Assembly (NCBI GenBank): GCA_963726745.1
Contig: CAVSDR010000006.1
Location: 32,001 to 96,000 of the forward strand
From: an uncultured Verrucomicrobiae bacterium
Lineage (GTDB): Bacteria > Verrucomicrobiota > Verrucomicrobiia > Chthoniobacterales > UBA10450
DNA: 64,000 nt
Direction: 5' to 3'
In this document: positions 1-64,000 of the stretch, piece by piece
Layout of the letters: each line of letters opens with the position of its first letter
Position numbering within the stretch: the stretch's first letter is position 1
Translations under genes and position numbers: made by a program
The notes under the pieces: generated by a model
Databases searched by the model: none
Seen by the model: the letters and a program-made list of their open reading frames with translations, nothing else
What the model was told of the DNA's origin: nothing

Positions 1-616
1 TGGAGCAGGCGCAAGATCAGCTCGTCGATTAAAGTTGTTTTCCCTGCACCGCCCGGGCCGGTGAAGCCAATCACCTTCGAGCGCGGATTCTTCGGCCGCG
101 CGCAGATTTAGCCGACGCTTTCGCGGGACGTTTCCCGTTCGCAAAGCCGTCCTCGATCGCGGTCAGCTTCCGCGCGAGCACCATCATCGGGTCCTTCGTC
201 GGTTTGCGTTTCCGCGCTTTGCCGTAGTGCGCGTGCACGTAGTCGACCATGTCGGTGAGCGAAGTCCCGGCGAAGAAAATCTTGTCGACCCCGCGCCTCT
301 GCATCACCCGCTGGTCATCGTGCGTGATCGTCCCGCCGCCGCCGCCGAAGACCTTGATCTCATCGGCTCCGGCTTTGCGCAGTTGCCGCACGACCTCGGA
401 GAAAAACTCCACGTGCCCGCCGTTGTAGCTCGAGATGCCGACCGCGGCCACGTCCTCCTGGATCGCGGCGCGCACGATATCCTGCACGTAGCGATGGTAG
501 CCGAGGTAAATGACCTCGATCCCGTGGCGGATGAATTCGAGGTTGATCGTGTTGATCGCGCTATCGTGCCCGTCGCAAATGGGCACGGCCGTGAGGACGC
601 GGATGGGTGCTGCCAT
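1..616 (-). CDS. icmF: Fused isobutyryl-CoA mutase/GTPase IcmF, N-terminal part (B12-binding domain, then start of MeaB-type GTPase); apparent frameshift near 80-110; runs off window start
   Basis: DGHDSAIN...IYLG...SSYNGGH cobalamin-binding motif. Reverse complement of 1-80 reads SKVIGFTGPGGAGKTTLIDELILRLL (P-loop) in another frame. Confidence 0.8.
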
Positions 617-677
617 GAGCCGCAAATCTTACCGGCAATCGCTTGTCCGGCAACGGCATTCGCCTAACGTCTCGCGC

Positions 678-1433
678 ATGACTGACCCTCTCGATTTCTC
701 CGGCAAAGCGGTCCTGGTAACCGGCAGCTCGCGCGGCCTGGGCGCGGCCATGGTGCAAGCCTTCGGCGACCGCGGCGCGAAGTGCGTGGTCAATTTCATC
801 GGCGACCCGCAGGGGCAAAACCAAAGCGAGGCCGAGATGGTCGCAGCCAAAATAGACGGCGCGCTCACGATCGAGTGCGACGTGACCGACCCGATGCAGG
901 TCGAGGCGATGATGGCGGAAATTAAACAGCGCTTTGGCGGCCTCGATGTCCTGATCAACAACTCCGGAATCATCCGCGATCGCACGATGAAGAAGATGAG
1001 CGCCGAGGATTTCGAGAGCGTCGTGCGCGTCAACCTTACCGGCACTTTCAACGTCACCCAGAAAGCGGCCGCCGTGCTGAACCAGGGCGGCCGGGTGATC
1101 AATCTTTCGTCGGTCAGCGGCCAGATGGGTCTCTTCGGCCAGGCGAATTATTCCTCGAGCAAAGCGGCGATCATCGCGCTGACCAAGGTCTCCGCGCGCG
1201 AGCTGGCCCGCCAGGGGATCACGGTGAACGCGATCGCGCCCGGCTTCATCGACGTCGGCATGAGCAAAGGCATGCCGGACGAGGTCACAGAGAACTTCAA
1301 GAAACAGATCCCGCTCGGCCGCCTGGGCGAGGCGCACGAGATCGTCGATGCGGCCCTCTTCCTGGCCTCGCCCATGGCCAGCTACATCACCGGCCAGGTG
1401 TTGAACGTGAACGGCGGCTATTACATGGGCTAA
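678..1433 (+). CDS. fabG: 3-oxoacyl-ACP/CoA reductase (SDR family)
   Basis: TGSSRGLG Rossmann motif, NNSG, YSSSK catalytic motif, terminal GQVLNVNGG. Confidence 0.85.
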   Translation: MTDPLDFSGKAVLVTGSSRGLGAAMVQAFGDRGAKCVVNFIGDPQGQNQSEAEMVAAKIDGALTIECDVTDPMQVEAMMAEIKQRFGGLDVLINNSGIIRDRTMKKMSAEDFESVVRVNLTGTFNVTQKAAAVLNQGGRVINLSSVSGQMGLFGQANYSSSKAAIIALTKVSARELARQGITVNAIAPGFIDVGMSKGMPDEVTENFKKQIPLGRLGEAHEIVDAALFLASPMASYITGQVLNVNGGYYMG

Positions 1434-1474
1434 AGCCGGGGGCGCGGAGCACGCATCCTGCTCCCTGGAGGGGC

Positions 1475-1819
1475 ATGCAACTGGCCCGTTCCCTCTCCCG
1501 CCGCCCTGCCGTCCCTGCCCAGTCCGCCGCGCGCACCGCTTCCGCGGAAGCGATTGCGGAGATTCGAGCTTACATCGCAATCCGCGATCAACTCCTCGAG
1601 GAAGCGGAGGAATTTCGCACTCCCGCGAAATTAGACAGCACTTTGGCGGCGAACGACTACGTAGCCGATTGCCTCCGCCCAGCGCGTTCGCCTTACCACG
1701 GCCAATGCCTCGCGGAAGCTGAGACGCTCCGCGAGCGTGCTCGCTGCGAGTTTGTCAAAGGCCGCGTGGCCCAGCTGCGCATGCTCACTTGCGGACCGCT
1801 TCCTGGCGGCCGCATGTAG
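1475..1819 (+). CDS. Hypothetical protein (114 aa)
   Basis: GGAGG RBS just before the ATG; fills the gap between fabG and the convergent thiolase; no recognisable motif. Confidence 0.5.
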   Translation: MQLARSLSRRPAVPAQSAARTASAEAIAEIRAYIAIRDQLLEEAEEFRTPAKLDSTLAANDYVADCLRPARSPYHGQCLAEAETLRERARCEFVKGRVAQLRMLTCGPLPGGRM

Positions 1820-1823
1820 CCGG

Positions 1824-3061
1824 CTATTCCACGGCCCCAGACCATGGCCACGGCGGTCGTGAGACTGCCGCCCATGTTGAAGGTGAGGTATTTTTTCGCG
1901 CCGTTGATTTGGCGGGCGCCGGCCTGTTCGGTGAGGTGCTGATAGGCCTCGACTACCTGCCGCACGCCGGTCGCGCCGACCGGGTGACCGTCGCCGATCA
2001 AACCGCCGCCTGGGTTGACCGGAATCTCGAAGTCGATCTTTGCCGCTGACCTTTTCGTTCCGCACCTGCGGAAGCGCGGTCGCGCCGGTCATGGCCAGCT
2101 CCGCGCCTTTGCCCGCCTCGGCCAGGCCGAGGATTTCGTAGGCGCAAATTTCGGTGATCGAGAAGCAATCGTGCACATCGGCGCCATGCATGTCGCGCGG
2201 CGTCAGGTTTGCCATCCCGAAGGCTTTCTCGGCCGCTTTCTTCGCGGTCGTGAAAACGGGCGCGTCTTTCTTCTCCAGCGCGAGGTAATCGGTCGACAGC
2301 CCGTAGCCGAGCAAGGTCGGCAGCTTCGACTTATCGATCCCGTGTTTGTCGCAGTATTTTCCAGAGACGAGCACGATCGCCGCCGCGCCGTCGGTGATCT
2401 GCGAGCAATCCGAAACCTTCAACGGCGGAGCAACGCTGGGGTTCTTGTCCGAGACCTGCGACGCATGGTCGTAGGTCAGGTCGGCATCGCGCATTTGCGC
2501 GAGCGGGTTCAAGCGCGCGTGCGCATAATTTTTGTAGGCCACCCAGGAGAGCTCCTTCTCGCTCGCGCCGTATTTCTCGATATAGAGCTGCGCGATGCGC
2601 CCGAACAATTTCGGGAACATGAAGTCGCCGTATTCCGGCTGCTCGACATGGTAATCGGCCGCTGCGCCGAGCACGTCCGAGCCGTCCTTGGCCGACATCG
2701 TCTTCTGCTGTTCCGCGCCGACCACGAGAACGGCGTCATGGAAACCGCCCATGATCCATTGCGCGCCGAGCGTGACCGAGAGCGCGCCGGAAGCGCAGGC
2801 CGCTTCCGTGTGCATCGTCGGGATGCCATGCAGTTTCGGGTCAATCTCCGGCACGAAACCGCCAAGGTGAAGTTGCTTGGTAAATTGCCCGGCGTTGAAA
2901 TTCCCGACCGCAGCCGCTTCGATCTCCGCGGCGTCGATCTTCGCGTCCTTCAGCGCGCCCTGCCCCGCTTCCACGATCAAATCGCGGATGGTTTTGCCTT
3001 CCTTGCGGAGGTTGCGCTTAAAGTCAGTCCGGCTCGCGCCGAGGATGTATACGGGTTCCAT
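1824..3061 (-). CDS. Acetyl-CoA acetyltransferase (thiolase, SCP2-like); apparent frameshift near 2040; exact 3' end uncertain
   Basis: EAACASG active-site Cys, CSQITDGAAA, HDCF, then GDGHPVGATG in a second frame (ORF 1693-2001). Confidence 0.85.
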
Positions 3062-3127
3062 AAAAGTGGTCTTTCGGTTAAGAGGGAAAACTACGAGCGC
3101 AGGGAGCAAACGGCAACGCGCCGTCTC

Positions 3128-4522
3128 TTACTGCGACTGCTTCTGCAGCCGCGGATCCGTCTCGGCAATAATGATGCTGACCGCGTGCTGATTGAAACCC
3201 TTGAAGCCGCCCCTCCGCTGCAGGTTTTCGAGATGGCTGCCGATCGCACCATTCTTCACGAACTCCTCAAACTGCGCGTCTGTGATCGAACCGGCTGCCT
3301 GCAATCGCTCGGCACGCGCGCGCCGCACCGGCCAGCGCTCACCTTCAGTGAACGCCTGTTTCAGAAACGGAAAATCGGAGAAAGGCTTCATCGTGTTGAT
3401 GCCCTCCTTGGTGAGTTGTTCGCGCAGGAGCGCGTGGTCAAAGCGGCACTCGAGGTGATGCATCCCCGCCTCGAGGAAGCTCTCGCCGTGCAGGCCGCAC
3501 CAGAGCCCGATCGTCCCGACTTTCGGCTGCGCCGGAAGCGCGCGGCGCGAGAAGTCGATGTCTACTTCGTCGGGGTTCAGGTCGACGTCGTTGAAGATGA
3601 TGATCCCCTCGACCGGCTGCTCGACGATCTGCGCGCCCCAGCCCGCCTGCGCCCCGGCGTAGTAACGCTCGCGGCGATGAAAGCCGAGCAGCTCCCAGGC
3701 CTTGATCAGGTCGACAAAACATTCGCGCGAAGAGCGGAAGGTGTGGTGATCGTGATTCGCCCAGCCGAGGCCTAACGAGTCCTGCCGGCGCTTCTGCTCG
3801 GTGCCGGCGCGATTGCGCTTTTGCCAGAAGCGGCGCTCCTCCTCAAAGACGAGGTGGCAGGCTAAATCCTGGCCCACCAGCTGGACCATGCGCTCGATCC
3901 GCGCGAGGCCGTCTTTCATCCCCGCCAGGTCGTCGTCCCACTGGCGCGGCCGTGCCTGCCAAAGCTCCCGCGCGGCAAAATAGCCGACCAGATCCGGCTC
4001 GCTCGGGACGTAACCGCGATAGGCGCGGCGCTCGATCACTTCGAAGCGGGCGCCGTTCTCCTCCGCGAAAAGCATTTTCCGGAAACGCGAAAACGGCGCG
4101 CCTTCGATCGCGTGGGTGACGCCATGCACACCGGCGAAAATCGCCAGGTCTTCCACACGAATGCCAAGCCCTAGCGGGAATTTCGCGTTCGTCTGCGCGA
4201 TCAAGACTCGCGGCAGCATCGCCTCCGGATGCCAAAGCTGCCGCTGCCCCTCGGGCGCGTCGGCCAGCGGATCCTCCGTGTAACCCGTCGCGCGCAGCGC
4301 CGCTTCGTCCGACGCCGGGAGCACGAGGTAATCGGTCCAGTCGAGCAGAAGCGTGCCGGTCTCGTCGCGCATCCGCCGGGCCATGTTGGCCGCGGCCGCG
4401 TTTTGCTGGGTGAAGGCGTCGATCTTCTCCAGGAGGAAGTTCTCCGCGTCGTAACACAGCGGCCATTCGAAACGGGTTTCCGCGGCGTCCTGCTTTTGAG
4501 GGTCGAGGGTGGCGATGCTCAT
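3128..4522 (-). CDS. VOC-superfamily Fe(II) dioxygenase-like protein (HPPD/HglS-like), putative 2-oxo-acid dioxygenase/decarboxylase
   Basis: Motifs DHHTFR, GMHHLECR, FLKQAFT and HLENLQRRGGFKGF parallel the HPPD/DUF1338 His-His-Glu motifs; clustered with lat and pcd. Confidence 0.6.
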   Translation of the reverse strand: MSIATLDPQKQDAAETRFEWPLCYDAENFLLEKIDAFTQQNAAAANMARRMRDETGTLLLDWTDYLVLPASDEAALRATGYTEDPLADAPEGQRQLWHPEAMLPRVLIAQTNAKFPLGLGIRVEDLAIFAGVHGVTHAIEGAPFSRFRKMLFAEENGARFEVIERRAYRGYVPSEPDLVGYFAARELWQARPRQWDDDLAGMKDGLARIERMVQLVGQDLACHLVFEEERRFWQKRNRAGTEQKRRQDSLGLGWANHDHHTFRSSRECFVDLIKAWELLGFHRRERYYAGAQAGWGAQIVEQPVEGIIIFNDVDLNPDEVDIDFSRRALPAQPKVGTIGLWCGLHGESFLEAGMHHLECRFDHALLREQLTKEGINTMKPFSDFPFLKQAFTEGERWPVRRARAERLQAAGSITDAQFEEFVKNGAIGSHLENLQRRGGFKGFNQHAVSIIIAETDPRLQKQSQ

Positions 4523-4555
4523 ACGTTCTTAATTTGGCTTAACCGACAAAACTTG

Positions 4556-6196
4556 TCATTTCCCGCTCTCGGGCGAACCGGGCCGGCGCGCGCTTTCGCT
4601 CTCCGCGCGCAGCGCATGGTATTCGCTTTGCGGCTGCCACGAAGGCCAGGCCGCGGAGTTCGCCAGTTCATGGCCGAGCGCGAAGGCCACGCCAGCTTCC
4701 TGCGCGGTGCCGGCAAAGGTCCACTTCGAATCAAATTGATCGCACGGCTGGTGATAGCAGTCCCGGTTGTAAGCCGCGACGACCGCCTGCCCTGCGGCCG
4801 ACCCACCGTCGACCAGGTCGCGCCCGGCGCGGAAAGCGAGCGCAGGCACGCCGCGCTTCGCGAAGGGGAAATGATCCGAGCGAAAATACCAGCCGGCTTC
4901 CGGGTTCGGCTCCGGCGTAACCTTCAAGCCCTGCGCTTTGGCCACGCGGCCGAAGTCATCCTCCAAGGTCGTCCGCCCGCCGCCGATCAACTCCACGTCG
5001 CGCGCCGCCGGCAGGACCACGTGCGGGTCGAGATTGATCACCGCGACCGTCGTCGCCAGCGGATAAAGCGGATGCGCCGCGTAAAACTCCGAGCCGAGCA
5101 AGCCCTTCTCCTCCGCGGTCCAGGCCGCGAAAACCACCGTCCGTTCCGGCGCCTTCCCGGCCTTGAAAGCGCGCGCTATTTCCAGCACTTCCGCGGTGCC
5201 GGTGGCATTATCGACCGCGCCGTTGCGGATTGCGTCGCCGGTTTTGTCGGGGCCGTTCGTCCCGTTTGCGTCCCAATGCGCACCGTAAAGAATCGTCTCG
5301 TTAGGCCGCGCGCTCCCGGTAATTTTAGCCAGCACATTGCGGCTCTCGAAGGGCGTCGCCTTGAGCTCGCCGTGGGCTGAAAGTGCTGCCTCTTTTAGCG
5401 GAAACGCGCGAAAGCCAGGGTCGCGGGCCTGCTTCTTCAGTTCCGGCAAGCTCTGGCCGGTGGCCTGCAGAAGTTTCTCCGTCACATCGCCCGCGAGCCA
5501 GCCGCTGAGCTTCAACTCCGAAGGCTTGAGCGGCGCCAGCACCATCGCCGGGAGCGCGTCGCCGCTTGCGAGCTGTGAGAAGGGATAACTCGCGGCCGCT
5601 TCCTCGTGGAGCACGAGCACACCGGCCGCGCCGGCCTTTGCCGCGGCCTCGAACTTCACCCCCACGCGGCCTGCATACGCCATCCGTCGTCCCTCGAAAC
5701 CAAGATCTTTCCCCGCCTCGAAATCCGGATCGTTCGCCAGCACGACTGCGATTTTGCCGGCCATCTCCACGCCTTCGTAGGCGTTCCAGCCGCGATCGAC
5801 CACGCCGTAACCGGCGAAGACCAGCGGCGCATCCTGGAGCGAGGTCTCGCCGGGATTGCGCAGGCCGAGAGTCGCGTTTTTCCCCAGCTCGAGGGCGATC
5901 TCCTTGCCGCCCACCGTCAAGGTGAGACGCGCACCCGGTTGCCGATCGAGCCGGACCAGCGGCACCTGCTGGAACCAGCCCCCTGCTTCGCCGCCGGGTT
6001 GCAATCCCGCTTTCTCGAAAACGCTGGCTAAATATTCCGTGGTCTTTCGGTCTCCCGCTTCGCCCGGGCCCCGCCCGGCAAATTCATCGGAAGCGAGCTG
6101 CTGGACGTCGGCCTTGATCCGCTCCGCGGAGATCGGGCCAGCCGCGAGGCCACGCGCGAGCGTCAGACTAAGTGCGATGGCGAAAAAAAATCTCAC
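4556..6196 (-). CDS. Secreted M28 family metallopeptidase with PA domain
   Basis: GTG start overlaps the pcd stop (GTGA); signal peptide; GAHWD, NGAVDNATG, AEEKGLLGS, RSDHFPF, YHQPCD. Confidence 0.88.
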   Translation of the reverse strand: MRFFFAIALSLTLARGLAAGPISAERIKADVQQLASDEFAGRGPGEAGDRKTTEYLASVFEKAGLQPGGEAGGWFQQVPLVRLDRQPGARLTLTVGGKEIALELGKNATLGLRNPGETSLQDAPLVFAGYGVVDRGWNAYEGVEMAGKIAVVLANDPDFEAGKDLGFEGRRMAYAGRVGVKFEAAAKAGAAGVLVLHEEAAASYPFSQLASGDALPAMVLAPLKPSELKLSGWLAGDVTEKLLQATGQSLPELKKQARDPGFRAFPLKEAALSAHGELKATPFESRNVLAKITGSARPNETILYGAHWDANGTNGPDKTGDAIRNGAVDNATGTAEVLEIARAFKAGKAPERTVVFAAWTAEEKGLLGSEFYAAHPLYPLATTVAVINLDPHVVLPAARDVELIGGGRTTLEDDFGRVAKAQGLKVTPEPNPEAGWYFRSDHFPFAKRGVPALAFRAGRDLVDGGSAAGQAVVAAYNRDCYHQPCDQFDSKWTFAGTAQEAGVAFALGHELANSAAWPSWQPQSEYHALRAESESARRPGSPESGK

Positions 6197-7732
6197 GCGG
6201 TCGCGCTCCCCGTGGCCGGCGCTCCGAACTCGATCCCCTGCGCCAGCGGCAGTTCGGTCGAGAAATTGATCGTGTTCGTCTGGCGCCGCATATAGGCCTT
6301 CCAGGAATCGCTCCCGCTTTCGCGGCCGCCGCCGGTCTGTTTTTCGCCGCCAAAAGCGCCGCCAATTTCCGCGCCGCTCGTCCCGGCGTTGACGTTCGCG
6401 ATTCCGCAATCGCTCCCGACCGCGCTCACAAAGCGCTCCGCTTCGCGCATGTCGTTGGTAAAAATGGCCGAACTCAGGCCCTGCGGCACGTTGTTGTGCA
6501 GCGCGATCGCTTCGTCGAAGTCGCGATACGTCATCAGGTAAAGCAGCGGGCCAAAGGTCTCGTGCTGCACGATCTTCGCGTCCGCGGGAATGGTCGCGAG
6601 GCAAGGCGTCATGAAACAGCCGCCGGCGTTCTCCAGCTTTTCGCCGCCGAACAAAATCTCGCCGCCCTGTTCCTTCGCCTGCGCGATCGAGCGCTGCACG
6701 TTCTCGACCGCTTCCGGGTCGATCAGCGGACCGACCAGCGTCGAACGCTCGAGCGGATTGCCGATGCGCATCGACCGGTAAGCCGCAAGCAACTGCGCGC
6801 GCAGCTTGTCGGCGACCGACTCGTGCACGATCACCCGCCGCGTGGAGGTGCAACGCTGGCCCGCAGTGCCGACCGCGCCGAAGAAGATCGCCCGCGCCGC
6901 CATTTCCAGGTCGGCCGATTGAGAAACAACCAGCGCATTGTTGCCGCCGAGTTCGAGAATGCTTTTGCCCAGGCGTCCATGCACCGTCTTCGCGACGTCA
7001 AAGCCCATCCGCGTCGAGCCGGTCGCGGAGACCAAGCGGGATGCGTGCATCCGCCGCCATCTGCTGCCCAAGGCTCGGCCCGTCGCCGATGACTAACGAG
7101 AAGATGGCCGGATCAGCTCCGGTCGCGCGACACACGCGCTCGGCGATCTTGATTACCGCTATCGCGGTCAGCGGCGTTTTTTCCGACGGCTTCCAGATGG
7201 TCGAGTCGCCGCAGACAGCCGCGAGCGCCGCGTTCCACGACCAGACGGCTACGGGGAAATTAAACGCCGAGATGATGCCGATGATCCCGAGCGGATGCCA
7301 CTGCTCCATCAAGCGATGGCTCGGCCGTTCCGACTGAATCGTGAGGCCGTAAAGCATGCGCGACTGGCCAACCGCGAAGTCGCAGATGTCGATCATCTCC
7401 TGCACTTCGCCTTCGCCTTCGGCCACGATCTTGCCCATCTCCATGGTCACGAGCTGGCCCAGGTCGCTCTTCGCTTCGCGCAGGGCGTTGCCGAGCTGCC
7501 GGACGGTTTCGCCGCGCACCGGCGCCGGGGTCTTGCGCCACTTCAGGAAAGCTTCCTGCGCGCGCGTGACTGTGCGCTCGTAGTCTTCCGGCGAAGCCGT
7601 GCGCACGCGCGCTAACAAGTTGCCGTCTATCGGCGAGCGCTTCTCCAGGAGCGCGCCGCCGCCACGCCATTCCCCGTCGAAAGCGCCGTGATTTTCCTCG
7701 GCCAGGCCGAGCCGCTTGAGAATGTCTTGCAT
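6193..7732 (-). CDS. pcd: ALDH7-type aldehyde dehydrogenase (L-piperideine-6-carboxylate/aminoadipate-semialdehyde dehydrogenase); apparent frameshift near 7040
   Basis: GEGEVQEMIDICDFAVG, SAFNFPVAVWSWN, LELGGNNA, GTAGQRCT, GAEIGGAFGGEKQTGGGRESGSDSWKAY; directly downstream of lat. Confidence 0.88.
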
Positions 7733-7737
7733 GGTCG

Positions 7738-9141
7738 TTAGGCCCGCAGGCGCCGGCATTCGTCCCGCAAGAGGTGAAGGCCCTCGTCCGCCACTTCCAC
7801 CGGCAGGTCGAGCGCCGGGCGGAAGCGAATCGCGCGCTCGCCCGACTTCAAGACCAGCAATCCGCGGTCGAAGAGATTTTTCCAAACCGTGTCGCGCGTG
7901 GCCGCATCCGGCAGGTCGAAGGCAATCCAGAGACCGCGCCCGCGCACCGCCGTCATCTGCGGGCATTCCGCCGCGATCGCGCGCAGTCCATCGAGGATGT
8001 GCGCGCCGACTTTCGCGGAGTTCGCGACCAGGTTCTCGCGCTCGATGATCCGCAGGTAATGCTTCGAGCGCACCATGTCGGTGAAGTTGCCGCCCCAGGT
8101 GGAGTTCAAGCGGCTCGGCAAGCGAAAGGCATTGTCCTTCACCTCGTCGAGCTTCGGTCCAGCCATCACGCCGCAGACCTGCGACTTCTTGCCGAAGCAA
8201 AGCAGGTCGGGCAGGACGTCAAAGTGCTGGCAGCACCACGTCTTGCCGGTAGTCCCGAGGCCGGTCTGGACCTCGTCAAAGATCAGCAGCATCTCGTTTT
8301 CGTCGCAAATCTGGCGGAGCTTGCGCAGCCATTCGCCGCGGAAATGGTTGTCGCCGCCTTCGCCCTGGATCGGTTCGATGATGATCGCGGCTACGTCGAC
8401 GCCGCGCTCCGCGATCACCTGGCGAATCTCCGCCTCCGCTTGCTCCTCGCGCGCGATCACGTCCGCCTCGCGCTCCTTTTCGCCTAACGAGAAATCGATC
8501 TTCGGGTTCGAGACCCGCGGCCAGTCGAACTTGGCGAAGAGCGCGACCTTGTTCGGGTCCGTATTCGTCAAGCTCATGGTGTAGCCGCTGCGGCCGTGGA
8601 AAGCCTGGCGGAAATGCAGGATCTCGGTCCCACGTTCGCCCTGGCCGGCCGCCATGTTTTTGCGCACCTTCCAATCCATCGCGGCCTTGAGCGCATTCTC
8701 GATCGCGAGCGCGCCGCCTTCGATGAAGAGGTAACGCTCCAGCGGCGGGCACCCGGCGACGCGCGCGAGTGTTTCCACAAAGTCGGCGTATTGCTCGGTG
8801 TAAACGTCGGAGTTGGCGATCTTGGTGCGCGCCGCCCGGGCCATCTCTTCCTGCACTTCCGGCTGGTCGAAGTAGGGATGATTGAAGCCCACCGGGATCG
8901 AGCCGAAGAACCCGTAAAAGTCGATCAATTGCTTGCCCGTGACCGCATTGAAGATGCGGGACCCACGGCTGCGCTCGAGGTCGAAGACGATCTTGAAGCC
9001 GTCCATCAGGACGTGCTCCTCGAGTTTCTTCAGCGCGCTGGCAGCGGCGCGAAGGACGTCATCGGAATGGGCAGGGCTCGTAACGGAGCGGCGCGAAGCA
9101 GAAGTGCCCGGCGCCTCCGTGAGCACGGGAGGCATACTCAT
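7738..9141 (-). CDS. lat: L-lysine 6-transaminase (class III PLP aminotransferase)
   Basis: EGGALAIENALKAAMDWK, AFHGRSGYTMSLTNT, EPIQGEGGD, FDEVQTG, FGKK, SRLNSTWGG. Confidence 0.92.
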   Translation of the reverse strand: MSMPPVLTEAPGTSASRRSVTSPAHSDDVLRAAASALKKLEEHVLMDGFKIVFDLERSRGSRIFNAVTGKQLIDFYGFFGSIPVGFNHPYFDQPEVQEEMARAARTKIANSDVYTEQYADFVETLARVAGCPPLERYLFIEGGALAIENALKAAMDWKVRKNMAAGQGERGTEILHFRQAFHGRSGYTMSLTNTDPNKVALFAKFDWPRVSNPKIDFSLGEKEREADVIAREEQAEAEIRQVIAERGVDVAAIIIEPIQGEGGDNHFRGEWLRKLRQICDENEMLLIFDEVQTGLGTTGKTWCCQHFDVLPDLLCFGKKSQVCGVMAGPKLDEVKDNAFRLPSRLNSTWGGNFTDMVRSKHYLRIIERENLVANSAKVGAHILDGLRAIAAECPQMTAVRGRGLWIAFDLPDAATRDTVWKNLFDRGLLVLKSGERAIRFRPALDLPVEVADEGLHLLRDECRRLRA

Positions 9142-9198
9142 CCGCAGAGGTTAGCTTTAGCGCTCTGTTTGGTCAACCGGAGCCCGGTCTAACGAAAG

Positions 9199-11130
9199 CT
9201 AAACAATTCCGCTTGCGAGCAAATCGTGCTTCCCGCCCATGAGTTCCTGGGTGAGCTGGTAGCCACGCTGGTCCGCATTCTTCGAGGTGCCGGCGAAGTG
9301 CTGGTCGATCCGCGTTTTGGCCGAGGCGCAGAAGTAATTAGCCAGCGAGATGATTTCTGCGGCCGGCTTGCCCTGGTCGATCAAATGCTGCGCGTAGGAG
9401 CAGGTGGCGCTAATCGCAAAAATCTCCGTGGCCACGCCGACGAAGCGGGAAAGGAGAAGCTGTTCGCGATCGAGTTTCGGACCGAAGCGCATCATCGCGT
9501 GGAAGAGACCACGCGCGAGTTTCTTGCTCATGGTCGCGCCGTATTGGATATGCGGTCGCAGGTCCGCATGCAGCTTGCTCAGGTCGCCGGTTTTCGCGGG
9601 CGTGAACTGCTTCGGATACCAGCGCGAATAGAACGAGCCGCTGCCGAACATCGCCTTGATCCGCGTGGCCATCGGCACCTGCGTGTTGAAGATCGCGCCG
9701 CCGACCTTGAGGTGCGGATCGAGCGCTTCGCGCGCAATGAAGAGACGCATGATTTCGCTCGAGCCCTCGAAGATCATGTTGATGCGGCAATCGCGCAGGA
9801 AACGCTCGACCGCGATCGGTTCCTCGCCGCGACCGGCGAGCGATTGCGCGGTTTCGTAACCGCGGCCGCCGCGCACCTGCATCGCTTCGTCGGCGATCCG
9901 CCAGGTCATCTCCGTGGCCCACATTTTGCACATCGCGGTCTCGATGCGGAGGTCGCTCGATTTCCGGTCGACCAAAGCACTCGTTAGGAAAGTGATCGCC
10001 TCCATCGCGAAGGTGTAGCCGGCCATCTCCGCAACCTTGCCGGCGATCGCGGAATGCTTGCCGATCGGCGCGCCCCATTGCACGCGCTCGCTGGCCCACT
10101 TGCGGCAGATTTGCACAAGGCGCTTCGAGAGGCCGACGCAGGCCGCGGGAATCGTTAGCCGGCCGGTGTTCAAAGTCGTTAGGGCGACCTTCAAGCCCTG
10201 GCCTTCCTTCGCGATCAGATTCTCACGCGGGACGCGCACGTCGGTGAATTTGACGATGCCGTTATAGAGCGCGCGCAGCCCCATGAAGTGGCAGCGATAG
10301 GTGATCTCCACGCCCGGATAATCGATGTCGACGATGAAAGCGCTGATCTGTTTCCGCTCCTTGCCGTTGACCATCTTTGGCGGCGTCTTGGCCATGACCA
10401 CGAGCACGCCGGCCTTGATCAAGTTGGTGCACCACAGCTTCTCGCCATTGAGGATCCAAGCGGTGCCGTCTTCGCTCAGCTTCGCTTCCAGGCTCATGTT
10501 CGCCGGGTCGGAACCGGCGTTCATTTCGGTCAAAGCGAACGCGGAGATTTCCTTGCGCGCGACCCGCGGGAGATACTTCGCCTTCTGCTCTTCGGTTCCA
10601 AAAATCAGGAGCGGCTGCGGCACGCCGATCGACTGATGCGCGGAGACGAGCGCGGTCAGGTTCGCGTCCCAGCTGCCGAGCAGCATCGCCGCGCGGCCGT
10701 AGTTCACCTGCGAAAGGCCGAGGCCGCCGTATTGCTTCGGCACCTTGATCGCAAACGCGCCCATCGCGAAGAGCTCGTCGATGTTCTTCTGCGGGATCTC
10801 GCCGGTGCGATCGATCTCGTCCGCGTCGACGTTGTCGTGCAGGTATTGCTTCAGCTCCGCGAGGAACGCTTCGCCCGCCGACTTGTCTTCCGCGCTCTGC
10901 TCCGGCCACGGGAAGATGCGGTCGAAATCATAACGACCGATGAACAAGTTGCTGGCAAAACTGCCGCGTTCATCGAGCGGATCGCGCGAAGATTCCGCGA
11001 GGTCGAGCGCAGCGGCCTTCCCGGCCGACATCTTCGAGGTGTCAATCACCGGCGCGGCGGATTTCTCCACCGGCTGGGCGCTGGTCTCGGCTTTGATCTG
11101 TTCAGGTGGCGCTTCGAGCGGTGTCTTCAT
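9199..11130 (-). CDS. Acyl-CoA dehydrogenase (VLCAD/ACAD9-like)
   Basis: AFALTE..AGSD, LNGEKLWCTN, QVRGGRGYE, RDCRINMIFEGSSEI. Confidence 0.92.
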   Translation of the reverse strand: MKTPLEAPPEQIKAETSAQPVEKSAAPVIDTSKMSAGKAAALDLAESSRDPLDERGSFASNLFIGRYDFDRIFPWPEQSAEDKSAGEAFLAELKQYLHDNVDADEIDRTGEIPQKNIDELFAMGAFAIKVPKQYGGLGLSQVNYGRAAMLLGSWDANLTALVSAHQSIGVPQPLLIFGTEEQKAKYLPRVARKEISAFALTEMNAGSDPANMSLEAKLSEDGTAWILNGEKLWCTNLIKAGVLVVMAKTPPKMVNGKERKQISAFIVDIDYPGVEITYRCHFMGLRALYNGIVKFTDVRVPRENLIAKEGQGLKVALTTLNTGRLTIPAACVGLSKRLVQICRKWASERVQWGAPIGKHSAIAGKVAEMAGYTFAMEAITFLTSALVDRKSSDLRIETAMCKMWATEMTWRIADEAMQVRGGRGYETAQSLAGRGEEPIAVERFLRDCRINMIFEGSSEIMRLFIAREALDPHLKVGGAIFNTQVPMATRIKAMFGSGSFYSRWYPKQFTPAKTGDLSKLHADLRPHIQYGATMSKKLARGLFHAMMRFGPKLDREQLLLSRFVGVATEIFAISATCSYAQHLIDQGKPAAEIISLANYFCASAKTRIDQHFAGTSKNADQRGYQLTQELMGGKHDLLASGIV

Positions 11131-13172
11131 AAAATTTCGTTCCCTCCTGGGAGTGCTTCCGTAATAGATCGCACGGCGCGAACTTAGCACCTGCACGAGA
11201 ATGCAGCCCGTCCATTTCCGTCACGATCGTTTTGGGCCCGCGATGGTCCGCATACCGCAGCGGCCCGCCGCGGAAGGGCGCGAAGCCCGTCCCCATCATC
11301 ATTCCAAAATCGGCGTCGGCTGGCGTCGCGATGACTCTTTCCTCGAGGCAGCGCGCGGCTTCGTTGACCATCAGGAAAATGAGCCGGTCGGCTAAATTCT
11401 CCGCGGCGAAATTCTCGCCGGTGGCCTCGCGCCATTCCTCGAGCGCCTCGTTCGGCGCCTGGCTTTTGCCTTCGTATTTGTAGAAGCCCGAGCCGCTCTT
11501 CCGGCCGAGCATTTTCGCCTCCAGCATCTTCCGCAGGATCGGCGCGGCTTCGTCCCGCCGTCCGTAGGCTTTCTCGAGCGTGTCGGCAATGTCGACCGTA
11601 ATATCGACACCGATCTCGTCGATCAAACGCAGCGGGCCCATCGGCATGCCCCAGGCGACCAAAGCGCTGTCTATTTCCTCCGCGGAAACGCCGGCCTGGA
11701 AGAGCTCCGCCGCGTCGAGCAGATACGGGAAAAGGACGCGATTGACCAGGAAGCCGGGGCTGTCCTGCACCACCACCGGCAGCTTCCCGATCTGCCGGGC
11801 GAAGGCGAGCGCGCGCTCGGTCGTCTCCGGCTCGGTCTGCTGGCCGACGACGACCTCGATCAATTTCATGCGGCTGACGGGATTGAAAAAATGGAGGCCG
11901 ATGACGCTGCCGGGCCGGTCGGTCGTGGCCGCGAGCTCGCTGATCGGCAGCGCGGAGGTATTGGTCGCAAGGACGGCAGACGGACCGGTCTGCTTGGTCA
12001 AATTGGCGAAGATCTGTTTCTTGATCGCGAGCTTCTCGGAAGCCGCCTCGACCACCACCTGCACATCGCGCAAGCCATCCTGCACGGTCGAGGCGACAAT
12101 CCGCGCGCGCCCTTCCTTCGCCTTCTCGTCGCTCATCAGGCCACGCTTGACCGCGTCGCCGTAAGGTCTTCTCGATATTCTTCAGGCCGCGATCGAGCTG
12201 CTCCTCGGAGACATCGCGCAAGATCACCGAAACACCGCGTGCGCTGAGCCATTGGGCAATGCCTGAGCCCATGACGCCGGCGCCGATGACGGCCGCGTGC
12301 GCCACCTTTTCCGCGGGCGCCTTCGAGCTGCCTTTTTTGAAACGATCGCCGAGGAAGAAATTGCGGATGAGATTCTGCGTGGTCTCGGTTTCGCCGAGCT
12401 CGACGATCGCATCGAGCTCCATGCCTAACGACTCTTCCTCCGACTTGCCGGAGCGGATGATCTCGAGTGCGCGTTGCGGCGCGGCGTTGTGGTCCTGCTT
12501 CAGGCGGAAATCGCCGGAAGCTGCCGGCGGATTCGCGACGGGACGCTTGCCTTTCGCCAACATTTTCCGGGCGGCGTCGAGCAAGCCGTCGCGCGGCACC
12601 ACTTCATCCACCAAGCCGAGCCGCAACGCGTCCTCCGCGGTGTGTAATTTACCCTTCAAGATCACTTCCGCGGCCGCATCCACGCCGATCAAGCGCGGCA
12701 AACGGGTGGCTCCGCCCCAGGCCGGCACCAGGCCGAGCGTGGTCTCCGGCAAACCAATGCGTGTCGCGGGCTCACTCGTGGCGACGCGGTAATCGCACGC
12801 GAGCGTGATCTCGTAGCCGCCGCCGGCGCAGGCGCCGTGAATCGCGGCGACCGTCGGAACCTTGAGCGCGGCCAGGCGATTGAACTGTTTTTGCCCCTCG
12901 GCAATAAAGGCGCGCAGCTCGCCGGTTTGCGCCTGGCGCAAGAGCGTCTGCAGGTCGGCCCCGGCGATGAAAATCGACTTCTTCGCGGAGACGACGATTA
13001 CGCCTTTCAAGTTGCTGTCTGTTTCCAGCGCGTCGAGGTGCTCGCGCAAGCTCGCGATCGTCTTCGCGTCGAAGATATTCGCGCCGGATTCCGGCCGGTC
13101 GAAAGTCAGCAGGCAGATGCCGTCGTCGCCCATTTCGCGGCGGATCATCGAAGCAGTCTCAGTGGCGCTCAT
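11102..13172 (-). CDS. fadJ: Multifunctional enoyl-CoA hydratase/3-hydroxyacyl-CoA dehydrogenase; apparent frameshift near 12160
   Basis: Crotonase motifs FIAGAD, GACAGGGYE, GLPE; GAGVMGSG; ATNTSAL, GLHFFNP, PGFLVNR in the second frame. Confidence 0.88.
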
Positions 13173-13297
13173 CGCTGAGCACCTTGGCGAGATTCCCTGA
13201 GATTCCAAGTGCGAGCCGCGCACGCGCAGGCCCCGCGTTGCGCGGCCACATGCACGGTGATAGAACTCCCTGCCGCCGCCCGCGGCCGTGCGTTCCC

Positions 13298-14695
13298 ATG
13301 GTCGGCCGTTTACTCCAACCCGAAATCCAGAGCCTGATCGACGCGCGGAATTTCACCGCGCTGCGCGAGCTTTTCGAGGATTGGCCGCCGGCGGACGTGG
13401 CCGAGGTCATCCTCGACATGCCGGAGAGCGAGCAGGTGATCATCTTCCGCGTGCTCCCGCACGAGCTCGCAGCCGACGTCTTCGAGTATCTCGACGTGGA
13501 CGCGCAACAGCAGTTGCTCAAGGCGATGGCGCACGAGCAGGTCGTCGGAATTCTCAATGAGATGTCGCCGGACGATCGCACGGCGTTGCTCGAGGAAATG
13601 CCGAGTGCGGCCGCGCGGCAGCTCATTCGTTTGCTCACTCCGGACGAGCGCCGGATTGCAACCGCGCTGCTTGGTTATCCAGAGAGCAGCGTCGGTCGTC
13701 TGATGACGCCGGACTTCATCGCCGCGCATGATGACTGGAGCGTGCGCGAGGTGCTCGATTTCGTGCGCGAGCATGGGCAAGACTCCGAGACGCTGAACGT
13801 GATCTACGTGGTCGATGAGCGCGGGAAATTAATCGACGACCTGCGCATCCGCGAAATCCTGGTCAAGCCGCTGGATGCGAAAATGGCCGACATCCGCGAC
13901 CAGAATTTCGTCGCGCTGAATGTGAACGACTCGCAGGAGGACGCGCTGAATATTTTCCGGAAATACGATCGCACCGCGCTCCCGGTGGTCGACGGCACCG
14001 GGGTGCTCGTGGGCATCGTGACCACGGACGACATGCTCGACGTGGCCGAGGAAGAAGCCACCGAGGACATCCAGAAATTCGGCGGCATGGAAGCGCTGGA
14101 CGAGCCCTACATGCGCATTCCGCTCTGGAAGATGGTGCGCAAGCGGGCCGGATGGCTGGTGATTTTGTTCCTCGGCGAAATGCTCACCGCGACCGCGATG
14201 GCGAGCTACCAGGACGAGATCGCCAAGGCCGTCGTCCTGGCGCTGTTCCTTCCGCTGATCATCTCCAGCGGCGGCAACTCCGGCTCGCAGGCCTCGACCT
14301 TGATCATCCGCGCGATGGCCCTGGGGGAAGTGACGCTGAAAGATTGGTGGCGGGTGATGAGCCGGGAACTGCAGGCCGGACTCTCGTTAGGCGGCATCCT
14401 CGGGACGATCGGCGCGCTGCGCGTAGCCCTCTGGTCCTACGTGGGCGAGCATTATTTTCATCGCGAACTCTATGGCCAGCACTGGCCGCTGGTCGCGGCC
14501 ACGGTGGGCGTGTCGCTCGTGGGCGTGGTCCTCTGGGGCTCGCTCTCCGGCTCGATGTTACCGTTTGTTCTGCGCCGCGTGGGCGCGGACCCGGCCACGT
14601 CCTCGGCGCCGTTCGTGGCCACGCTGGTCGACGTGACCGGCTTGATCATCTACTTCTCGATCGCGCTCCTGATCATGCGCGGCGCGATGCTTTGA
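13298..14695 (+). CDS. mgtE: Magnesium transporter MgtE
   Basis: N-domain, CBS pair, SSGGNSGSQ, DPATSSAPFVATLVDVTG. Confidence 0.95.
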   Translation: MVGRLLQPEIQSLIDARNFTALRELFEDWPPADVAEVILDMPESEQVIIFRVLPHELAADVFEYLDVDAQQQLLKAMAHEQVVGILNEMSPDDRTALLEEMPSAAARQLIRLLTPDERRIATALLGYPESSVGRLMTPDFIAAHDDWSVREVLDFVREHGQDSETLNVIYVVDERGKLIDDLRIREILVKPLDAKMADIRDQNFVALNVNDSQEDALNIFRKYDRTALPVVDGTGVLVGIVTTDDMLDVAEEEATEDIQKFGGMEALDEPYMRIPLWKMVRKRAGWLVILFLGEMLTATAMASYQDEIAKAVVLALFLPLIISSGGNSGSQASTLIIRAMALGEVTLKDWWRVMSRELQAGLSLGGILGTIGALRVALWSYVGEHYFHRELYGQHWPLVAATVGVSLVGVVLWGSLSGSMLPFVLRRVGADPATSSAPFVATLVDVTGLIIYFSIALLIMRGAML

Positions 14696-14699
14696 GTCG

Positions 14700-15740
14700 T
14701 TAGACGGCGATCTCGACCCACTCGTTGCGCGCCCGCGAATCGGCCACCGCCTGGACCACGCGCATGTAAGCCACGCCTTCGTCGAACGACGGCGAGGGCC
14801 GCATCCGGCCACGCGATTTAACCGCGGCGACGAAATCATCCTCCACCTGCCACGTGCCTTCGAGCTCCGGCGGAATCTCGAGGTCATGCACATCGACGTC
14901 GCCGACTTTGCCCACGCGGATCCGATCCGTGCCGAACTCGTAAAACATGCTCCCATTCTCGCCGTAGACTTCCAGGCGGTCGCGCGTGCGGTGCGCATCC
15001 ACCCCGCTGAACTCGAGCACGCCTTCGGCGCCATTCTCGAAATCGCAGAGGATGTTGACCAGGTCCGGCACCTTGACCTCGTAGCCTTGGCGAAGCGTGT
15101 GGAGCGTTTTCGCGCGCGCGAAGACTCCGCGGATGTTCCCGAGCCAGCGCTGCACCACTTCCACGTAGATGCCGAGCGCGAGCACATTCAGCCCGCTGAT
15201 CTCGATCCGCTGCCGCCAATGCGCCGGCGCGTCGGCGTTCAAGTAGGCGCCGGTAACGCTGTGCAGGCGGACGCGCAGGATGCGACCGAGGTAATGCTCC
15301 GCGAGGAGCTTTTTGACGACAAGATCACCGCGCAGGCCAAACGGCGGCGGGCATAGCATGGTGACCAATTCCGGAAAACGCCGCGCGGTGGCGCGCATCT
15401 CCTCCGCCTCGGCGAGGTCCATCGCCATACGGGCCTGGCAGAAGACGTGTTTCCCAGCCTCGAGCGCCGAGACGGTGATCGCCGAGTGCATGTAAGGCGG
15501 GGTGCCGATCCAGACCACGTCGATCTCGGGAATGGCCAGGAGGTCGACCCAGTTTTGCAACGGGAGCGCCTCGGGCGCGTGCTCCTCGCAAAATTTCCGC
15601 GAGCTTTCGTAGGAGGAATTGGAGACGGCGACGATCTCGACCTCCGGGTGGCGCCGCAGGCCGGGGAGGTGCCGGCGGCGGACGATTTCCCCGGCGCCGA
15701 TGAATCCGACGCGTATTTTTTGATTGGTCCGTGGCGGCAT
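14700..15740 (-). CDS. Gfo/Idh/MocA family oxidoreductase
   Basis: RVGFIGAG, IDVVWIGTPPYMH, AGKHVFCQ. Confidence 0.88.
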   Translation of the reverse strand: MPPRTNQKIRVGFIGAGEIVRRRHLPGLRRHPEVEIVAVSNSSYESSRKFCEEHAPEALPLQNWVDLLAIPEIDVVWIGTPPYMHSAITVSALEAGKHVFCQARMAMDLAEAEEMRATARRFPELVTMLCPPPFGLRGDLVVKKLLAEHYLGRILRVRLHSVTGAYLNADAPAHWRQRIEISGLNVLALGIYVEVVQRWLGNIRGVFARAKTLHTLRQGYEVKVPDLVNILCDFENGAEGVLEFSGVDAHRTRDRLEVYGENGSMFYEFGTDRIRVGKVGDVDVHDLEIPPELEGTWQVEDDFVAAVKSRGRMRPSPSFDEGVAYMRVVQAVADSRARNEWVEIAV

Positions 15741-15871
15741 TTTTTCTCCTCGTGCTGGCAGTGGCAGTCTGGCGGAGTTCACCGGGAGCGCAACCCGTCC
15801 AGGCGCGGAAGAATCACTTGACCGGCGGGAGTGAGCACGGCACCTTGCGCACTCTTTTTCCGGGAACAGTT

Positions 15872-16141
15872 ATGTCTAAAGTTTGCAGCATCACAGGATC
15901 GAAGGTCAGCCGTGGAAGTATCATTCATCGCCGCGGTATGGCGAAGAAGAAGGGCGGCGTGGGCCGTCACGTGACGAAGAACGTGCCCCGCACCTTCACC
16001 CCAAATCTGCATGAACACCGCGTTTGGGTGCCGGAATTGAAGAAGTTTGTCCGGGTCAAGGTGACCGCGCGCGCATTGAAGACGCTGAACAAGAACGGCG
16101 CCTACGCGACCCTGAAAAAAGCCGGCCTGATCGCGGCTTAG
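15872..16141 (+). CDS. rpmB: 50S ribosomal protein L28
   Basis: MSKVCSITG...RTFTPNL...VKVTARALKTLNKNG. Confidence 0.95.
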   Translation: MSKVCSITGSKVSRGSIIHRRGMAKKKGGVGRHVTKNVPRTFTPNLHEHRVWVPELKKFVRVKVTARALKTLNKNGAYATLKKAGLIAA

Positions 16142-16273
16142 CCGACAAGATCGCAGGCAAGGCCTGCGTCTGAGCGAGCGAGAAAGCTTTCCTTTACCCT
16201 CCCCCATGGCCGCGTCGCAGACTTGGCCGGTTGGAAAACGCCGAGGCTGCTGTCGGCTTAAAACAGCAAGCTT

Positions 16274-17954
16274 CTACGGAGCTTCTGGGGTTGGCTTTTC
16301 CTGCGGTTGCGAGTCTGGTTCTTGATCGTTCGACGGAGCCGCCTGAGGCGACACCCCAGCATGGGCAGCCGGAGCCGCGGGCGTTGCACTAGCCGGCGTC
16401 TCCGCAACGGCGGGTGCCTCCATCTCGCTCACGCTCTGCTCGATTGCGAGTCCGCCGACTTCGTCCACCGGCACCGGCGAAATGTCGGCTACATCTTCAG
16501 TCGGGGCGACGGCTGGCGCTTCCGCTTCCGGCGGCCGGCGCCTTCGCTTCCGGCTTCTTCATGGCTTCCGGTTTCCCGGCTGGAGCGGGCGCCTTTGCCC
16601 GCGGGAGGTCAAGCGTGCCGTCGTTGAATTCGATCACGTAACCTTCGCTCGCGAGCCAGCGCAGGTCGGAAGCCAGCGAAAGCTTCACGCGATCGATCTC
16701 CGACTGCTCCGTGATGCCTTCCACGAGTTGGTCGGCCAGCTGTTTGCGGGTCACGCCGCTGGTCGCCTGGAGCTTCTCCATGATCGCATTGATCGAGGCC
16801 GAGACACTCGCGCGTTCGTGGTCGAAGGCGCGGATGCGCACCGGCGAGACGAACAGCATTCCTTTGCGGTGGCGGAAAATATTCAGCCCCGCGCCGCGCA
16901 ATCCGCCGGCTAATTCCTGCATCATCTTCGAAGGCGACCGGACCTCGGCCGACCAGGCGTTCTCGATCACACGGCCAAGCCCGCGATCGGGCAGGCGCCG
17001 GCTAACGACGCCGCTGACCTTGAGCTCCGGCGCGCTCCGCAGGAGTTGCGGCAGATGCGTCTGGCGAAAATGCCGCTCGGCTTCCGCGAGATTGTGAAAG
17101 GTCGTGGGCGCCTCTTCCCCTTTGGTCGTGTAGGTGGTGATGCTGCGCGCCTGTTCCTTCCACTGCTCCACGACCGCAGGATCACTTACCACTTCGATCT
17201 GGCGCTGGAAATCCTGGAAGCTCATCCGCCGGCTGTAGCGCTGTTCGTAGAGCGAGCGCAATTGCGGCTGGTAGTTGTGGTGGTTCGTCGGGCCGAGCAG
17301 CGTGCCGCTCACGCGGTCGCGCGCGACATTGCTGAAGTTGCCCTTGATCGGCTCCGTCTGCGTCGTCTCAGTGTTGTAAAACTCGTCCTTTGCGTTCGCA
17401 AACGCGCTCCCTTCGAGAATGCGCGGATCCGCCGCCACCGCGCCACCCTCGCCGAGCTGGTGCAGGCTCACGCCTTCACCAGCGGTCAGCAGGACGTCGT
17501 AGCGCTCCGGCTTGTCGAGAAACATGCGCGCGAGCGCGAAGACCGAGTAAGTCACCGGCCCGGACTTGATCTGCGCGATCACGCTCTCGAAGGCGGCGGC
17601 ATGCGGGAGAAATTTGACGGCGACCTGCGGCAACGGCGCCGGTGCCTCGCGCGGCGGACGCTCCGGGCCGCGATGACGATCGTCCGGCCGGCTACCGGGA
17701 CCGCGATTGCCGCCGCCGGGACGCGCGGGCCGATCGCGCTGGTCGCGTTGATTCCGATCGCGCGAAGGTCCGCCGGGACGCGGACCGCGATTTCCACCGC
17801 CCGGGCGCGGACCGCGGCGCTCGCGGTCGCCGAAACCCGGGCGCTCCACCTCGCCCTCGTAGTTCGAGTAGTCGTTAGTCTGCGCGGGTTCGTTGACCCA
17901 GGCAGGCATCATTTTCAGGTCAAGCAGATCGGCAGGCGTAGTCGGCGCGGACAT
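16274..17954 (-). CDS. Hypothetical protein with Arg/Gly/Pro-rich disordered N-terminus and Pro/Ala/Glu-rich tail; apparent frameshift near 16530
   Basis: Long ORF 16497-17954 with typical codon usage; low-complexity tail continues in ORF 16274-16474. Confidence 0.7.
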
Positions 17955-18123
17955 CCTTTCTCTCTTAGCCCAAGGCCACGTGAAGTAAACCGCTCCCTCC
18001 CAATAATCGGCGACGCCGCGCGCCGGAAATTAAATTGACAAGGGGTCGAATTCATTTACTTCCCACGTTGCCGGGACTGCTTTAACCCTCGGCCCCATTC
18101 CGCAGCGAAAAATAGATACTTTT

Positions 18124-18372
18124 ATGAGCGACAAACCGATCGAAGAGAAGGTCAAGGATATCATTGTTGAACAGCTGGGCGTGAACCCGGAACAGGTCAC
18201 CCCGCAGGCCTCCTTCATCGAGGATTTGGGCGCCGACTCTCTCGACATCGTCGAGCTGGTGATGGCTTTTGAAGAAGAATTTAACGTCGAAGTGCCGGAT
18301 GAAGATGCCGAGAAACTCCAGACCGTGGGCGACGTGGTGAAGTACATCGAAGAGAAACAGTCGAAGCAGTAA
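18124..18372 (+). CDS. acpP: Acyl carrier protein
   Basis: [20 protein letters not shown] phosphopantetheine site. Confidence 0.97.
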
Positions 18373-18416
18373 TCCCCAGGCGCTGGCCTTCCCCGGCCGC
18401 GCAGTTTTGGACCCAG

Positions 18417-18445
18417 AAAAACACGGCTTCGGCCGTGTTTTTTTT
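18417..18445 (+). terminator. Rho-independent terminator after acpP
   Basis: AAAAACACGGC-TTCG-GCCGTGTTTTTTTT: perfect stem, UUCG loop, U-tract. Confidence 0.9.
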
Positions 18446-18489
18446 GTTTCGGCGGTTGCCACCGCAATCAGCCCGCACAGAGTGACGCG

Positions 18490-19610
18490 ATGAATCCCGA
18501 GCTCCTGGAAAGCCCGATCTTCTGGGTGGGCTCGCGCTACGTTTCCACCTTGGGATTGATCGCCTTCGTCGCGATCTTTCTCGCCGGCATCATCCTCGCC
18601 CGCCTCTTGCAAAGCGAGGCGGTGCGCCGCCTCTTCAGCCGCTTCAAGCTTGAGAGCAATTTCATCGCGATCGTGACCACGATCCTGAGCTTCTCGGCGG
18701 TGATTTTCTGCACCATTACCGCGATCAATGCCGCCGGCATTCCCCTCGCCTGGGACGCGCCGCTGCCTGCAGTTAAGCTGAGCATCCTGCAACTGCTTCT
18801 CCTGGTGATTTTGCTGGTCGCGGTCTTCTGGCTTTCCTCCGGCACGAAGCGCTTCCTCTTTACCCGCCTGCTCGCGAACAGCGGCCTTAACCGTTCGCTC
18901 CAGTACGCCATCTCGCAAATCATCAGCAAGGTCGTCCTGGTCGTCGGAATTATCCTCGTGCTCGAGAACAGCGGGATTCATCTCGCGGCGCTCACGGTCT
19001 TTGCCGGCGCGGTTGGCGTCGGCATCGGCCTCGGTCTCCAGAATATAGCCAGCAACTTCATCAGCGGGATCGTCATCCTCGCCGAGCGTCCGATCAGCAT
19101 CGGCGATCGCGTGGAAGTCGAAGGCGTCGCGGGACAGGTGCTGCACATCCGCGCGCGCAGCACCGTCATCGTGACGAACGACAACATCTCCATGATCGTG
19201 CCGAACCAGAAGTTCATCGACTCGACCGTGACCAACTGGACCTACGGCGATCCGCGGGTGCGCTTCCGCATTCCCGTGGGCGTGGCCTACGGCAGCGACA
19301 CCGAGAAGGTGAAAGCAGGCGTCTCATCGCCGCCGGCGCGGAACATCCCATGACCTTGAAGGAGCCCGCACCGACGGTCTTTTTCGACAAGTTTGGCGAC
19401 AGCTCGTTAGACTTTGAACTCGTTGTCTGGTGCGCCGAGATGAGCCACCGTCCGCGCCGCTTCCGCAGCGACTTGAACTTCGCGATCGAGCGGAAACTGC
19501 GCGAGGCCGGGATCGAGATCCCCTTCCCGCAGCGCGACCTCCATTTCCGCAGCGGCGAAGTGCGCGTGCTCCAGGGCGAAGCCAAAACGCCTGCGCCCGG
19601 CCAGACGTAG
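18490..19610 (+). CDS. Small-conductance mechanosensitive channel (MscS family); apparent frameshift near 19320
   Basis: GIGLGLQNIASNFISG, IGDRVEV, IVPN, VGVAYGSD, then FGDSSLDFEL and GIEIPFPQRD in the next frame. Confidence 0.88.
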
Positions 19611-19613
19611 CGC

Positions 19614-20765
19614 GTGGAAATTTCCTTCGACGGCGGCTGCGCCCAACTCGTTAGGCTGCCGGAGCTGCAGGCCATTCCGGAATGGCGCGAAGTCTTCGCG
19701 GCCAACGCAAGGATCCGCGCTTCTACGAAATCGTCGACCAAACGCTCGCGTCCGGTTTCGAGCATCATTACCTCATCCTGCGCGACGACACCGGCCGCGT
19801 CCGCGGCGTGCAGCCGTTGTTTTTCGTTCAGCAAAATCTGGTCGAGGGCGTGCCGGCTCTTTTCGGCGCGGTCCATTTCCTGCGCCGCTTGTTTCCGCGC
19901 TTCCTGACTCATGCGCGTGCTCATGGTCGGCAACGCCGCGGGCGATGGCCACCCGGGAAATAGCCAGTCAGATGACGAGGCCTGGGTCGCGCGCGCGCTC
20001 GGCGCAACGCTCGTCCCGATCGCGCGCCGGCACCGCGCTTCCTTGATCGTCTTCAAGGATTGGAACAGCGCCTGGCGCAAGGCCATGCGCCCGCTGCTCG
20101 ACGCCGCTTTTACCCGCGTGCCGAGCATGCCGATGACGCAGCTCGCGCTCAGCCGCTACCGCGATTTTGACAGCTACTTCAACAGCCTAAGTAAAGCGAC
20201 GCGGAAGGATCTGCGGCGGAAATTTCGCCGCATGGAAAAAGCGCCCGCAGTCGAGCTGGAAGTTTTATCCGACATCACGCCGCTGGTTGACCAGGTCTAT
20301 CCGCTTTACCTCCAGGTGCAGGCGCGCTCGAAGATGAAATTCGAGACCCTCACGAAAGCTTACCTTTGCGAATTGGGCCGGCGGATGCCGGAACGCGCGC
20401 GCTTTTTCGTCTGGCGAAGCGAAGGGCGCATCGTCGCTTTCAGCGTCGCGCTGGTGCATGGCGGCACGATCTACGACGACTACCTCGGGCTCGATTATCG
20501 GGTCGCGCTCGAGCGGCATCTCTACTTCCTCACCTTCCGCGACATCCTCCGCTGGTCGCTCGAGCAAGGTCTCACGCGCTACCTCAGCAGCCCGCTGAAC
20601 TATGAGCCAAAGCTCCGCCTCGGCTGCGATCTGCTCCCGCTCGATCTCTACGTGCGGCACACCTCGCCGTTGCTTAACCAACTCTTCGAGAAAATCCTCC
20701 CGTTGCTCGAGCCCACGCGCCACGATCCCGTGCTCCACCGCTTCCCAAATGCCGACGAACTCTAA
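19614..20765 (+). CDS. FemAB-like double-GNAT protein; apparent frameshifts near 19710 and 19910
   Basis: FDSYFNSLSKATRKDLRRK, YLGLDY, YEPKLRLG; N-terminus (KDPRFYEIV...) split across frames. Confidence 0.7.
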
Positions 20766-21159
20766 GCCGCGCGGCTGGCGCAATCCCTGGGTGCAGGTCG
20801 CCGTCAGCACTTTGTGCGTGACCGTCTCTGAGCTCTTCCAAAAGCGCGGGGCCGACGCCACGATCCACCTTTCGCCCGCGTGGGGCTGGACCGGCCTAAC
20901 GACTCTGGCCTCGCCGCTTGTCTGGCTCGGAATGCTCTTCACCATCCTCAGCTTTCTCACCTGGCTTTACGCGCTGAAATACCTCCCGCTCTCGGTCGCC
21001 TTTCCGGCTTCGCAGGCGGTCCACGTGCTCATCCCGATCAGCAGCTGGCTTGTCCTTGGCGAAATGATCACGCCGCTCCGCTGGGCCGGGATCACGCTGG
21101 TGCTTCTCGGGCTCGCGCTGGTCGCGCGCCCGGTCGCGGAGTTGGAGGAAAAACTGTGA
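20749..21159 (+). CDS. Small DMT/EamA-family membrane protein (ArnE/F-like)
   Basis: About 136 aa with four hydrophobic segments; LPLSVAFP, LGEMITPLRWAGI. Confidence 0.8.
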   Translation: MPTNSKPRGWRNPWVQVAVSTLCVTVSELFQKRGADATIHLSPAWGWTGLTTLASPLVWLGMLFTILSFLTWLYALKYLPLSVAFPASQAVHVLIPISSWLVLGEMITPLRWAGITLVLLGLALVARPVAELEEKL

Positions 21160-21500
21160 CGCCTTTCATCCTTCTGCTCATCGTCATCTCGCTGGCTACT
21201 TTTGTGGCCGGCCAGCTTTTGCTGAAGCATGCGATGGAATCTTCCACTGCGGGCGAGTCCGGGCGCCGCACCTTCCGCGTCTACCTCTTCGCCGGCACCG
21301 CGACGATGGCGATCTCATATTTCCTTAACCTCGGCCTGCTCCAGCAGCTCGACTTAAGCTACCTTTACCCGTTCCAAGGCCTGAGCGTGATCTTCATCAG
21401 CGCCGCCGCCGCGATCATCCTGCGCGAAAAGCTCACGCCGCGCCTGATCTTTGGTTCGCTCCTGATCACCGCCGGCGTGGTCCTGGTCTCAATCAGCTAA
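21156..21500 (+). CDS. Small DMT/EamA-family membrane protein (ArnE/F-like)
   Basis: GTGA overlap with the previous gene; GQLLLKH, LDLSYLYP, LREKLT. Confidence 0.8.
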   Translation: MTPFILLLIVISLATFVAGQLLLKHAMESSTAGESGRRTFRVYLFAGTATMAISYFLNLGLLQQLDLSYLYPFQGLSVIFISAAAAIILREKLTPRLIFGSLLITAGVVLVSIS

Positions 21501-22350
21501 GAGCGGCCAGAGCCGCGTGAGCGCCGCGCGATTGATCTCCGCCGCGCGCTCCAGGAGAGGCTGCGCGATCTTCGGGTGATCCAACTCGGAGACAAAGCGC
21601 TGCTTCAGCCGCGCATACTTCGGCGGCGAATGGGCGCCGCAGACATCGCCGCCCACGATCCGCGCCGCGCCGCGCAATTGCTCCAGCGCCCAAGCCACGT
21701 CCTCTACCGAAAAGCGCCCGTTCTCCCAGTTCGTCACCGCCTCGCCGACGCGCAGGCAATCGAGGTCGATCGTCACATAAATCGCTGCGCCAGCCAGCTG
21801 CCTAACGAACGCTTCAAACTGCGCGCGCCAGTTCTCCGCGCGCATCGCTCCCCGGCGTCCCTGTTGTTTCGCCGGGCGCTGGTCGACCCAGATGTGCAGG
21901 TCGATTTTGCCGGCGGTTTCCGCGCGGCGATTGCCGAAGAACTGCCCGGGCCACCAGACCTCGAAGTTCCCGCAGCCCCAGACGCTGGCCTGGCGCACCT
22001 GCGGGAGCTCGAGCGCACGATTGATCCAGCCGCCGCAGCCCCAGCGCGGCGGACGAACGTCCCAGTCCGGGTGATTATCGAACGAAATCAAGTGCACCGG
22101 CTCCGCGACCCGTCGCAGCCAAAGCCCGCTCAGGTGATGGAAATCGCCCGAGCCATAGAGCGTGAAAGCGCCCAGCTGCGGGAGCATCTCGCTGGCAAAT
22201 TCCTCGACCAAACGCGTGGGCGCGGAGAAGCGCAGCGGCGGTCCCCACCGGCGCGCGTCGAGCACCGGCAAACCGAGCACGCCGGACTCCCAGGCATCGT
22301 CGAGCTGAAGGTGAAACGCCGCGGCCAAGCCCGGAGTTTCGCCACGATCG
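21489..22350 (-). CDS. Arginase/ureohydrolase family protein (start uncertain)
   Basis: GSGDFHHLS, FDNHPDW, TIDLDCL, TNWENG, GGDVCG metal-binding motifs. Confidence 0.75.
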
Positions 22351-22413
22351 TGCCCGCCGACAACCGCGATACGCGCAGCGCGGGGCCGTCTCGCGAATCT
22401 TGGACAGGGCGCG

Positions 22414-22881
22414 ATGAAATCGAGGGCAAAGAAGCGAGACGACCGGGATTTGTTTTGCAAAGTGCAGGACGTTTTTCGCGTCTTCGCGCGCCGCTCCTCC
22501 GACGTTCTCGGGACCGCCTGGTCCTTCGTCATCGCGATCGCGGTGATCGTGATCTGGGGCGTGACCGGTCATCTTTTCAACTACTCCGACACCTGGCAGC
22601 TGATCATCAACACCGGGACCACCATCGTCACGTTTCTGATGGTTTTCCTAATCCAGAACACGCAGAACCGCGACTCAAAGGCGGTCCATTTGAAACTCGA
22701 CGAGCTCATCCGCGTGGCCAGCGGCGCGCGCAACCATCTCGTCGATATCGAGCGCCTTTCCGACCAGGAACTGCAAAAGCTGCAGCAGGAATTCGAGCGC
22801 ATCGGCCGGCAGGCAGACCGCGCCAAGGCCGAGGTGAGCGAAGTGAAAAAAGCCGTGCGCCAGGTTGCAGCGGCTCGCTAG
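22414..22881 (+). CDS. Low-affinity iron permease family protein
   Basis: SDTWQLIINTGTTIVTFLMVFLIQNTQNRD...KLDELI. Confidence 0.9.
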   Translation: MKSRAKKRDDRDLFCKVQDVFRVFARRSSDVLGTAWSFVIAIAVIVIWGVTGHLFNYSDTWQLIINTGTTIVTFLMVFLIQNTQNRDSKAVHLKLDELIRVASGARNHLVDIERLSDQELQKLQQEFERIGRQADRAKAEVSEVKKAVRQVAAAR

Positions 22882-22890
22882 GCCGAAGAA

Positions 22891-23562
22891 TTAGCCGACA
22901 TCTTCCGCGCGTGCTTCCCCGGTGCGGATGAAAATCTTTCCGCTCGGGCAGAGCGCGAAAATCTCGCAGTGATGGCAATCCGGCTTGCGCGCAAAACAGC
23001 GTCGGCGTCCATGCCAGATGAGCCAGTGGCTCCACATTGTCCAATGTGCCCGCGGGACCAGCTTCATCAGGTCGGCCTCGATTTTCTCCGCGTCTTTTTG
23101 TTTCGTTAGGCGGAGGCGCTCGGAGAGCCGGGCGACATGCGTGTCCACGACCACGCCTTCGTCTTTCCCGAAAGCGTTGCCTAATACCACGTTCGCCGTT
23201 TTGCGCCCCACGCCGGGCAAGGCATGGAGCGCTTCCATCGAGTCCGGCACCTCGCCGCGGTGCTTTTCCACGAGCGCTTTCGCCGCCGCGATGATGCTCT
23301 TGGCTTTGCTCCGGAAGAAACCGGTCGAGCGGATCATGCTCTCGAGTTCATCGGGCGAAGCGGCAGCAAATTCCGCCGCCGACTGGTAGCGCTGAAAGAG
23401 CGCGGGCGTGACCAGGTTGACCCGCTTGTCGGTGCATTGCGCGGAGAGAATCGTCGCCACCAGGAGCTGCAGCGGCGTTTGAAAATCGAGTTCGCAATGC
23501 GCCGTGGGGTAAACTTTAGGCAGCACTTTCACCAGCTCTTGCACTCGTTCGCGCGCGGTCAT
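22891..23562 (-). CDS. nth: Endonuclease III
   Basis: LSAQCTD, HhH LPGVGRKTANVV, VDTH, C-x6-C-x2-C-x5-C 4Fe-4S motif. Confidence 0.95.
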   Translation of the reverse strand: MTARERVQELVKVLPKVYPTAHCELDFQTPLQLLVATILSAQCTDKRVNLVTPALFQRYQSAAEFAAASPDELESMIRSTGFFRSKAKSIIAAAKALVEKHRGEVPDSMEALHALPGVGRKTANVVLGNAFGKDEGVVVDTHVARLSERLRLTKQKDAEKIEADLMKLVPRAHWTMWSHWLIWHGRRRCFARKPDCHHCEIFALCPSGKIFIRTGEARAEDVG

Positions 23563-23888
23563 GAACGCCACCTTCCCTTTTTCTTCGGCCGGCGCACGCG
23601 CCCGAGGAAAACCGTTCCGCGCCGGATGACCCGCCGGGCCCAGGCGTATTCGCTCGCGAGAATTGCCAGCCCGATCGGGATGACGAGGATCGCCGGGCCC
23701 GGGAGCACGATCATGACGATGCCGAGCAGGATGATGGTGACGCCGAGAACCGAGTAGACCACCTTCCGCACCACCGGCATGCGATCGAGCCCGAGGCGTT
23801 CGTTCACCCGCTTCTGCCAGGCGCGCTTGCGCGAGGCGAAGGGATGGCGTCGGGGAGGTCGCGGCGATTCCGGCATTGCTGCCGTCAC
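23559..23888 (-). CDS. PGPGW-type small membrane protein
   Basis: GIVMIVLPGPAILVIPIGLAILASEYAWA. Confidence 0.8.
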   Translation of the reverse strand: MTAAMPESPRPPRRHPFASRKRAWQKRVNERLGLDRMPVVRKVVYSVLGVTIILLGIVMIVLPGPAILVIPIGLAILASEYAWARRVIRRGTVFLGRVRRPKKKGRWRS

Positions 23889-25156
23889 TTTACCGCGAAG
23901 GGCGAAAGTTTCTGCTCCAACTGTGGCGGCAGATGCGCCACCAGGATGGTGCTCTCGCCTTCGTAGCGCTGCTCGAGCACGCGGCCGACGCGATGAACCT
24001 CCGCGATCAGCCCCTGCTCGCTCATGGGAATGCGAAAGCGCAGGTTAAGATGCCACGAGGAGACGGCGTCCTGCAGCGCTTGCACGAGTGCGCCCACGCC
24101 CGCCCCGGTGCGCGCGGAAATACCGACGCTGTGCGGATGGCGCGCACGGATCGAGTCGACGATTTCAGGATTGGGGAGCGCGTCGATTTTGTTGAAGACG
24201 AGCAGCGTTTGCTTGCCGAAGGCGCCGAGCTCCTTGGTCACTTCGTTGACCGCCTCGATGTGCTCGTCGACCCGCGGATGGCTCAGGTCGATCACGTGGA
24301 TCAAGAGATCGGCCTCGCTCACTTCCTCGAGCGTGGCCTTGAAGCTCTCGATCAATTGATGCGGCAACTTGCGCAAGAATCCGACGGTATCGGTCAGGAG
24401 CATGCGCTGTTTGTTAGGCAGGGTGAAGGCGCGCGTGGTCGGGTCGAGCGTGGCGAACAATCGATCCGCCGCGAGTACGTCGGCGCCGGTGAGGAGATTT
24501 AAGAGTGTGGATTTGCCGGCGTTGGTGTAGCCGACAACCGCAGCCACGGGCCACTGGTGGCGCCGCCGGCCTTCGCGCTGGGTCGCGCGGACTTTGCGCA
24601 CGGTCTCGAGCTCGCGCTCGAGCCGCGCGATTCGCTCCTGCACCCGGCGCCGGTCGACTTCGAGCTGCGTCTCCCCCGGGCCACGCGTGCCGATGCCGCC
24701 GGTCTGGCGCGAGAGATGAGTCCACATGCGCGTGAGCCGCGGGAGCAGATAGTGCAATTGCGCGAGCTCGATCTGCAGGCGGCCTTCCCGGCTGCGCGCG
24801 CGTTGGGCGAAAATGTCGAGGATGAGCTGGGTGCGATCGAGCACTTTGCGGTTGAAGAGATGCTCGAGGTTGCGCCCCTGCGCCGGCGACAATTCGTTGT
24901 CAAAAATCACCGAGGTGACCTGCTGGTCCTGGAAGGATTGCTTGATCAGCTCGGCCTTCCCTTTGCCGATGTAATAGGGCGCGGTCGGCGATGGCAGCCG
25001 TTGCGTGACCGTGTCGACCACTTCCGCGCCGGCGGAGTTGACCAGCTCGCGCAATTCCTCCAGCGAATCGGCCAGTTCCCACTTCGAGGTGCCATCCTGC
25101 TCCAATCCCACGAGCAAGGCGCGCTCTGTTCGACGTGGCGCCTGGGTGTTAATCAT
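23885..25156 (-). CDS. hflX: GTPase HflX
   Basis: RGPGETQLE, GYTNAGKST, LFATLDPT, DTVGF, NKID. Confidence 0.96.
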   Translation of the reverse strand: MINTQAPRRTERALLVGLEQDGTSKWELADSLEELRELVNSAGAEVVDTVTQRLPSPTAPYYIGKGKAELIKQSFQDQQVTSVIFDNELSPAQGRNLEHLFNRKVLDRTQLILDIFAQRARSREGRLQIELAQLHYLLPRLTRMWTHLSRQTGGIGTRGPGETQLEVDRRRVQERIARLERELETVRKVRATQREGRRRHQWPVAAVVGYTNAGKSTLLNLLTGADVLAADRLFATLDPTTRAFTLPNKQRMLLTDTVGFLRKLPHQLIESFKATLEEVSEADLLIHVIDLSHPRVDEHIEAVNEVTKELGAFGKQTLLVFNKIDALPNPEIVDSIRARHPHSVGISARTGAGVGALVQALQDAVSSWHLNLRFRIPMSEQGLIAEVHRVGRVLEQRYEGESTILVAHLPPQLEQKLSPFAVK

Positions 25157-26059
25157 CCGCCAGGAGCGAAGGAAGAACGGGCCCGCCGCGCGACAGAGGC
25201 GACGCTTTCGGAGAACGATTGGCCGGTTAGATTCAGCGGCTCAAAAGTACTTTGGCCGCGAAACCAGGTCAATTGCCTTTTGGCATACCGCCGGGTCGCC
25301 TGCTGGATCTCGGCGATGCACTCCGCCTCGGAAATTTTGCCAGCGAGATGCGCACGGATTTGCTCGAGCCCGAGCATCTTCGCGGCGGTCGGGCCGGGAA
25401 CGCCGGCCGCGCGGACTTCGTCGACCACGCCGCTGGGCAAAGATCGACTCGACCCGCTGGTCGATCCGTTCGCGTAACTCTTCGCGCTCGCGCAGGAGGA
25501 GGACGCCGCAGGCCTCCACGGTTTCGCCCGTGGGAGGGGTGCGCGCGGCGGCCAGCGGAGCATTCGTTAGGCGGCAAATCTCGAGCGCCCGGAGGAGGCG
25601 ATGCGGGTTGTGCCGATCGATCGTCGCCGCGCCTGCGGGATCGAGTGCCGCGAGCTGCGCGTGCAATTGCTCCGTACTCAAGCTCTGCAATTCCGCGCGC
25701 AGGGCGGGATCGGCCGGCGGCATGGGCGAGAGCCCATGCGTGAGCGCTTTCACGTAGAGGCCGTTGCCGCCAACAACGAAGGCCGGCTTCCCGCGCGCGT
25801 TGATTTCCCCGATCGCCGCGAGCGCGCGCCCGCGCCATGCCTCGACATTCATTTCCATCGCCAGCGGGAAACAGCCGACAAGATGATGCCGCACGCGGGC
25901 AAGCAGGTGCGGCTCGGGCTTGGCCGTGAGCAGGTCGAGCCCGGCGTAAAGCTGGAAGGCGTCGGCGCTCACGATCTCGCCGTCTAATTCCGCCGCTACT
26001 TCCGCGGCGAGCTCGGATTTCCCGGAAGCGGTCGGCCCGACGATGAAGAAGGCGCGCAT
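25153..26059 (-). CDS. miaA: tRNA dimethylallyltransferase; apparent frameshift near 25437
   Basis: GPTASGKS, EIVSAD, TAKP, VGGNGLY; ATRRYAKRQLTWFR in ORF 25153-25563. Confidence 0.92.
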
Positions 26060-26073
26060 CCTGTTGCCTAACG

Positions 26074-26119
26074 AAACAAAAACGGGAGACCAGCAGCTCG
26101 CGCCGCCTGGTCTCCCGTT
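26074..26119 (-). terminator. Rho-independent terminator after the RRM gene
   Basis: Stem AACGGGAGACCAG (26081-26093)/CTGGTCTCCCGTT (26107-26119), followed by TTTGTTT on the minus strand. Confidence 0.75.
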
Positions 26120-26144
26120 CCGTAAAACAAACTCGAGCGTTTCC

Positions 26145-26717
26145 CTAGCTGACCGTTTCGTGCTCGGTCGACTTCGCGCCGCTCACGAGGAGCTTGCGGC
26201 CGAGGAATTCCTTGTCGTGCAACTCGGTGACGGCGCGCTTGGCTTCGTCGACCGTGTTCATCTGCACGAAGGCAAAACCCTTCGAGCGCTGGTTGTGCTT
26301 GTAGGTCACGACCTCGGCGTTCTGCACCTGGCCGACGCCATTGAAGAGCTCGAAGAGGTCGCTCTCGGTGGCCTCGAAGGAGAGGTTACCGACATAAAGA
26401 CGCGGCGAAGTGACCTCAACCTGCTCCGGCTTGCGCGAGCTGGGAGCGTTCTCTCGATCGCGCGTCCGTGCGGGGGCGGCGGAGGGAGCGGTCGCGGTGG
26501 ACGCACCATTCCGGGCTGCCGCCGGGGCCGGGCGACGGGGGGACGTTTTCGCGCCGCCGCCGGTGAAGAAGCTGACGATTTTATCCCAAAGGGACTGCTT
26601 TGCCGGCGACTTCGCCGTGGTGGTGGATTTGGGCCGGTAAGGACGGTCGTCGTCCCGGCGACGGGAGCGGCCACCGCGCGAGCGGCGTCCATTTCTCCCA
26701 GATGATTGCGTTGCCAT
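26145..26717 (-). CDS. RNA-binding protein (C-terminal RRM, basic disordered N-terminus)
   Basis: RNP2 LYVGNL and RNP1 KGFAFVQM. Confidence 0.9.
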   Translation of the reverse strand: MATQSSGRNGRRSRGGRSRRRDDDRPYRPKSTTTAKSPAKQSLWDKIVSFFTGGGAKTSPRRPAPAAARNGASTATAPSAAPARTRDRENAPSSRKPEQVEVTSPRLYVGNLSFEATESDLFELFNGVGQVQNAEVVTYKHNQRSKGFAFVQMNTVDEAKRAVTELHDKEFLGRKLLVSGAKSTEHETVS

Positions 26718-26849
26718 ATAGAACCTCAGTGATGACTGAATTAATGTTTGGGCGGAGCGCATCGCGTGATGCCCGGTCCCCAGCGCTGCGATCCCGCGGG
26801 ATCGATGCAAGTCGCACATGTGCAGTTTGCCTGGCTAATGGGAACTCCG

Positions 26850-27015
26850 CCTCGTCAAGACGTCGCAAGCTGATCCGAATGAATTGCCGTACCGCCTGAG
26901 TGACCCGACGACTCGGAAGAGCTGCGACAGCACGCAGACACATCTCCCAAACCCTCACTCGGAGTGAAAAGCGGAGGGCCGGGTATTCGAAAAATACTCC
27001 CGACATCTGACGAGG
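26850..27015 (-). ncRNA. Candidate structured RNA, long irregular rod with internal loops (6S RNA-like, or 5' leader of the RRM gene)
   Basis: Nested complementary segments: 27001-27015/26850-26865, 26985-26989/26876-26880, 26971-26974/26892-26895, 26955-26960/26898-26903, apical 26933-26937/26922-26926. G-U pairs favour the minus strand. Confidence 0.5.
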
Positions 27016-27043
27016 ATTATGGAGGATGTGGGCGCTTTTGCAA
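27016..27043 (-). promoter_or_regulatory. Sigma70-like promoter for the structured RNA/RRM gene
   Basis: TTGCAA-N16-CATAAT on the minus strand. Confidence 0.55.
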
Positions 27044-27120
27044 CCGGTATAACGAGCGGTCCACCCGGCGGATTCTGCGTCCCTACCAACTTGCCGCCTC
27101 TCTGCTAGAGTGCGCGCCTG

Positions 27121-28790
<1,670 letters not shown>

Positions 28791-28794
<4 letters not shown>

Positions 28795-30119
28795 GCCGGC
28801 AGGAGCGCGAGCGCGCGGTCGAGGCGCGCGAGGACTTTCTCGCGGCCGAGCACTTCCAGCAGGTGATAGAGGCTTGGGCCGGCGTTGCTCCCGGTCACCG
28901 CGAGGCGCGCAGGGTGCACCAGCGCGCCCACTTTCACGCCCAGGCTGGTAGCGATGGTTTTGAAACAAGTTTCGAGCGAGAGCGCATCGAAATGTTCGGT
29001 CTCGTCGAGTGCCTCGCGCAGCACGGTCAGCGGCTGGCGATTGGCCGGGACGAAATGCTTCGCCACGCCGTCGAGGTTGTAGGCAAAATCGTCATTGAAA
29101 TAGAAGCCGCCGTAAGCTGGCAGCTCGGCAAAGGTGCGCACCTTGCCTTTGCAGGTCTCGAGCGCCGCTTCCACATAGGCAGGCGCGAACGGCGCCAGAT
29201 CCACCCCGGCCCGGGCAAAGGCCGCGCGCGCCTCCGCTTGGAAGCGCTCCCCGGAGACTTCACGCAAATATTCGCCGTTCAGCCAGGTGCATTTCTCGAG
29301 GTCGAAGTGCGCGTTCTTGCGGTTGATGTTCTCGAGTTCGAAGAGCCCGACGACTTCCTCGAGCGCCAATTTCTCGCGGTCGTCCTTGGGCGACCAGCCG
29401 AGGAGGCAGAGATAATTCCGCACCGCTTCCGGCAAGTAGCCGCCCTCGATGTAGCTGGCTAAACTCGCGCCGGTGTCGCGCTTGCTCATCTTCGAGCCGT
29501 CCTGGTTCAGGATCAGCGGGATGTGCGCGAAGCGCGGCGGCTCCGCCCCGAGCGCGCGGTAGAGCTCGATGTGCTTCGGCGTGTTCGAGAGATGATCCTC
29601 GCCGCGGATGACGTGGCTCACCTTCATCTCGATGTCGTCGACCACGTTGACGAAATGGAAAATCCACGAGCCATCGGGCCGGCGAATGGTCATGTCCGGG
29701 TGCGTCTCCGGATTGGTCAGGTCGAAGTCGATCCGGCCGCAGACGAGATCGTCCACCACCACGTGCTCGCGCGGCGAACGGAAACGGGTCGCGCCGTTGT
29801 CCTCATAGAGATAACCAGCGTCCTGCAGCCGCTGCAGATGTTGCTGGTAAATCCCATCGCGCTGGCTCTGGAAATACGGCCCGCAATCGCCGCCGGCCTG
29901 CGGGCCTTCGTCCCAATCCAGCCCGAGCCAGCGCAGCCCGTCGTAGATCGCGGCCGCGGCTTCCTCGGTGTTGCGCGCCTTATCCGTGTCCTCCACCCGC
30001 AGGATGAAAGTGCCGCCGGTATGCCGTGCGTAGAGCCAATTAAAGAGCGCGGTGCGCGCGCCGCCGATGTGCAGATAACCAGTGGGCGAGGGAGCGAAGC
30101 GGACGCGGATGGGATTCAT
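28791..30119 (-). CDS. gltX: Glutamate--tRNA ligase
   Basis: RFAPSPTGYLHIGG, HVIRGEDH, KMSKR. Confidence 0.97.
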
Positions 30120-30151
30120 GCGGCCCCTACCTTACCCGGACCGCTGACGGT

Positions 30152-31651
30152 TTAAAGCGGTGCCAGCGGCGACTCCGCCGGGCCGCCGATGACTTCGCCG
30201 GTCGGCTGGAAACGCGAGCCATGGCAGGGGCAATCCCAAGTCGTCTCGGCGGTGTTCCAGCGGACGATACAGCCCATATGCGGGCAGACCGCGGAGCGCT
30301 TGATCACCTTGCCTTCCGGCGTGCGATAGGCGGCAACCTTGCCGCTCTCGAGCTTGAGGATTTTCCCCTCGCCCGGCTTGAGCGCACGGACGGAGCTGCC
30401 CTCAGCGCGCGCGAAGTAACCTTTGATCAGGTGCAGCGGGTAATCCTTGTTCTCGAGCAGGTAGGTCCAGGCGCTGCCTTTGAGTTTCTTGCGCCCGGGC
30501 GCGAACAATTCCTGCCACGGATTTTTCGCACCCGTGACCCAATCCCGCGCCATCAATCCGCTGATTGTTCCAAAGGTCATGCCGTTGCCGGCGAAACCGG
30601 TGGCGATGAACTGCCGCTCCTCGTTCGGTCCGATATACGGAAGGCCGTCGGTGGTATCGATCACCTGGCCCGACCAGCGGAAGTCGATCTCCGCGCCGGG
30701 GAAAAGCTCACGGAATTCCTTCTCGAGCGCGCGGAAACGCGGCTCGGTTTTCCGCACCTGGCCAGTCTTGTGATCCTGCCCGCCCAGGATCGCGTAGTCG
30801 CCGCGCGCGCCTTCGTGGATCCGCAGATAGCTGTAGGGATCTTTCGTGTCCCAATAGGAAGCGATCGGCGCCGTCCCGCGCTTTAACGGCGCGCCCACGG
30901 CGTAGCTCGTGTAGAGCATCAGCTTCGTCTGGAAAAGCGCGGAGCCGGCCATCCCGCTCTCGCCCATGAGCGGATTGTGCGTCGCCAAAATCACGCGGTC
31001 GTACTTGATCTTCCGGCCATTCGCAGTTGCGACATGCTTCTCCGCGTCGAACTCCTCCACCTCGGTCTGTTCGAAGATCTGCGCCTTCATCGCCTGCGCC
31101 AGCCCCGCATAGTAGCGCCCCGCGTGGAACAGCGCCTGATCGGCGACGCGCACCCCGGGCTGTCCCATCAACGGCGTGGCCTCGACATAGGTGGCGTCAA
31201 AACCGAGTTCGTTCGCCAGGGCTGCGTCTTTCCGCAGGCTCGGCCGCTCGTCGCGCGTGCCACCATTGCGCGGCGCGTGCAGATAGCCGGGCACGCGCTG
31301 GAATTGGCACTCGAGCGCCTCCTTGCCCACGATCGCTTCGATCAAGTCGATCGCCGTCATCCCCGCATCCCAGGCAAGCCGCGCCGCGTCGCGTCCGAAA
31401 TTTTTCGCCAGCTCGTGCAGCCGGGTATCGGTCACGCAGGTCAGATGCGCGGTTGTGTGCCCGCTGTCGTGCGTCGCCAGGCGGTCGCGCTCCAGCAACG
31501 CCACCTTCAGGCCTTCTTCCGCGAGCAGGTAGGCACTCGTTAGGCCGGTGATTCCGCCGCCGACCACGAGCACGTCCACTTCGAGGTCTTTCTGCAGCGC
31601 CGGGAATTTTTTGAACTTCGCGGTCTCCAACCAATAGGGCGTCGTGTCCAT
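30152..31651 (-). CDS. FAD-dependent oxidoreductase with C-terminal Rieske domain (YhfW-like)
   Basis: GGGITG, GFAGNGMT, CPHMGC...WDCPCHGSRF. Confidence 0.92.
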   Translation of the reverse strand: MDTTPYWLETAKFKKFPALQKDLEVDVLVVGGGITGLTSAYLLAEEGLKVALLERDRLATHDSGHTTAHLTCVTDTRLHELAKNFGRDAARLAWDAGMTAIDLIEAIVGKEALECQFQRVPGYLHAPRNGGTRDERPSLRKDAALANELGFDATYVEATPLMGQPGVRVADQALFHAGRYYAGLAQAMKAQIFEQTEVEEFDAEKHVATANGRKIKYDRVILATHNPLMGESGMAGSALFQTKLMLYTSYAVGAPLKRGTAPIASYWDTKDPYSYLRIHEGARGDYAILGGQDHKTGQVRKTEPRFRALEKEFRELFPGAEIDFRWSGQVIDTTDGLPYIGPNEERQFIATGFAGNGMTFGTISGLMARDWVTGAKNPWQELFAPGRKKLKGSAWTYLLENKDYPLHLIKGYFARAEGSSVRALKPGEGKILKLESGKVAAYRTPEGKVIKRSAVCPHMGCIVRWNTAETTWDCPCHGSRFQPTGEVIGGPAESPLAPL

Positions 31652-31660
31652 CTTTTCTCA

Positions 31661-32650
31661 TTACGCGCCGGAAGCTTTTTCGCGCGTAGGCTTCTCCAGA
31701 AAAATCTTCCCCGCCCGCCGGCGCACGTGCCAGCCGCCGGCGAGATTGGTCTTCGCCGGCGACGCTCCCGCGAGCAGTGCCCGCACGCGCTCCACCGTGG
31801 AAAAATCCAGGCCGCCCACTCCCTCCGCGCGTAACCAGCCGAGGAGCAAACGCCGCTGCACCGCCGCCGGTTGGCCACGCAAGAAAGCGACGTCTAAATT
31901 TCCCGCGGCCATGGCCGGAAGCAGGCCGCCGATCCATTCCTCCTCGGCCGCGGCGATCGTCGCCGCGCGCCAAAGACTCTCGCGCACGGGCCGCCCGAGC
32001 TGCGCCTCGAGGTAGGGAATGATCTCGCGCCGCAGGCGGTTGCGCCGCGGGAGCAAGCTTTCGTTAGACCGATCCTCGCGGAACCGCAGCCCGTGCGCCG
32101 CGATGTAGGCGTCGATCTCACTCCGCCAGGTCCCGAGCAGCGGCCGCACGATTTCCAGGGTTTGGCGGCCGACCTTCTGCCGCGCGACCGCGCGCATCCC
32201 CCCGAGGCCCAGCGGACCGGCGCCGCGCAGGAGATTCATCAGGAAAGTCTCCGCGAGGTCGTCCGCGTGATGCGCCAGGAAAATTAGCCGGCACTTTCTC
32301 CTGCGCGCTACTTCCGCAAAAAACTCCTGCCGCGCCCCGCGCGCCGCGGTTTCCAGCGATTCCTTCCGCTCCGCGGCCCGTGCCCGCACGTCGATTGTGG
32401 CCGATTCGAACTCGCAGCCAAACTGAGCGGCCAGGCGCCCGACGAAACGCGCATCCGCCGCTGCGCTGCGGCCCCGCAGCCGATGATCGAGGTGGCAGAC
32501 GACAAGCTTGCCGTAACCGCGCGCGCGCAGCGCATGGAGCAGCGCCACGGAATCGCGCCCGCCGGAGACCCCGATGAGATACCGGCGCGCCGGCGGGTAT
32601 TCCGCGAGGATCGACGGCTCGCGCAGCAGCGGCGCATCCGGGGGCAACAT
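31661..32650 (-). CDS. tilS: tRNA(Ile)-lysidine synthetase
   Basis: SGGRDS, ETAAR, AHHADDLAET, RPLL, EDRSN, RNRLR. Confidence 0.93.
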   Translation of the reverse strand: MLPPDAPLLREPSILAEYPPARRYLIGVSGGRDSVALLHALRARGYGKLVVCHLDHRLRGRSAAADARFVGRLAAQFGCEFESATIDVRARAAERKESLETAARGARQEFFAEVARRRKCRLIFLAHHADDLAETFLMNLLRGAGPLGLGGMRAVARQKVGRQTLEIVRPLLGTWRSEIDAYIAAHGLRFREDRSNESLLPRRNRLRREIIPYLEAQLGRPVRESLWRAATIAAAEEEWIGGLLPAMAAGNLDVAFLRGQPAAVQRRLLLGWLRAEGVGGLDFSTVERVRALLAGASPAKTNLAGGWHVRRRAGKIFLEKPTREKASGA

Positions 32651-32707
32651 CGGAGCAGCAGGCCATCGCGCTTCCGCAGCGTCAAGCCACACGCGGCAAG
32701 ATGTTGG

Positions 32708-32732
32708 TTGACAATGAATGAACGTTCATTCA
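32708..32732 (+). promoter_or_regulatory. TTGACA -35 element and 18-bp palindromic operator, probably for the TetR autorepressor
   Basis: TTGACA (32708-32713), then the perfect palindrome TGAATGAAC|GTTCATTCA (32715-32732) just upstream of the TetR ATG. Confidence 0.8.
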
Positions 32733-32746
32733 CTTACCCCTCCCCC

Positions 32747-33367
32747 ATGCCCGCGACCGCTGAACTTTCCACCGACCGTCGCGCGCAAATTCTCGCCGCG
32801 GCCATGAAATGCTTTTCCCTGCGCGGCTTTCACCAGACGAGCATGCTCGACCTGAGCGCCGAGGCCGGGATCAGCGTCGGCCTGATCTATCGCTACTTCG
32901 CGAGCAAGGAAGCCGTCATCGCCGCGATGGCGGAGGAGCACAAACGCGAGTTCGAGGAGTTGTTCGAGCGCGCCCAGACCGCGCCCACGGTGCTCGATTC
33001 GCTGGAAATTCTGCTCACCTCGCATTGCACCAAGGGCACCCCGCAAATGCACGCCGCTTTCGTGATCGACCTTTTCGCCGAAGCCGGGCGCAATCCGGCG
33101 ATCGCCGCTTCCGTGGGCGGAGTCCTCGAGACGCTCCGCCGCGGGATGACCGGGCTGGTCAGTCGCGTGCCGGAAATGCGCACTGCCGCCCACGGCCTGG
33201 AGCCGTCGGAAATTGCCGACCTCATCCTCGCGACCGCGCGCGGCTCGATGATGCGCGACGTGCTCGAGCGGCAAAACATCACGCTCGAAGAATGCCGGCA
33301 CCGGCAGCTGCGCGTCGTGCGCCATCTCTGGACGCTCCTCGCCCCGCCGCAGCCGGCTTTCGCCTAA
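32747..33367 (+). CDS. TetR/AcrR family transcriptional regulator
   Basis: RRAQILAAAMKCF..RGFHQTS...AGISVGLIYRYFASKE HTH. Confidence 0.92.
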   Translation: MPATAELSTDRRAQILAAAMKCFSLRGFHQTSMLDLSAEAGISVGLIYRYFASKEAVIAAMAEEHKREFEELFERAQTAPTVLDSLEILLTSHCTKGTPQMHAAFVIDLFAEAGRNPAIAASVGGVLETLRRGMTGLVSRVPEMRTAAHGLEPSEIADLILATARGSMMRDVLERQNITLEECRHRQLRVVRHLWTLLAPPQPAFA

Positions 33368-33381
33368 CGAATCTTTTTTTT

Positions 33382-34565
33382 ATGCACGCCACCGCTTCCC
33401 CCGCCACTGACCTCCGCTCGCGCTCCGCGAAATGGACCGTGTTCAAGGTCGTGCTCGGGCTCCTCGCCATCTTCCTCCTCATCGCCGGGATCAAGGCCTC
33501 GCAAATCATGGCCATGATCAAAGGCGGCAAAGCCATGCAAGGCGATCGATGCCGCCGACCACGGTCACGAGCGCGACGGTCATGCAGGGCGATTGGGCGC
33601 CGATGTTGACCGCCGTCGGCTCGATCGCGCCGGTGCAGGGCGCCACGATCAGCGCGGAGCTTCCCGGGATGGTCAGCGAAATCTTGTTTGAATCGGGACG
33701 GCCGGTGAAGAAAGGCGACCTCCTGGTGAAGCTGGACGCGTCGGCCGAGCAGGCGCAATTGCGCTCCGCGCAGGCCGACCTCGACCTGGCCAAGGCCGAC
33801 TTTGAGCGCGCTCGCGGCCTGAGCGAGGGCCGGGTGATCTCGAAAGCGGAATTCGATGCGGCCGCGGCGAAACTTTCTCAGCGCCAGGCGGCGCTCGACA
33901 ACATCCAGTCGGTGATCAACAAAAAGGAAATTCGCGCGCCCTTCGACGGCATCGCCGGCATTCGCGAGGTGAATCCCGGCCAGATGGTGCCCGCCGGGCA
34001 AAAGATCGTCACGCTGCAAGCGCTCGACCAGGTCTTCGCGGACTTCGCCTTGCCGCAGCAGGATCTCGGTTCCGTGCAGCCCGGCCTGCCAGTCGTGGTT
34101 ACGACCGATGCGATCGAAGGCCGGGAATTTAACGGCAAGATCAGCGCGATTAACTCCGCGATCGACACGGCCACGCGCACCGTGCCGGTGCAGGCGCTGC
34201 TCGACAATGCCGACCACGCGCTCCGCGCGGGCATGTTCGCGCGCGTGCGCGTCGTCTTGCCGCAAAAGGCGCCCACGCTCTTCATCCCGCAGACTGCGGT
34301 GGCCTACGCGCCCTACGGCAACTCCGTTTACGTGATTGAAAAAAAGGCGGACGAAAAGACGGGCAAGGAAGCGCTCACGATCCGCCAGCAATTTATCCGC
34401 ACCGGCGAAACGCGCGGCGATTTTGTAGCCGTGACCGAAGGCTTGAAGGAAGGCGACCAGGTCGTGAGCACCGGCGTCTTCAAGCTCCGCAATGGCGCCG
34501 CCGTCGCGATCGACAACAAGCTTGCGCCGGAGAACAACCTCGCGCCGAAGCCGCCGAATACCTGA
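33382..34565 (+). CDS. RND efflux periplasmic adaptor subunit; apparent frameshift near 33545
   Basis: N-terminal TM in one frame; VKKGDLLVKLD, IRAPFDGIAG, LRAGMFARV, GLKEGDQVV in the next. Confidence 0.9.
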
Positions 34566-34568
34566 AGC

Positions 34569-37500
34569 GTGAAGACGTTTACCGATCTCTTCATTCGCCG
34601 GCCGGTGCTCGCACTGGTCGTTAGTCTGGTGATCATCATCGCCGGGGTGCAGGCGCTTTCCTCCCTCAACGTCCGGCAGTATCCGCGCAGCGACATCGCC
34701 TCGGTCACGGTTACGACCGCCTACGTCGGCGCGAGCGCGGAACTGGTGCGCGGCTTCATCACCACCCCGCTGGAGCGCGCGATCGCGGCCGCGGATGGAA
34801 TCGATTACCTCTCGTCGCAAAGCTCGCAGAGCGTCTCCACGATCACCGCGCGGCTGAAGCTGAATTACGATTCCAACAAAGCGCTGGCTGAGATCAGCTC
34901 GAAGGTAAACCAGGTCCGCGGCGATCTCCCGCCGGAAGCCGAGATCCCGGTGATCAACATCGAGTCGTCGGATTCGCAGTTCGCCTCCGCTTATCTCAGC
35001 TTCACCTCCGATCTGCTGCAGGCGAACGAGATCACCGATTACCTCAACCGCATCGTCCAGCCGCGCCTGACTGCGATCGCGGGCGTGCAACGCGCGGAAA
35101 TCCTCGGCGGCCGCACTTTCGCGATGCGCATTTGGCTCAAGCCCGACCGCATGGCGGCGCTCAACGTCAGCCCGGCGCAGGTGCGCAAAGCGCTGGGAAA
35201 TAATAATTACCTTGCCGCCCTCGGCCGCACCAAGGGCGCGCTGGTGCAGGTTGACCTCACGGCCAACACCGACCTGCACACGGTCGAGGATTTCAAGAAT
35301 CTCGTCGTGCGCGAGGAAGCCGGCGCGCTCGTCCGCATCGGCGACATCGCCGACGTCGTCCTGGGCGCGGAGGATTACAACTCCGAGGTCCGCTTCTCCG
35401 GGCAGCGCGCGGTCTTCATGGGCATCTTCGTGCTCCCGAATGCGAACGCGATCGACGTGGTCGCCCGCGTGCGCACGGAAATGGAGCAGATTCAGAAGGA
35501 ACTGCCGACCGGCATGAACGGCCGCATCGCCTACGACGGCACGGCCTACATCAACACCGCGATCAAGGACGTCTACCAGACGCTCGGCGAAACCTTGCTC
35601 ATCGTCTGCGTGGTCATCTTCCTCTTCCTGGGCTCATGGCGCTCCGCGATCATCCCGGTAATCGCGATTCCAATCTCGCTCATCGGCGCGGTTTTCCTGA
35701 TGCAGGTCTTCGGGTTCACGATCAATCTGCTCACGCTCCTCGCGGTCGTGCTCTCGGTCGGTCTGGTGGTCGATGACGCCATCGTCGTGGTGGAAAATGT
35801 CGAGCGCCATCTGCGCGATGGCTTGAGCTCGATCAACGCCGCTCTACTCGGCGCGCGCGAGCTCGTCGGACCGATCATTGCGATGACGATCACCCTCGCC
35901 GCGGTCTACGTGCCGATCGGGATCCAGGGCGGATTAACCGGCACTTTGTTCCGCGAATTTGCCTTTACCCTCGCCGGCGCGGTGACCATTTCCGGCGTGG
36001 TTGCGCTTACGCTTTCGCCGGTGATGACGGCAAAATTCCTCCGCCCAGGCGACGCCGAGCGCGGCTTCGCCCTGCGCGTAAATCGCGTCTTCGATCGCGT
36101 GCGCGATTGGTATGGCCGCAAGGTCGACGCCACCCTGCGTGTGCGGCCGGCGGTCTATACCGCGTGGATCGGGCTCTCGCTCATCGCGGTGATCATGTTC
36201 CTCCTCATGCCGAGCTTTGCTTCCAAAGAGCTCGCGCCCACCGAGGATCAGGGCGTCATTTTCGGCATCGTTCAAGCCTCCTCGAACGCCACGATCGAGC
36301 AGACTGCGGCGTTTGCGGATGCGGCCAATTCCGTTTTCCAGAGTTTCCCGGAGACCGCTTTCACTTTTCAAATCACCAGCCCGAGCGGTGGATTTGGCGG
36401 CATGGTCTTGAAACCATGGGACCAACGCAACCGCACCGCCTTCGAACTCCGGCCGCTGGTGCAGCAAAAACTCGGCAGCATCCCGGGGATCGAACTTTTC
36501 CCGATCATGCCTCCCGCTCTTCCCGGCGGCGGCAACTTTGGCGTCGAGTTCGTTATCCTCTCAACCGAGGAACCGGAGCGGATGGTCGAGCTCGCAAAGA
36601 AGCTCGAGGAAAAAGCGATGCAGGCCGGATTCTTCTTCACCACCATCGACACCAAGATCGACCAGCCCCAGGCCGAGGTGGTGATCGACCACGACAAGGT
36701 CGCCGCGCTTGGGCTCAACCTGCAGCAAATCGGCGCCGACATCTCCGCGATGTTTGGCGGCAATTTCGTTAACCGCTTCAACATTTCCGGCCGGGCCTAC
36801 AAGGTCATCCCGCAGGTCGAGCGAATCGAGCGCTTGAACCCCGATCAGCTCAAGGACATCTACGTCACCGGACCGAACGATCAGCTCATCCCCTTGAGCA
36901 CCGTCGCGAAGATCGAGAAGAAAACCGTCCCGCGTTCCCTTAGCCGCTTCAAGCAACTCAACGCGGTTACGATCAGCGGCGCCTCGCGCCTTCCGCTCGA
37001 CCAGGCGCTCAAGCTTTTCGAGGACGAAGCCGCGCGCATTTTGCCGAAGGGTTACTCGATTGATTACAAAGGCGAATCCCGCCAGCTCCGCGTCGAGGGC
37101 GACAAGTTCCTGCCCGCTTTCGGCCTCGCGGTCGTGCTGATTTTCCTCGTGCTCGCGGCGCAGTTTAACAGCTTCCGCGATCCGCTCATCATCCTTGCCG
37201 GCTCGGTCCCGCTGGCGCTCTTCGGCGCGATGATTTTCATGTTCCTGAAGCTGCCCAACCCGAACATGAAGTTTTTTACCGACAGCTTCACCACCACCTT
37301 CAACATCTACTCGCAGGTCGGCCTGGTCACCCTCGTCGGCCTGATCTCGAAGAACGCGATCTTGATCGTGGAATTTGCCAACCACTTGCAGGAGCAGGGT
37401 CGCACCAAGATCCAGGCGGTCGCCGAAGCTTCGCGCATTCGCTTGCGGCCGGTGCTCATGACCACCATCGCGACCGTCGCCGGTCACATGCCGTTGGTCT

Positions 37501-37724
37501 TCGTCACCGGCGCAGGCGCGAAGGCGCGTAATTCGATAGGCTTGGTTTTGGTCGGCGGCATGACCATCGGCACGCTCTTCACCCTCTTTATCGTCCCCTC
37601 GCTTTACGTCCTGATCGCGAAACAGCATCAAGCTGACGAACTCGGGACCGATCTCGATGGCGATAATGTAGGCGATGCGCAATCGCTCCCGGAATTCGCC
37701 CTGGCGAACAACGGCCGCGCCTAA
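34569..37724 (+). CDS. RND efflux transporter permease (MexI/MexW-like)
   Basis: FIRRPVLA, GLVVDDAIVVVENVER, GLISKNAILIVEFAN, RLRPVLMT. Confidence 0.95.
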   Translation: MKTFTDLFIRRPVLALVVSLVIIIAGVQALSSLNVRQYPRSDIASVTVTTAYVGASAELVRGFITTPLERAIAAADGIDYLSSQSSQSVSTITARLKLNYDSNKALAEISSKVNQVRGDLPPEAEIPVINIESSDSQFASAYLSFTSDLLQANEITDYLNRIVQPRLTAIAGVQRAEILGGRTFAMRIWLKPDRMAALNVSPAQVRKALGNNNYLAALGRTKGALVQVDLTANTDLHTVEDFKNLVVREEAGALVRIGDIADVVLGAEDYNSEVRFSGQRAVFMGIFVLPNANAIDVVARVRTEMEQIQKELPTGMNGRIAYDGTAYINTAIKDVYQTLGETLLIVCVVIFLFLGSWRSAIIPVIAIPISLIGAVFLMQVFGFTINLLTLLAVVLSVGLVVDDAIVVVENVERHLRDGLSSINAALLGARELVGPIIAMTITLAAVYVPIGIQGGLTGTLFREFAFTLAGAVTISGVVALTLSPVMTAKFLRPGDAERGFALRVNRVFDRVRDWYGRKVDATLRVRPAVYTAWIGLSLIAVIMFLLMPSFASKELAPTEDQGVIFGIVQASSNATIEQTAAFADAANSVFQSFPETAFTFQITSPSGGFGGMVLKPWDQRNRTAFELRPLVQQKLGSIPGIELFPIMPPALPGGGNFGVEFVILSTEEPERMVELAKKLEEKAMQAGFFFTTIDTKIDQPQAEVVIDHDKVAALGLNLQQIGADISAMFGGNFVNRFNISGRAYKVIPQVERIERLNPDQLKDIYVTGPNDQLIPLSTVAKIEKKTVPRSLSRFKQLNAVTISGASRLPLDQALKLFEDEAARILPKGYSIDYKGESRQLRVEGDKFLPAFGLAVVLIFLVLAAQFNSFRDPLIILAGSVPLALFGAMIFMFLKLPNPNMKFFTDSFTTTFNIYSQVGLVTLVGLISKNAILIVEFANHLQEQGRTKIQAVAEASRIRLRPVLMTTIATVAGHMPLVFVTGAGAKARNSIGLVLVGGMTIGTLFTLFIVPSLYVLIAKQHQADELGTDLDGDNVGDAQSLPEFALANNGRA

Positions 37725-38677
37725 CGAGTCCTTCCCGCGGGCAGTTCCACTTCCGTCCGCTTTACCGCGATCGCGTGTGAGCTCGGCTTTCCGCCAGCGC
37801 CGAAACGGTTCGCGTAAACCTGGGTAAACTCCGCGCCGAAGAGCAGGATCTGCGACGAGTAGTAGATCCAAAGCAAGAGCGTCACCAACGAGCTCGCCGC
37901 GCCGTAAGCCGAGCCGGCGGCGCCGCTCCCGAGATAGAGCCCGAGGGCCCACTTGCCCACGAGGAAGAGCAGCGCCGTCATCGTTGCGCCCACGATCACA
38001 TCCCGCCAGCGCACTTCCACATCGGGCAGATATTTGAACATCGCCGCGAAAAGGAAGACCACGATCCCGAGGTCAACCAGCAGGTAGATCGAGAGCGTGA
38101 CGACCACACCGCCGGGAAAGGTTTGCTCGAGGTAATGGCTCAAGCCCTTTAAGACCGCTTCAATAACCAGCGAGATCAGGAGGAGAAAACAAACGCCCGC
38201 GACCATCGCAAACGAGAGAAAGCGCCCCCGCAAAAAGGTCCCGAGCGCGCCGCCCGGCTTCGCTTTCACGCCCCAGATGGTGTTCAGCGCTTCTTGCAAT
38301 TGCCCGAAGACGCCGCTCGCGCCGAAGAGCGCCAGCGCGATCCCGATGATCGTGGCCCATCTTCCGCTGGCCGGTTTTGCGGCCGTGGCTGCGATGTCCT
38401 GGATCACCTTCACCCCGCTCGGATCGAGCACATTTCGCATCTGCTCCGTGATCCGCTCCCACGCGCCCGCGGGATCGTTCCGGAAGACCAGGCCCACGAT
38501 CGCGAGCAACACCAGGATCAGCGGCGCGAGCGAGAAGACGCTGTAGTAGGCCAGGGCCGCGCCGAGTTGCGGGGCTTTATCCTCGAGCCATTCGTTAAAG
38601 GTCTGCCGCAGCATGCTCCAGAGATGGCGCGGGCTGATCGTGCTCAAGAAGGAAGGCTCGGGTTTCGTTGGGTTCAC
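37721..38677 (-). CDS. YihY/virulence factor BrkB family membrane protein
   Basis: GAALAYYSVFSLAP, LNTIWGV, YGAASS, WIYYSSQILLFGAEF. Confidence 0.92.
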   Translation of the reverse strand: MNPTKPEPSFLSTISPRHLWSMLRQTFNEWLEDKAPQLGAALAYYSVFSLAPLILVLLAIVGLVFRNDPAGAWERITEQMRNVLDPSGVKVIQDIAATAAKPASGRWATIIGIALALFGASGVFGQLQEALNTIWGVKAKPGGALGTFLRGRFLSFAMVAGVCFLLLISLVIEAVLKGLSHYLEQTFPGGVVVTLSIYLLVDLGIVVFLFAAMFKYLPDVEVRWRDVIVGATMTALLFLVGKWALGLYLGSGAAGSAYGAASSLVTLLLWIYYSSQILLFGAEFTQVYANRFGAGGKPSSHAIAVKRTEVELPAGRTR

Positions 38678-38753
38678 TTCTTTGATTCGTCCGCGCGCGC
38701 GCCGGAGGATGCGGAATGCACCCGCCGGGGTGGTCCGGGACGTTTCTCCACAC

Positions 38754-38985
38754 GTGGAATGGATCGAACACCTGCAATGGCCCGCGATGGCCGCGACTTT
38801 ACTCTCCGCCTGGCTCGTCGCCTCGCAGTCGAAAACGAAGCGGCGCTGGGGCTTCTGGATCTTTTCTGTTGAGCAATGCGCTTTGGGTTGCCTGGGGCCT
38901 GCACGATCACGCCTACGCGCTCATCGTCCTCCAGGTCGGCCTCGCCTTCCTTAACATCCGCGGCGTCGCGAAGAACGAGACCTAA
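38754..38985 (+). CDS. Small membrane protein; apparent frameshift near 38863
   Basis: LQWPAMAATLLSAWLVAS...RWGFWIF joins LSNALWVAWGLHDHAYALIVLQ in the adjacent frame. Confidence 0.65.
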
Positions 38986-40100
38986 CCGCGCGCGTAGATC
39001 GCCTCGTAAAGCGGCACAATTCGCTCCGCGGAAAAATGTGCCGCCGCGTGCGCCTGCCCCGCAGCGCCCATCGCCCGCGCGCGCTCTGGGGAATTAGCCA
39101 GCAAGCTCAGCGAGCGCGCCATCGGCTCGATGTCGCCTAACGAATGCAGGAAGCCGGTCGTCCCGTCCTGCATCACCTCGGGAATGCCGCCGACACGGAA
39201 GGCCACCACCGGCTTCGCGTAAAACATCGTCTCCAGGATACTCAAGCCAAAGCTCTCGCTCTCCGAGGTGTAAAGCCCGGCATCCGCGGCCGCGAGATAC
39301 TCTTCCACTTCCAGCACATTCTCCCGCACCAACAACGCCGCGCGCAGCCCCAACTCGTCGGCTAACGACTGGTAGGGCGCGAAGGAACCGCCCGCGAGAA
39401 CGAGCAGCCGCATCGGCGTTTCCTGCCGGGCCGCGGCGAAGACGCGCAGGAGCAGATCGATACGCTTCGGCGCCCGCAAATTGGAAACGTGCGTGACCAG
39501 GAATTCCCCTGGCCCGACACCCAACTCCGCGCGGACCGCGGCCGCGCTCCGGCGCGGCACCGTCGGCACGAAGAAATTCGGGATTACCTCCACCGGTTTC
39601 TGGAGGTCGAATGTGGTCAGCGTTTCCCTCCGCAAATCTTCCGAGACGGTCGTGATCGTGTCCGATTCCGTGAGCGCGTGCTCGATCGCCTCGCGATAAC
39701 TCGGGTCCTGCCCCAGCAGTGTCGTGTCCGTGCCGTGAAGGGTGGTCACGATCCGCGGCCGCTTCGCCGAATGCCGCGCCAGCATCTCGCGCGCAAGGTA
39801 GGCCGCGGTCGCATGCGGCACCGCGTAGTGCGCATGGAAAACATCCAGCCCTTTCTCCCGCGCCACGTGCGCCATCTTCACCGCCAGCGGCAGGGTGTAA
39901 TCGGGATAACGAAAGAGGCTGTACTCATTCACCGTCACCTCATGGAACGAGATCCCCGGCAGCGAGAGATCCAGCCGCACCGGCTTGGACGAGCTGAAGA
40001 AATCCACCTCATGCCCGCGGCGCGCGAGCTCATGCCCCAGCGCCGTCGCCAGGATCCCGCTCCCGCCGATCAGCGGATAACACACGATCCCGATCTTCAT
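38982..40100 (-). CDS. bshA: N-acetyl-alpha-D-glucosaminyl L-malate synthase (GT4)
   Basis: MKIGIVCYP..GGSG..AT.LG, HAHYAVPHA, TTLHGTD, SESESFGLSILE. Confidence 0.92.
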   Translation of the reverse strand: MKIGIVCYPLIGGSGILATALGHELARRGHEVDFFSSSKPVRLDLSLPGISFHEVTVNEYSLFRYPDYTLPLAVKMAHVAREKGLDVFHAHYAVPHATAAYLAREMLARHSAKRPRIVTTLHGTDTTLLGQDPSYREAIEHALTESDTITTVSEDLRRETLTTFDLQKPVEVIPNFFVPTVPRRSAAAVRAELGVGPGEFLVTHVSNLRAPKRIDLLLRVFAAARQETPMRLLVLAGGSFAPYQSLADELGLRAALLVRENVLEVEEYLAAADAGLYTSESESFGLSILETMFYAKPVVAFRVGGIPEVMQDGTTGFLHSLGDIEPMARSLSLLANSPERARAMGAAGQAHAAAHFSAERIVPLYEAIYARG

Positions 40101-40813
40101 CAGTAGAGCCGCACCGTTGCGGGAATCTGCCCGAGATCGGCCACGAGAAAGTCTTCCGCGAGGAAGAGCGCCTGCGCGTATTCCACCCCTGCTTCCGCGC
40201 CGAGTAAACGCGCCCGCGCGGTCTGCAGCTCCACGTAAGCGCGGGTGCGTAACTGCGTCTGGTGGCACTCCATCAATTCGACCCACTTCTCGAAATGCTG
40301 GCTGATGTCCACCCGCACGCGCGCCCCGTCCCGCGGCTCGGCCGACGGCGTGACCGCATACTGAAAATGCTGGCTAATTCCGTGCGGTTCCAGCTCGCGC
40401 AATTCCGCCACGCCGCCGTAACGCGCCAGCCGCGCTGCGTCCCGCGCCAGCGCGCCGACCACTCGATGATCCGGGTGCTGCGCCACCGTGGTCACCGAGC
40501 TGAGCAAGATCTCCGGACGCGCCTGGCGAATCTCGCGCGCCAACCGCAAAGCATTCGCCGCGGTCGTCTCCATTTGCGCATCGCCGCCCAGATCGAGGAA
40601 GCGCATCTCCGCGCCTAACAAGTCCGCCGCCCGCCGCGCCTCCGCCTCCCGCTCGTCCGGCGTCCCGTTGCTCCCCGCTTCCCCGCGCGAGCAGAGACAG
40701 AGCGTGATCACCGTGCCGCGCGCCGCTTCCGCGAGCAGGATGCCGCCGCAAGCAAACTCGAGATCGTCGGGATGCGCGCCAATGGCGAGGAGGCGTTCAG
40801 GTTTCCGGGACAT
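40100..40813 (-). CDS. bshB1: PIG-L family deacetylase, BshB1-like
   Basis: GAHPDDLE, GEAGSNGT..R..EA, HPDH, HQTQ; adjacent to bshA. Confidence 0.85.
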   Translation of the reverse strand: MSRKPERLLAIGAHPDDLEFACGGILLAEAARGTVITLCLCSRGEAGSNGTPDEREAEARRAADLLGAEMRFLDLGGDAQMETTAANALRLAREIRQARPEILLSSVTTVAQHPDHRVVGALARDAARLARYGGVAELRELEPHGISQHFQYAVTPSAEPRDGARVRVDISQHFEKWVELMECHQTQLRTRAYVELQTARARLLGAEAGVEYAQALFLAEDFLVADLGQIPATVRLY

Positions 40814-41568
40814 AGGCGTGGTCGGACTCGTCGATGGAATCGCGCGGGACAAAGGTCACTTCCGGCGTTTCCTCCTGCCGGAGATACTGCATCTCGCCGG
40901 CACCCGCGATGTAATGCGTGCAGTGCACCACCGATTGCATCCAGCGCAGCCGCGTGTCGCGCGTGGGACTGACTTGCGCGCGCGTGAACTCCGCCAACGG
41001 CAACTGCAGGTAAGCGCCGCCGCCCTTGTGCAACCGAAGCGCATCCGGCGCGTGCCGCGCGCGCACGAGCTCGCCCTCGTGCTGGACATCGACAAAATAG
41101 TCGTCCACTTCACAGGCGGCGGCGCGCACTTCCGGATCGCCCGAGCGCAGCACGCGCATCCCCTCGAGCAATCCGAGTCTGCGATACATCTCCAGGCAAA
41201 AATCGGCCACATTCTCCGCCGCCACCGCCTCGAAGTGCGCGAGCAGTTCCGGCCCGACGCATTGCGCCAACTGCGCCCCGAGTTTGCGTTTCGCCTCCGG
41301 CAGCACCCGCTTCGCAAAGAGCGGTGAGAATTGTTTCTGCAGCCGGTTAGCGAAGGTGAAGTTTAGCCGGCGAATCGTCCCGCCCGCGCGCTCGCGCAGG
41401 ATGGTGACCGTCTCGCGCGGGTCGTGGTCGCTGTCGTGGTAAAAGAAGACGATCTCGCCGCCTATTTCCCGCTGAAGCCGGCGGGCGGTTTCCATTTTCG
41501 CGAAAAGAAACCGGCGCGGGAAAATCCCGCACGGTTGCTGCCCGAAGCAGATGATTGGCGAGGCGCAT
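40797..41568 (-). CDS. Compact BshC-like protein (~255 aa); apparent frameshift just after the ATG
   Basis: GQQP (in frame, upstream of the ORF-track start), FFYHDSDHD..E, YIAGAGEMQY and FVPR match BshC motif order; overlaps bshB1. Confidence 0.65.
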
Positions 41569-43250
41569 CAACGAGAAGCGAAGACGGTTTTCTGGAGCAC
41601 GAACGAGAGCCCGCAGACGGCCGCGCAGCCGATGAAGTTGAACCAAAGATAGCCGATATCGCTGGTGTAAAAGAGCAGGAGCACGAGCGCCTGCGAGATC
41701 AGCGCCGCAGTGAAAACTGCCGTCCCTTTGACCGCACGCAAAAAGAACGCGGTCAGGAAAAGGCCCAGGATGCTTCCGTAAAAAATCGAGCCAAGGATGT
41801 TCACCGCCTCGAGCAGGTTCTCCACGAGATTGGCGAAAAGCGCGAAGCCGATCGCGACCAGACCCCAGCCCGCGGTAAGGAATTTCGCCACGTAAAGATA
41901 GTGCCGCTCGCTCGCGCCCGGCCGGATGAGCGGGCGGTAAAAATCGACTTCGGTGGTCGAGCCGAGCGCGTTCAGCTCGCCCGCAGTCGACGACATGGCC
42001 GCGCAGAAAATCACGGCGACGAGCAGCCCGATGACGCCGTGCGGGAGATAGCGCAGGACGAAGGTGATGAAGACGTAGTCCGAGTCTTTCGTGTCGGTGC
42101 GCGCATTGGTTTCCCGAAGCACGCGCTTCACTTCCGCGCGGATCCCCTGCACCTCGTCCTGCGCGCCCCGGACCGCTGCCTGCGCCCCGCGGACGTCTCC
42201 ACTGGTCTGGATTGCACTCGTTAGGCCGCGCACCAGCGTTTGCTTGCGGGCAAAGGCTTCATCGTAGCGCGCCTCGAGCGCCGGCAGGCGGCCAGCGGGA
42301 TCGTTCGCCGCGGCCGCGGCGTAGGCTGGCTGGTTGAAGAAGAGCGGCGGCTTCTCAAACTGGAAGAAGATGAAGACCATCACGCCGATGAAGAGGATGA
42401 AGAATTGCATCGGCACCTTGAGGACCGCGTTAAAGAGCAGCCCGAAACGGCTCCCCGCGACGGAGCCGCCGGCAAGGTAGCGCTGCACCTGCGATTGGTC
42501 CGTGCCGAAGTAGGAAAGGGCGAGGAAGAACCCGCCGAAGAGTCCCGACCAAAAGGTGTAACGGCGGTTCGGGTCGAAGGAAAAATTGACCGCGTCCAGC
42601 TTCCCCATCTTGCCGGCCACGGTCACCGCCTCGGTGAACGAAAGGTCCGGCGGCAGCCGGCGCAGGATCATGAAAAACGCCACCACCATCCCGAAGAGGA
42701 TCACCGCCATCTGCCATTTGCCGGTGATGCTGACCGCCTTGGTCCCGCCGACGGAAGTGTAGAGAACGACGAAAAGGCCCGAAAGCAGGATCGTGAGCTG
42801 GAGGTTCCAGCCGAGAATAGCCGACAAGATGATCGCGGGCGCATAGATCGTGATCCCGGCCGCGAGCCCGCGCTGGACGAGAAAGAGGAACGCGCCCAGC
42901 CGCCGGGTTTTTTGATCGAAACGCTGCCCGAGATACTCGTACGCGGTGACCACCTTGAGCCGGTGGTAAATCGGAATGAAAACCGCGCAGACGACGATGA
43001 GCGCGAAGGGCAGCCCGAAGTAGTTTTGCACGAAACCCATCCCGCTCTCGTAGGCCTGCCCGGGCGTCGAGAGGAAAGTGATCGCGCTTGCCTGCGTGGC
43101 CATGACCGAGAGGCCGATCGTGCCCCAGCGGATGGTTTCATCGCCGTGGAGATAATGCCCGAGATCGTAATCGCGGCGCGTGCGCCAATGCCCGTAGAGC
43201 GCGATCGCGAGAAGCGTGCCGACGAGGACGGCGTAGTCGAGCCAGCTCAC
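41568..43250 (-). CDS. Sodium:solute symporter family protein
   Basis: SVMATQASAITFLSTPG, TAYEYLG.RFD, YFGTDQSQVQRYL, AAMSS. Confidence 0.92.
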   Translation of the reverse strand: MSWLDYAVLVGTLLAIALYGHWRTRRDYDLGHYLHGDETIRWGTIGLSVMATQASAITFLSTPGQAYESGMGFVQNYFGLPFALIVVCAVFIPIYHRLKVVTAYEYLGQRFDQKTRRLGAFLFLVQRGLAAGITIYAPAIILSAILGWNLQLTILLSGLFVVLYTSVGGTKAVSITGKWQMAVILFGMVVAFFMILRRLPPDLSFTEAVTVAGKMGKLDAVNFSFDPNRRYTFWSGLFGGFFLALSYFGTDQSQVQRYLAGGSVAGSRFGLLFNAVLKVPMQFFILFIGVMVFIFFQFEKPPLFFNQPAYAAAAANDPAGRLPALEARYDEAFARKQTLVRGLTSAIQTSGDVRGAQAAVRGAQDEVQGIRAEVKRVLRETNARTDTKDSDYVFITFVLRYLPHGVIGLLVAVIFCAAMSSTAGELNALGSTTEVDFYRPLIRPGASERHYLYVAKFLTAGWGLVAIGFALFANLVENLLEAVNILGSIFYGSILGLFLTAFFLRAVKGTAVFTAALISQALVLLLFYTSDIGYLWFNFIGCAAVCGLSFVLQKTVFASR

Positions 43251-43369
43251 GCGAAGAAATGCTCCAGCGCCCAGAAGAGGAGGACGTCGAGGAAGAAGAC
43301 GAGCACGACCGCGAGGTAGGCCCGCCGCCAGGTGCCAAAGAGCGGCACGCGCTCTTCCTCAGGGGGCAT
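43247..43369 (-). CDS. 40-aa single-TM peptide coupled to the symporter (not in the ORF track)
   Basis: MPPEEERVPLFGTWRRAYLAVVLVFFLDVLLFWALEHFFA*; its TGA overlaps the symporter GTG. Confidence 0.75.
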   Translation of the reverse strand: MPPEEERVPLFGTWRRAYLAVVLVFFLDVLLFWALEHFFA

Positions 43370-45845
43370 GGCCTAACGAGACGATGTTTGCGAAGAGCCG
43401 GTAGGCGCCGGGCACGCCCGCCGGGAGCTGGCGGAAGAAGGAGAGGCCGGTGTAGACGAACCAGCCCTGGCCCACCCGGGCCACCAGCAGACCGCCCTCG
43501 GCCGGTTTTTCGCCCGGGTCGTTAGCCGACAAGATCGGCTGCCATTCGCGGCTCCACTCGTTAGGGAAATAGAGTCCGCGTTCCTGCACCCAGCCGCCAA
43601 AATCATCCGCGCCCAGCTTGTTTGGGAAGTTTAAGACCGGGTGCTCCGGTGCGAGCAGGCGCACCTCGGCATTTTCATCGGTCACGCGGTCGCGCGAGAC
43701 CTTGAGCGGAAACGGAAGCTGCTCGGGCTTCGGCCCGGGGGTGGTGTTGTATTGGTAGACGACCACGCCGCCGGCTTTGGCGTAGGCCAGCAGTTCCGGG
43801 AACCAGGCGGAAAGGCGGGCCGGATTCACGTTCGCCGCGCGCACCCCGAGGACCACAGCGTCGAACGGCTTCAATTTCGCCGCCTTAACCTCCGAATCAG
43901 CCAGCACTTTCACTTCCGCGCCGATCTCGCGCAGGCTCTCGGGAATGGCATCGCCCGCGCCGGGCAAATAGCCGACAAGCTTGGCCCGGTTCGCGATCGG
44001 CGCACGGACCACCTGCGCAGTCGCGGGCGAGATCAGCGTCTGCGGCTGGATGTGCGGATACTCGATTTGCTGGCGGCTCTGCGCCGGCGTGCGCGCGCCT
44101 TCGGGCCCGAGCGCGACCGCGCGCAAGGTCACTTCGCCCGCCGCCGCCGGCGGGGTGACCGTGAAACTGCAGGTCGTCTCGCTCTCCGCACCGTGCAATT
44201 CCACCGGCACGGAAGCCGGCTCGACTTTCCAACCGGCCGGCGCTTCCAGCGCCACCGCGCCCTGGATCGTCTCGGCCGCGGCAAGGACGCGCAGGTCGAT
44301 GCGCTTGGGCTCGCTCGCCGGGAAGACGAAGACCGCCTGCGGAAATTGCACAAAGACCGGCGGCGCGATCACCAACGGGCGCGTGGTCTCGCCCTGCACG
44401 CGATCGACCGTGCGCGAGCGCGGCTCCAATTCGTAGGCTATTTCTTCGCCGGCGATCGCCAGCCGGACGGTCACCGGGAACGCGGGCGGATTCTCCGGCA
44501 GCCCGATGAGCCGCTGCTCGGCGACCGTGAAAGTTCCCAGGGTGCCGGGCGCGCGCAGCCAATACGGCTGCGAAAAAGGAAGATCGCGCGGAAGCTCGAG
44601 CGTGAGCTTCTTCGTCAGGAGTTCATCGCGGCGCAAAGGCTCCTGGAACTTCTCCGTCCGCACGCCGCGGAGTTCCACCGCGACCGGCGAACGATTGATC
44701 GCTTCGACCTGGAGATTAATTTTTTCGCCGGGCTGCGCCGCCGGCTTTTCCACGATCGCCTCGAGGTGCAGGCCCAGGCAGGCCGCGATGAGCCGCTCGA
44801 CCGCGCGCGTTTTCTCCTGCGCCCAGAAGTTGTCGCCTAACGACTGCAATTGCTTTCGCAACTCGAGCAGCGCCGGGACGGAGGCAGAGGGCTCGGTGGC
44901 GCGGTAGTCCCGCAAAATAGCCGACACTTTCTCACCGATTATCTTCCCGTTCGGCACGCGGCCCCAGCCAGTCTCGATGCCGCTGAAAAGGTTCGCGCCT
45001 TCGACCGGCTGGCCGGCGAGCAACTTGAAGTATTCCTTGTCCGAGCCGCGCTCAATGCTTACGCCAAAGCCCTGGCTTTTGTGCATCGTGCGGCTGGCGG
45101 CAGCGATCTCTGGATACGACTTCCCGAGAAGCGGCTGGTAACCGCCCGCCTCGATCTCGATCAAACCGGTGGGGTCGAACGGAAGGTTGCGCGCGCGGAA
45201 GAAAAACGCCGAGGTGTTCCAGAGCAGCCGCGTCGCCTGCCATGGCTGGACGTCGCCGAGTTGCTCTGGAAAACGCTCGGGATCGGCCGCGGCCTGGAAG
45301 GCCTCGAGCGCGAGTTGCGCGGAGGCGGTGTGGTGGCCGTGCGTTTCGTTGTCGGTAGGCGAAAAGCGGGTCACGATGACGTCCGGGCGGAACTGGCGAA
45401 TGGCCCAGACAGTGTCGGCTAAAATTTTCTCGCGATCCCAGATGCGCAGGGTTTCCGCGACCGACTTGGAGTAGCCAAAATCGTTCGCGCGCGAGAAGAA
45501 CTGCCGGCCGTGATCGATCCGGCGCGCGGCCAGCAGCTCCTGCGTGCGGATGACCCCGAGCTGCTCGCGCAGCTCGGGGCCGATGAGGTTTTGCCCGCCG
45601 TCGCCGCGGGTTAACGAGAGGTAGGCCGCGTCGAGGAGCGCGCCATTCTCCCAGGAGGCGATCAGGCCAGTGTTCTCGTCGTCCGGGTGCGCGGCCACAT
45701 AGAGCACGCGCCCGAGGACGTTCAGTTTCTCGAGCGCGAGCCGGATCTCCGCCGCGTCCATCGGCGGCGGCAGCTCGGCGGCGCGGGCGGACGCGAGACT
45801 GATCACGGCCGCAAGCGCGCCGCACACGAGCGACTGGCGAAACAT
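43359..45845 (-). CDS. Secreted multidomain PIG-L family deacetylase (Ig-like/NEW3 region, C-terminal glutamine-amidotransferase-like domain)
   Basis: Signal peptide; AAHPDDEN, TRGDGGQN, RTQELLAARRID, HGHH, HKSQGFG, GWVQERGLYF. Confidence 0.88.
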   Translation of the reverse strand: MFRQSLVCGALAAVISLASARAAELPPPMDAAEIRLALEKLNVLGRVLYVAAHPDDENTGLIASWENGALLDAAYLSLTRGDGGQNLIGPELREQLGVIRTQELLAARRIDHGRQFFSRANDFGYSKSVAETLRIWDREKILADTVWAIRQFRPDVIVTRFSPTDNETHGHHTASAQLALEAFQAAADPERFPEQLGDVQPWQATRLLWNTSAFFFRARNLPFDPTGLIEIEAGGYQPLLGKSYPEIAAASRTMHKSQGFGVSIERGSDKEYFKLLAGQPVEGANLFSGIETGWGRVPNGKIIGEKVSAILRDYRATEPSASVPALLELRKQLQSLGDNFWAQEKTRAVERLIAACLGLHLEAIVEKPAAQPGEKINLQVEAINRSPVAVELRGVRTEKFQEPLRRDELLTKKLTLELPRDLPFSQPYWLRAPGTLGTFTVAEQRLIGLPENPPAFPVTVRLAIAGEEIAYELEPRSRTVDRVQGETTRPLVIAPPVFVQFPQAVFVFPASEPKRIDLRVLAAAETIQGAVALEAPAGWKVEPASVPVELHGAESETTCSFTVTPPAAAGEVTLRAVALGPEGARTPAQSRQQIEYPHIQPQTLISPATAQVVRAPIANRAKLVGYLPGAGDAIPESLREIGAEVKVLADSEVKAAKLKPFDAVVLGVRAANVNPARLSAWFPELLAYAKAGGVVVYQYNTTPGPKPEQLPFPLKVSRDRVTDENAEVRLLAPEHPVLNFPNKLGADDFGGWVQERGLYFPNEWSREWQPILSANDPGEKPAEGGLLVARVGQGWFVYTGLSFFRQLPAGVPGAYRLFANIVSLGHAP

Positions 45846-45863
45846 GGAGGCAAGGCCCGGCGC

Positions 45864-46745
45864 CTAACGAAGGCTGTCGATCAGGAGCTGGTTGTTGCGC
45901 ATTGCGCTTTCGTCCGGCTCCGGCTGGGCCTTCAGGATCTCATTCGACTTCTCAGCGGCGGCGATCGCTTCCGATTTCTTCCCGAGCTTGGCCAGGATCT
46001 GCGCCTTCTTGGTGAACATATAGTAGGCCTTCGGGTTCATCTCGGTGGCTTTGTCGACCCATTTGGCCGCCTGCTCGAGGTCCTTGTTCTGCTCGAAGTA
46101 AAAGCTGCCGGCGTTGTAGTAAAAGCCGGCGTCCTGTTCTTTCCCGCCCTGGATCGTCTTTTCGATCGCCTGGGAGACCTGCGCAGTCGTGTTCGTGGTC
46201 AACTTGATCGGCACATGCGTCTTGTCCCACTCGAGGAACAAAGTCGCCGTGTCGCTCTTGAGGTTCTCGAAGCCGATGGTGAAACTTTCGGTCACGTCCG
46301 GCACGGTCGCCGGTTTGACCGTGAAGCGCACCAGGTCGGCGTCTGGCTTGTAACCGTAGGCGCCCCAGAGCTTGGTATTCTTCGAGATGATGACCGTCCA
46401 CTCGTTAGCCGTCGGGATGGTATAGACAGCATACTCGCCCGCGGGAATTTCCTTGCCCTCGAGCTGGACGGCATCGCTGACCTTCAGCTTCGTGGGGTCG
46501 TTTGCGCCAGTGCGCCAGACTTTCTCCCAGGGCACGAGGCCACCGAAGATCTCGCGGTTGTTTTTGTTTGGCCGCGAATAATCGATCTCGACGTCGGTCA
46601 GGCCGACGCGTTGCTTGACCACGGCGTGCTGGCTCGCCTGCGGGAACTTGACCTTCTCCTCCTGCGCGGAAACGGCGAGGGCGGTGAGCGTGAGGGTGCA
46701 GACCGCGAGCGCGGCCGATCGGGGGATGAACGATACATAGGACAT
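45864..46745 (-). CDS. DUF2911 domain protein with C-terminal TPR-like helices
   Basis: Signal peptide; PQASQ, YSRP, GGLVPW..VWRTGAN, AGEY..YTIP. Confidence 0.88.
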   Translation of the reverse strand: MSYVSFIPRSAALAVCTLTLTALAVSAQEEKVKFPQASQHAVVKQRVGLTDVEIDYSRPNKNNREIFGGLVPWEKVWRTGANDPTKLKVSDAVQLEGKEIPAGEYAVYTIPTANEWTVIISKNTKLWGAYGYKPDADLVRFTVKPATVPDVTESFTIGFENLKSDTATLFLEWDKTHVPIKLTTNTTAQVSQAIEKTIQGGKEQDAGFYYNAGSFYFEQNKDLEQAAKWVDKATEMNPKAYYMFTKKAQILAKLGKKSEAIAAAEKSNEILKAQPEPDESAMRNNQLLIDSLR

Positions 46746-46791
46746 CTGCCAAGATACGATGCCCGGATGCGAGTCAAAGACTGCTTCGCCC

Positions 46792-46863
46792 TGTCCCCGG
46801 CGGGAATCGAACCCACATCAAAGGTTTAGGAAACCTCCGTTCTATCCGTTGAACTACGGGGAC
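46792..46863 (-). tRNA. tRNA-Arg (anticodon CCT); CCA not encoded
   Basis: GTCCCCG acceptor stem, D-arm, GAGGT-TTCCTAA-ACCTT anticodon arm, GGTTCGATTCC T-arm. Confidence 0.95.
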
Positions 46864-47073
46864 GCAGGAGAGCCTGCGGATTGTCGGCGGCGACCGCTGG
46901 ATTTGCAATGGGCGCGCGGCATGGCGGGCGGGCGAAGAAAGGCTTGCCCGGCGGGGGTTGGCTCGCGCACTCTTCGCGGCGCCGGTGGCGAAAGTGTGGC
47001 CGCCGGCGCCTGATGTTTCCCCCGAGAGTCATGAGCGGCGCACGAAAAGTGCGATCGCGGGCAAAGAAACGCG

Positions 47074-47112
47074 TCGACAACGACGCCGGCACTTTATATG
47101 TTCACCTGAACA
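47074..47112 (+). promoter_or_regulatory. Sigma70-like promoter overlapped by a Verrucomicrobia-type LexA box (TGTTC-N4-GAACA)
   Basis: TCGACA (47074-47079)-N17-TATGTT (47097-47102); TGTTC-ACCT-GAACA at 47099-47112, ending on the A of the ATG. Confidence 0.75.
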
Positions 47113-47207
47113 TGAAGACTCTCGCGCGCCGCCTCCTCGCCTTGCTTCGCCGCCCCTTTGTCCCTCGCCCCGCTCAACTCGAGCTCCCCCTATGGCCGAA
47201 CAAATAG
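47112..47207 (+). CDS. 31-aa micropeptide with a putative beta-clamp-binding motif (QLELPL)
   Basis: MKTLARRLLALLRRPFVPRPAQLELPLWPNK; ATG directly behind the promoter/LexA box. Confidence 0.6.
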   Translation: MKTLARRLLALLRRPFVPRPAQLELPLWPNK

Positions 47208-47407
47208 AAAGCCTCCGCTCCGTCCTCAAGCGCATCCGCGACGACGCCCAGGAGGCGCTCGCGATGCTCGCAGCGAGCGGCCCGGCCCGCTCGCTGGCCT
47301 GGCGCTGCGTGCAATGCGGGAGCGTGAAGCACTTCACCCGACCGGCGGTAAAAGAGGTCGCGCCGCCCTGCCCGAAATGTCGCGGGGCGGAGTTTGCTCC
47401 GCACTGA
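47192..47407 (+). CDS. 71-aa zinc-ribbon protein
   Basis: N-terminal helix, then WRCVQCG...CPKCRG (two CxxC pairs); overlaps the micropeptide ORF. Confidence 0.7.
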   Translation: MAEQIESLRSVLKRIRDDAQEALAMLAASGPARSLAWRCVQCGSVKHFTRPAVKEVAPPCPKCRGAEFAPH

Positions 47408-47427
47408 AGTTGCTGGCTAAATGACGA

Positions 47428-47460
47428 ACGCGCCGTCCCGGTCAATCCAGGACGGCGCGT
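47428..47460. terminator. Hairpin between convergent genes, possibly a bidirectional terminator
   Basis: ACGCGCCGTCC (47428-47438)/GGACGGCGCGT (47450-47460); U-tracts weak. Confidence 0.55.
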
Positions 47461-47498
47461 CACCTTTATAGCCTGCTCCTGGTCGATCAGCCCGCTGG

Positions 47499-49783
47499 CT
47501 AAAACTCGACCGACATGCCGGCGTAGCCGCTCCGGCCGGCCGCGGGATCGATGCTGCCGCCGCCGAACGGGAAGATGCGCGAGTAGTATTTCTTGTCCGC
47601 CAGGTTTGAGATGCCGCCGATCAAACGGACGTTGCGCGTCAGGTAGACTTCGCCGGAGAGGTTGAAGACTTCATACGACGGGATGGAAGCCGGCGGAATG
47701 CTGGCGCTGCCGATGTTCGAGTCGGCCCAGTATTGATCCGACACGTAGACGCCGCTGAAAGTGAGATTGAAGCACTTGTCCCGCTTGAAGGTGATCCCGC
47801 CCTTGAAGACAACGTCCGGCGCATAGGCCGGGGTGTTGCCGACAAAGCTGCGGGTCGTTCCGGGCACGAGCTGCGCGCTGTCGGTGAACTCCGCGTCGAG
47901 GATCTGGAGGTTGCTGAAGACGATCAACTGCAGCGGTCGCGGCGCGGGCAGCGGGGTGCGCACATTCTTGCCATCCTTCGCCTCTTGCGGCTCTGGCTCC
48001 GGCAGGAGCTCGCGCTGGAAGGAAGCCAGGAGATCGTAGGAAACTTCGCCCTCGAAACCGCGATGCCGCGTGGTCCCGGTGTTGACCGCGATGGTGTCGA
48101 ACGGTCCGCCGCCGGGCGCCGCGCGGGTCTCGATGCGGTTATCGAATTCCATCCAGAACAGGCCGACGTCATACCAGAAGCCCTTGATCGGCGTGCCGTG
48201 CACCCCGAGCTCGATGTCGAGCGAGCGGAACGGATCAGGCGTTTCGCCCGGCAGGATCGCGGTGCGCGTGCCTGCGATGTCGAAGAAGCGCACCGGGCGC
48301 CAGCCGGAGGAGGCGCTGAAGTAGGTCTCGTTATTGCCAGCAAAATCATTCCCCAGGCCAATGCCCCAAAGCGGGATCAGCTTGTCGGCACTCCGATTCG
48401 GCTCCGTGCCCGGCCGGAAATAGGGCGCGACATTGGCGTCGACTTCGACGCTCTCGTGATCGAGGCGGAACGACGGCACGATGTGGAATTTCCCGATGCG
48501 GATCAGGTCCTCGACGAAGAACGCTTGGTAATCAGCGGTGCGCTCCTGGTCGAGCGCGACCGTTGCCGACGTCGTCCCGCGCGAGGCGTAGAGGAAGCCG
48601 GGGCCGGTGTTGGCGTTGTTCAAGGTGTAGCGCTGGAAAGGCGCGTCGCCGTGATAGAGCGTGCCGCCAAAGGTAAGCGCGCTGCCGCGGAAAGTGCCGT
48701 CGCCGCCCCAACGTTTGCGTACGCGCAGGTCGACGCCGCCGTTGTTGAACTCCTCATAGCCGAAGGTCGTGCTCGTGGGAAACGCGCCCGTTACCGCGTT
48801 CACGTTGGCGCCAGCGCGCGCATCGATGTCCTGGTGGGTATACCAGGCTTTCGCCTGGACCAGCCAATCGGGCCCGAACTCGCCTTCGTAACGGAGGACG
48901 ACGTTATAGCGATCGACCCAATTGTGATTGTAAGGCGTGACCGCCTGGTCGGAATTGGCGACAAATTGCGCGTAGCTCAAGCGGCCCGGATCTTCGCCAT
49001 CGAAACGGGAAGCATGCGCATCGACCGCGACCAGCTGGCCGGGGGCAAAGCGCCAGCCGAGGTAACCGTTCGCCTGCCAAAGGTCATACTTGTTGTGGTC
49101 GCGCTGCCCTTCCGAGGTGCCGTAGTAACCGTCGAGCCGCATCTCCAGCGGGCCGGAAGCTTCCTGCACCGAGGCGAAGCTGGAGTAGGTGCCATTGGGT
49201 CCGCCGGTTTGCTCCACATACGCGCTCCAGGGCGTGCCGGGAGCCGGGCGCTTGCTCACGTAATTCACCGAAGGCGCAGGCTCTGGCCCGTAGAGCAGGC
49301 TGCTGCCGCCGCGGACGATTTGGATTTCGCTCACGCTCTGCGGGACGGGCAAATAGTAGAGCGTGGGAAACCCGATCCAGTCGCTCATCAGCGGGATGCC
49401 ATCGTGCAGGAAGAGGGTGTACTCAGACTCCTGTGGATTCCCGAGGCCGCGGTAGCTGAAGTTGTATTGCGCGGGGTTTTGCTGCTCGCTCACGATCAAG
49501 CCGGGGGCCTTGGTGTAGAGCTCCTGGAGGTTGTTGTTCTCCACCGGCGGCTGGCGGTCGAGTTTGATCACGCTGGCCTTCTTTGTGACCGTGATCTGCG
49601 TGCCGGCGACCTCGCGCATGATGTGCGCCAGCTTCGGCCGCGCGTCGTCCGGCGAAGGCGTGGGACTGGCCAGGGCCTCGCCGCGGACTTCGATCGGTTG
49701 CACGACTGCTTCCTGCGCTTTGAGCGAAGGATGCAGGACCGGACCGCGGCCAGCAGAGTGATAATGAAGGAAGTGCGTTTCAT
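47499..49783 (-). CDS. TonB-dependent outer-membrane receptor (FecA-like); apparent frameshift near 49730 after the signal peptide
   Basis: Plug motifs (YRG, DGIP, IVRGGSSLLYGP..SVNY), SNLADKKY, C-terminal VEF; signal peptide MKRTSFIITLLAA in another frame. Confidence 0.88.
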
Positions 49784-50029
49784 ATTTGGTTTCGTTAGGC
49801 TAAGGCGGTTTTCGCGGGCCGATTGAGCGCGCTGGCTAATTCCCCGGAAGACTCCGTTCAATGCAGGGCGAAGCTGCCGCGTTCTCCGCTCCTGCGTTTT
49901 GGACCACGGCGGCTTGGCGACTGGGTGGCGCCGGGTTGGGCGCGCAAATTTCAGCCAGGAAACGCGGCCGCGCGGAGAGAATCATGGCGCGGTGTTTAGC
50001 TACGCCCGGCAGGCCTGACAAGAGAAAAG

Positions 50030-50044
50030 TTACACGGTTGTAAT
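50030..50044 (-). promoter_or_regulatory. CusR/CopR-type binding box overlapping the kinase stop codon
   Basis: Palindrome TTACA-CGGT-TGTAA, followed on the minus strand by TTGTCA-N17-TAAACA towards the TonB receptor. Confidence 0.6.
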
Positions 50045-51433
50045 GTTTCTTGCAGCTTTCGGATCTCGCGGAAACGCCAGCTTGACCGCCGTTCCGGCCC
50101 CCGGCGCGCTCGCCACCGAAGCGGTGCCGCCGTGAAGATCCATGATCGATTTCACCAAGGCGAGGCCAAGGCCGGTGCCCTCGGAACTGCGTGAAGCATC
50201 CGCGCGGTAAAAGCGGTCAAAGATTCGGGGAAGATGTTTTTCTGCAATGCCGGCGCCGTCGTCGCGGACCACGACCTCGCAACCATCTTCGCCGCCAGTA
50301 ACCGCGAGCTCGATCGTCCCGCCCGCCGGCGTGTGGCGGAGGGCGTTCTCCACCAAATTACTCACCGCACGGCCGAAGAGCGCGGCATCGGCCACGATCG
50401 CCGCCTGGCCTTGGCAACGCAGCGCAACTCCGTGCTCCTCCGCGAGCGTTTCGTAGTAAGCCGCGATCTTTTCCACGGCCGCGCGCGCGTCAAAGCTCGT
50501 CCGCTCCACGGTCTCGTCGGCGGCTTCCGCGCGCGCCAGAAAGAGCAGGTTGTCGATCATTCCGGAGAGCCGTTCGCACTCGGCCACGCTCGATTCGATG
50601 ACCTCGCGGTATTCGTCCGGCGTGCGCGGGCGGGTGAGCGCGACCTCGGCTTCGCCGCGCAAATTCGCCACCGGGGTGCGCAATTCGTGCGCAAGATCGG
50701 CGGAAAATTGCGAGAGCCGCGTGAACGAATCCTCCAGGCGATCGAGCATCTGGTCGAAGGTGGCCACCAAAGGCTGCAGCTCCCGCGGCCAGTGCTCCGG
50801 CGGGATGCGCTCATGCAAATGCGCCGGGCCCACACGTTCGAGCGAAGCCCGGAGCGCGGTCAGCGGGCGCAGGCCGCTGCGCGTGACCGTGATCGCGATT
50901 GCCGCGGAGACGAGCGTGCCGCAAGCGGTCACGGCCACCAGGAGAAAGGCAAAGCGCCGGCTAAATTGCTCGTCGAGCGAACGGTCCTGCGCCACCTGGA
51001 TGACGTGGCCCGGGCTGCTGGTCGCGAGCAGGCTGAAGATGCGACCCTCCAGGCGACGGCTGATGGGATTCGACTCGTTAGGCCGCGGCGCAGGGAAAAT
51101 CTCCGGCGGAAGTAAAGCGCGCATCCCCGGCGTTTCCGCCACGGTCTGCCCCGCCGGGCCGAGCACGCGGATAAAATAGGCGACCTTTTCACCGGCCCGG
51201 TGCGCCCCGGCTTCGGCCTGGAGGATCTCGGGGCCGGCGGCGCTCTCGAGATCGGCGCGAAGCGCGAGGGCCTTGTCTGCCAGGACTTCGTTGTCCTCTT
51301 CCCAGGCGTGCCGCACGACGATCGCGTAGAGCAGCCCCAGGCTGGCGCAGAGCAGAAGCGCCGCGCTCAAAGTGAAGAGAATTACCAGCCGGGCCGCGAT
51401 CGAGCGCGGCGGTTTACGCGGCTTTGAGGACAT
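50030..51433 (-). CDS. Heavy-metal sensor histidine kinase (CusS/CzcS-like)
   Basis: Two TM segments, HAMP, FSADLAHELRTP, NLVENALRH, IFDRFYR, GTGLGL. Confidence 0.92.
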   Translation of the reverse strand: MSSKPRKPPRSIAARLVILFTLSAALLLCASLGLLYAIVVRHAWEEDNEVLADKALALRADLESAAGPEILQAEAGAHRAGEKVAYFIRVLGPAGQTVAETPGMRALLPPEIFPAPRPNESNPISRRLEGRIFSLLATSSPGHVIQVAQDRSLDEQFSRRFAFLLVAVTACGTLVSAAIAITVTRSGLRPLTALRASLERVGPAHLHERIPPEHWPRELQPLVATFDQMLDRLEDSFTRLSQFSADLAHELRTPVANLRGEAEVALTRPRTPDEYREVIESSVAECERLSGMIDNLLFLARAEAADETVERTSFDARAAVEKIAAYYETLAEEHGVALRCQGQAAIVADAALFGRAVSNLVENALRHTPAGGTIELAVTGGEDGCEVVVRDDGAGIAEKHLPRIFDRFYRADASRSSEGTGLGLALVKSIMDLHGGTASVASAPGAGTAVKLAFPRDPKAARNITTV

Positions 51434-52088
51434 AGCCGACGCCGCGGATCGTGTGCACCAGCTTGACCGGGAAAGGATCGTCCACCTTTGCACGCAACCG
51501 CCGCACGACCACGTCGACCACGTTCGTTTGCGGCTCGAACTTGATGTCCCAGACGTGCTCCACAATTTCCGCGCGCGCGACCACTTCGCCCGGCGAACGC
51601 GCAAGGTGCGCCAGGAGGAGGAACTCCTTCGGCGTGAGATTAAGCGCGGTGCCGGCGCGCGTGGCTTTGTGCCGGCGCACGTCGATCGTCAGGTCTTCGA
51701 GTTGCAAGACCTCGTCTTCGGGCACGGGCGGAGCGCGGCGCAGGAGCATGCGGACACGCGCGAGAAGTTCCGGAAAGGCGAACGGCTTTACCAGGTAATC
51801 ATCCGCGCCCAGTTCCAGGCCTTTCACCCGATCGGGCACGCTGTCGCGCGCGGTCAGGAAAAGAATCGGCGTGCGAATGCCATCGCCGCGCAGCTTGGCC
51901 ACCACCGCCCAGCCGTCTTTTTTCGGCAGCATCACGTCGATGATCATCAAGTCGGTGCGCACCCGCCGCGCGAGATCCAAGCCCGCCTCGCCATCGTGCG
52001 CTCGCTCCACTTCGAAGCCCGCTTCCCGCAAACCTTTCGCCAGGAAGGCGGCAGTTTTTTGTTCGTCTTCGATCAGGAGGATGCGCAT
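51414..52088 (-). CDS. Heavy-metal response regulator (CusR/CzcR-like, OmpR family)
   Basis: DVMLP..DGW, FLTARD, GADDYLVKPFAF, RLRAKVDDPF..KLVHTIRGVGY. Confidence 0.93.
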   Translation of the reverse strand: MRILLIEDEQKTAAFLAKGLREAGFEVERAHDGEAGLDLARRVRTDLMIIDVMLPKKDGWAVVAKLRGDGIRTPILFLTARDSVPDRVKGLELGADDYLVKPFAFPELLARVRMLLRRAPPVPEDEVLQLEDLTIDVRRHKATRAGTALNLTPKEFLLLAHLARSPGEVVARAEIVEHVWDIKFEPQTNVVDVVVRRLRAKVDDPFPVKLVHTIRGVGYVLKAA

Positions 52089-52132
52089 CTCGGCGGGAGA
52101 TTAGTAGGTCGAAGCGCGGCGCTCAAGGGGCG

Positions 52133-53128
52133 TCATCCGCCGTCGTTCGCCAGCTCGCCGACGGTTTCCTCAAGCGCCGAGACCAGGTGTGTCATCGCGT
52201 CGTAATCCAGCTTGTCGGGTGTGTCGCTCGCCTGGTGATAATGCGGATAACGAAACGGCGCCGTGTCGGTGATCATAAGCGCGCGATAGCCCGCCTGCCA
52301 GAAAGCCCAGTGATCCGACCAGCCCACTCCCGGCACGCTCGCCGGCAGCGCCGCGCCTTCCGAGGGCAAATGCGCGTGCTGCCGGAAGTTTTTCAGCACT
52401 GGCTGCAACCAACGAGCCGAGGAAAGATTGCTCACGAAGGCGATGAAGTTGCCGGCTGTCGGGTAAATCAAGCCCAGCCCGGCCACCGGAAATTTCTGCG
52501 AATGCGGCGCGCTCGAATAGTAACCGATCGTCTCCAGGCTGATCATCCCAGCGATGCGATCGCCGCGCGCGCGGCAGCGTTGCGCGTAGACCAGGCTGCC
52601 CATGATCTCGGTCTGGAAGCTGGCCGGCTCCTCGTTGGTGAACGCAACAAAGCGCAGCGTGCGACCGGCCGGTTTCTCGGCGAAGTGACGCGCGAGCGCG
52701 AGCAACGCGGCCACGCCGCTGGCATTATCATTCGCCCCGGGCGAGCCCGGCACGGAGTCGTAATGCGCCCCAAGGACGATGATCTCCGAGGTCGCGCCCG
52801 GCACTTCGGCCACGAGATTATCGCAACGCCGGCCGCCAGCCTGGTAGCTGTCGCGCGTCGTCCGCAGGCCCACGTGCGCGAAGGAATTTTCGATGAAATC
52901 CGCCGCCGCCGCGAGTTGCTCGGGATGCTGGAGATTGCGCTCGCCGATCACGCCCGCGAGCTGCTCGACATCGCGCCGCAACTCCTCGCGCAGGGCCAAT
53001 TCTTCCTGGGTGAAGGGAGGCGGATCGCCCGCAAAGCTCCGGCCGAGCGGGCGCAGACCACCCCAGGCAAACCAGACGCCGGCGAGCAGCAAGACGACCG
53101 CGCCCAGGAACCAAAGCGAACGAACCAC
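52133..53128 (-). CDS. M28 family peptidase with N-terminal membrane anchor
   Basis: GAHYDS..GSPGANDNASG, TNEE, WSDH, TDTAPFRYPHYH..DT. Confidence 0.85.
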   Translation of the reverse strand: MVRSLWFLGAVVLLLAGVWFAWGGLRPLGRSFAGDPPPFTQEELALREELRRDVEQLAGVIGERNLQHPEQLAAAADFIENSFAHVGLRTTRDSYQAGGRRCDNLVAEVPGATSEIIVLGAHYDSVPGSPGANDNASGVAALLALARHFAEKPAGRTLRFVAFTNEEPASFQTEIMGSLVYAQRCRARGDRIAGMISLETIGYYSSAPHSQKFPVAGLGLIYPTAGNFIAFVSNLSSARWLQPVLKNFRQHAHLPSEGAALPASVPGVGWSDHWAFWQAGYRALMITDTAPFRYPHYHQASDTPDKLDYDAMTHLVSALEETVGELANDGG

Positions 53129-53173
53129 CGCGCAGGCTAACCCAGCCGCCCGCGCTGTGCTACCGTGCGCGCA

Positions 53174-54019
53174 ATGTCCGAGACGTTGTCCAAGGCGGAG
53201 CGCCGCCGCGCCGAGAAAGAAGCGGCGCGCCGATCCGCCTTTGACCGCGGCGAAACCTCGATGGCGCGCCTGCCGGAAGAAGGCTTGAGCACCGGGAAAA
53301 TCCTGCACGCGGTGCTGGCTAAAATTCGCGAGCTCGCGCCCGAACTGCGCGGGCATTACCTCGACGTCGGTGCCGGCAATGGCGAATTGCTCGACCGCGT
53401 GATGCGCGAGTGGCCGGTGCAGGTGCGGGCCTGCGATTACCGCGCCGACTTGCTGACTTTGCGCGACGTCCCGGTGGATGTGGCGAACTTAAACAGCGAT
53501 TCGCTCCCCTACCCCGACGCTTCCTTCGACCTCGTGACCTGCACGGAAGTAATCGAGCATCTGGAAGATTTTCGCGCCGCGTTGCGCGAGATGAGCCGCA
53601 TCCTCAAGCCGGGCGGTGTTCTCATCGTGAGCACTCCAAATGTGCTCAATCTCCGCTCGCGTCTGCGTTACCTCTTCTTCGGTTTCTTCAATATGTTTGG
53701 TCCGTTGCAGCTGGGCGACGACCGGCATCACTCGACCCACGGCCACATCAATCCGGTCGGCTATTTCTATCTCGCGCACGCCCTGGTCAATGCCGGCCTG
53801 GGCGAGCTGAGTGTCTCGGTCGACAAACGTCAGCGTGGCTCCTGGTTTCCCCTGCTCCTGCTGTGGCTGCCGCTGCGGGTTTATGAAGTCTTCGCCTTGC
53901 GCAAAGAGCGCGAAAAGTATCACACCCTGGACGCGGCGAACGAACCCTTCGTGCGTGCGATGAATCGCCTCGACCTCTTGTTAGGCCGGACAGTCATCGT
54001 GGGCGCACGCAAGCCGTAG
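53174..54019 (+). CDS. Class I SAM-dependent methyltransferase
   Basis: LDVGAGNG, LPYPDASFDLV...EVIEH, LKPGG..IVSTPN. Confidence 0.85.
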   Translation: MSETLSKAERRRAEKEAARRSAFDRGETSMARLPEEGLSTGKILHAVLAKIRELAPELRGHYLDVGAGNGELLDRVMREWPVQVRACDYRADLLTLRDVPVDVANLNSDSLPYPDASFDLVTCTEVIEHLEDFRAALREMSRILKPGGVLIVSTPNVLNLRSRLRYLFFGFFNMFGPLQLGDDRHHSTHGHINPVGYFYLAHALVNAGLGELSVSVDKRQRGSWFPLLLLWLPLRVYEVFALRKEREKYHTLDAANEPFVRAMNRLDLLLGRTVIVGARKP

Positions 54020-54060
54020 TTCGCCCGCGACAACCCGTGGGGAGCGGTGCTAATTAGCGG

Positions 54061-56821
54061 ATGCTTCGCCGTTTCGCTTTCCTCTTCCTCGCTCCGTTAG
54101 TCTTGCACGCGCAGGAAACCCCGGCCCCGCCATCGCCGCCGCCGATCCAGCCAGAAACGCGTGCCCCGCAGCCCGCGCCTCCGGTATTCACCGAGGTGCA
54201 ATTCAAGAGTCTTAAGGCGCGCAGCATTGGTCCGGCGGTCATGGGGGGACGCGTCTCCGAGATTGCGATCGACCCGCGCAACCCGGCAATTTTCTTTGTT
54301 GGCTTCGCCACTGGCGGCATCTTCAAAACCGGCGACAACGGCGCGACCTTCGACCCGATTTTTGATAAAGAGACGACACTTTCAATCGGCGCGCTCGGCC
54401 TTTCCCCTTCCGATTCCGACATCCTTTACGCCGGCACCGGCGAGGCGAACGACCGCAATTCCTCCGGTTGGGGCAACGGCGTCTACCGCTCCGGCGACGG
54501 CGGCGGCACCTGGCAGAATGTCGGCTTAAAAGAGAGCCGCGCGATCGGCCGGCATCGTGGTGCATCCGAAGGATCCGAACACGGTTTATGTGGCCGCAGC
54601 CGGCAATCTCTGGGTCGATGGCGGGGAGCGCGGGCTCTTTAAAACCACCGACGGCGGCAAAACCTGGAAGCCGATCCTGCAAGCAGCCGGGTCGGCCGCC
54701 GCGCGCACCGGTGCGGGCGACGTGGTGCTCGATCCGGCGAATCCCGAGATCGTTTACGCCACGCTTTACGCGCGCCAGCGCACACCATGGAACTTCACCT
54801 ATGGCACCGCGCTCACCGAGGGCCAGGACGCAGGCGGCATCTTCAAGAGCACCAACGGTGGCGCCGCCTGGAAGAAGCTCGCCAACGGCCTTCCGACGCA
54901 GACCGGCCGCATCGGCTTGTCCGTTTCCGCGAGCAACCCGCGGGTGGTCATGGCGGTAGTCCAGAGCGACGAAGGCGGCGCGAATGATTTCCGCAACATC
55001 CAGAGCAAAGCCGGCGGCGTTTTCCGTTCCGAAGATGGCGGCGAGAAATGGACCCGCGTGAGCGACATCAATCCGCGCCCATTTTATTTCAGCCAAATCC
55101 GGATCGATCCTGCGAACGACCAGCGTGTTTACCTGCTGGGCTATGCGCTCCTGGTTTCGGATGACGGCGGGAAAAACTTCCGGGAAGACTTAAGCGACAA
55201 GATTCACCCGGATTGCCATGCGCTCGCGATCCAGGCAGGCAGCGCGCCCGCACCCAAGCCGGTGAAGCCGGAGGACAAGGACAAGCCGGTGAAGCCGATC
55301 AACTCCACCCGGCTCTTGTTAGGCACCGATGGCGGCGTCTACCAAAGCTACGCCGCGGGCAAAGGCTGGGAGCACTTGGCAAACATCCCGGCGGGCCAGT
55401 TTTACCGGATATCCCTCGACGATTCGCAGCCGTTTTACCGGGTGGCCGGCGGCTTGCAGGATAACTGCAACTGGGTTGGCCCGACCGGCGTTCAAAGCAA
55501 GGACGGCATCGTGAACAATGATTGGACCAACCTCGGCGGCGGCGATGGCTTCTACGTCCTCTTCGACCAGCAAGACAAGGATACCTTCTACGCTGAGAGC
55601 CAACAGGGTGCGGTCCACCGAATGAATACGCGCACCGGCGAGGTGCGCGAGCTCCGCCCGGCGCCGCAGGAGGGCCAGCCGGAATTCCGCTTCCATTGGA
55701 ATTCGCCCCTGGTCCCGAGCAAACACAAACCAGGCGTGATCTACCTCGGCGGCAATCAGGTTTTCCGCCTGACCAACCGCGCGGAAAACTACGACGTGAT
55801 CAGTCCGGACCTGACCCGGAACGAACCTGGAAAGACGAACGCCACCGGCAGTGGCGCGGAGAACTACGGCGTGGTCTACTCGTTAGCCGAGTCGCCGGTG
55901 AAAGCCGGCCTGCTCTGGGCGGGCACGGACGACGGGCGTCTGTGGGTGACCGAGGATGACGGGGGCAAATGGACTGAGCTGACCCAAAACCTGCCGGAAA
56001 CCGTGCGTGGCCAGTGGGTCGTGCGCATCGAGCCGGGGCACCAGGACCCGAAGGTGGCCTACGTGGCGCTTAATGCCTACCGGAGCGGCGACGACCATCC
56101 AATGCTTGTGCGCACCAGCGACGGCGGCGCCACCTGGCAAAGCGTCGTCGGCGATGGCTTGCCGGCTTATGCGCCGGTGGAGGTGATTCGCGAGGACCCG
56201 GTCAATCCGCGCCTGCTTTACACCGGGACACACTTCGGCCTTTTCATGTCGCTCGATGGCGGCGGCAAGTGGATGCGCTTCGGCGATCTGCCCGCGGTTC
56301 GCGTGGACGATCTCCAGATTCATCCGCGCACGAGCGACCTCGTGATTGCGACGCATGGCCGCAGCCTGCACGTGATCGACGACACCCGACCGCTTCGCGA
56401 CCTGACACCGGAAATCGCAGCGCAGCCCGCCTACCTTTTCCCGGTGGCTCCGGTGCGGGGCGACTACCAGCTCCCGGGTTGGGTCGAATGGGCTGGCAAA
56501 AGCGAATTCCGCGGGAAGAATCCGCCGGACGGCGCGGTCTTCAACATCTGGGTCAAGGAATTCACCGGCGACGAGTTGAAGATCTCGATCAGCAACGCTG
56601 CCGGGACTCCCGTGGCTACTTTGAAAGCCACCCCTGCGCAGGGCCTGACTCGTCTTACCTGGGACCTTTTACCGACGAAGGATGTGCTCACGCAATACGG
56701 CGGCATCGACGCCAAGCGGCTGGTGCCCGGTGGCGATTACACCGCTGAGTTAAGCTTCGGCCAAACCAAGCAGAAGCAGACCTTCAAAGTGAATATTGCT
56801 GAGGGGATTAAGACTCGTTAG
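54061..56821 (+). CDS. Secreted VPS10/sortilin-like BNR-repeat beta-propeller protein; apparent frameshift near 54550
   Basis: Signal peptide; RSIGPA..GGR, repeated S.DGG..W Asp-boxes, GGLQDN, GGGDGF, ATHGRS. Confidence 0.85.
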
Positions 56822-56830
56822 CCTGCGCGC

Positions 56831-57514
56831 ATGTCTCGCCGCTCCCTGCGTTTTGGCTGCGCCATCCTCGCCGGCAGCCTGCTCGCGGCCGGCGCGGCGC
56901 GCGCCACCACCAAAGGCCTAAGCCAGATCGTGACCCCGGACCTGCAGTCGCCGGGCGACTTTTCGCTCAGCGCTCAGGTGCAAAGCGCGCGCATCGCCAA
57001 TCCCTATCAACTGCAGGCCGAACTCGGCCTGGTCGACTGGGCGGAGGTCGCGGTCTTCCAGGGCTTCAAGCCGAACGAGCTTATCTTCGGCGCGGAGTTC
57101 GGGATCCTGCGGAAGGAACCGGTGCTCCTGGCCGCGGGCTTCATCAACTGGTCGCCGCAGCGCGGCGTCGATCCGCAGCCGTTTCTCGAAGCCGGCTATT
57201 ATACCGAGCATCATAAATTCATCCTCGGCGCGATCCACGCTGATGATCGCAACCAGGCGATCCTCGGCTATGCCTGGGACTACAACAAAACCTGGCGCGC
57301 CCAGATCGATTTCCAGAGCGGCTCCGGCAACTCCGTCACTGTCGGTTTTACCTGCAATGTCACCCGCGACCTGCAGATCAATCCGGCGCTCTACCTAACG
57401 AACGATTCGCCGCACCGCGTCCTCGGTTACTTTGTCGCCACCTACACTTTCCACGCCTGGAATCCGCATCGCGGCCAGCCGGAGAGCGGCGGCGCGCAAC
57501 GCCCCTCGCCTTAG
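56831..57514 (+). CDS. Hypothetical exported protein, possibly an outer-membrane beta-barrel
   Basis: Signal peptide ending ARA; alternating aromatic/hydrophobic beta-strand pattern. Confidence 0.6.
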   Translation: MSRRSLRFGCAILAGSLLAAGAARATTKGLSQIVTPDLQSPGDFSLSAQVQSARIANPYQLQAELGLVDWAEVAVFQGFKPNELIFGAEFGILRKEPVLLAAGFINWSPQRGVDPQPFLEAGYYTEHHKFILGAIHADDRNQAILGYAWDYNKTWRAQIDFQSGSGNSVTVGFTCNVTRDLQINPALYLTNDSPHRVLGYFVATYTFHAWNPHRGQPESGGAQRPSP

Positions 57515-57544
57515 ACAGCTGTGGCGGCGCGCGGAAGTTGCCGG

Positions 57545-58915
57545 CTAATCCTGCCGCACCGCTTCCACGAAGGCGACATTGCCTTCCTCCAGGTCGAGCG
57601 CCGCTTCCTCCGGTGTGCCGAAAAGCCGGGCGCGTTTGTCGTCGAACTCGCCTTCCCAGCGCGCGATCACGACCGTGGCCAGGCAGTTGCCCATCAGGTT
57701 GACCGCGCTGCGGCCCATATCCATCAGCTCATCGATCCCGAAGATCACCGCCACGCCGATCGGCCCGAGGCCATTTGGCAGGAAGCTGTTTAAAGTTGCC
57801 AGCAAGACGACCGCGGAAGCTCGCGGGACGGCGGCCACGCCTTTGGAAGTGACCATGAGCGCCAGCATCATCGTGATCTGATGCCAGATGTTCATGTGGA
57901 AACCCATGGTCGTCTCCGCGGCCTGCGCGACGAAGACCGACGCGGTCGCGAGATGGAGCGTGGAGCCGTCGAGATTGAATGAGTAACCAGTCGGCATGAC
58001 GAAGGCCACGATCCGCTTCGGCACGCCGATGCGTTCCATCGCCTGCATCGCCTTCGGCAACGCGGACTCGCTGCTGGTGGTGGCAAAGGCAATCGTCGCC
58101 GGCTCGCGGATGGCGTGGAGAAATTGCCGGATCGGCACGCGCGCGATCAGCATGACCGCGCCAAAGATGAAGACCACGAAGATGGCCAGGCCCAGATAGA
58201 GCGTCAGGATCAGGTTCCCTAAATTAACCAGCACGCTCAGTCCCTGCGTGCCGATGGTATGAGCCATCGCCGCGCCCACGCCGATGGGGGCAAACATCAT
58301 CACGTAATTGGTGAACTTGAACATCACCTGCGAGAGACTTTCCATCGCGCGCAGGATTGGTTTGCCCTTCTCGCCTACGGAGGAAACGGCCATGCCGAAG
58401 AGCACCGCATAGGCGACAATCTGCAGCACTTCGCCGCGCGCCATCGCCTCCACGATGCTCGCCGGGAAAGTGTAGACTAAAGTTTCGACCAGCGTCTTCG
58501 GATGCGCCGAGCCGAGCTTTTGCACGATCTCCGCGCCGCCGGTCGAAAGAATCACGCCGATGCCCGGCTTGGTGATGTTGACCACGAGCAACCCGATCGC
58601 GAGCGCGGCCGTGGTCACGATCTCAAAGTAGATCAGCGCCTTCATCCCCATGCGCCCGACTTTTTTCAAGTCGCCACTCCCCGCGATGCCGACGACCAGG
58701 GTGGAGAAAACCAGCGGCCCGATGATCGACTTGATCAGGTTCAGGAAAATATCGCGGAGGAAATAGACCTTGTTCCCCCACTCCGGCTGGATCCAGCCGA
58801 TGAATCCGCCGATGACCAGACCGAGCATGATCTGCGTGGTCAACGAAGGCCGATACCACGGCCGCTTGCCCGCCGGCGAAGGCGAAGCGTCGATCGGGGA
58901 AGCGGTCAAGTTCAT
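57545..58915 (-). CDS. Dicarboxylate/amino acid:cation symporter (GltP/DctA family)
   Basis: FATTSSESALP, GYSFNLDGS, TSKGVAAVP, DMGRSAVN..GN. Confidence 0.93.
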   Translation of the reverse strand: MNLTASPIDASPSPAGKRPWYRPSLTTQIMLGLVIGGFIGWIQPEWGNKVYFLRDIFLNLIKSIIGPLVFSTLVVGIAGSGDLKKVGRMGMKALIYFEIVTTAALAIGLLVVNITKPGIGVILSTGGAEIVQKLGSAHPKTLVETLVYTFPASIVEAMARGEVLQIVAYAVLFGMAVSSVGEKGKPILRAMESLSQVMFKFTNYVMMFAPIGVGAAMAHTIGTQGLSVLVNLGNLILTLYLGLAIFVVFIFGAVMLIARVPIRQFLHAIREPATIAFATTSSESALPKAMQAMERIGVPKRIVAFVMPTGYSFNLDGSTLHLATASVFVAQAAETTMGFHMNIWHQITMMLALMVTSKGVAAVPRASAVVLLATLNSFLPNGLGPIGVAVIFGIDELMDMGRSAVNLMGNCLATVVIARWEGEFDDKRARLFGTPEEAALDLEEGNVAFVEAVRQD

Positions 58916-59076
58916 GCGAAGGGGCAGCGGCTTTCGACTCTTGGCGCAGGCGTCGAAAAAGGAAACAGGAAAAGTGCGCGCGGCCGTTTAATGACTTTGG
59001 CTTCCTCTTCTTTCTGCCCGACGCCGGCGCTTTCTCTGGAGGCGCGACTCATGGGAATGCGTATGGTGAGCGCCCC

Positions 59077-60113
59077 ATGCTTGTTGTCATGAATGCGGGC
59101 GCGACGGCGCCGGAGATCGATCACGTCATCGAAGTCGTGCAGGCGCTGGGCTTCCGCGCGCACGCCATGCCCGGGGCCACCCGCACCGCCATCGGCATCA
59201 CCGGCAACGACGGCTCAATCGATGGCCGCCGCTTCGAGAATCTTCCCGGGGTGGCGGAAGTGATCCGCGTGACCAAGCCCTACAAGCTGATCACGCTCGA
59301 TCTGCAGCCCGACCGCACAATCGTGCGCGTGGGCGACGCGACCATCGGCGGCGACGAGCTCGCGATCATCGCCGGTCCGTGCGCGATCGAAAATCGCGAG
59401 CAGGCCCTGGCCGCGGCCCGCGCGGTCAAGGAGAGCGGTGCGCGTTTTTTTCGCGGCGGGATCTACAAGCCGCGCTCGTCGCCTTACAGCTTTCAAGGGC
59501 TTGGGCGACAAGGGCTGGGAAATCATGGATGAAATCCGCGAAACTCTCGGCCTCAAGATTGTCACCGAGGCTTTGGACGACGCCAGCGTGGACTTGGTCG
59601 AGCAGCATGGCGACGTCATCCAGATCGGCGCGCGCAACATGCAAAACTCCTCGCTCCTGAAGCGGGTGGGTAAATCGAAGTTACCCGTCCTTTTGAAACG
59701 CGGGATGGCCGCGACCCTCGAGGAATGGCTCCTCGCGGCGGAATACATCATGGCCGAGGGAAACTACAACGTCATCCTCTGCGAGCGCGGCGTGCGCACC
59801 TTTGCGCAGCACACGCGGAACACGCTCGACCTCGCAGCGGTTCCGGCGATCCGCCGCATCTCGCACCTGCCGGTGATCGTCGATCCGTCGCACGGCAGCG
59901 GAAATACCTACATGGTGACGCCGCTGGCGCGCGCGGGCGTGGCCGTGGGCGCGGATGGCCTGATGGTCGAGGTGCACGACGCGCCGGAAGTGGCGCTCTC
60001 CGATGGCGCGCAGGCGTTGACCCCGGGACAATACCGCGAGCTAATCGAGGAAGTGCGCGCGCTCGATGCGGTGCATGCGGAAGACGAAGCCCCGTGCTCC
60101 TGCTGCTGGATAA
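59077..60113 (+). CDS. aroF: DAHP synthase (type I-beta with N-terminal regulatory domain); apparent frameshifts near 59505 and near the 3' end (as assembled the frame runs to 60220)
   Basis: [47 protein letters not shown]. Confidence 0.9.
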
Positions 60114-60660
60114 CTACGACTCGTTTACCTACAACCTCGCGCAATACTTTGGCGAGCTGGGGTGCGAACTGCTCGTTAGGCGAAATGATGCCATCACGCT
60201 CGACGAGATCGAGTCGTTAGGCCCGCGGCACATCTGCATTTCGCCCGGCCCGGGCACGCCGGCGGCGGCGGGCGTGAGCCAGGGGGTGATCGAGCGCTTC
60301 GGCCGGCGCACCCCGGTGCTGGGGGTTTGCCTGGGACATCAATGCATCGGCGAAGTCTTTGGCGGCAAGGTGGTGCGCGCGCCGGAGTTGGTGCATGGCA
60401 AGTCGTCCATCGTGCGCCACCGAGGCGATGCGCTTTTCGCCGGGGTGCCCTCGCCTTTCCGCGCCGGGCGTTACCATTCGCTCATCGTGGAGCGGGAAAG
60501 CTTCCCGTCGTGCCTCGAAGAAACGGCCACGAGCGAAACAGACGGCGAGATCATGGCCTTGCGGCACCGGGAGCACCCGATCTTCGGCGTGCAATTTCAT
60601 CCGGAATCGATCCTGACCGCGGACGGCAAAACCATCCTGCGGAACTTCCTCGCGGTTTAG
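60094..60660 (+). CDS. trpG: Anthranilate/aminodeoxychorismate synthase component II
   Basis: [33 protein letters not shown]. Confidence 0.93.
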
Positions 60661-60668
60661 CCAGCAAG

Positions 60669-62135
60669 ATGACGCTCCAGCCTTCGCTCGAAGAATTCCG
60701 CCGCCTCGCGCACGATGGGAATGTCATCCCGGTCTACGCCGAGTTCGTGGCCGATCACGAGACCCCGGTCTCGGCCTTCGCCAAACTGGACGACGGCGGG
60801 CATAGCTTCCTCTTCGAATCGACCGAAAAGAATGATGTCTCCGGGCGCTTCTCCTTTGTCGGCACCGCGCCGCGCACGGTCATCCGGGCGCGCGGGCGCG
60901 AGGTCACGCTGGACGGCGAGACTTACACCGCCGCCGGCGACCCGCTCGACGAAGTGCGGCGGCTGATGGCGCGCTACCGGCCGGTGGCGCTCCCGGCGGT
61001 GCGCTTCACCGGCGGCGCGGTCGGCTTTCTCGGTTACGAGGCGATCCACCATTTCGAGCCAACGGTGCCGCTGGCGGAGCGCGACGAGCTCGGCCTGCCG
61101 GAGATGCTCTTCATGATCACGAGCAATCTCCTGGTCTTCGATCACCGCCTGCGCTCGCTCAAGATCGTGGTGAACGCGTTCCTCGAGGATGGGGCCGCCG
61201 AGGAAGTTTACGCCGCGGCAGCGGCGACAATCGCGGAAATAGCCGGCAAGTTGTCCCAGCCTTCGCAGTTGCCGCTCCTGGCGCCGGCGGAGGGCGCGCC
61301 GCCGGAAACGCGGAGCAATTTTAGCCAGCAAGCTTTCGAAGCCGCGGTGGCGCGCGCGCAGGAATCCATCCGCGCGGGCGATGTCTTCCAGGTCGTCTTG
61401 TCGCAGCGTTTCGAGGCGGATTACCGCGGGACGGCGCTCGAGCTTTACCGCTGCCTCCGGTTTGTGAATCCGTCGCCCTACATGTTTTGCCTGCGCTTTG
61501 GCGGCGAGTTTTCGCTCGTCGGCAGCTCGCCGGAGTTGCACGTGCGCCTAACGAATGGTCTCGCGGAGATCCGCCCGATCGCCGGCACGCGCCCGCGCGG
61601 CGCCAGCCCCGCGGAAGACGAGGCCAATGCGGCTGAGCTTCTGGCGGACCCGAAGGAATGTGCCGAGCACACAATGCTGGTGGACCTGGCCCGGAACGAC
61701 ATCGGCCGCGTGGCGGAGTTCGGCAGCGTGCAGGTGAACGAGCTGATGAACATCGAGCGCTACAGCCACGTGATGCACCTCGTCTCCAATGTCACCGGAC
61801 GGCTGCGCGCGGGTTTGGATGGCTTCGATTTGGTGCGCGCGACCTTTCCGGCGGGCACGGTCTCGGGCGCGCCAAAAGTGCGGGCGATGCAGCTAATCGC
61901 CGAGCTCGAGGGGACGCGACGCGGATGCTACGCGGGGGCGATCGGCTACTTCGGCTTCGATGGAAAGGTCGACTCCTGCATCGCCTTGCGCTCGGCGTTG
62001 TTGAAAGACGGGAAGGCCTACTTCCAAGCCGGCGCCGGCATCGTGGCCGATTCCGTGCCGGCCGTGGAATTCCAGGAAACCGTGAGCAAAGCGGGCGCAG
62101 TCCGGCGCGCGCTCGCGATGGCGGCGCGCACCTAG
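60669..62135 (+). CDS. trpE: Anthranilate synthase component I
   Basis: FLFES, GDVFQVVLSQ, NPSPYM, GSSPE, PIAGTR, EHTMLVDLARND, GTVSGAPK, QAGAGIVADS. Confidence 0.93.
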   Translation: MTLQPSLEEFRRLAHDGNVIPVYAEFVADHETPVSAFAKLDDGGHSFLFESTEKNDVSGRFSFVGTAPRTVIRARGREVTLDGETYTAAGDPLDEVRRLMARYRPVALPAVRFTGGAVGFLGYEAIHHFEPTVPLAERDELGLPEMLFMITSNLLVFDHRLRSLKIVVNAFLEDGAAEEVYAAAAATIAEIAGKLSQPSQLPLLAPAEGAPPETRSNFSQQAFEAAVARAQESIRAGDVFQVVLSQRFEADYRGTALELYRCLRFVNPSPYMFCLRFGGEFSLVGSSPELHVRLTNGLAEIRPIAGTRPRGASPAEDEANAAELLADPKECAEHTMLVDLARNDIGRVAEFGSVQVNELMNIERYSHVMHLVSNVTGRLRAGLDGFDLVRATFPAGTVSGAPKVRAMQLIAELEGTRRGCYAGAIGYFGFDGKVDSCIALRSALLKDGKAYFQAGAGIVADSVPAVEFQETVSKAGAVRRALAMAART

Positions 62136-62207
62136 CCCAGAACGCGCAGGCCGGTGCGCCGGCGAATCTCGGGCAACTGCCGGCAGGCGCGGATGCGATT
62201 CCGGGTC

Positions 62208-62543
62208 ATGAAGACTTACCCTGCAAATTCAATCGGTGGGATGATGCTTTTCCGTGCTCCGGAGCATGGCGGCGAGGCCGTCACAGGCGGTGGACACCCG
62301 GCGGATTCCAGCGTGCCGGCGCAGGAGCAGATCAACGACGCCTTCGGCGAGAACCAGCGCGGCCACGGGAATACCCCCGGCGTGGGCGTGCCCGGGAGCC
62401 ACTCGAACCCGGTGCCCTCGATGGAACAAATCTCGGAGCGCGCGAAGCAGATCTGGGAAGACGAAGGCCGGCCGGAAGGCAAGGCGGACGAACACTGGCT
62501 GCGAGCGGAGGAACAACTGCGCCGTCCGCCCGAGCGCCAATAA
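62208..62543 (+). CDS. DUF2934 domain protein
   Basis: C-terminal ISERAKQIWEDEGRPEGKADEHWLRAE. Confidence 0.8.
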   Translation: MKTYPANSIGGMMLFRAPEHGGEAVTGGGHPADSSVPAQEQINDAFGENQRGHGNTPGVGVPGSHSNPVPSMEQISERAKQIWEDEGRPEGKADEHWLRAEEQLRRPPERQ

Positions 62544-62625
62544 GAGGCGGAAGCGGCGCGGAAGGTAACGAGCGCGTTACCTCTGCGGGGTTGATGTTCC
62601 GCAGGCAAGGTAATTAGATCGCCCA

Positions 62626-64000
62626 ATGCGCCGCTCTTTCACGCTCCTCGCCGCCCTCGCCCTGGCAGCCACCGCGGGTGCCCAAACCTACCGGCTAATC
62701 GACCTGGGAGTGCCGCCAGGGCAGCAAGTGATCGCAGCCGCGGCGATGAATAATTCCGACCACGTGGCGGCCTCGAGCGAGAACTTTGCTTTCCGCTTCG
62801 CCGGCGGGACCTGGCAGAACCTCGGCACTCTCCCCGGTGGCACCCTCAGTAGCGCGGCCGCGATCAATAGCCTCGGCCAGGTCGCCGGCAGTTCGCAATT
62901 TACCGGGAGCGGGAGCCTGCAACACGCGGCGATTTTAGACAGCAACATGGTGACCGACTTGGGGACGCTGCCAGACTATGGGAACGACAGTCGAGCTCGC
63001 GGGATAAACACCGCCCGGCAGGTGGTGGGACGCGTGGGGACGAGCGGCGGCTCGACCTCGTCGCGCGCATTTATTTGGGATGAAGCCAATGGCATGCGCT
63101 TGATCACGCCCGGTCTCGCCCAGGCCAACAGCATCAACGATGCCGGCCAGGTCACCGGCAACTTCGCGCCTCCCGGCGTGGGCACCGGGGTGCGGCATGC
63201 GTTTCTCTGGACGGAAGCGGGCGGCGTGCAGGACCTCGGGACGCTGGTGCCGAGCGATGGGAATCCTTTCCACGAGACGTCGAGCGAAGGCGTCTTCGTG
63301 AACGCCAACGGCCATGTCGCCGGCAATTCGGCGATCAATTATTTCGACAACCGGCAGCATGCCGTGCTTTACGACGGCACGGCGCTGCGCGATCTCGGCT
63401 CGCTCGGGCCGGACGCCTTCGAGAGCGACCGGAGCACGGCCTTCGGGGTGAACAATCGCGATGAAGTGGTCGGCAGCAGCTACCGGCCTTTCGACGGCGG
63501 CGCGCTCTATCAGGTGGCGTTTATTTATCGTCACGGCGCGATGTATGACCTGGAGCGCCTGCTCGACGCCTCCGGAAGCGATTACCGGCTCTACAGCGCG
63601 GTCGCGATCAATGATTACGGGCACATTTTAGTCGACGCGATCAAGCGTTCGACCGGCGAGCGGCGGGCGGTCATCCTGCAGCCGAATCCAATCGCCACCG
63701 ACTTCGCGATTGTCGTCGACAATAGCGACCCGGCGAACACTGCTTTTGGCACGGGCCCGACGATCAACGATCGCGGGTCGGTCGCCTTTTACGTGGAAGC
63801 AGGCACGAGCACGCCGGGCGTTTACCGGAAAGATCCTGGAGCGCCGCCGGTCTTTGTTGCGGACGCGAACAACGGCTTCCCAGCCATCGACAACTTGGGC
63901 GAAGTCATCTCGCGCCGGACGGGCACGGGCCTGGGGCCGACGGAAATTTTCAAGGGCACGAGCGCCGCGACTTTGGCGATCGTCGCGCAGGCCTTTTCGA
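62626..64000 (+). CDS. Secreted HAF-repeat beta-propeller protein, followed by a second repeat domain; runs off window end (not in the ORF track)
   Basis: MRRSFTLLAALALAATAGAQ signal peptide; repeated (D/N)LGTL...A.AIN..GQV.G...HAFLW units; then PTINDRGSVAFY. Confidence 0.85.
   Translation, partial: MRRSFTLLAALALAATAGAQTYRLIDLGVPPGQQVIAAAAMNNSDHVAASSENFAFRFAGGTWQNLGTLPGGTLSSAAAINSLGQVAGSSQFTGSGSLQHAAILDSNMVTDLGTLPDYGNDSRARGINTARQVVGRVGTSGGSTSSRAFIWDEANGMRLITPGLAQANSINDAGQVTGNFAPPGVGTGVRHAFLWTEAGGVQDLGTLVPSDGNPFHETSSEGVFVNANGHVAGNSAINYFDNRQHAVLYDGTALRDLGSLGPDAFESDRSTAFGVNNRDEVVGSSYRPFDGGALYQVAFIYRHGAMYDLERLLDASGSDYRLYSAVAINDYGHILVDAIKRSTGERRAVILQPNPIATDFAIVVDNSDPANTAFGTGPTINDRGSVAFYVEAGTSTPGVYRKDPGAPPVFVADANNGFPAIDNLGEVISRRTGTGLGPTEIFKGTSAATLAIVAQAFS

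What the first reader, a model, noticed from the sequence alone, without database searches (positions are those of the whole stretch)
3770..61554. Strongly over-represented non-palindromic motif GCCTAACGA: candidate DNA uptake sequence or chromosome-organising site
Seen: the core CTAACGA/TCGTTAG occurs at least 45 times by manual count. About 26 of these carry the full 9-mer, starting at 3770, 5298, 7735, 8482, 12423, 14384, 19648, 20894, 21800, 23103, 25564, 26066, 28662, 31537, 33362, 37719, 39135, 42218, 43371, 44835, 45862, 49792, 51075, 60173, 60214 and 61546. A rough base-composition estimate at ~66% GC predicts about 4 copies of the 7-mer and under 1 of the 9-mer. Copies lie on both strands and in several reading frames. 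Inside genes some force AT-rich Leu codons that are rare here (TCG TTA GGC, GGC CTA ACG), so protein sequence does not explain them. CTAACAA variants also occur (e.g. near 7611, 24411, 40613, 53978, 55316). Established: Neisseria DUS and Pasteurellaceae USS are non-palindromic 9-12-mers at about one per kb, on both strands and mostly in coding DNA; Chi and KOPS are strand-polarised; HIP1 is palindromic. Inference: this looks like an uptake-sequence-like or nucleoid-protein-binding signal, and I know of none described for this lineage.
Basis: partly seen in the sequence, partly recalled or inferred. Interest (0 to 1): 0.9.

Follow-up and report, generated by a model that had tools for sequence, protein, structure and literature searches.

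The report
Uptake-signal-like DNA word in soil Verrucomicrobia
An exact nine-letter DNA word is written about seventy times too often through the ordinary genes of this uncultured soil bacterium and nearly all its family, with the genomic signature so far known only from the self-DNA uptake tags of Neisseria and Haemophilus relatives, though its function is untested.

Summary
GCCTAACGA occurs 26 times in the window against 0.32 expected. It occurs 1312 times in the 3.4-Mb genome against about 16-20 expected. It lies on both strands and survives a synonymous-codon null: 422 sense and 507 antisense copies against 14.5 and 6.8. It has no conserved repeat flanks and no replichore polarity.

It is enriched in 18 of 18 congeners and most of 36 genera of the family, up to 1.36 per kb. 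It is not enriched in 12 other families of the order.

Its behaviour matches published properties of uptake sequences:
- encoded tripeptides are nearly doubled;
- sites sit in less conserved DNA;
- close pairs are depleted;
- copies are missing from low-GC polysaccharide clusters;
- 57% of sites are shared with a dense congener but 2% with a sparse one.

ComEC, DprA, type IV pilus genes and secretins are present; no ComP, Vsr or RecC was found.

Best reading, at about 0.5: a DNA-uptake-enhancing sequence spread by uptake bias plus recombination. Uptake and the receptor are untested. Earlier notes of this scan reported the same word in other genomes.

The parts
3770..3778 (+). full 9-mer GCCTAACGA; antisense in gene 3128-4522(-), read TCG TTA GGC = SLG
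5298..5306 (-). full 9-mer, intergenic
7735..7743 (-). full 9-mer overlapping the end of gene 7738-9141(-) (aminotransferase)
8482..8490 (+). full 9-mer, antisense frame 0 (SLG) in gene 7738-9141(-)
12423..12431 (+). full 9-mer, intergenic
14384..14392 (-). full 9-mer, antisense frame 0 (SLG) in MgtE gene 13184-14695(+)
19648..19656 (-). full 9-mer, intergenic
20894..20902 (+). full 9-mer, sense frame 2 (RPND) in gene 20880-21500(+)
   Evidence: same word at the aligned place in 1 of 6 aligned relatives
21800..21808 (+). full 9-mer, antisense frame 1 (FVRQ) in gene 21489-22532(-)
   Evidence: same word in 2 of 9 aligned relatives
23103..23111 (-). full 9-mer, sense frame 1 (RLTK) in HhH-GPD base-excision glycosylase gene 22891-23571(-)
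   Evidence: identical in 8 of 11 congeners at about 72% DNA identity
25564..25572 (-). full 9-mer, sense frame 1 (RLTN) in IPP transferase gene 25241-26059(-)
   Evidence: 0 of 9 aligned relatives keep it
26066..26074 (+). full 9-mer, intergenic
28662..28670 (+). full 9-mer, sense frame 2 (LPNE) in class I E/Q tRNA synthetase gene 27121-28794(+)
31537..31545 (-). full 9-mer, sense frame 1 (GLTS) in gene 30152-31651(-)
33362..33370 (+). full 9-mer, intergenic
37719..37727 (+). full 9-mer overlapping the end of AcrB-family gene 34569-37724(+); its TAA lies at the stop
39135..39143 (+). full 9-mer, antisense frame 0 (SLG) in glycosyltransferase gene 38982-40286(-)
42218..42226 (-). full 9-mer, sense frame 1 (GLTS) in symporter gene 41568-43250(-)
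43371..43379 (+). full 9-mer, antisense frame 0 (SLG) in gene 43359-45845(-)
44835..44843 (+). full 9-mer, antisense frame 0 (SLG) in gene 43359-45845(-)
45862..45870 (+). full 9-mer overlapping the end of gene 45864-46745(-)
49792..49800 (-). full 9-mer, intergenic
51075..51083 (-). full 9-mer, sense frame 2 (RPNE) in histidine kinase gene 50030-51604(-)
60173..60181 (-). full 9-mer, antisense frame 0 (SLG) in DAHP-synthase-family gene 59438-60220(+)
60214..60222 (-). full 9-mer overlapping the end of gene 59438-60220(+); direct repeat 41 bp from the previous copy, one of only 11 pairs within 100 bp in the genome
61546..61554 (+). full 9-mer, sense frame 1 (RLTN) in anthranilate-synthase-like gene 60327-62135(+)
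7093..7099 (+). core-only copy CTAACGA (other 5' flank)
9189..9195 (+). core-only copy CTAACGA
9981..9987 (-). core-only copy CTAACGA
10152..10158 (-). core-only copy CTAACGA
10176..10182 (-). core-only copy CTAACGA
14697..14703 (-). core-only copy CTAACGA
17002..17008 (+). core-only copy CTAACGA
17872..17878 (-). core-only copy CTAACGA
19404..19410 (-). core-only copy CTAACGA
27859..27865 (-). core-only copy CTAACGA
28645..28651 (-). core-only copy CTAACGA, inverted 19 bp from the full copy at 28662
32061..32067 (-). core-only copy CTAACGA
34618..34624 (-). core-only copy CTAACGA
39362..39368 (+). core-only copy CTAACGA
43519..43525 (-). core-only copy CTAACGA
43558..43564 (-). core-only copy CTAACGA
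46402..46408 (-). core-only copy CTAACGA
55880..55886 (-). core-only copy CTAACGA
56815..56821 (-). core-only copy CTAACGA
57395..57401 (+). core-only copy CTAACGA
7612..7618 (+). variant CTAACAA, the commonest one-letter variant genome-wide
24411..24417 (-). variant CTAACAA
40615..40621 (+). variant CTAACAA
53978..53984 (-). variant CTAACAA
55316..55322 (-). variant CTAACAA

Best explanation
GCCTAACGA is a DNA-uptake-enhancing sequence of an uncultured soil family of Chthoniobacterales (Verrucomicrobiota). Its invariant core is CTAACGA. In this genus it extends to roughly GCCTAACGA-G-(not G)-N-(not T)-W, about 14 bp. Proposed mechanism: a surface or periplasmic part of the type IV pilus / competence machine binds double-stranded DNA carrying the word in either orientation. 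Fragments of the family's own DNA are therefore imported preferentially through the secretin and ComEC, then recombined with the help of DprA and RecA. Any substitution that creates or improves a copy is over-transmitted. This is a molecular drive, so copies accumulate wherever they are tolerated. Tolerated places include all four stop-free reading frames, stop codons and intergenic DNA. Shown here: the statistics, the DNA-level conservation, the phylogenetic range, the distribution and the presence of the machinery.
For: 1. Size and specificity.
- The genome has 1312 copies against about 16-20 expected under Markov orders 1-3. The 10-mer GCCTAACGAG is the commonest 10-mer in the genome.
- The 21 one-letter core variants total about 200 against 820 perfect 10-mers.

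2. A DNA-level signal, not a protein-level one.
- Synonymous shuffles give 14.5 sense and 6.8 antisense copies against 422 and 507 observed.
- 420 of 732 SLG tripeptides are coded TCGTTAGGC through a 2.9% Leu codon.
- The flank preferences at +9, +10, +12 and +13 are the same in every frame class and between genes.

3. A stand-alone word. There are no conserved longer flanks. Sites align to ordinary sequence in relatives, mostly without gaps.

4. Either orientation.
- 681 copies lie on + and 631 on -.
- 48.6% lie on the G-rich strand, p=0.33.

5. Range.
- 18 of 18 congeners hold 138-2291 copies against reversed-word controls of 37-118.
- 12 of 12 other families of the order hold 1-19 copies.
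- Most of 36 genera of the family are enriched, up to 4336 copies in 3.2 Mb.
- In named public MAGs there are 139 copies in 235 kb of close relatives and 0 in 291 kb of more distant Chthoniobacterales and other Verrucomicrobiota.
- One sister-family genome has a related word, CTAACATC, at 356 copies against a control of 67.

6. Properties published for true uptake sequences are met.
- Encoded tripeptides are 1.8-1.9 times their reversed controls. Findlay and Redfield 2009 report about a doubling (PMC2817400 abstract).
- Flanks are less conserved than random positions: 72.5% against 74.8%, p=0.04, and 68.4% against 73.0%, p=0.0015.
- Density is lower in coding DNA (0.32 per kb) than in intergenic DNA (0.45 per kb).
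- The two longest word-free stretches, 35 and 24 kb at GC 0.59-0.60, are polysaccharide gene clusters.
- Close pairs are depleted: 11 gaps of 100 bp or less against 50 expected. An even distribution is described as expected under drive (PMC7811141 section 30).

7. Maintenance.
- 39 of 69 aligned sites (57%) are shared with the dense congener G147, against 9.5% for any 9 aligned columns.
- 2 of 96 (2%) are shared with the sparse congener G002, against 12%.

8. Machinery. The genome has ComEC, DprA, three secretins, ten T2SSE-type ATPases, PilC-like proteins, PilM/N-like proteins, major and minor pilin-like genes, and a 95-aa HHH_3 protein.
Against: - No uptake experiment exists, and no transformation is recorded for this lineage in the library searched.
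- The competence genes found are widespread in bacteria, so they are only permissive. ComEC is present in 115 of 121 family genomes whatever their word density, including the word-free G053 and G063.
- No receptor was identified. The ComP_DUS profile scores below its cut-off.
- The two pilus proteins tested across the family do not track the word. A 222-aa pilin-like protein is conserved in 120 of 121 genomes, dense and sparse alike. An 813-aa protein of a minor-pilin cluster is patchy: full-length matches in 10 relatives, among them G053.
- Inverted pairs in terminators, typical of DUS, are nearly absent: 5 inverted pairs within 100 bp.
- The favoured frame uses a rare codon. Published uptake sequences favour frames with preferred codons.
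- HIP1 of cyanobacteria (recalled) shows that a hyper-abundant, frame-independent word need not be an uptake signal.
Confidence: 0.5

Rival explanations
1. The word is the binding site of a family-specific chromosomal protein, such as a nucleoid-associated protein, a loader or a self-marker read inside the cell. It is kept by selection at many positions for chromosome organisation or self/non-self discrimination.
For: The site is exact, asymmetric and about 14 bp long. Close pairs are depleted, as if sites were spaced. 57% of positions are conserved between two dense species. The density is fairly uniform along all contigs.
Against: Selection on each of 1300-4300 sites would have to outweigh rare codons and amino-acid changes; 49 of 61 coding sites differ in peptide from G002. 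Congeners and whole genera do without the word (G002 at 43 per Mb; G053 with 13 copies). That fits a dispensable process better than chromosome architecture. Sites prefer less conserved DNA and avoid likely imported clusters, as expected of passive accumulation. No candidate protein was found or tested.
Confidence: 0.2
2. The word is the product of a sequence-specific modification or repair bias, the HIP1-like route. A methyltransferase or a repair enzyme recognises the word and biased mismatch correction converts near-matches into it, without any uptake.
For: The word holds a CpG, and its commonest variant is the CpG-to-CpA change CTAACAA, at 93 of the 10-mer variants. One N6/N4 methyltransferase is conserved at 58-78% identity in 114 of 121 family genomes. 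A C5 methyltransferase is present. Word density varies widely among close relatives.
Against: No Vsr-type endonuclease was found in the 94.7%-complete genome. The conserved methyltransferase is also present in the word-free G053 and G063, so it does not track the word. The C5 enzyme lies in a 15-kb word-free stretch at a contig end, so it looks recently acquired. A pure mutational bias acts at each site independently and does not predict the four- to five-fold deficit of close pairs. A contiguous asymmetric site of 9-14 bp would be unusual for a methyltransferase (my knowledge).
Confidence: 0.15
3. The word is a Chi-like recombination hotspot, or a KOPS-like polar guide, read by a translocating enzyme.
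For: Chi words are over-represented asymmetric octamers of similar density (my knowledge).
Against: There is no polarity: 638 of 1312 copies lie on the G-rich strand, while the most skewed 8-mers reach 67%. No RecC was found. Only one PDDEXK_1 match was found, in a 470-aa frame, which is not AddB-sized. An enrichment of about 70-fold against codon usage is far beyond Chi.
Confidence: 0.03
4. The copies are remnants of a tiny mobile repeat (MITE or REP) or an assembly artefact.
For: None beyond the copy number.
Against: There is no conserved flank or palindrome. Copies sit in frame inside intact housekeeping genes. They align to ordinary sequence in relatives, and few of the non-shared sites carry a gap: 22 of 144 against G147 and 9 of 98 against G002. 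The word is present in all of the more than 140 family assemblies searched and enriched in most of them, and it recurs in named public MAGs with different isolate labels.
Confidence: 0.01

Closest known systems
USS of Pasteurellaceae (9-bp core with weaker, AT-rich 3' flank; receptor recently predicted to be the minor pilin ComN, 10.1101/2025.06.16.659825, search listing and abstract start only)
   Same: Both have a 9-bp non-palindromic core with a weaker one-sided flank that includes A/T-preferring positions. Both lie in either orientation, mostly inside genes in all stop-free frames. Encoded tripeptides are about doubled. Both prefer poorly conserved positions, show a relatively even distribution and have a family-level range (PMC2817400, PMC7811141).
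   Different: The sequence is unrelated and the phylum is different. Uptake bias is untested. Density is 0.39 per kb here against about 1 per kb average USS spacing (PMC7811141 summary), although relatives reach 1.36 per kb. The favoured frame uses a rare codon.
DUS of Neisseriaceae with its dialects and the ComP receptor (Frye et al. 2013, PMC3630211; Berry et al. 2013, PMC3868556: search listings and abstract starts only)
   Same: Both are family-wide words with a constant core and varying flanks. Here the 5' GC is kept in most genera but lost in genus g19, and the 3' flank preference differs between genera. A related word occurs in one sister-family genome. Both are depleted in likely imported DNA.
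   Different: No ComP homologue was found: PF16732 scores below its cut-off. [quoted passage not shown] Here only 5 inverted pairs lie within 100 bp. Sparse relatives show no replacement word.
HIP1 of cyanobacteria (recalled, no call)
   Same: Both are hyper-abundant short words written into genes in all frames. Both are clade-wide with very uneven abundance, and function is unproven.
   Different: HIP1 is a palindrome tied to methyltransferases. This word is asymmetric, and the one conserved methyltransferase tested does not track it.
Chi and KOPS
   Same: Both are over-represented asymmetric words.
   Different: Those are strand-polarised and read by RecBCD/AddAB or FtsK. Here there is no polarity and no RecC.

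Membership tests
DNA uptake enhancing sequences (DUS/USS class) | Short non-palindromic word present in hundreds to thousands of copies, far above expectation | tested here: met
   1312 copies against about 16-20 expected. The word survives the synonymous-codon null.
DNA uptake enhancing sequences (DUS/USS class) | Either orientation, no replication polarity, in genes and between them | tested here: met
   681 on + and 631 on -. 48.6% on the G-rich strand. 925 coding, 247 intergenic and 140 at gene borders.
DNA uptake enhancing sequences (DUS/USS class) | Shared by a family of bacteria, with related variants (dialects) in relatives | tested here: met
   Enriched in 18 of 18 congeners and most of 36 genera, and not in 12 other families. 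Flanks differ between genera. CTAACATC occurs in one sister-family genome. No replacement word was found in the three sparse relatives sampled.
DNA uptake enhancing sequences (DUS/USS class) | Proteome and distribution footprints: tripeptide enrichment, poorly conserved positions, depletion in newly acquired DNA, even spread | tested here: met
   compared with PMC2817400 and PMC7811141 (passages read).
DNA uptake enhancing sequences (DUS/USS class) | Competent cells take up DNA with the word in preference to DNA without it | not testable with these tools
   The lineage is known here only from metagenome-assembled genomes. No assay is possible.
DNA uptake enhancing sequences (DUS/USS class) | DNA uptake machinery encoded (type IV pilus, secretin, ComEA, ComEC, DprA) | tested here: met
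   This is permissive only, because these genes are common and ComEC is also kept in word-free relatives.
DNA uptake enhancing sequences (DUS/USS class) | A specific receptor (ComP in Neisseria; ComN predicted in Pasteurellaceae) | tested here: not met
   ComP_DUS PF16732: best 21.9 bits against a cut-off of 27.3, covering only the pilin N-terminal helix. ComN was not searched. Two pilus proteins tested do not track the word. A non-homologous receptor remains possible.
Neisserial DUS | Frequent inverted pairs forming terminators | tested here: not met
   5 inverted pairs within 100 bp among 1305 gaps.
Chi / KOPS-type polar words | Strong strand bias relative to replication, with a RecBCD/AddAB or FtsK reader | tested here: not met
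   (no bias). (no RecC, no AddB-sized nuclease). GC skew is weak in this genome, so polarity was judged on local skew only.
HIP1-type words | Palindromic word with a cognate methyltransferase | tested here: not met
   The word is not a palindrome. The conserved N6/N4 methyltransferase is present in 114 of 121 genomes irrespective of the word. Methylation of the word itself is not testable here.
REP / MITE repeats | Longer conserved unit, usually with a palindrome, intergenic, gained by insertion | tested here: not met
   No conserved flanks. 71% of copies lie inside genes. Sites align to ordinary sequence, mostly without gaps.

The most novel reading that the evidence does not exclude
This is the first self-DNA uptake signal outside the Proteobacteria. 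A whole family of uncultured, soil-dwelling Chthoniobacterales would mark its DNA with GCCTAACGA and preferentially re-import it through a type IV pilus with a receptor unrelated to ComP. One sister-family genome uses the related word CTAACATC. Kin-biased natural transformation would then be a major, so far unseen, route of gene flow in soil Verrucomicrobia.
Probability: 0.45. Interest if true: 0.9.

Novelty: new variant of a known kind. Interest (0 to 1): 0.8.

Why it matters
Sequence-specific DNA uptake is described in only two proteobacterial families (10.1101/2025.10.24.684340, introduction read). Whether it is a rare oddity or a general strategy is an open question.

A third, unrelated word with the same genomic footprints makes that question testable. 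It is found in a different phylum and in organisms known only from soil metagenomes. The word gives a concrete bait for finding its reader. Its wide range of density among close species, from 43 to 709 copies per Mb in one genus, offers a natural experiment on how such words are gained and lost.

There are also practical uses. The word could label DNA for attempts to transform members of this hard-to-grow group. It marks native against imported DNA in their genomes. It can help to assign metagenomic contigs to the family.

Tried and rejected
- **Replacement words (dialects) in sparse relatives.** Unbiased k-mer enrichment found no alternative hyper-abundant word. It was run on 400 kb of G002 (same genus), 200 kb of G053 (g36) and 200 kb of G089 (g19). 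G089 keeps a four-fold enriched core without the 5' GC. G053 has nothing.
- **Outgroups.** I sampled 100 kb from each of four other families. Only G022 showed a related word.
- **Gene presence against word density across 121 family genomes.** ComEC, a 222-aa pilin-like protein, an 813-aa protein of a minor-pilin cluster and an N6/N4 methyltransferase were tested. None tracks the word. The remaining pilin-like genes, about eight, and the ComEA-like gene were not tested.
- **ComP.** The profile scores below its cut-off.
- **Terminator hairpins.** Rejected, because there are too few inverted pairs.
- **Polarity.** Rejected.
- **Vsr and RecC.** Not found in the 94.7%-complete genome.
- **Not attempted.** Structure prediction and complex prediction were not used, because they cannot test DNA recognition. 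Read mapping was not used, because the tables it returns do not show methylation.
- **Literature.** The word as a string occurs in 130 papers; the 20 listed looked unrelated to bacterial motifs. Searches for uptake sequences with Verrucomicrobia, for Udaeobacter with competence terms and for novel over-represented uptake words gave nothing relevant.

Full report
**Observation.** The 26 coordinates given for GCCTAACGA are all exact, 14 on the + strand and 12 on the - strand. Dinucleotide-preserving shuffles of the window expect 0.32 copies. The 7-mer core CTAACGA occurs 46 times against 3.2 expected. The five CTAACAA variants are present against 1.15 expected. The window is 63-64% GC, not 66%.

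The window is G000:C6:32001-96000 of a 3,406,779-bp, 7-contig, 94.7%-complete assembly. It carries ordinary housekeeping and metabolic genes. Sixteen copies lie inside these genes in four frames, four overlap gene ends and six are intergenic.

**Genome-wide size and shape of the signal.**
- The 9-mer occurs 1312 times (681 on +, 631 on -; 0.385 per kb) and the 7-mer 2025 times.
- GCCTAACGAG, with 820 copies, is the commonest 10-mer of the genome.
- Markov models of order 1-3 expect about 16-20 copies of the 9-mer.
- Counting every one-letter variant of the 10-mer shows that CTAACGA is nearly invariant. The only well-tolerated change gives CTAACAA (93 copies). The outer G, C and final G are softer.
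- A logo of all copies shows no conserved sequence beyond a short 3' flank.
- That flank is G at +9, not G at +10, not T at +12 and A/T at +13. It is the same in every reading-frame class and in intergenic copies, so it is a property of the DNA site, about 14 bp and asymmetric.

**Not explained by coding.** I called genes with a simple codon-score finder of my own: 2652 genes covering 84% of the genome, with genes under 240 nt missed.
- 925 copies lie inside genes, 247 are intergenic and 140 straddle a gene border. Density is 0.32 per kb in coding DNA and 0.45 per kb in intergenic DNA.
- All four stop-free frames are used: 420, 87, 218 and 200 copies.
- In the two frames that read TAA or TAG, the word supplies the stop codon of 89 and 70 genes.
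- Thirty shuffles of synonymous codons within each gene give 14.5 sense and 6.8 antisense copies, against 422 and 507 observed.
- 420 of 732 SLG tripeptides are coded TCGTTAGGC, although TTA is 2.9% of Leu codons.
- The encoded tripeptides are themselves enriched over their reversed controls: SLG 1.80, PNE 1.87, PND 1.94 and LTN 1.94. Weaker or absent: LTS 1.21, VRQ 1.28, VRR 1.18, VRL 1.00 and LTT 0.86.

**Distribution.**
- Copies are spread over all contigs at roughly 20 per 50 kb with no replichore pattern.
- Relative to local GC skew, 638 of 1312 copies (48.6%) lie on the G-rich strand, p=0.33. The most skewed 8-mers of this genome reach 67%. GC skew is weak here, so this test has limited power, but KOPS- or Chi-like polarity is excluded.
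- Close pairs are depleted. There are 11 gaps of 100 bp or less against 50 expected, and 33 of 200 bp or less against 98. Only 5 inverted pairs lie within 100 bp. The word is therefore not a terminator hairpin arm.
- The two longest word-free stretches are C7:60030-95400 (GC 0.593) and C6:413728-437792 (GC 0.600). Both are surface-polysaccharide gene clusters with glycosyltransferases, DegT aminotransferases, a Wzz-like protein, an ABC exporter and an exosortase. Gene sets of this kind are often exchanged horizontally (my knowledge).

**Phylogenetic range.**
- In 18 of 18 genomes of the same genus the word has 138-2291 copies, against 37-118 for the reversed word.
- In 12 genomes of 12 other families of the same order it has 1-19 copies, at or below the control.
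- In 120 further genomes of the family (36 genera) it is present in all and enriched in most, up to 4336 copies in 3.2 Mb, or 1.36 per kb (G079).
- By my hand tally of that table, 17 of the 120 have fewer than twice their own control. Seven of these 17 are in genus g19. The only sampled member of g36 (13 copies) and both of g46 are among them.
- Named public records place the lineage in Verrucomicrobiota, order Chthoniobacterales. All are metagenome-assembled genomes.
- 36 loci from close relatives (HflX identity 76% or more) hold 139 copies in 235 kb, against 6 for the control word. 44 loci from more distant Chthoniobacterales and other Verrucomicrobiota hold none in 291 kb.
- From recall, and from no call: one of these MAG labels (AV80) is a GTDB genus placeholder in a family that also holds the abundant soil genus Ca. 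Udaeobacter. I did not test this.
- Genomes flagged unpublished by the tool (G001, G008, G032, G036, G043, G155) enter only these tallies and one of eleven loci. No conclusion depends on them.

**Dialects.** Sparse relatives do not carry a replacement word. G002 (same genus; 400 kb sampled) and G053 (g36; 200 kb) show no hyper-abundant k-mer. G089 (g19; 200 kb) keeps the 7-mer core four-fold enriched but without the 5' GC.

The 3' flank preference is sharper in the congener G147. It is not seen in a mix of other genera, which do keep the 5' GC.

Of four outgroup families sampled (100 kb each), one genome, G022, has a related word. CTAACATC occurs 356 times in its whole genome against a control of 67, on both strands and visibly clustered. 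The other four outgroup genomes tested have none. A second note (e1-2102842) reported CTAAC-rich islands.

**Site dynamics.** Over 10 kb of the window aligned to 11 congeners, 11 of 40 aligned comparisons keep the exact word. Eight of those concern the one site at 23103, inside a base-excision glycosylase gene. Elsewhere the relatives have ordinary sequence with 1-8 differences.

On a larger scale I aligned 400 kb of the dense congener G147 (0.68 copies per kb) and 380 kb of the sparse G002 to G000. Mean identity was about 74-75%.

| Comparison | G000 sites shared at the same column | Background: any 9 aligned columns identical |
|---|---|---|
| G147 (dense) | 39 of 69 (57%) | 9.5% |
| G002 (sparse) | 2 of 96 (2%) | 12% |

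Non-shared sites differ at 3-5 of 9 positions on average and few involve gaps, so copies arise and vanish by substitution. Flanks of G000-only sites are slightly less conserved than random positions: 72.5% against 74.8%, p=0.04, and 68.4% against 73.0%, p=0.0015. In addition, 49 of 61 such coding sites differ in peptide from G002, for example SLG against TLG, ALG or AIG.

The word is thus actively maintained in some species. It is erased faster than average sequence in others.

**Machinery and candidate readers.** G000 encodes:
- ComEC and DprA;
- three secretins;
- a 95-aa HHH_3 protein;
- ten T2SSE-type ATPases;
- PilC-like, PilM/N-like and about nine pilin-like proteins, including minor-pilin clusters.

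The ComP_DUS profile scores below its cut-off.

Across 121 family genomes none of the proteins I tested tracks word density:
- ComEC is in 115.
- A 222-aa pilin-like protein is in 120.
- A conserved N6/N4 methyltransferase is in 114. All three are also present in the word-free G053 and G063.
- An 813-aa protein of a minor-pilin cluster is patchy, with full-length matches in 10 relatives, G053 among them.

Vsr and RecC were not found. One PDDEXK_1 match lies in a 470-aa frame. A C5 methyltransferase lies in a word-free contig end.

**Interpretation.** The properties that the literature lists for true uptake sequences are met here. I read the following: the abstract and passages of PMC2817400; passages of PMC7811141; the abstract of PMC1939737; and the abstract and introduction of 10.1101/2025.10.24.684340. 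The matching properties are:
- a hyper-abundant 9-10-mer in either orientation;
- family-level range;
- about a doubling of encoded tripeptides;
- preference for poorly conserved positions;
- under-representation in coding and newly acquired DNA;
- a relatively even spread.

I therefore rank a DNA-uptake-enhancing sequence driven by uptake bias plus recombination first, at about 0.5.

The deficit of close pairs argues against a purely mutational or repair bias. Repeated loss among close relatives argues against an essential chromosome-organising site. Lack of polarity and of RecC argues against Chi.

Several points count against my reading. Nothing shows uptake. The competence genes are merely permissive. 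No receptor emerged. Terminator-forming inverted pairs are missing. HIP1 (recalled) is a warning that such words can exist without a known uptake role.

**Novelty.** The preprint of October 2025 states that self-DNA recognition by such motifs is known in two families, Neisseriaceae and Pasteurellaceae. My four full-text searches found no description of this word or of uptake sequences in Verrucomicrobia. The library lacks most subscription journals. Earlier unchecked notes of this scan reported the same 9-mer in three other genomes. This report agrees with them. It adds the family and order scans, the spacing, island, site-sharing and peptide analyses, and the negative receptor tests.

Noticed in passing
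G000 genome-wide (gene ends); window examples 37719-37727 and 7735-7743: Stop-codon use is nearly even (TAG 934, TGA 886, TAA 831 by my gene calls) in a 64% GC genome. 159 stops (89 TAA, 70 TAG) are supplied by the word itself.
   Followed up: partly
G000:C3:1-400000 (sampled): A second over-represented word: GGCTAATT occurs 55 times against 3.7 expected, GGCTAATTT 34 against 1.0 and GGCTATTT 47 against 3.8. It may be a promoter-like element.
   Followed up: no
G000 genome-wide: Tandem hexamer GCCAAC: 12- to 14-mers of it occur about 140 times. Location and meaning were not examined.
   Followed up: no
G022 (another family of the order), e.g. C2:50838-65104: The related word CTAACATC occurs 356 times in 3.5 Mb against a control of 67, on both strands and in visible clusters. 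The 9-mer itself also forms same-strand runs at about 500-bp steps in G022:C7:94047-96651.
   Followed up: partly
L032-L051 (G002) and L157-L166 (G089): Both share another repeated element containing TCGGGATGAC / GAGGGATCCC-like words, 12-18 copies per 200-400 kb against fewer than 1.5 expected. It may be a REP/MITE-like repeat unrelated to the word.
   Followed up: no
L195-L199 (G024, another family): Mildly over-represented words TAGCCTGAT, TAGGGCGAA and TGGGCTACT, 9-12 copies per 100 kb against 0.4-0.5 expected.
   Followed up: no
G000:C3:981068-982039 (L205:2068-3042): An N6/N4 DNA methyltransferase is conserved at 58-78% identity in 114 of 121 family genomes, behaving like a vertically inherited orphan enzyme. 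Its target is unknown.
   Followed up: partly
G000:C3:1029969-1034820 (L181:3966-8820): A minor-pilin cluster has three pilin-like genes, a 114-aa gene and an 813-aa protein with no Pfam match. The large protein is hyper-variable and patchy across the family.
   Followed up: partly
G000:C5:155144-158683 (L183): Three near-identical small pilin genes (131-134 aa) are interleaved with TPR and large membrane proteins.
   Followed up: no
window 26145-26819 (-): A 224-aa protein with a eukaryote-type RRM_1 RNA-recognition motif lies next to the miaA-like and hflX-like genes.
   Followed up: no

Follow-up and report, generated by a model that had tools for sequence, protein, structure and literature searches.

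The checkpoints described for the bacterial SOS response are mainly inhibitors of division; examples of control at the level of the sliding clamp come from polymerases, the proteins that manage them and a handful of toxin–antitoxin toxins. TisB, DinQ, SosA and DidA are hydrophobic membrane peptides or division inhibitors, and we know of no clamp motif in any of them. In eukaryotes, the clamp ligands p21 and p15PAF/PCLAF, which are small and mostly disordered with basic flanks, govern which proteins reach the sliding clamp when DNA is damaged. Caulobacter SocB, from the SocAB system, is folded, and SocA-dependent proteolysis controls it. Through a clamp-binding motif it occupies the hydrophobic pocket of the clamp and blocks elongation (PMC9690074, PMC12795458). 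The chromosomally encoded RipA of the Rosmer-type pneumococcal RipAB pair acts at the DnaN pocket and causes replication stress (PMC12795458). A study of clamp-binding motifs (CBMs) further describes growth inhibition of E. coli by an expressed 9-residue CBM peptide, and an effect of the p21 flank at the sliding clamp (PMC11139829).

The locus described here lies in a window of 64,000 nucleotides, the whole stretch of DNA analysed, and consists of a LexA-type box, a 31-residue reading frame (ORF1) and an overlapping second gene (ORF2), together referred to below as the cassette. ORF1 and SocB have a target pocket in common, reached through a clamp-binding motif and, on the ORF1 side, modelled; but SocB is the toxin of a toxin–antitoxin pair and triggers SOS without being SOS-induced itself, whereas ORF1 has about 31 residues, is LexA-boxed and can occur without a partner. 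RipA would likewise share the DnaN pocket, but it belongs to a toxin–antitoxin pair in a species without SOS, and the comparison made here is one of target. The hexameric motifs of Hda and Pol IV follow the same Q-aliphatic-x-L-x-L/F pattern and use the pocket modelled for ORF1 (PMC11139829); there the motif tethers an enzyme, whereas ORF1 is almost only a motif, with basic instead of acidic flanks. Damage-induced micro-proteins such as TisB, DinQ, SosA and DidA are easily missed in annotation, as is ORF1, but the transmembrane helix of TisB and DinQ has no equivalent in ORF1, which lacks a transmembrane stretch, has an Arg content of about 24% family-wide and carries a net charge of +4 to +9 in its first 18 residues. 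An Rfam search at gathering score, which a novel antisense RNA could escape, matched nothing but tRNA. The resemblance to p21 and p15PAF/PCLAF, non-homologous proteins of the PCNA/PIP-box system, is a functional analogy only. By analogy, then, ORF1 would be SocB/RipA-like in target, TisB/DinQ-like in size and regulation and p21/p15PAF-like in design; we file it in none of these groups because intact ORF1 occurs at 13 loci as a stand-alone gene, where an antitoxin would always be kept with its toxin, and because it does not have the transmembrane segment of type I SOS toxins. The literature searched, a coverage outside which most subscription papers fall, yielded no LexA-controlled stand-alone clamp-motif peptide and no account of this cassette.

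Organization of the locus and its place in the SOS regulon

The only promoter-like site in positions 46700–47600 is TCGACA-N17-TATGTT (0.1 expected from shuffles). Its -35 element, TCGACA (47074–47079, plus strand), is matched in homologues by hexamers of the TTGMCN/TRGACA type that follow the ATG when it moves, the distance from the end of the -35 element to the ATG being 29–34 nt in most homologous loci. The -10 element, TATGTT (47097–47102, plus strand), is a consensus match only, is overlapped by the operator, and is non-canonical in other cassette subtypes. The operator, TGTTC-N4-GAACA (TGTTCACCTGAACA; 47099–47112, strand-neutral), lies in an extended palindrome at 47098–47113. The ATG falls at box position 7, 13 or 15 depending on the subtype, and six loci without an ATG at position 13 have one in frame at position 7. 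A -35 element that keeps pace with the ATG across subtypes points to an mRNA that is leaderless or nearly so, as had been proposed from the single sequence.

ORF1 (47112–47207, plus strand) encodes 31 residues arranged as a predicted basic amphipathic helix (residues 2–12), a linker, the clamp motif and a short basic tail; the hexamer QLELPL comprises residues 22–27 (47175–47192, plus strand). ORF2 (47192–47407, plus strand; 71 residues) overlaps ORF1 by 16 nt and has a long N-terminal helix (residues 2–28) followed by a C4 zinc ribbon of the form CxxC-x17-CxxC. The promoter pair, the palindrome, ORF1 and an overlapping ORF2 with two CxxC pairs are all located as a preliminary description had given them. 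A strong GC hairpin (47428–47460, strand-neutral; z -4.6 for 47400–47475) lies between ORF2 and a convergent TonB-dependent receptor gene; a T-run scan made no terminator call there, and the hairpin is probably a terminator shared by the two genes. The 5' region of the operon is no more structured than shuffled sequences, and a terminator-like minus-strand hairpin at 47071–47086 overlaps the -35 element, the count of such hairpins being within chance. The divergent upstream neighbour is a tRNA-Arg(CCT) gene (46792–46863, minus strand). Counting this locus, only 7 of 59 have a tRNA gene at a distance of up to about 1.5 kb, and we rejected integration at tRNA sites as a rule on that basis; the tRNA gene is no conserved part of the cassette.

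The Verrucomicrobia LexA motif was reportedly described by Erill et al. in 2016, and TGTTC-N4-GAACA is said to be that motif. The host encodes a LexA (TIGR00498 match above cut-off). Only two perfect copies of the motif are present in the genome, this box and one before an imuA-like gene that sits directly behind lexA. Counts by themselves show no excess over chance: with one mismatch allowed, the window holds one box against 1.08 expected, and N4 spacing, with two sites genome-wide, is not enriched over other spacings (0–4 sites each). The significance of the box therefore rests on the positions of the sites and their conservation rather than on frequency. With an operator matrix built from the relatives' cassette promoters alone, the window's own locus being left out, this box ranks first (26.9 bits), ahead of the sites of imuA (26.3), a PA0069-family radical SAM gene (22.7), lexA (21.9) and a TIGR03916 radical SAM–UdgX operon (19.0); the sixth site (18.4 bits) precedes a 653-codon gene that overlaps the imuB C-terminal half, in an operon ending in dnaE2. 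These six are all the sites of at least 18 bits in the genome, where shuffled genomes hold 1, 1 and 3; with the threshold lowered, matrix sites show no excess over shuffled genomes, and recA is absent from the top 30. Two relatives without the cassette have a matching motif before lexA, imuA-like and radical-SAM-like genes. One source places a uracil-DNA-glycosylase system of Verrucomicrobia under SOS control (PMC8565304). The genomic position of the sites supports the box as the host LexA operator and, with a motif shared with lexA, imuA and other SOS loci, the LexA control put forward in the preliminary description holds up: the ORF1 operon is almost certainly LexA-regulated.

Several members of this regulon, or other users of the clamp, have clamp-type motifs of their own, including DnaE1 (QVSLF), DinB (QLALL), the PA0069-family (QLALL) and TIGR03916 (QLDLF) proteins, and the ImuB C-terminal half (QFSLF). 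The motifs of the two LexA-boxed radical-SAM proteins (L288 and L289; G000:C6 near 545074 and C3 near 508533) are C-terminal, suggesting that these enzymes work on the clamp. imuB is in two parts: its N-terminal IMS domain is encoded after imuA (G000:C6, about 883093–883695, plus strand; L291), and the C-terminal half, with a motif of the QFSLF type, is found some 10 kb off on the opposite strand, directly before dnaE2 (G000:C6 873050–873970, minus strand), either as a conserved trait or as an assembly effect. ORF1 as a stand-in for an absent ImuB motif was considered and rejected, the separately encoded half having its own. The gene overlapping that half (G000:C6:873967–875928, minus strand; L290; relatives' loci L354 and L359) encodes an unannotated 653-residue repeat protein with a hydrophobic N-terminal stretch and has a LexA-type box; an NCBIfam search gave no match, a homologue in G083 (34% identity) is also boxed, G076 has a similar-looking gene, and we regard the protein as a candidate new SOS component. 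A boxed, unannotated ORF of 88–89 residues, helix-turn-helix-like by eye, is alike in two genera (L355, G083:C14 near 352032; L361, G076:C2 near 812144). Both recA (G000:C6:172004–173114), which lacks a high-scoring box, and dnaE2 (869829–873050) contain an apparent frameshift, possibly a sequencing indel.

The ORF1 micro-gene and its clamp-binding motif

Seventy ORF2 loci were fetched, and the 67 with upstream sequence (three had none) were assessed. A box is present upstream in 56 (one, at L034, apparently spurious) and in none of the same-sized downstream control windows. In the frame of the ATG at the box, 43 of the 56 boxed loci encode the strict hexamer Q[LMIV]x[LM]x[FL], against a background of about 0.3% per 31 residues, and 49 do so if F is allowed at position 4; the remaining seven are two ORF1 deletions, an apparent frameshift, three loci without an in-frame ATG, and the spurious L034. 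The combination of box, short ORF and hexamer, for which a search in relatives had been proposed, is thus conserved. A metagenome scan for one cassette subtype left the frame free, and its tallies refer to the 120 matches listed: the spacer is a multiple of three in 114 of these (eight lengths) and open in 113, and ORF2 is in the overlap frame in 104. Over 59 distinct 60-nt ORF1 spacers dN/dS is 0.34 with no stops, compared with stops in 11–49 sequences in each of the five other frames. Kin are non-independent in all homologue counts given here, and one locus from each of two unpublished genomes, G030 and G182, is included in the tallies and in alignments A1–A4, with no claim depending on either. 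The in-frame spacers and the low dN/dS identify ORF1 as a genuine coding micro-gene, as first suggested, and show purifying selection at the codon level; its translation is very probable.

Searches with ORF1 gave no match above 0.76 in the ESM Atlas and, as a profile, none among PDB sequences; diverged ORF1-like peptides were not seen at 20 regions, a subset of the box-like sites, in three near-complete cassette-free genomes. One ORF1 subtype has a conserved basic C-terminal extension past the motif (HVKASRR-like) and a gap before ORF2 (L033, L035, L039, L041, L043–L049 and L052).

QLELPL matches the hexameric clamp-binding consensus Q-phi-x-[LM]-x-[FL] given in PMC11139829. Among 63 distinct ORF1 peptides, a set chosen by the motif itself, position 1 is Q, position 2 L or M, and positions 4 and 6 L or F, so that the invariant pattern is Q-[LM]-x-[LF]-x-[LF], in 15 hexamer variants; F occupies position 4 in eight. 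Position 5 is N in 35 and P in 25, and the QL[SP]LPL type named initially is therefore too narrow, although a clamp-type hexamer it remains. The motif codons vary synonymously among homologues, and the motif is retained where ORF2 starts some 55–160 nt later or is absent.

Modelled alone, ORF1 forms a helix over residues 2–12 (mean pLDDT 74.5) and is otherwise coil, which would leave the motif in an unfolded, accessible segment. In a model of three chains (host DnaN, ORF2 and ORF1), ORF1 residues 19–29 lie on DnaN residues 171–176, 241–246, 276–279, 317–319, 343–345 and 357–364, contacts that largely coincide with the published pocket residues (PMC11139829). The DnaN–ORF1 pair scores 0.65, compared with 0.00 for the best of three controls, a pass that may reflect memory of solved clamp–peptide complexes; of 157 solved pairs 116 attain the score mark, as do 2 of 215 mismatched ones, and the mark is a rough guide for this job, with its own alignments and three chains. 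Contact agreement between runs is at least 76%, and partner pLDDT at least 64. By its fit to the published consensus and its modelled placement in the pocket, the clamp-binding assignment is supported, and ORF1 is likely to bind DnaN.

The flanks are unusual. Bacterial CBMs tend to have mostly acidic flanks (PMC11139829), because the pocket rim is basic, but the ORF1 motif departs from this tendency, with means of 3.3 basic and 0.4 acidic residues over ten flanking positions; such basic flanks could weaken binding to the pocket. As a separate observation, DnaN of G326, G336, G346 and G355, all members of a single genus in the class, gives a two-part alignment with an in-frame insertion of about 20–25 residues near position 225.

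ORF2 and the distribution of the cassette

In the ORF2 model (pLDDT 86.8), a helix of 27 residues precedes a C4 zinc ribbon. Nothing in Pfam or NCBIfam matches it at curated cut-offs; the best sub-threshold scores, in bits against cut-off, are DUF7130 (19.3/35), FmdB/Zn_ribbon_8 (18.3/34.4) and DUF1451 (19.5/26.1), all to the ribbon only, and other members match zinc-ribbon families with E-values, the only measure given, of 3e-6 at best. Foldseek found no match at E<=0.001, and the best full-length VIA alignment has Z 3.3 and rmsd 9.7 over 66 residues. The family comprises at least 236 database proteins, the few taxonomic labels all reading Chthoniobacterales; ORF2 matches 233 cluster representatives, and its ESM Atlas matches are hypothetical Verrucomicrobiota clusters only. 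By these comparisons ORF2 is a novel family of helix plus zinc ribbon. In the three-chain model no ORF2 residue lies in a confident interface, and the control with DnaN replaced scored 0.00, an outcome that speaks neither for nor against contact between ORF1 and ORF2. ORF2 may be a small binding protein, induced together with ORF1, whose helix mediates its assembly, a reading that we hold with low confidence.

ORF2 was found in 10 of 60 relatives, all in the same Chthoniobacterales family, and in 74 of 300 genomes of that family, some as fragments, many of the genomes being incomplete. The box-plus-motif pattern occurs in 65 of 300 family genomes, or in 66 of 301 in the tally where the reversed control gave one, about six of the matches listed being unlike ORF1. 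Farther afield, 400 genomes of the phylum gave only seven weak, partial ORF2 matches (E 6e-6 to 8e-4), and 135 genomes of the order from outside the family gave two pattern matches, one due to chance and one a full cassette (G766, L299) that is possibly mis-binned or transferred. Cassette-carrying relatives are labelled Chthoniobacterales/Verrucomicrobiota, in agreement with the verrucomicrobial host initially assumed. A match in Bryobacter (L022) was rejected as chance. A viral origin was also rejected: 31 pattern matches in IMG/VR look like chance and none has ORF2, tblastn of ORF2 against 50,697 phage and 72,556 plasmid records gave no match, and PHROGs and PADLOC gave weak matches only, for at most 6 of 79 ORF2 members. 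Within the family the cassette is accessory rather than a core checkpoint, since it is patchy, has 26 flanking contexts among 52 loci, and is decayed, duplicated or broken in some of them.

Thirteen genomes of genus g44 carry the box, the ATG and an intact ORF1 followed by a different gene in the place of ORF2, either converging and transporter-like or 2-oxoacid oxidoreductase-like (named by eye). A TTGA-type -35 element is present at 12 of these 13 loci, the other being cut upstream by a contig end. Ten of the genomes (77–97% complete) were searched whole and contain no credible ORF2, the best match having E 0.003 and a stop; G279 has broken ORF2 pieces elsewhere in the genome. Conversely, L050 and L066 retain the box and ORF2 with ORF1 deleted, and in further loci ORF2 is truncated behind ORF1. 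Because these 13 genomes carry box and ORF1 with no ORF2 behind, a role of ORF2 as a needed partner or antidote is not supported: it is a dispensable passenger of the operon.

Proposed role and alternative explanations

We lean towards ORF1 being an SOS-induced, stand-alone ligand of the β sliding clamp that competes at the pocket. Regulon membership suggests that LexA, bound over the -10 region, transcription start and ATG, would keep the operon off, and that upon DNA damage a leaderless or nearly leaderless mRNA would yield a peptide of 30–51 residues, its coding nature being read from conservation. The hexamer would then fill the protein-binding pocket of the clamp, as modelled. Having no catalytic domain, ORF1 could only compete with or gate the users of that pocket, among them Pol III, DinB, the ImuB/DnaE2 mutasome and the two motif-bearing radical-SAM repair enzymes, and replication might be slowed or re-routed while damage lasts. 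The Arg-rich amphipathic N-terminus would most likely raise the concentration of ORF1 on DNA-loaded clamps, and ORF2 would be co-induced as a dispensable zinc-ribbon protein. That the peptide acts as a soluble or DNA-assisted competitor is a reading we prefer by a little.

The properties of the N-terminal helix bear on a different possibility, in which it would be a membrane-targeting sequence and, following damage, tether clamps or DNA loaded with clamps to the inner membrane, causing sequestration or a block of division over unrepaired DNA. The pooled hydrophobic moment of 60 N-termini peaks at 100 degrees with a value of 0.65 (mean 0.38 and maximum 0.44 in 500 shuffles), over the first 13 residues the moment has a median of 0.59 and exceeds 0.5 in 43 of 63 peptides, and the distance from Met to the motif Q is 19–21 in 54 of 63. 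A face of L, F and W with basic flanks resembles targeting helices of the MinD/Noc type, and the regulon also includes a conserved gene, upstream of imuB-C/dnaE2, whose product has a hydrophobic N-terminal stretch. Taken singly, only 10 of 49 sequences are amphipathic at p<=0.05 (p 0.098 for ORF1 of the window). In several subtypes a high Arg content goes with a small moment (minimum 0.12), a combination more in keeping with nucleic-acid binding, and the lipid-binding discriminant applied responds to charge and cannot tell membrane binding from DNA binding; we consider a membrane tether unlikely.

The hexamer might also have nothing to do with the clamp, ORF1 being a leader for translational coupling, its DNA the ribosome-binding site of ORF2, or the peptide a ligand of another SOS protein. 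The motif codons often hold GGAG about 9 nt before the ORF2 ATG, which the last Leu codon overlaps, and the flanks are atypically basic for a clamp ligand. Nevertheless, the motif is not the ribosome-binding site of ORF2, because it is kept where ORF2 starts late and with GGAG-free codons, and it persists where ORF2 is absent; substitutions are confined to L, M and F at exactly the clamp-contacting positions, and other host SOS proteins end in similar motifs (QLALL, QLDLF). This group of explanations is quite improbable.

A toxin–antitoxin pair similar to SocAB or RipAB, with ORF1 as a clamp-blocking toxin and ORF2 as its antidote, would account for two small, usually overlapping genes (the overlap frame prevails among the metagenome matches listed), and for a patchy distribution, variable context, and duplicate and broken copies; against the stand-alone ORF1 loci of g44, the truncated copies of ORF2 behind ORF1, the retention of ORF2 without ORF1 at L050 and L066, and control by LexA in place of control by the pair itself, we judge it highly improbable. 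Least probable is that ORF1, or a frameshifted ORF1–ORF2 product, brings ORF2 to the clamp so that the zinc ribbon acts on DNA, for although gene order is conserved and motif and ORF2 share one frame in P0134, P0141, P0182 and P0253, among the longer of 150 listed representatives, these four fused database proteins come without their surroundings and could be indel errors, only 3 of 113 overlaps contain a slippery heptamer, in many loci a stop and a variable-frame gap separate the genes, and ORF1 stands alone in one clade.

Returning to ORF1 as a competing clamp ligand, the cassette represents a real, conserved and apparently undescribed family of SOS micro-genes with a well-supported predicted target. 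With 31 residues, the peptide can be tested by synthesis and expression, though its hosts are known here only from metagenome assemblies, and the naturally selected series of clamp-pocket peptides, with 15 hexamer variants and basic flanks, informs the use of the clamp as an antibacterial target. Searches that combine an operator, a short ORF and a linear motif can reveal regulators that gene callers miss. We suggest tentatively, and short of an even expectation, that ORF1 is the first dedicated, LexA-controlled minimal regulator of a bacterial clamp, p21/p15PAF-like in that a clamp motif is joined to a basic amphipathic helix that keeps the peptide on DNA or ties loaded clamps to the membrane, and that it provides a reversible replication checkpoint or gating of mutagenic polymerases during SOS in soil Verrucomicrobia. 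A gene consisting of little besides a LexA-controlled clamp motif would fill a gap among the known types of regulator. ORF1 probably acts, while DNA is damaged, as a brake on replication of a kind not described before.
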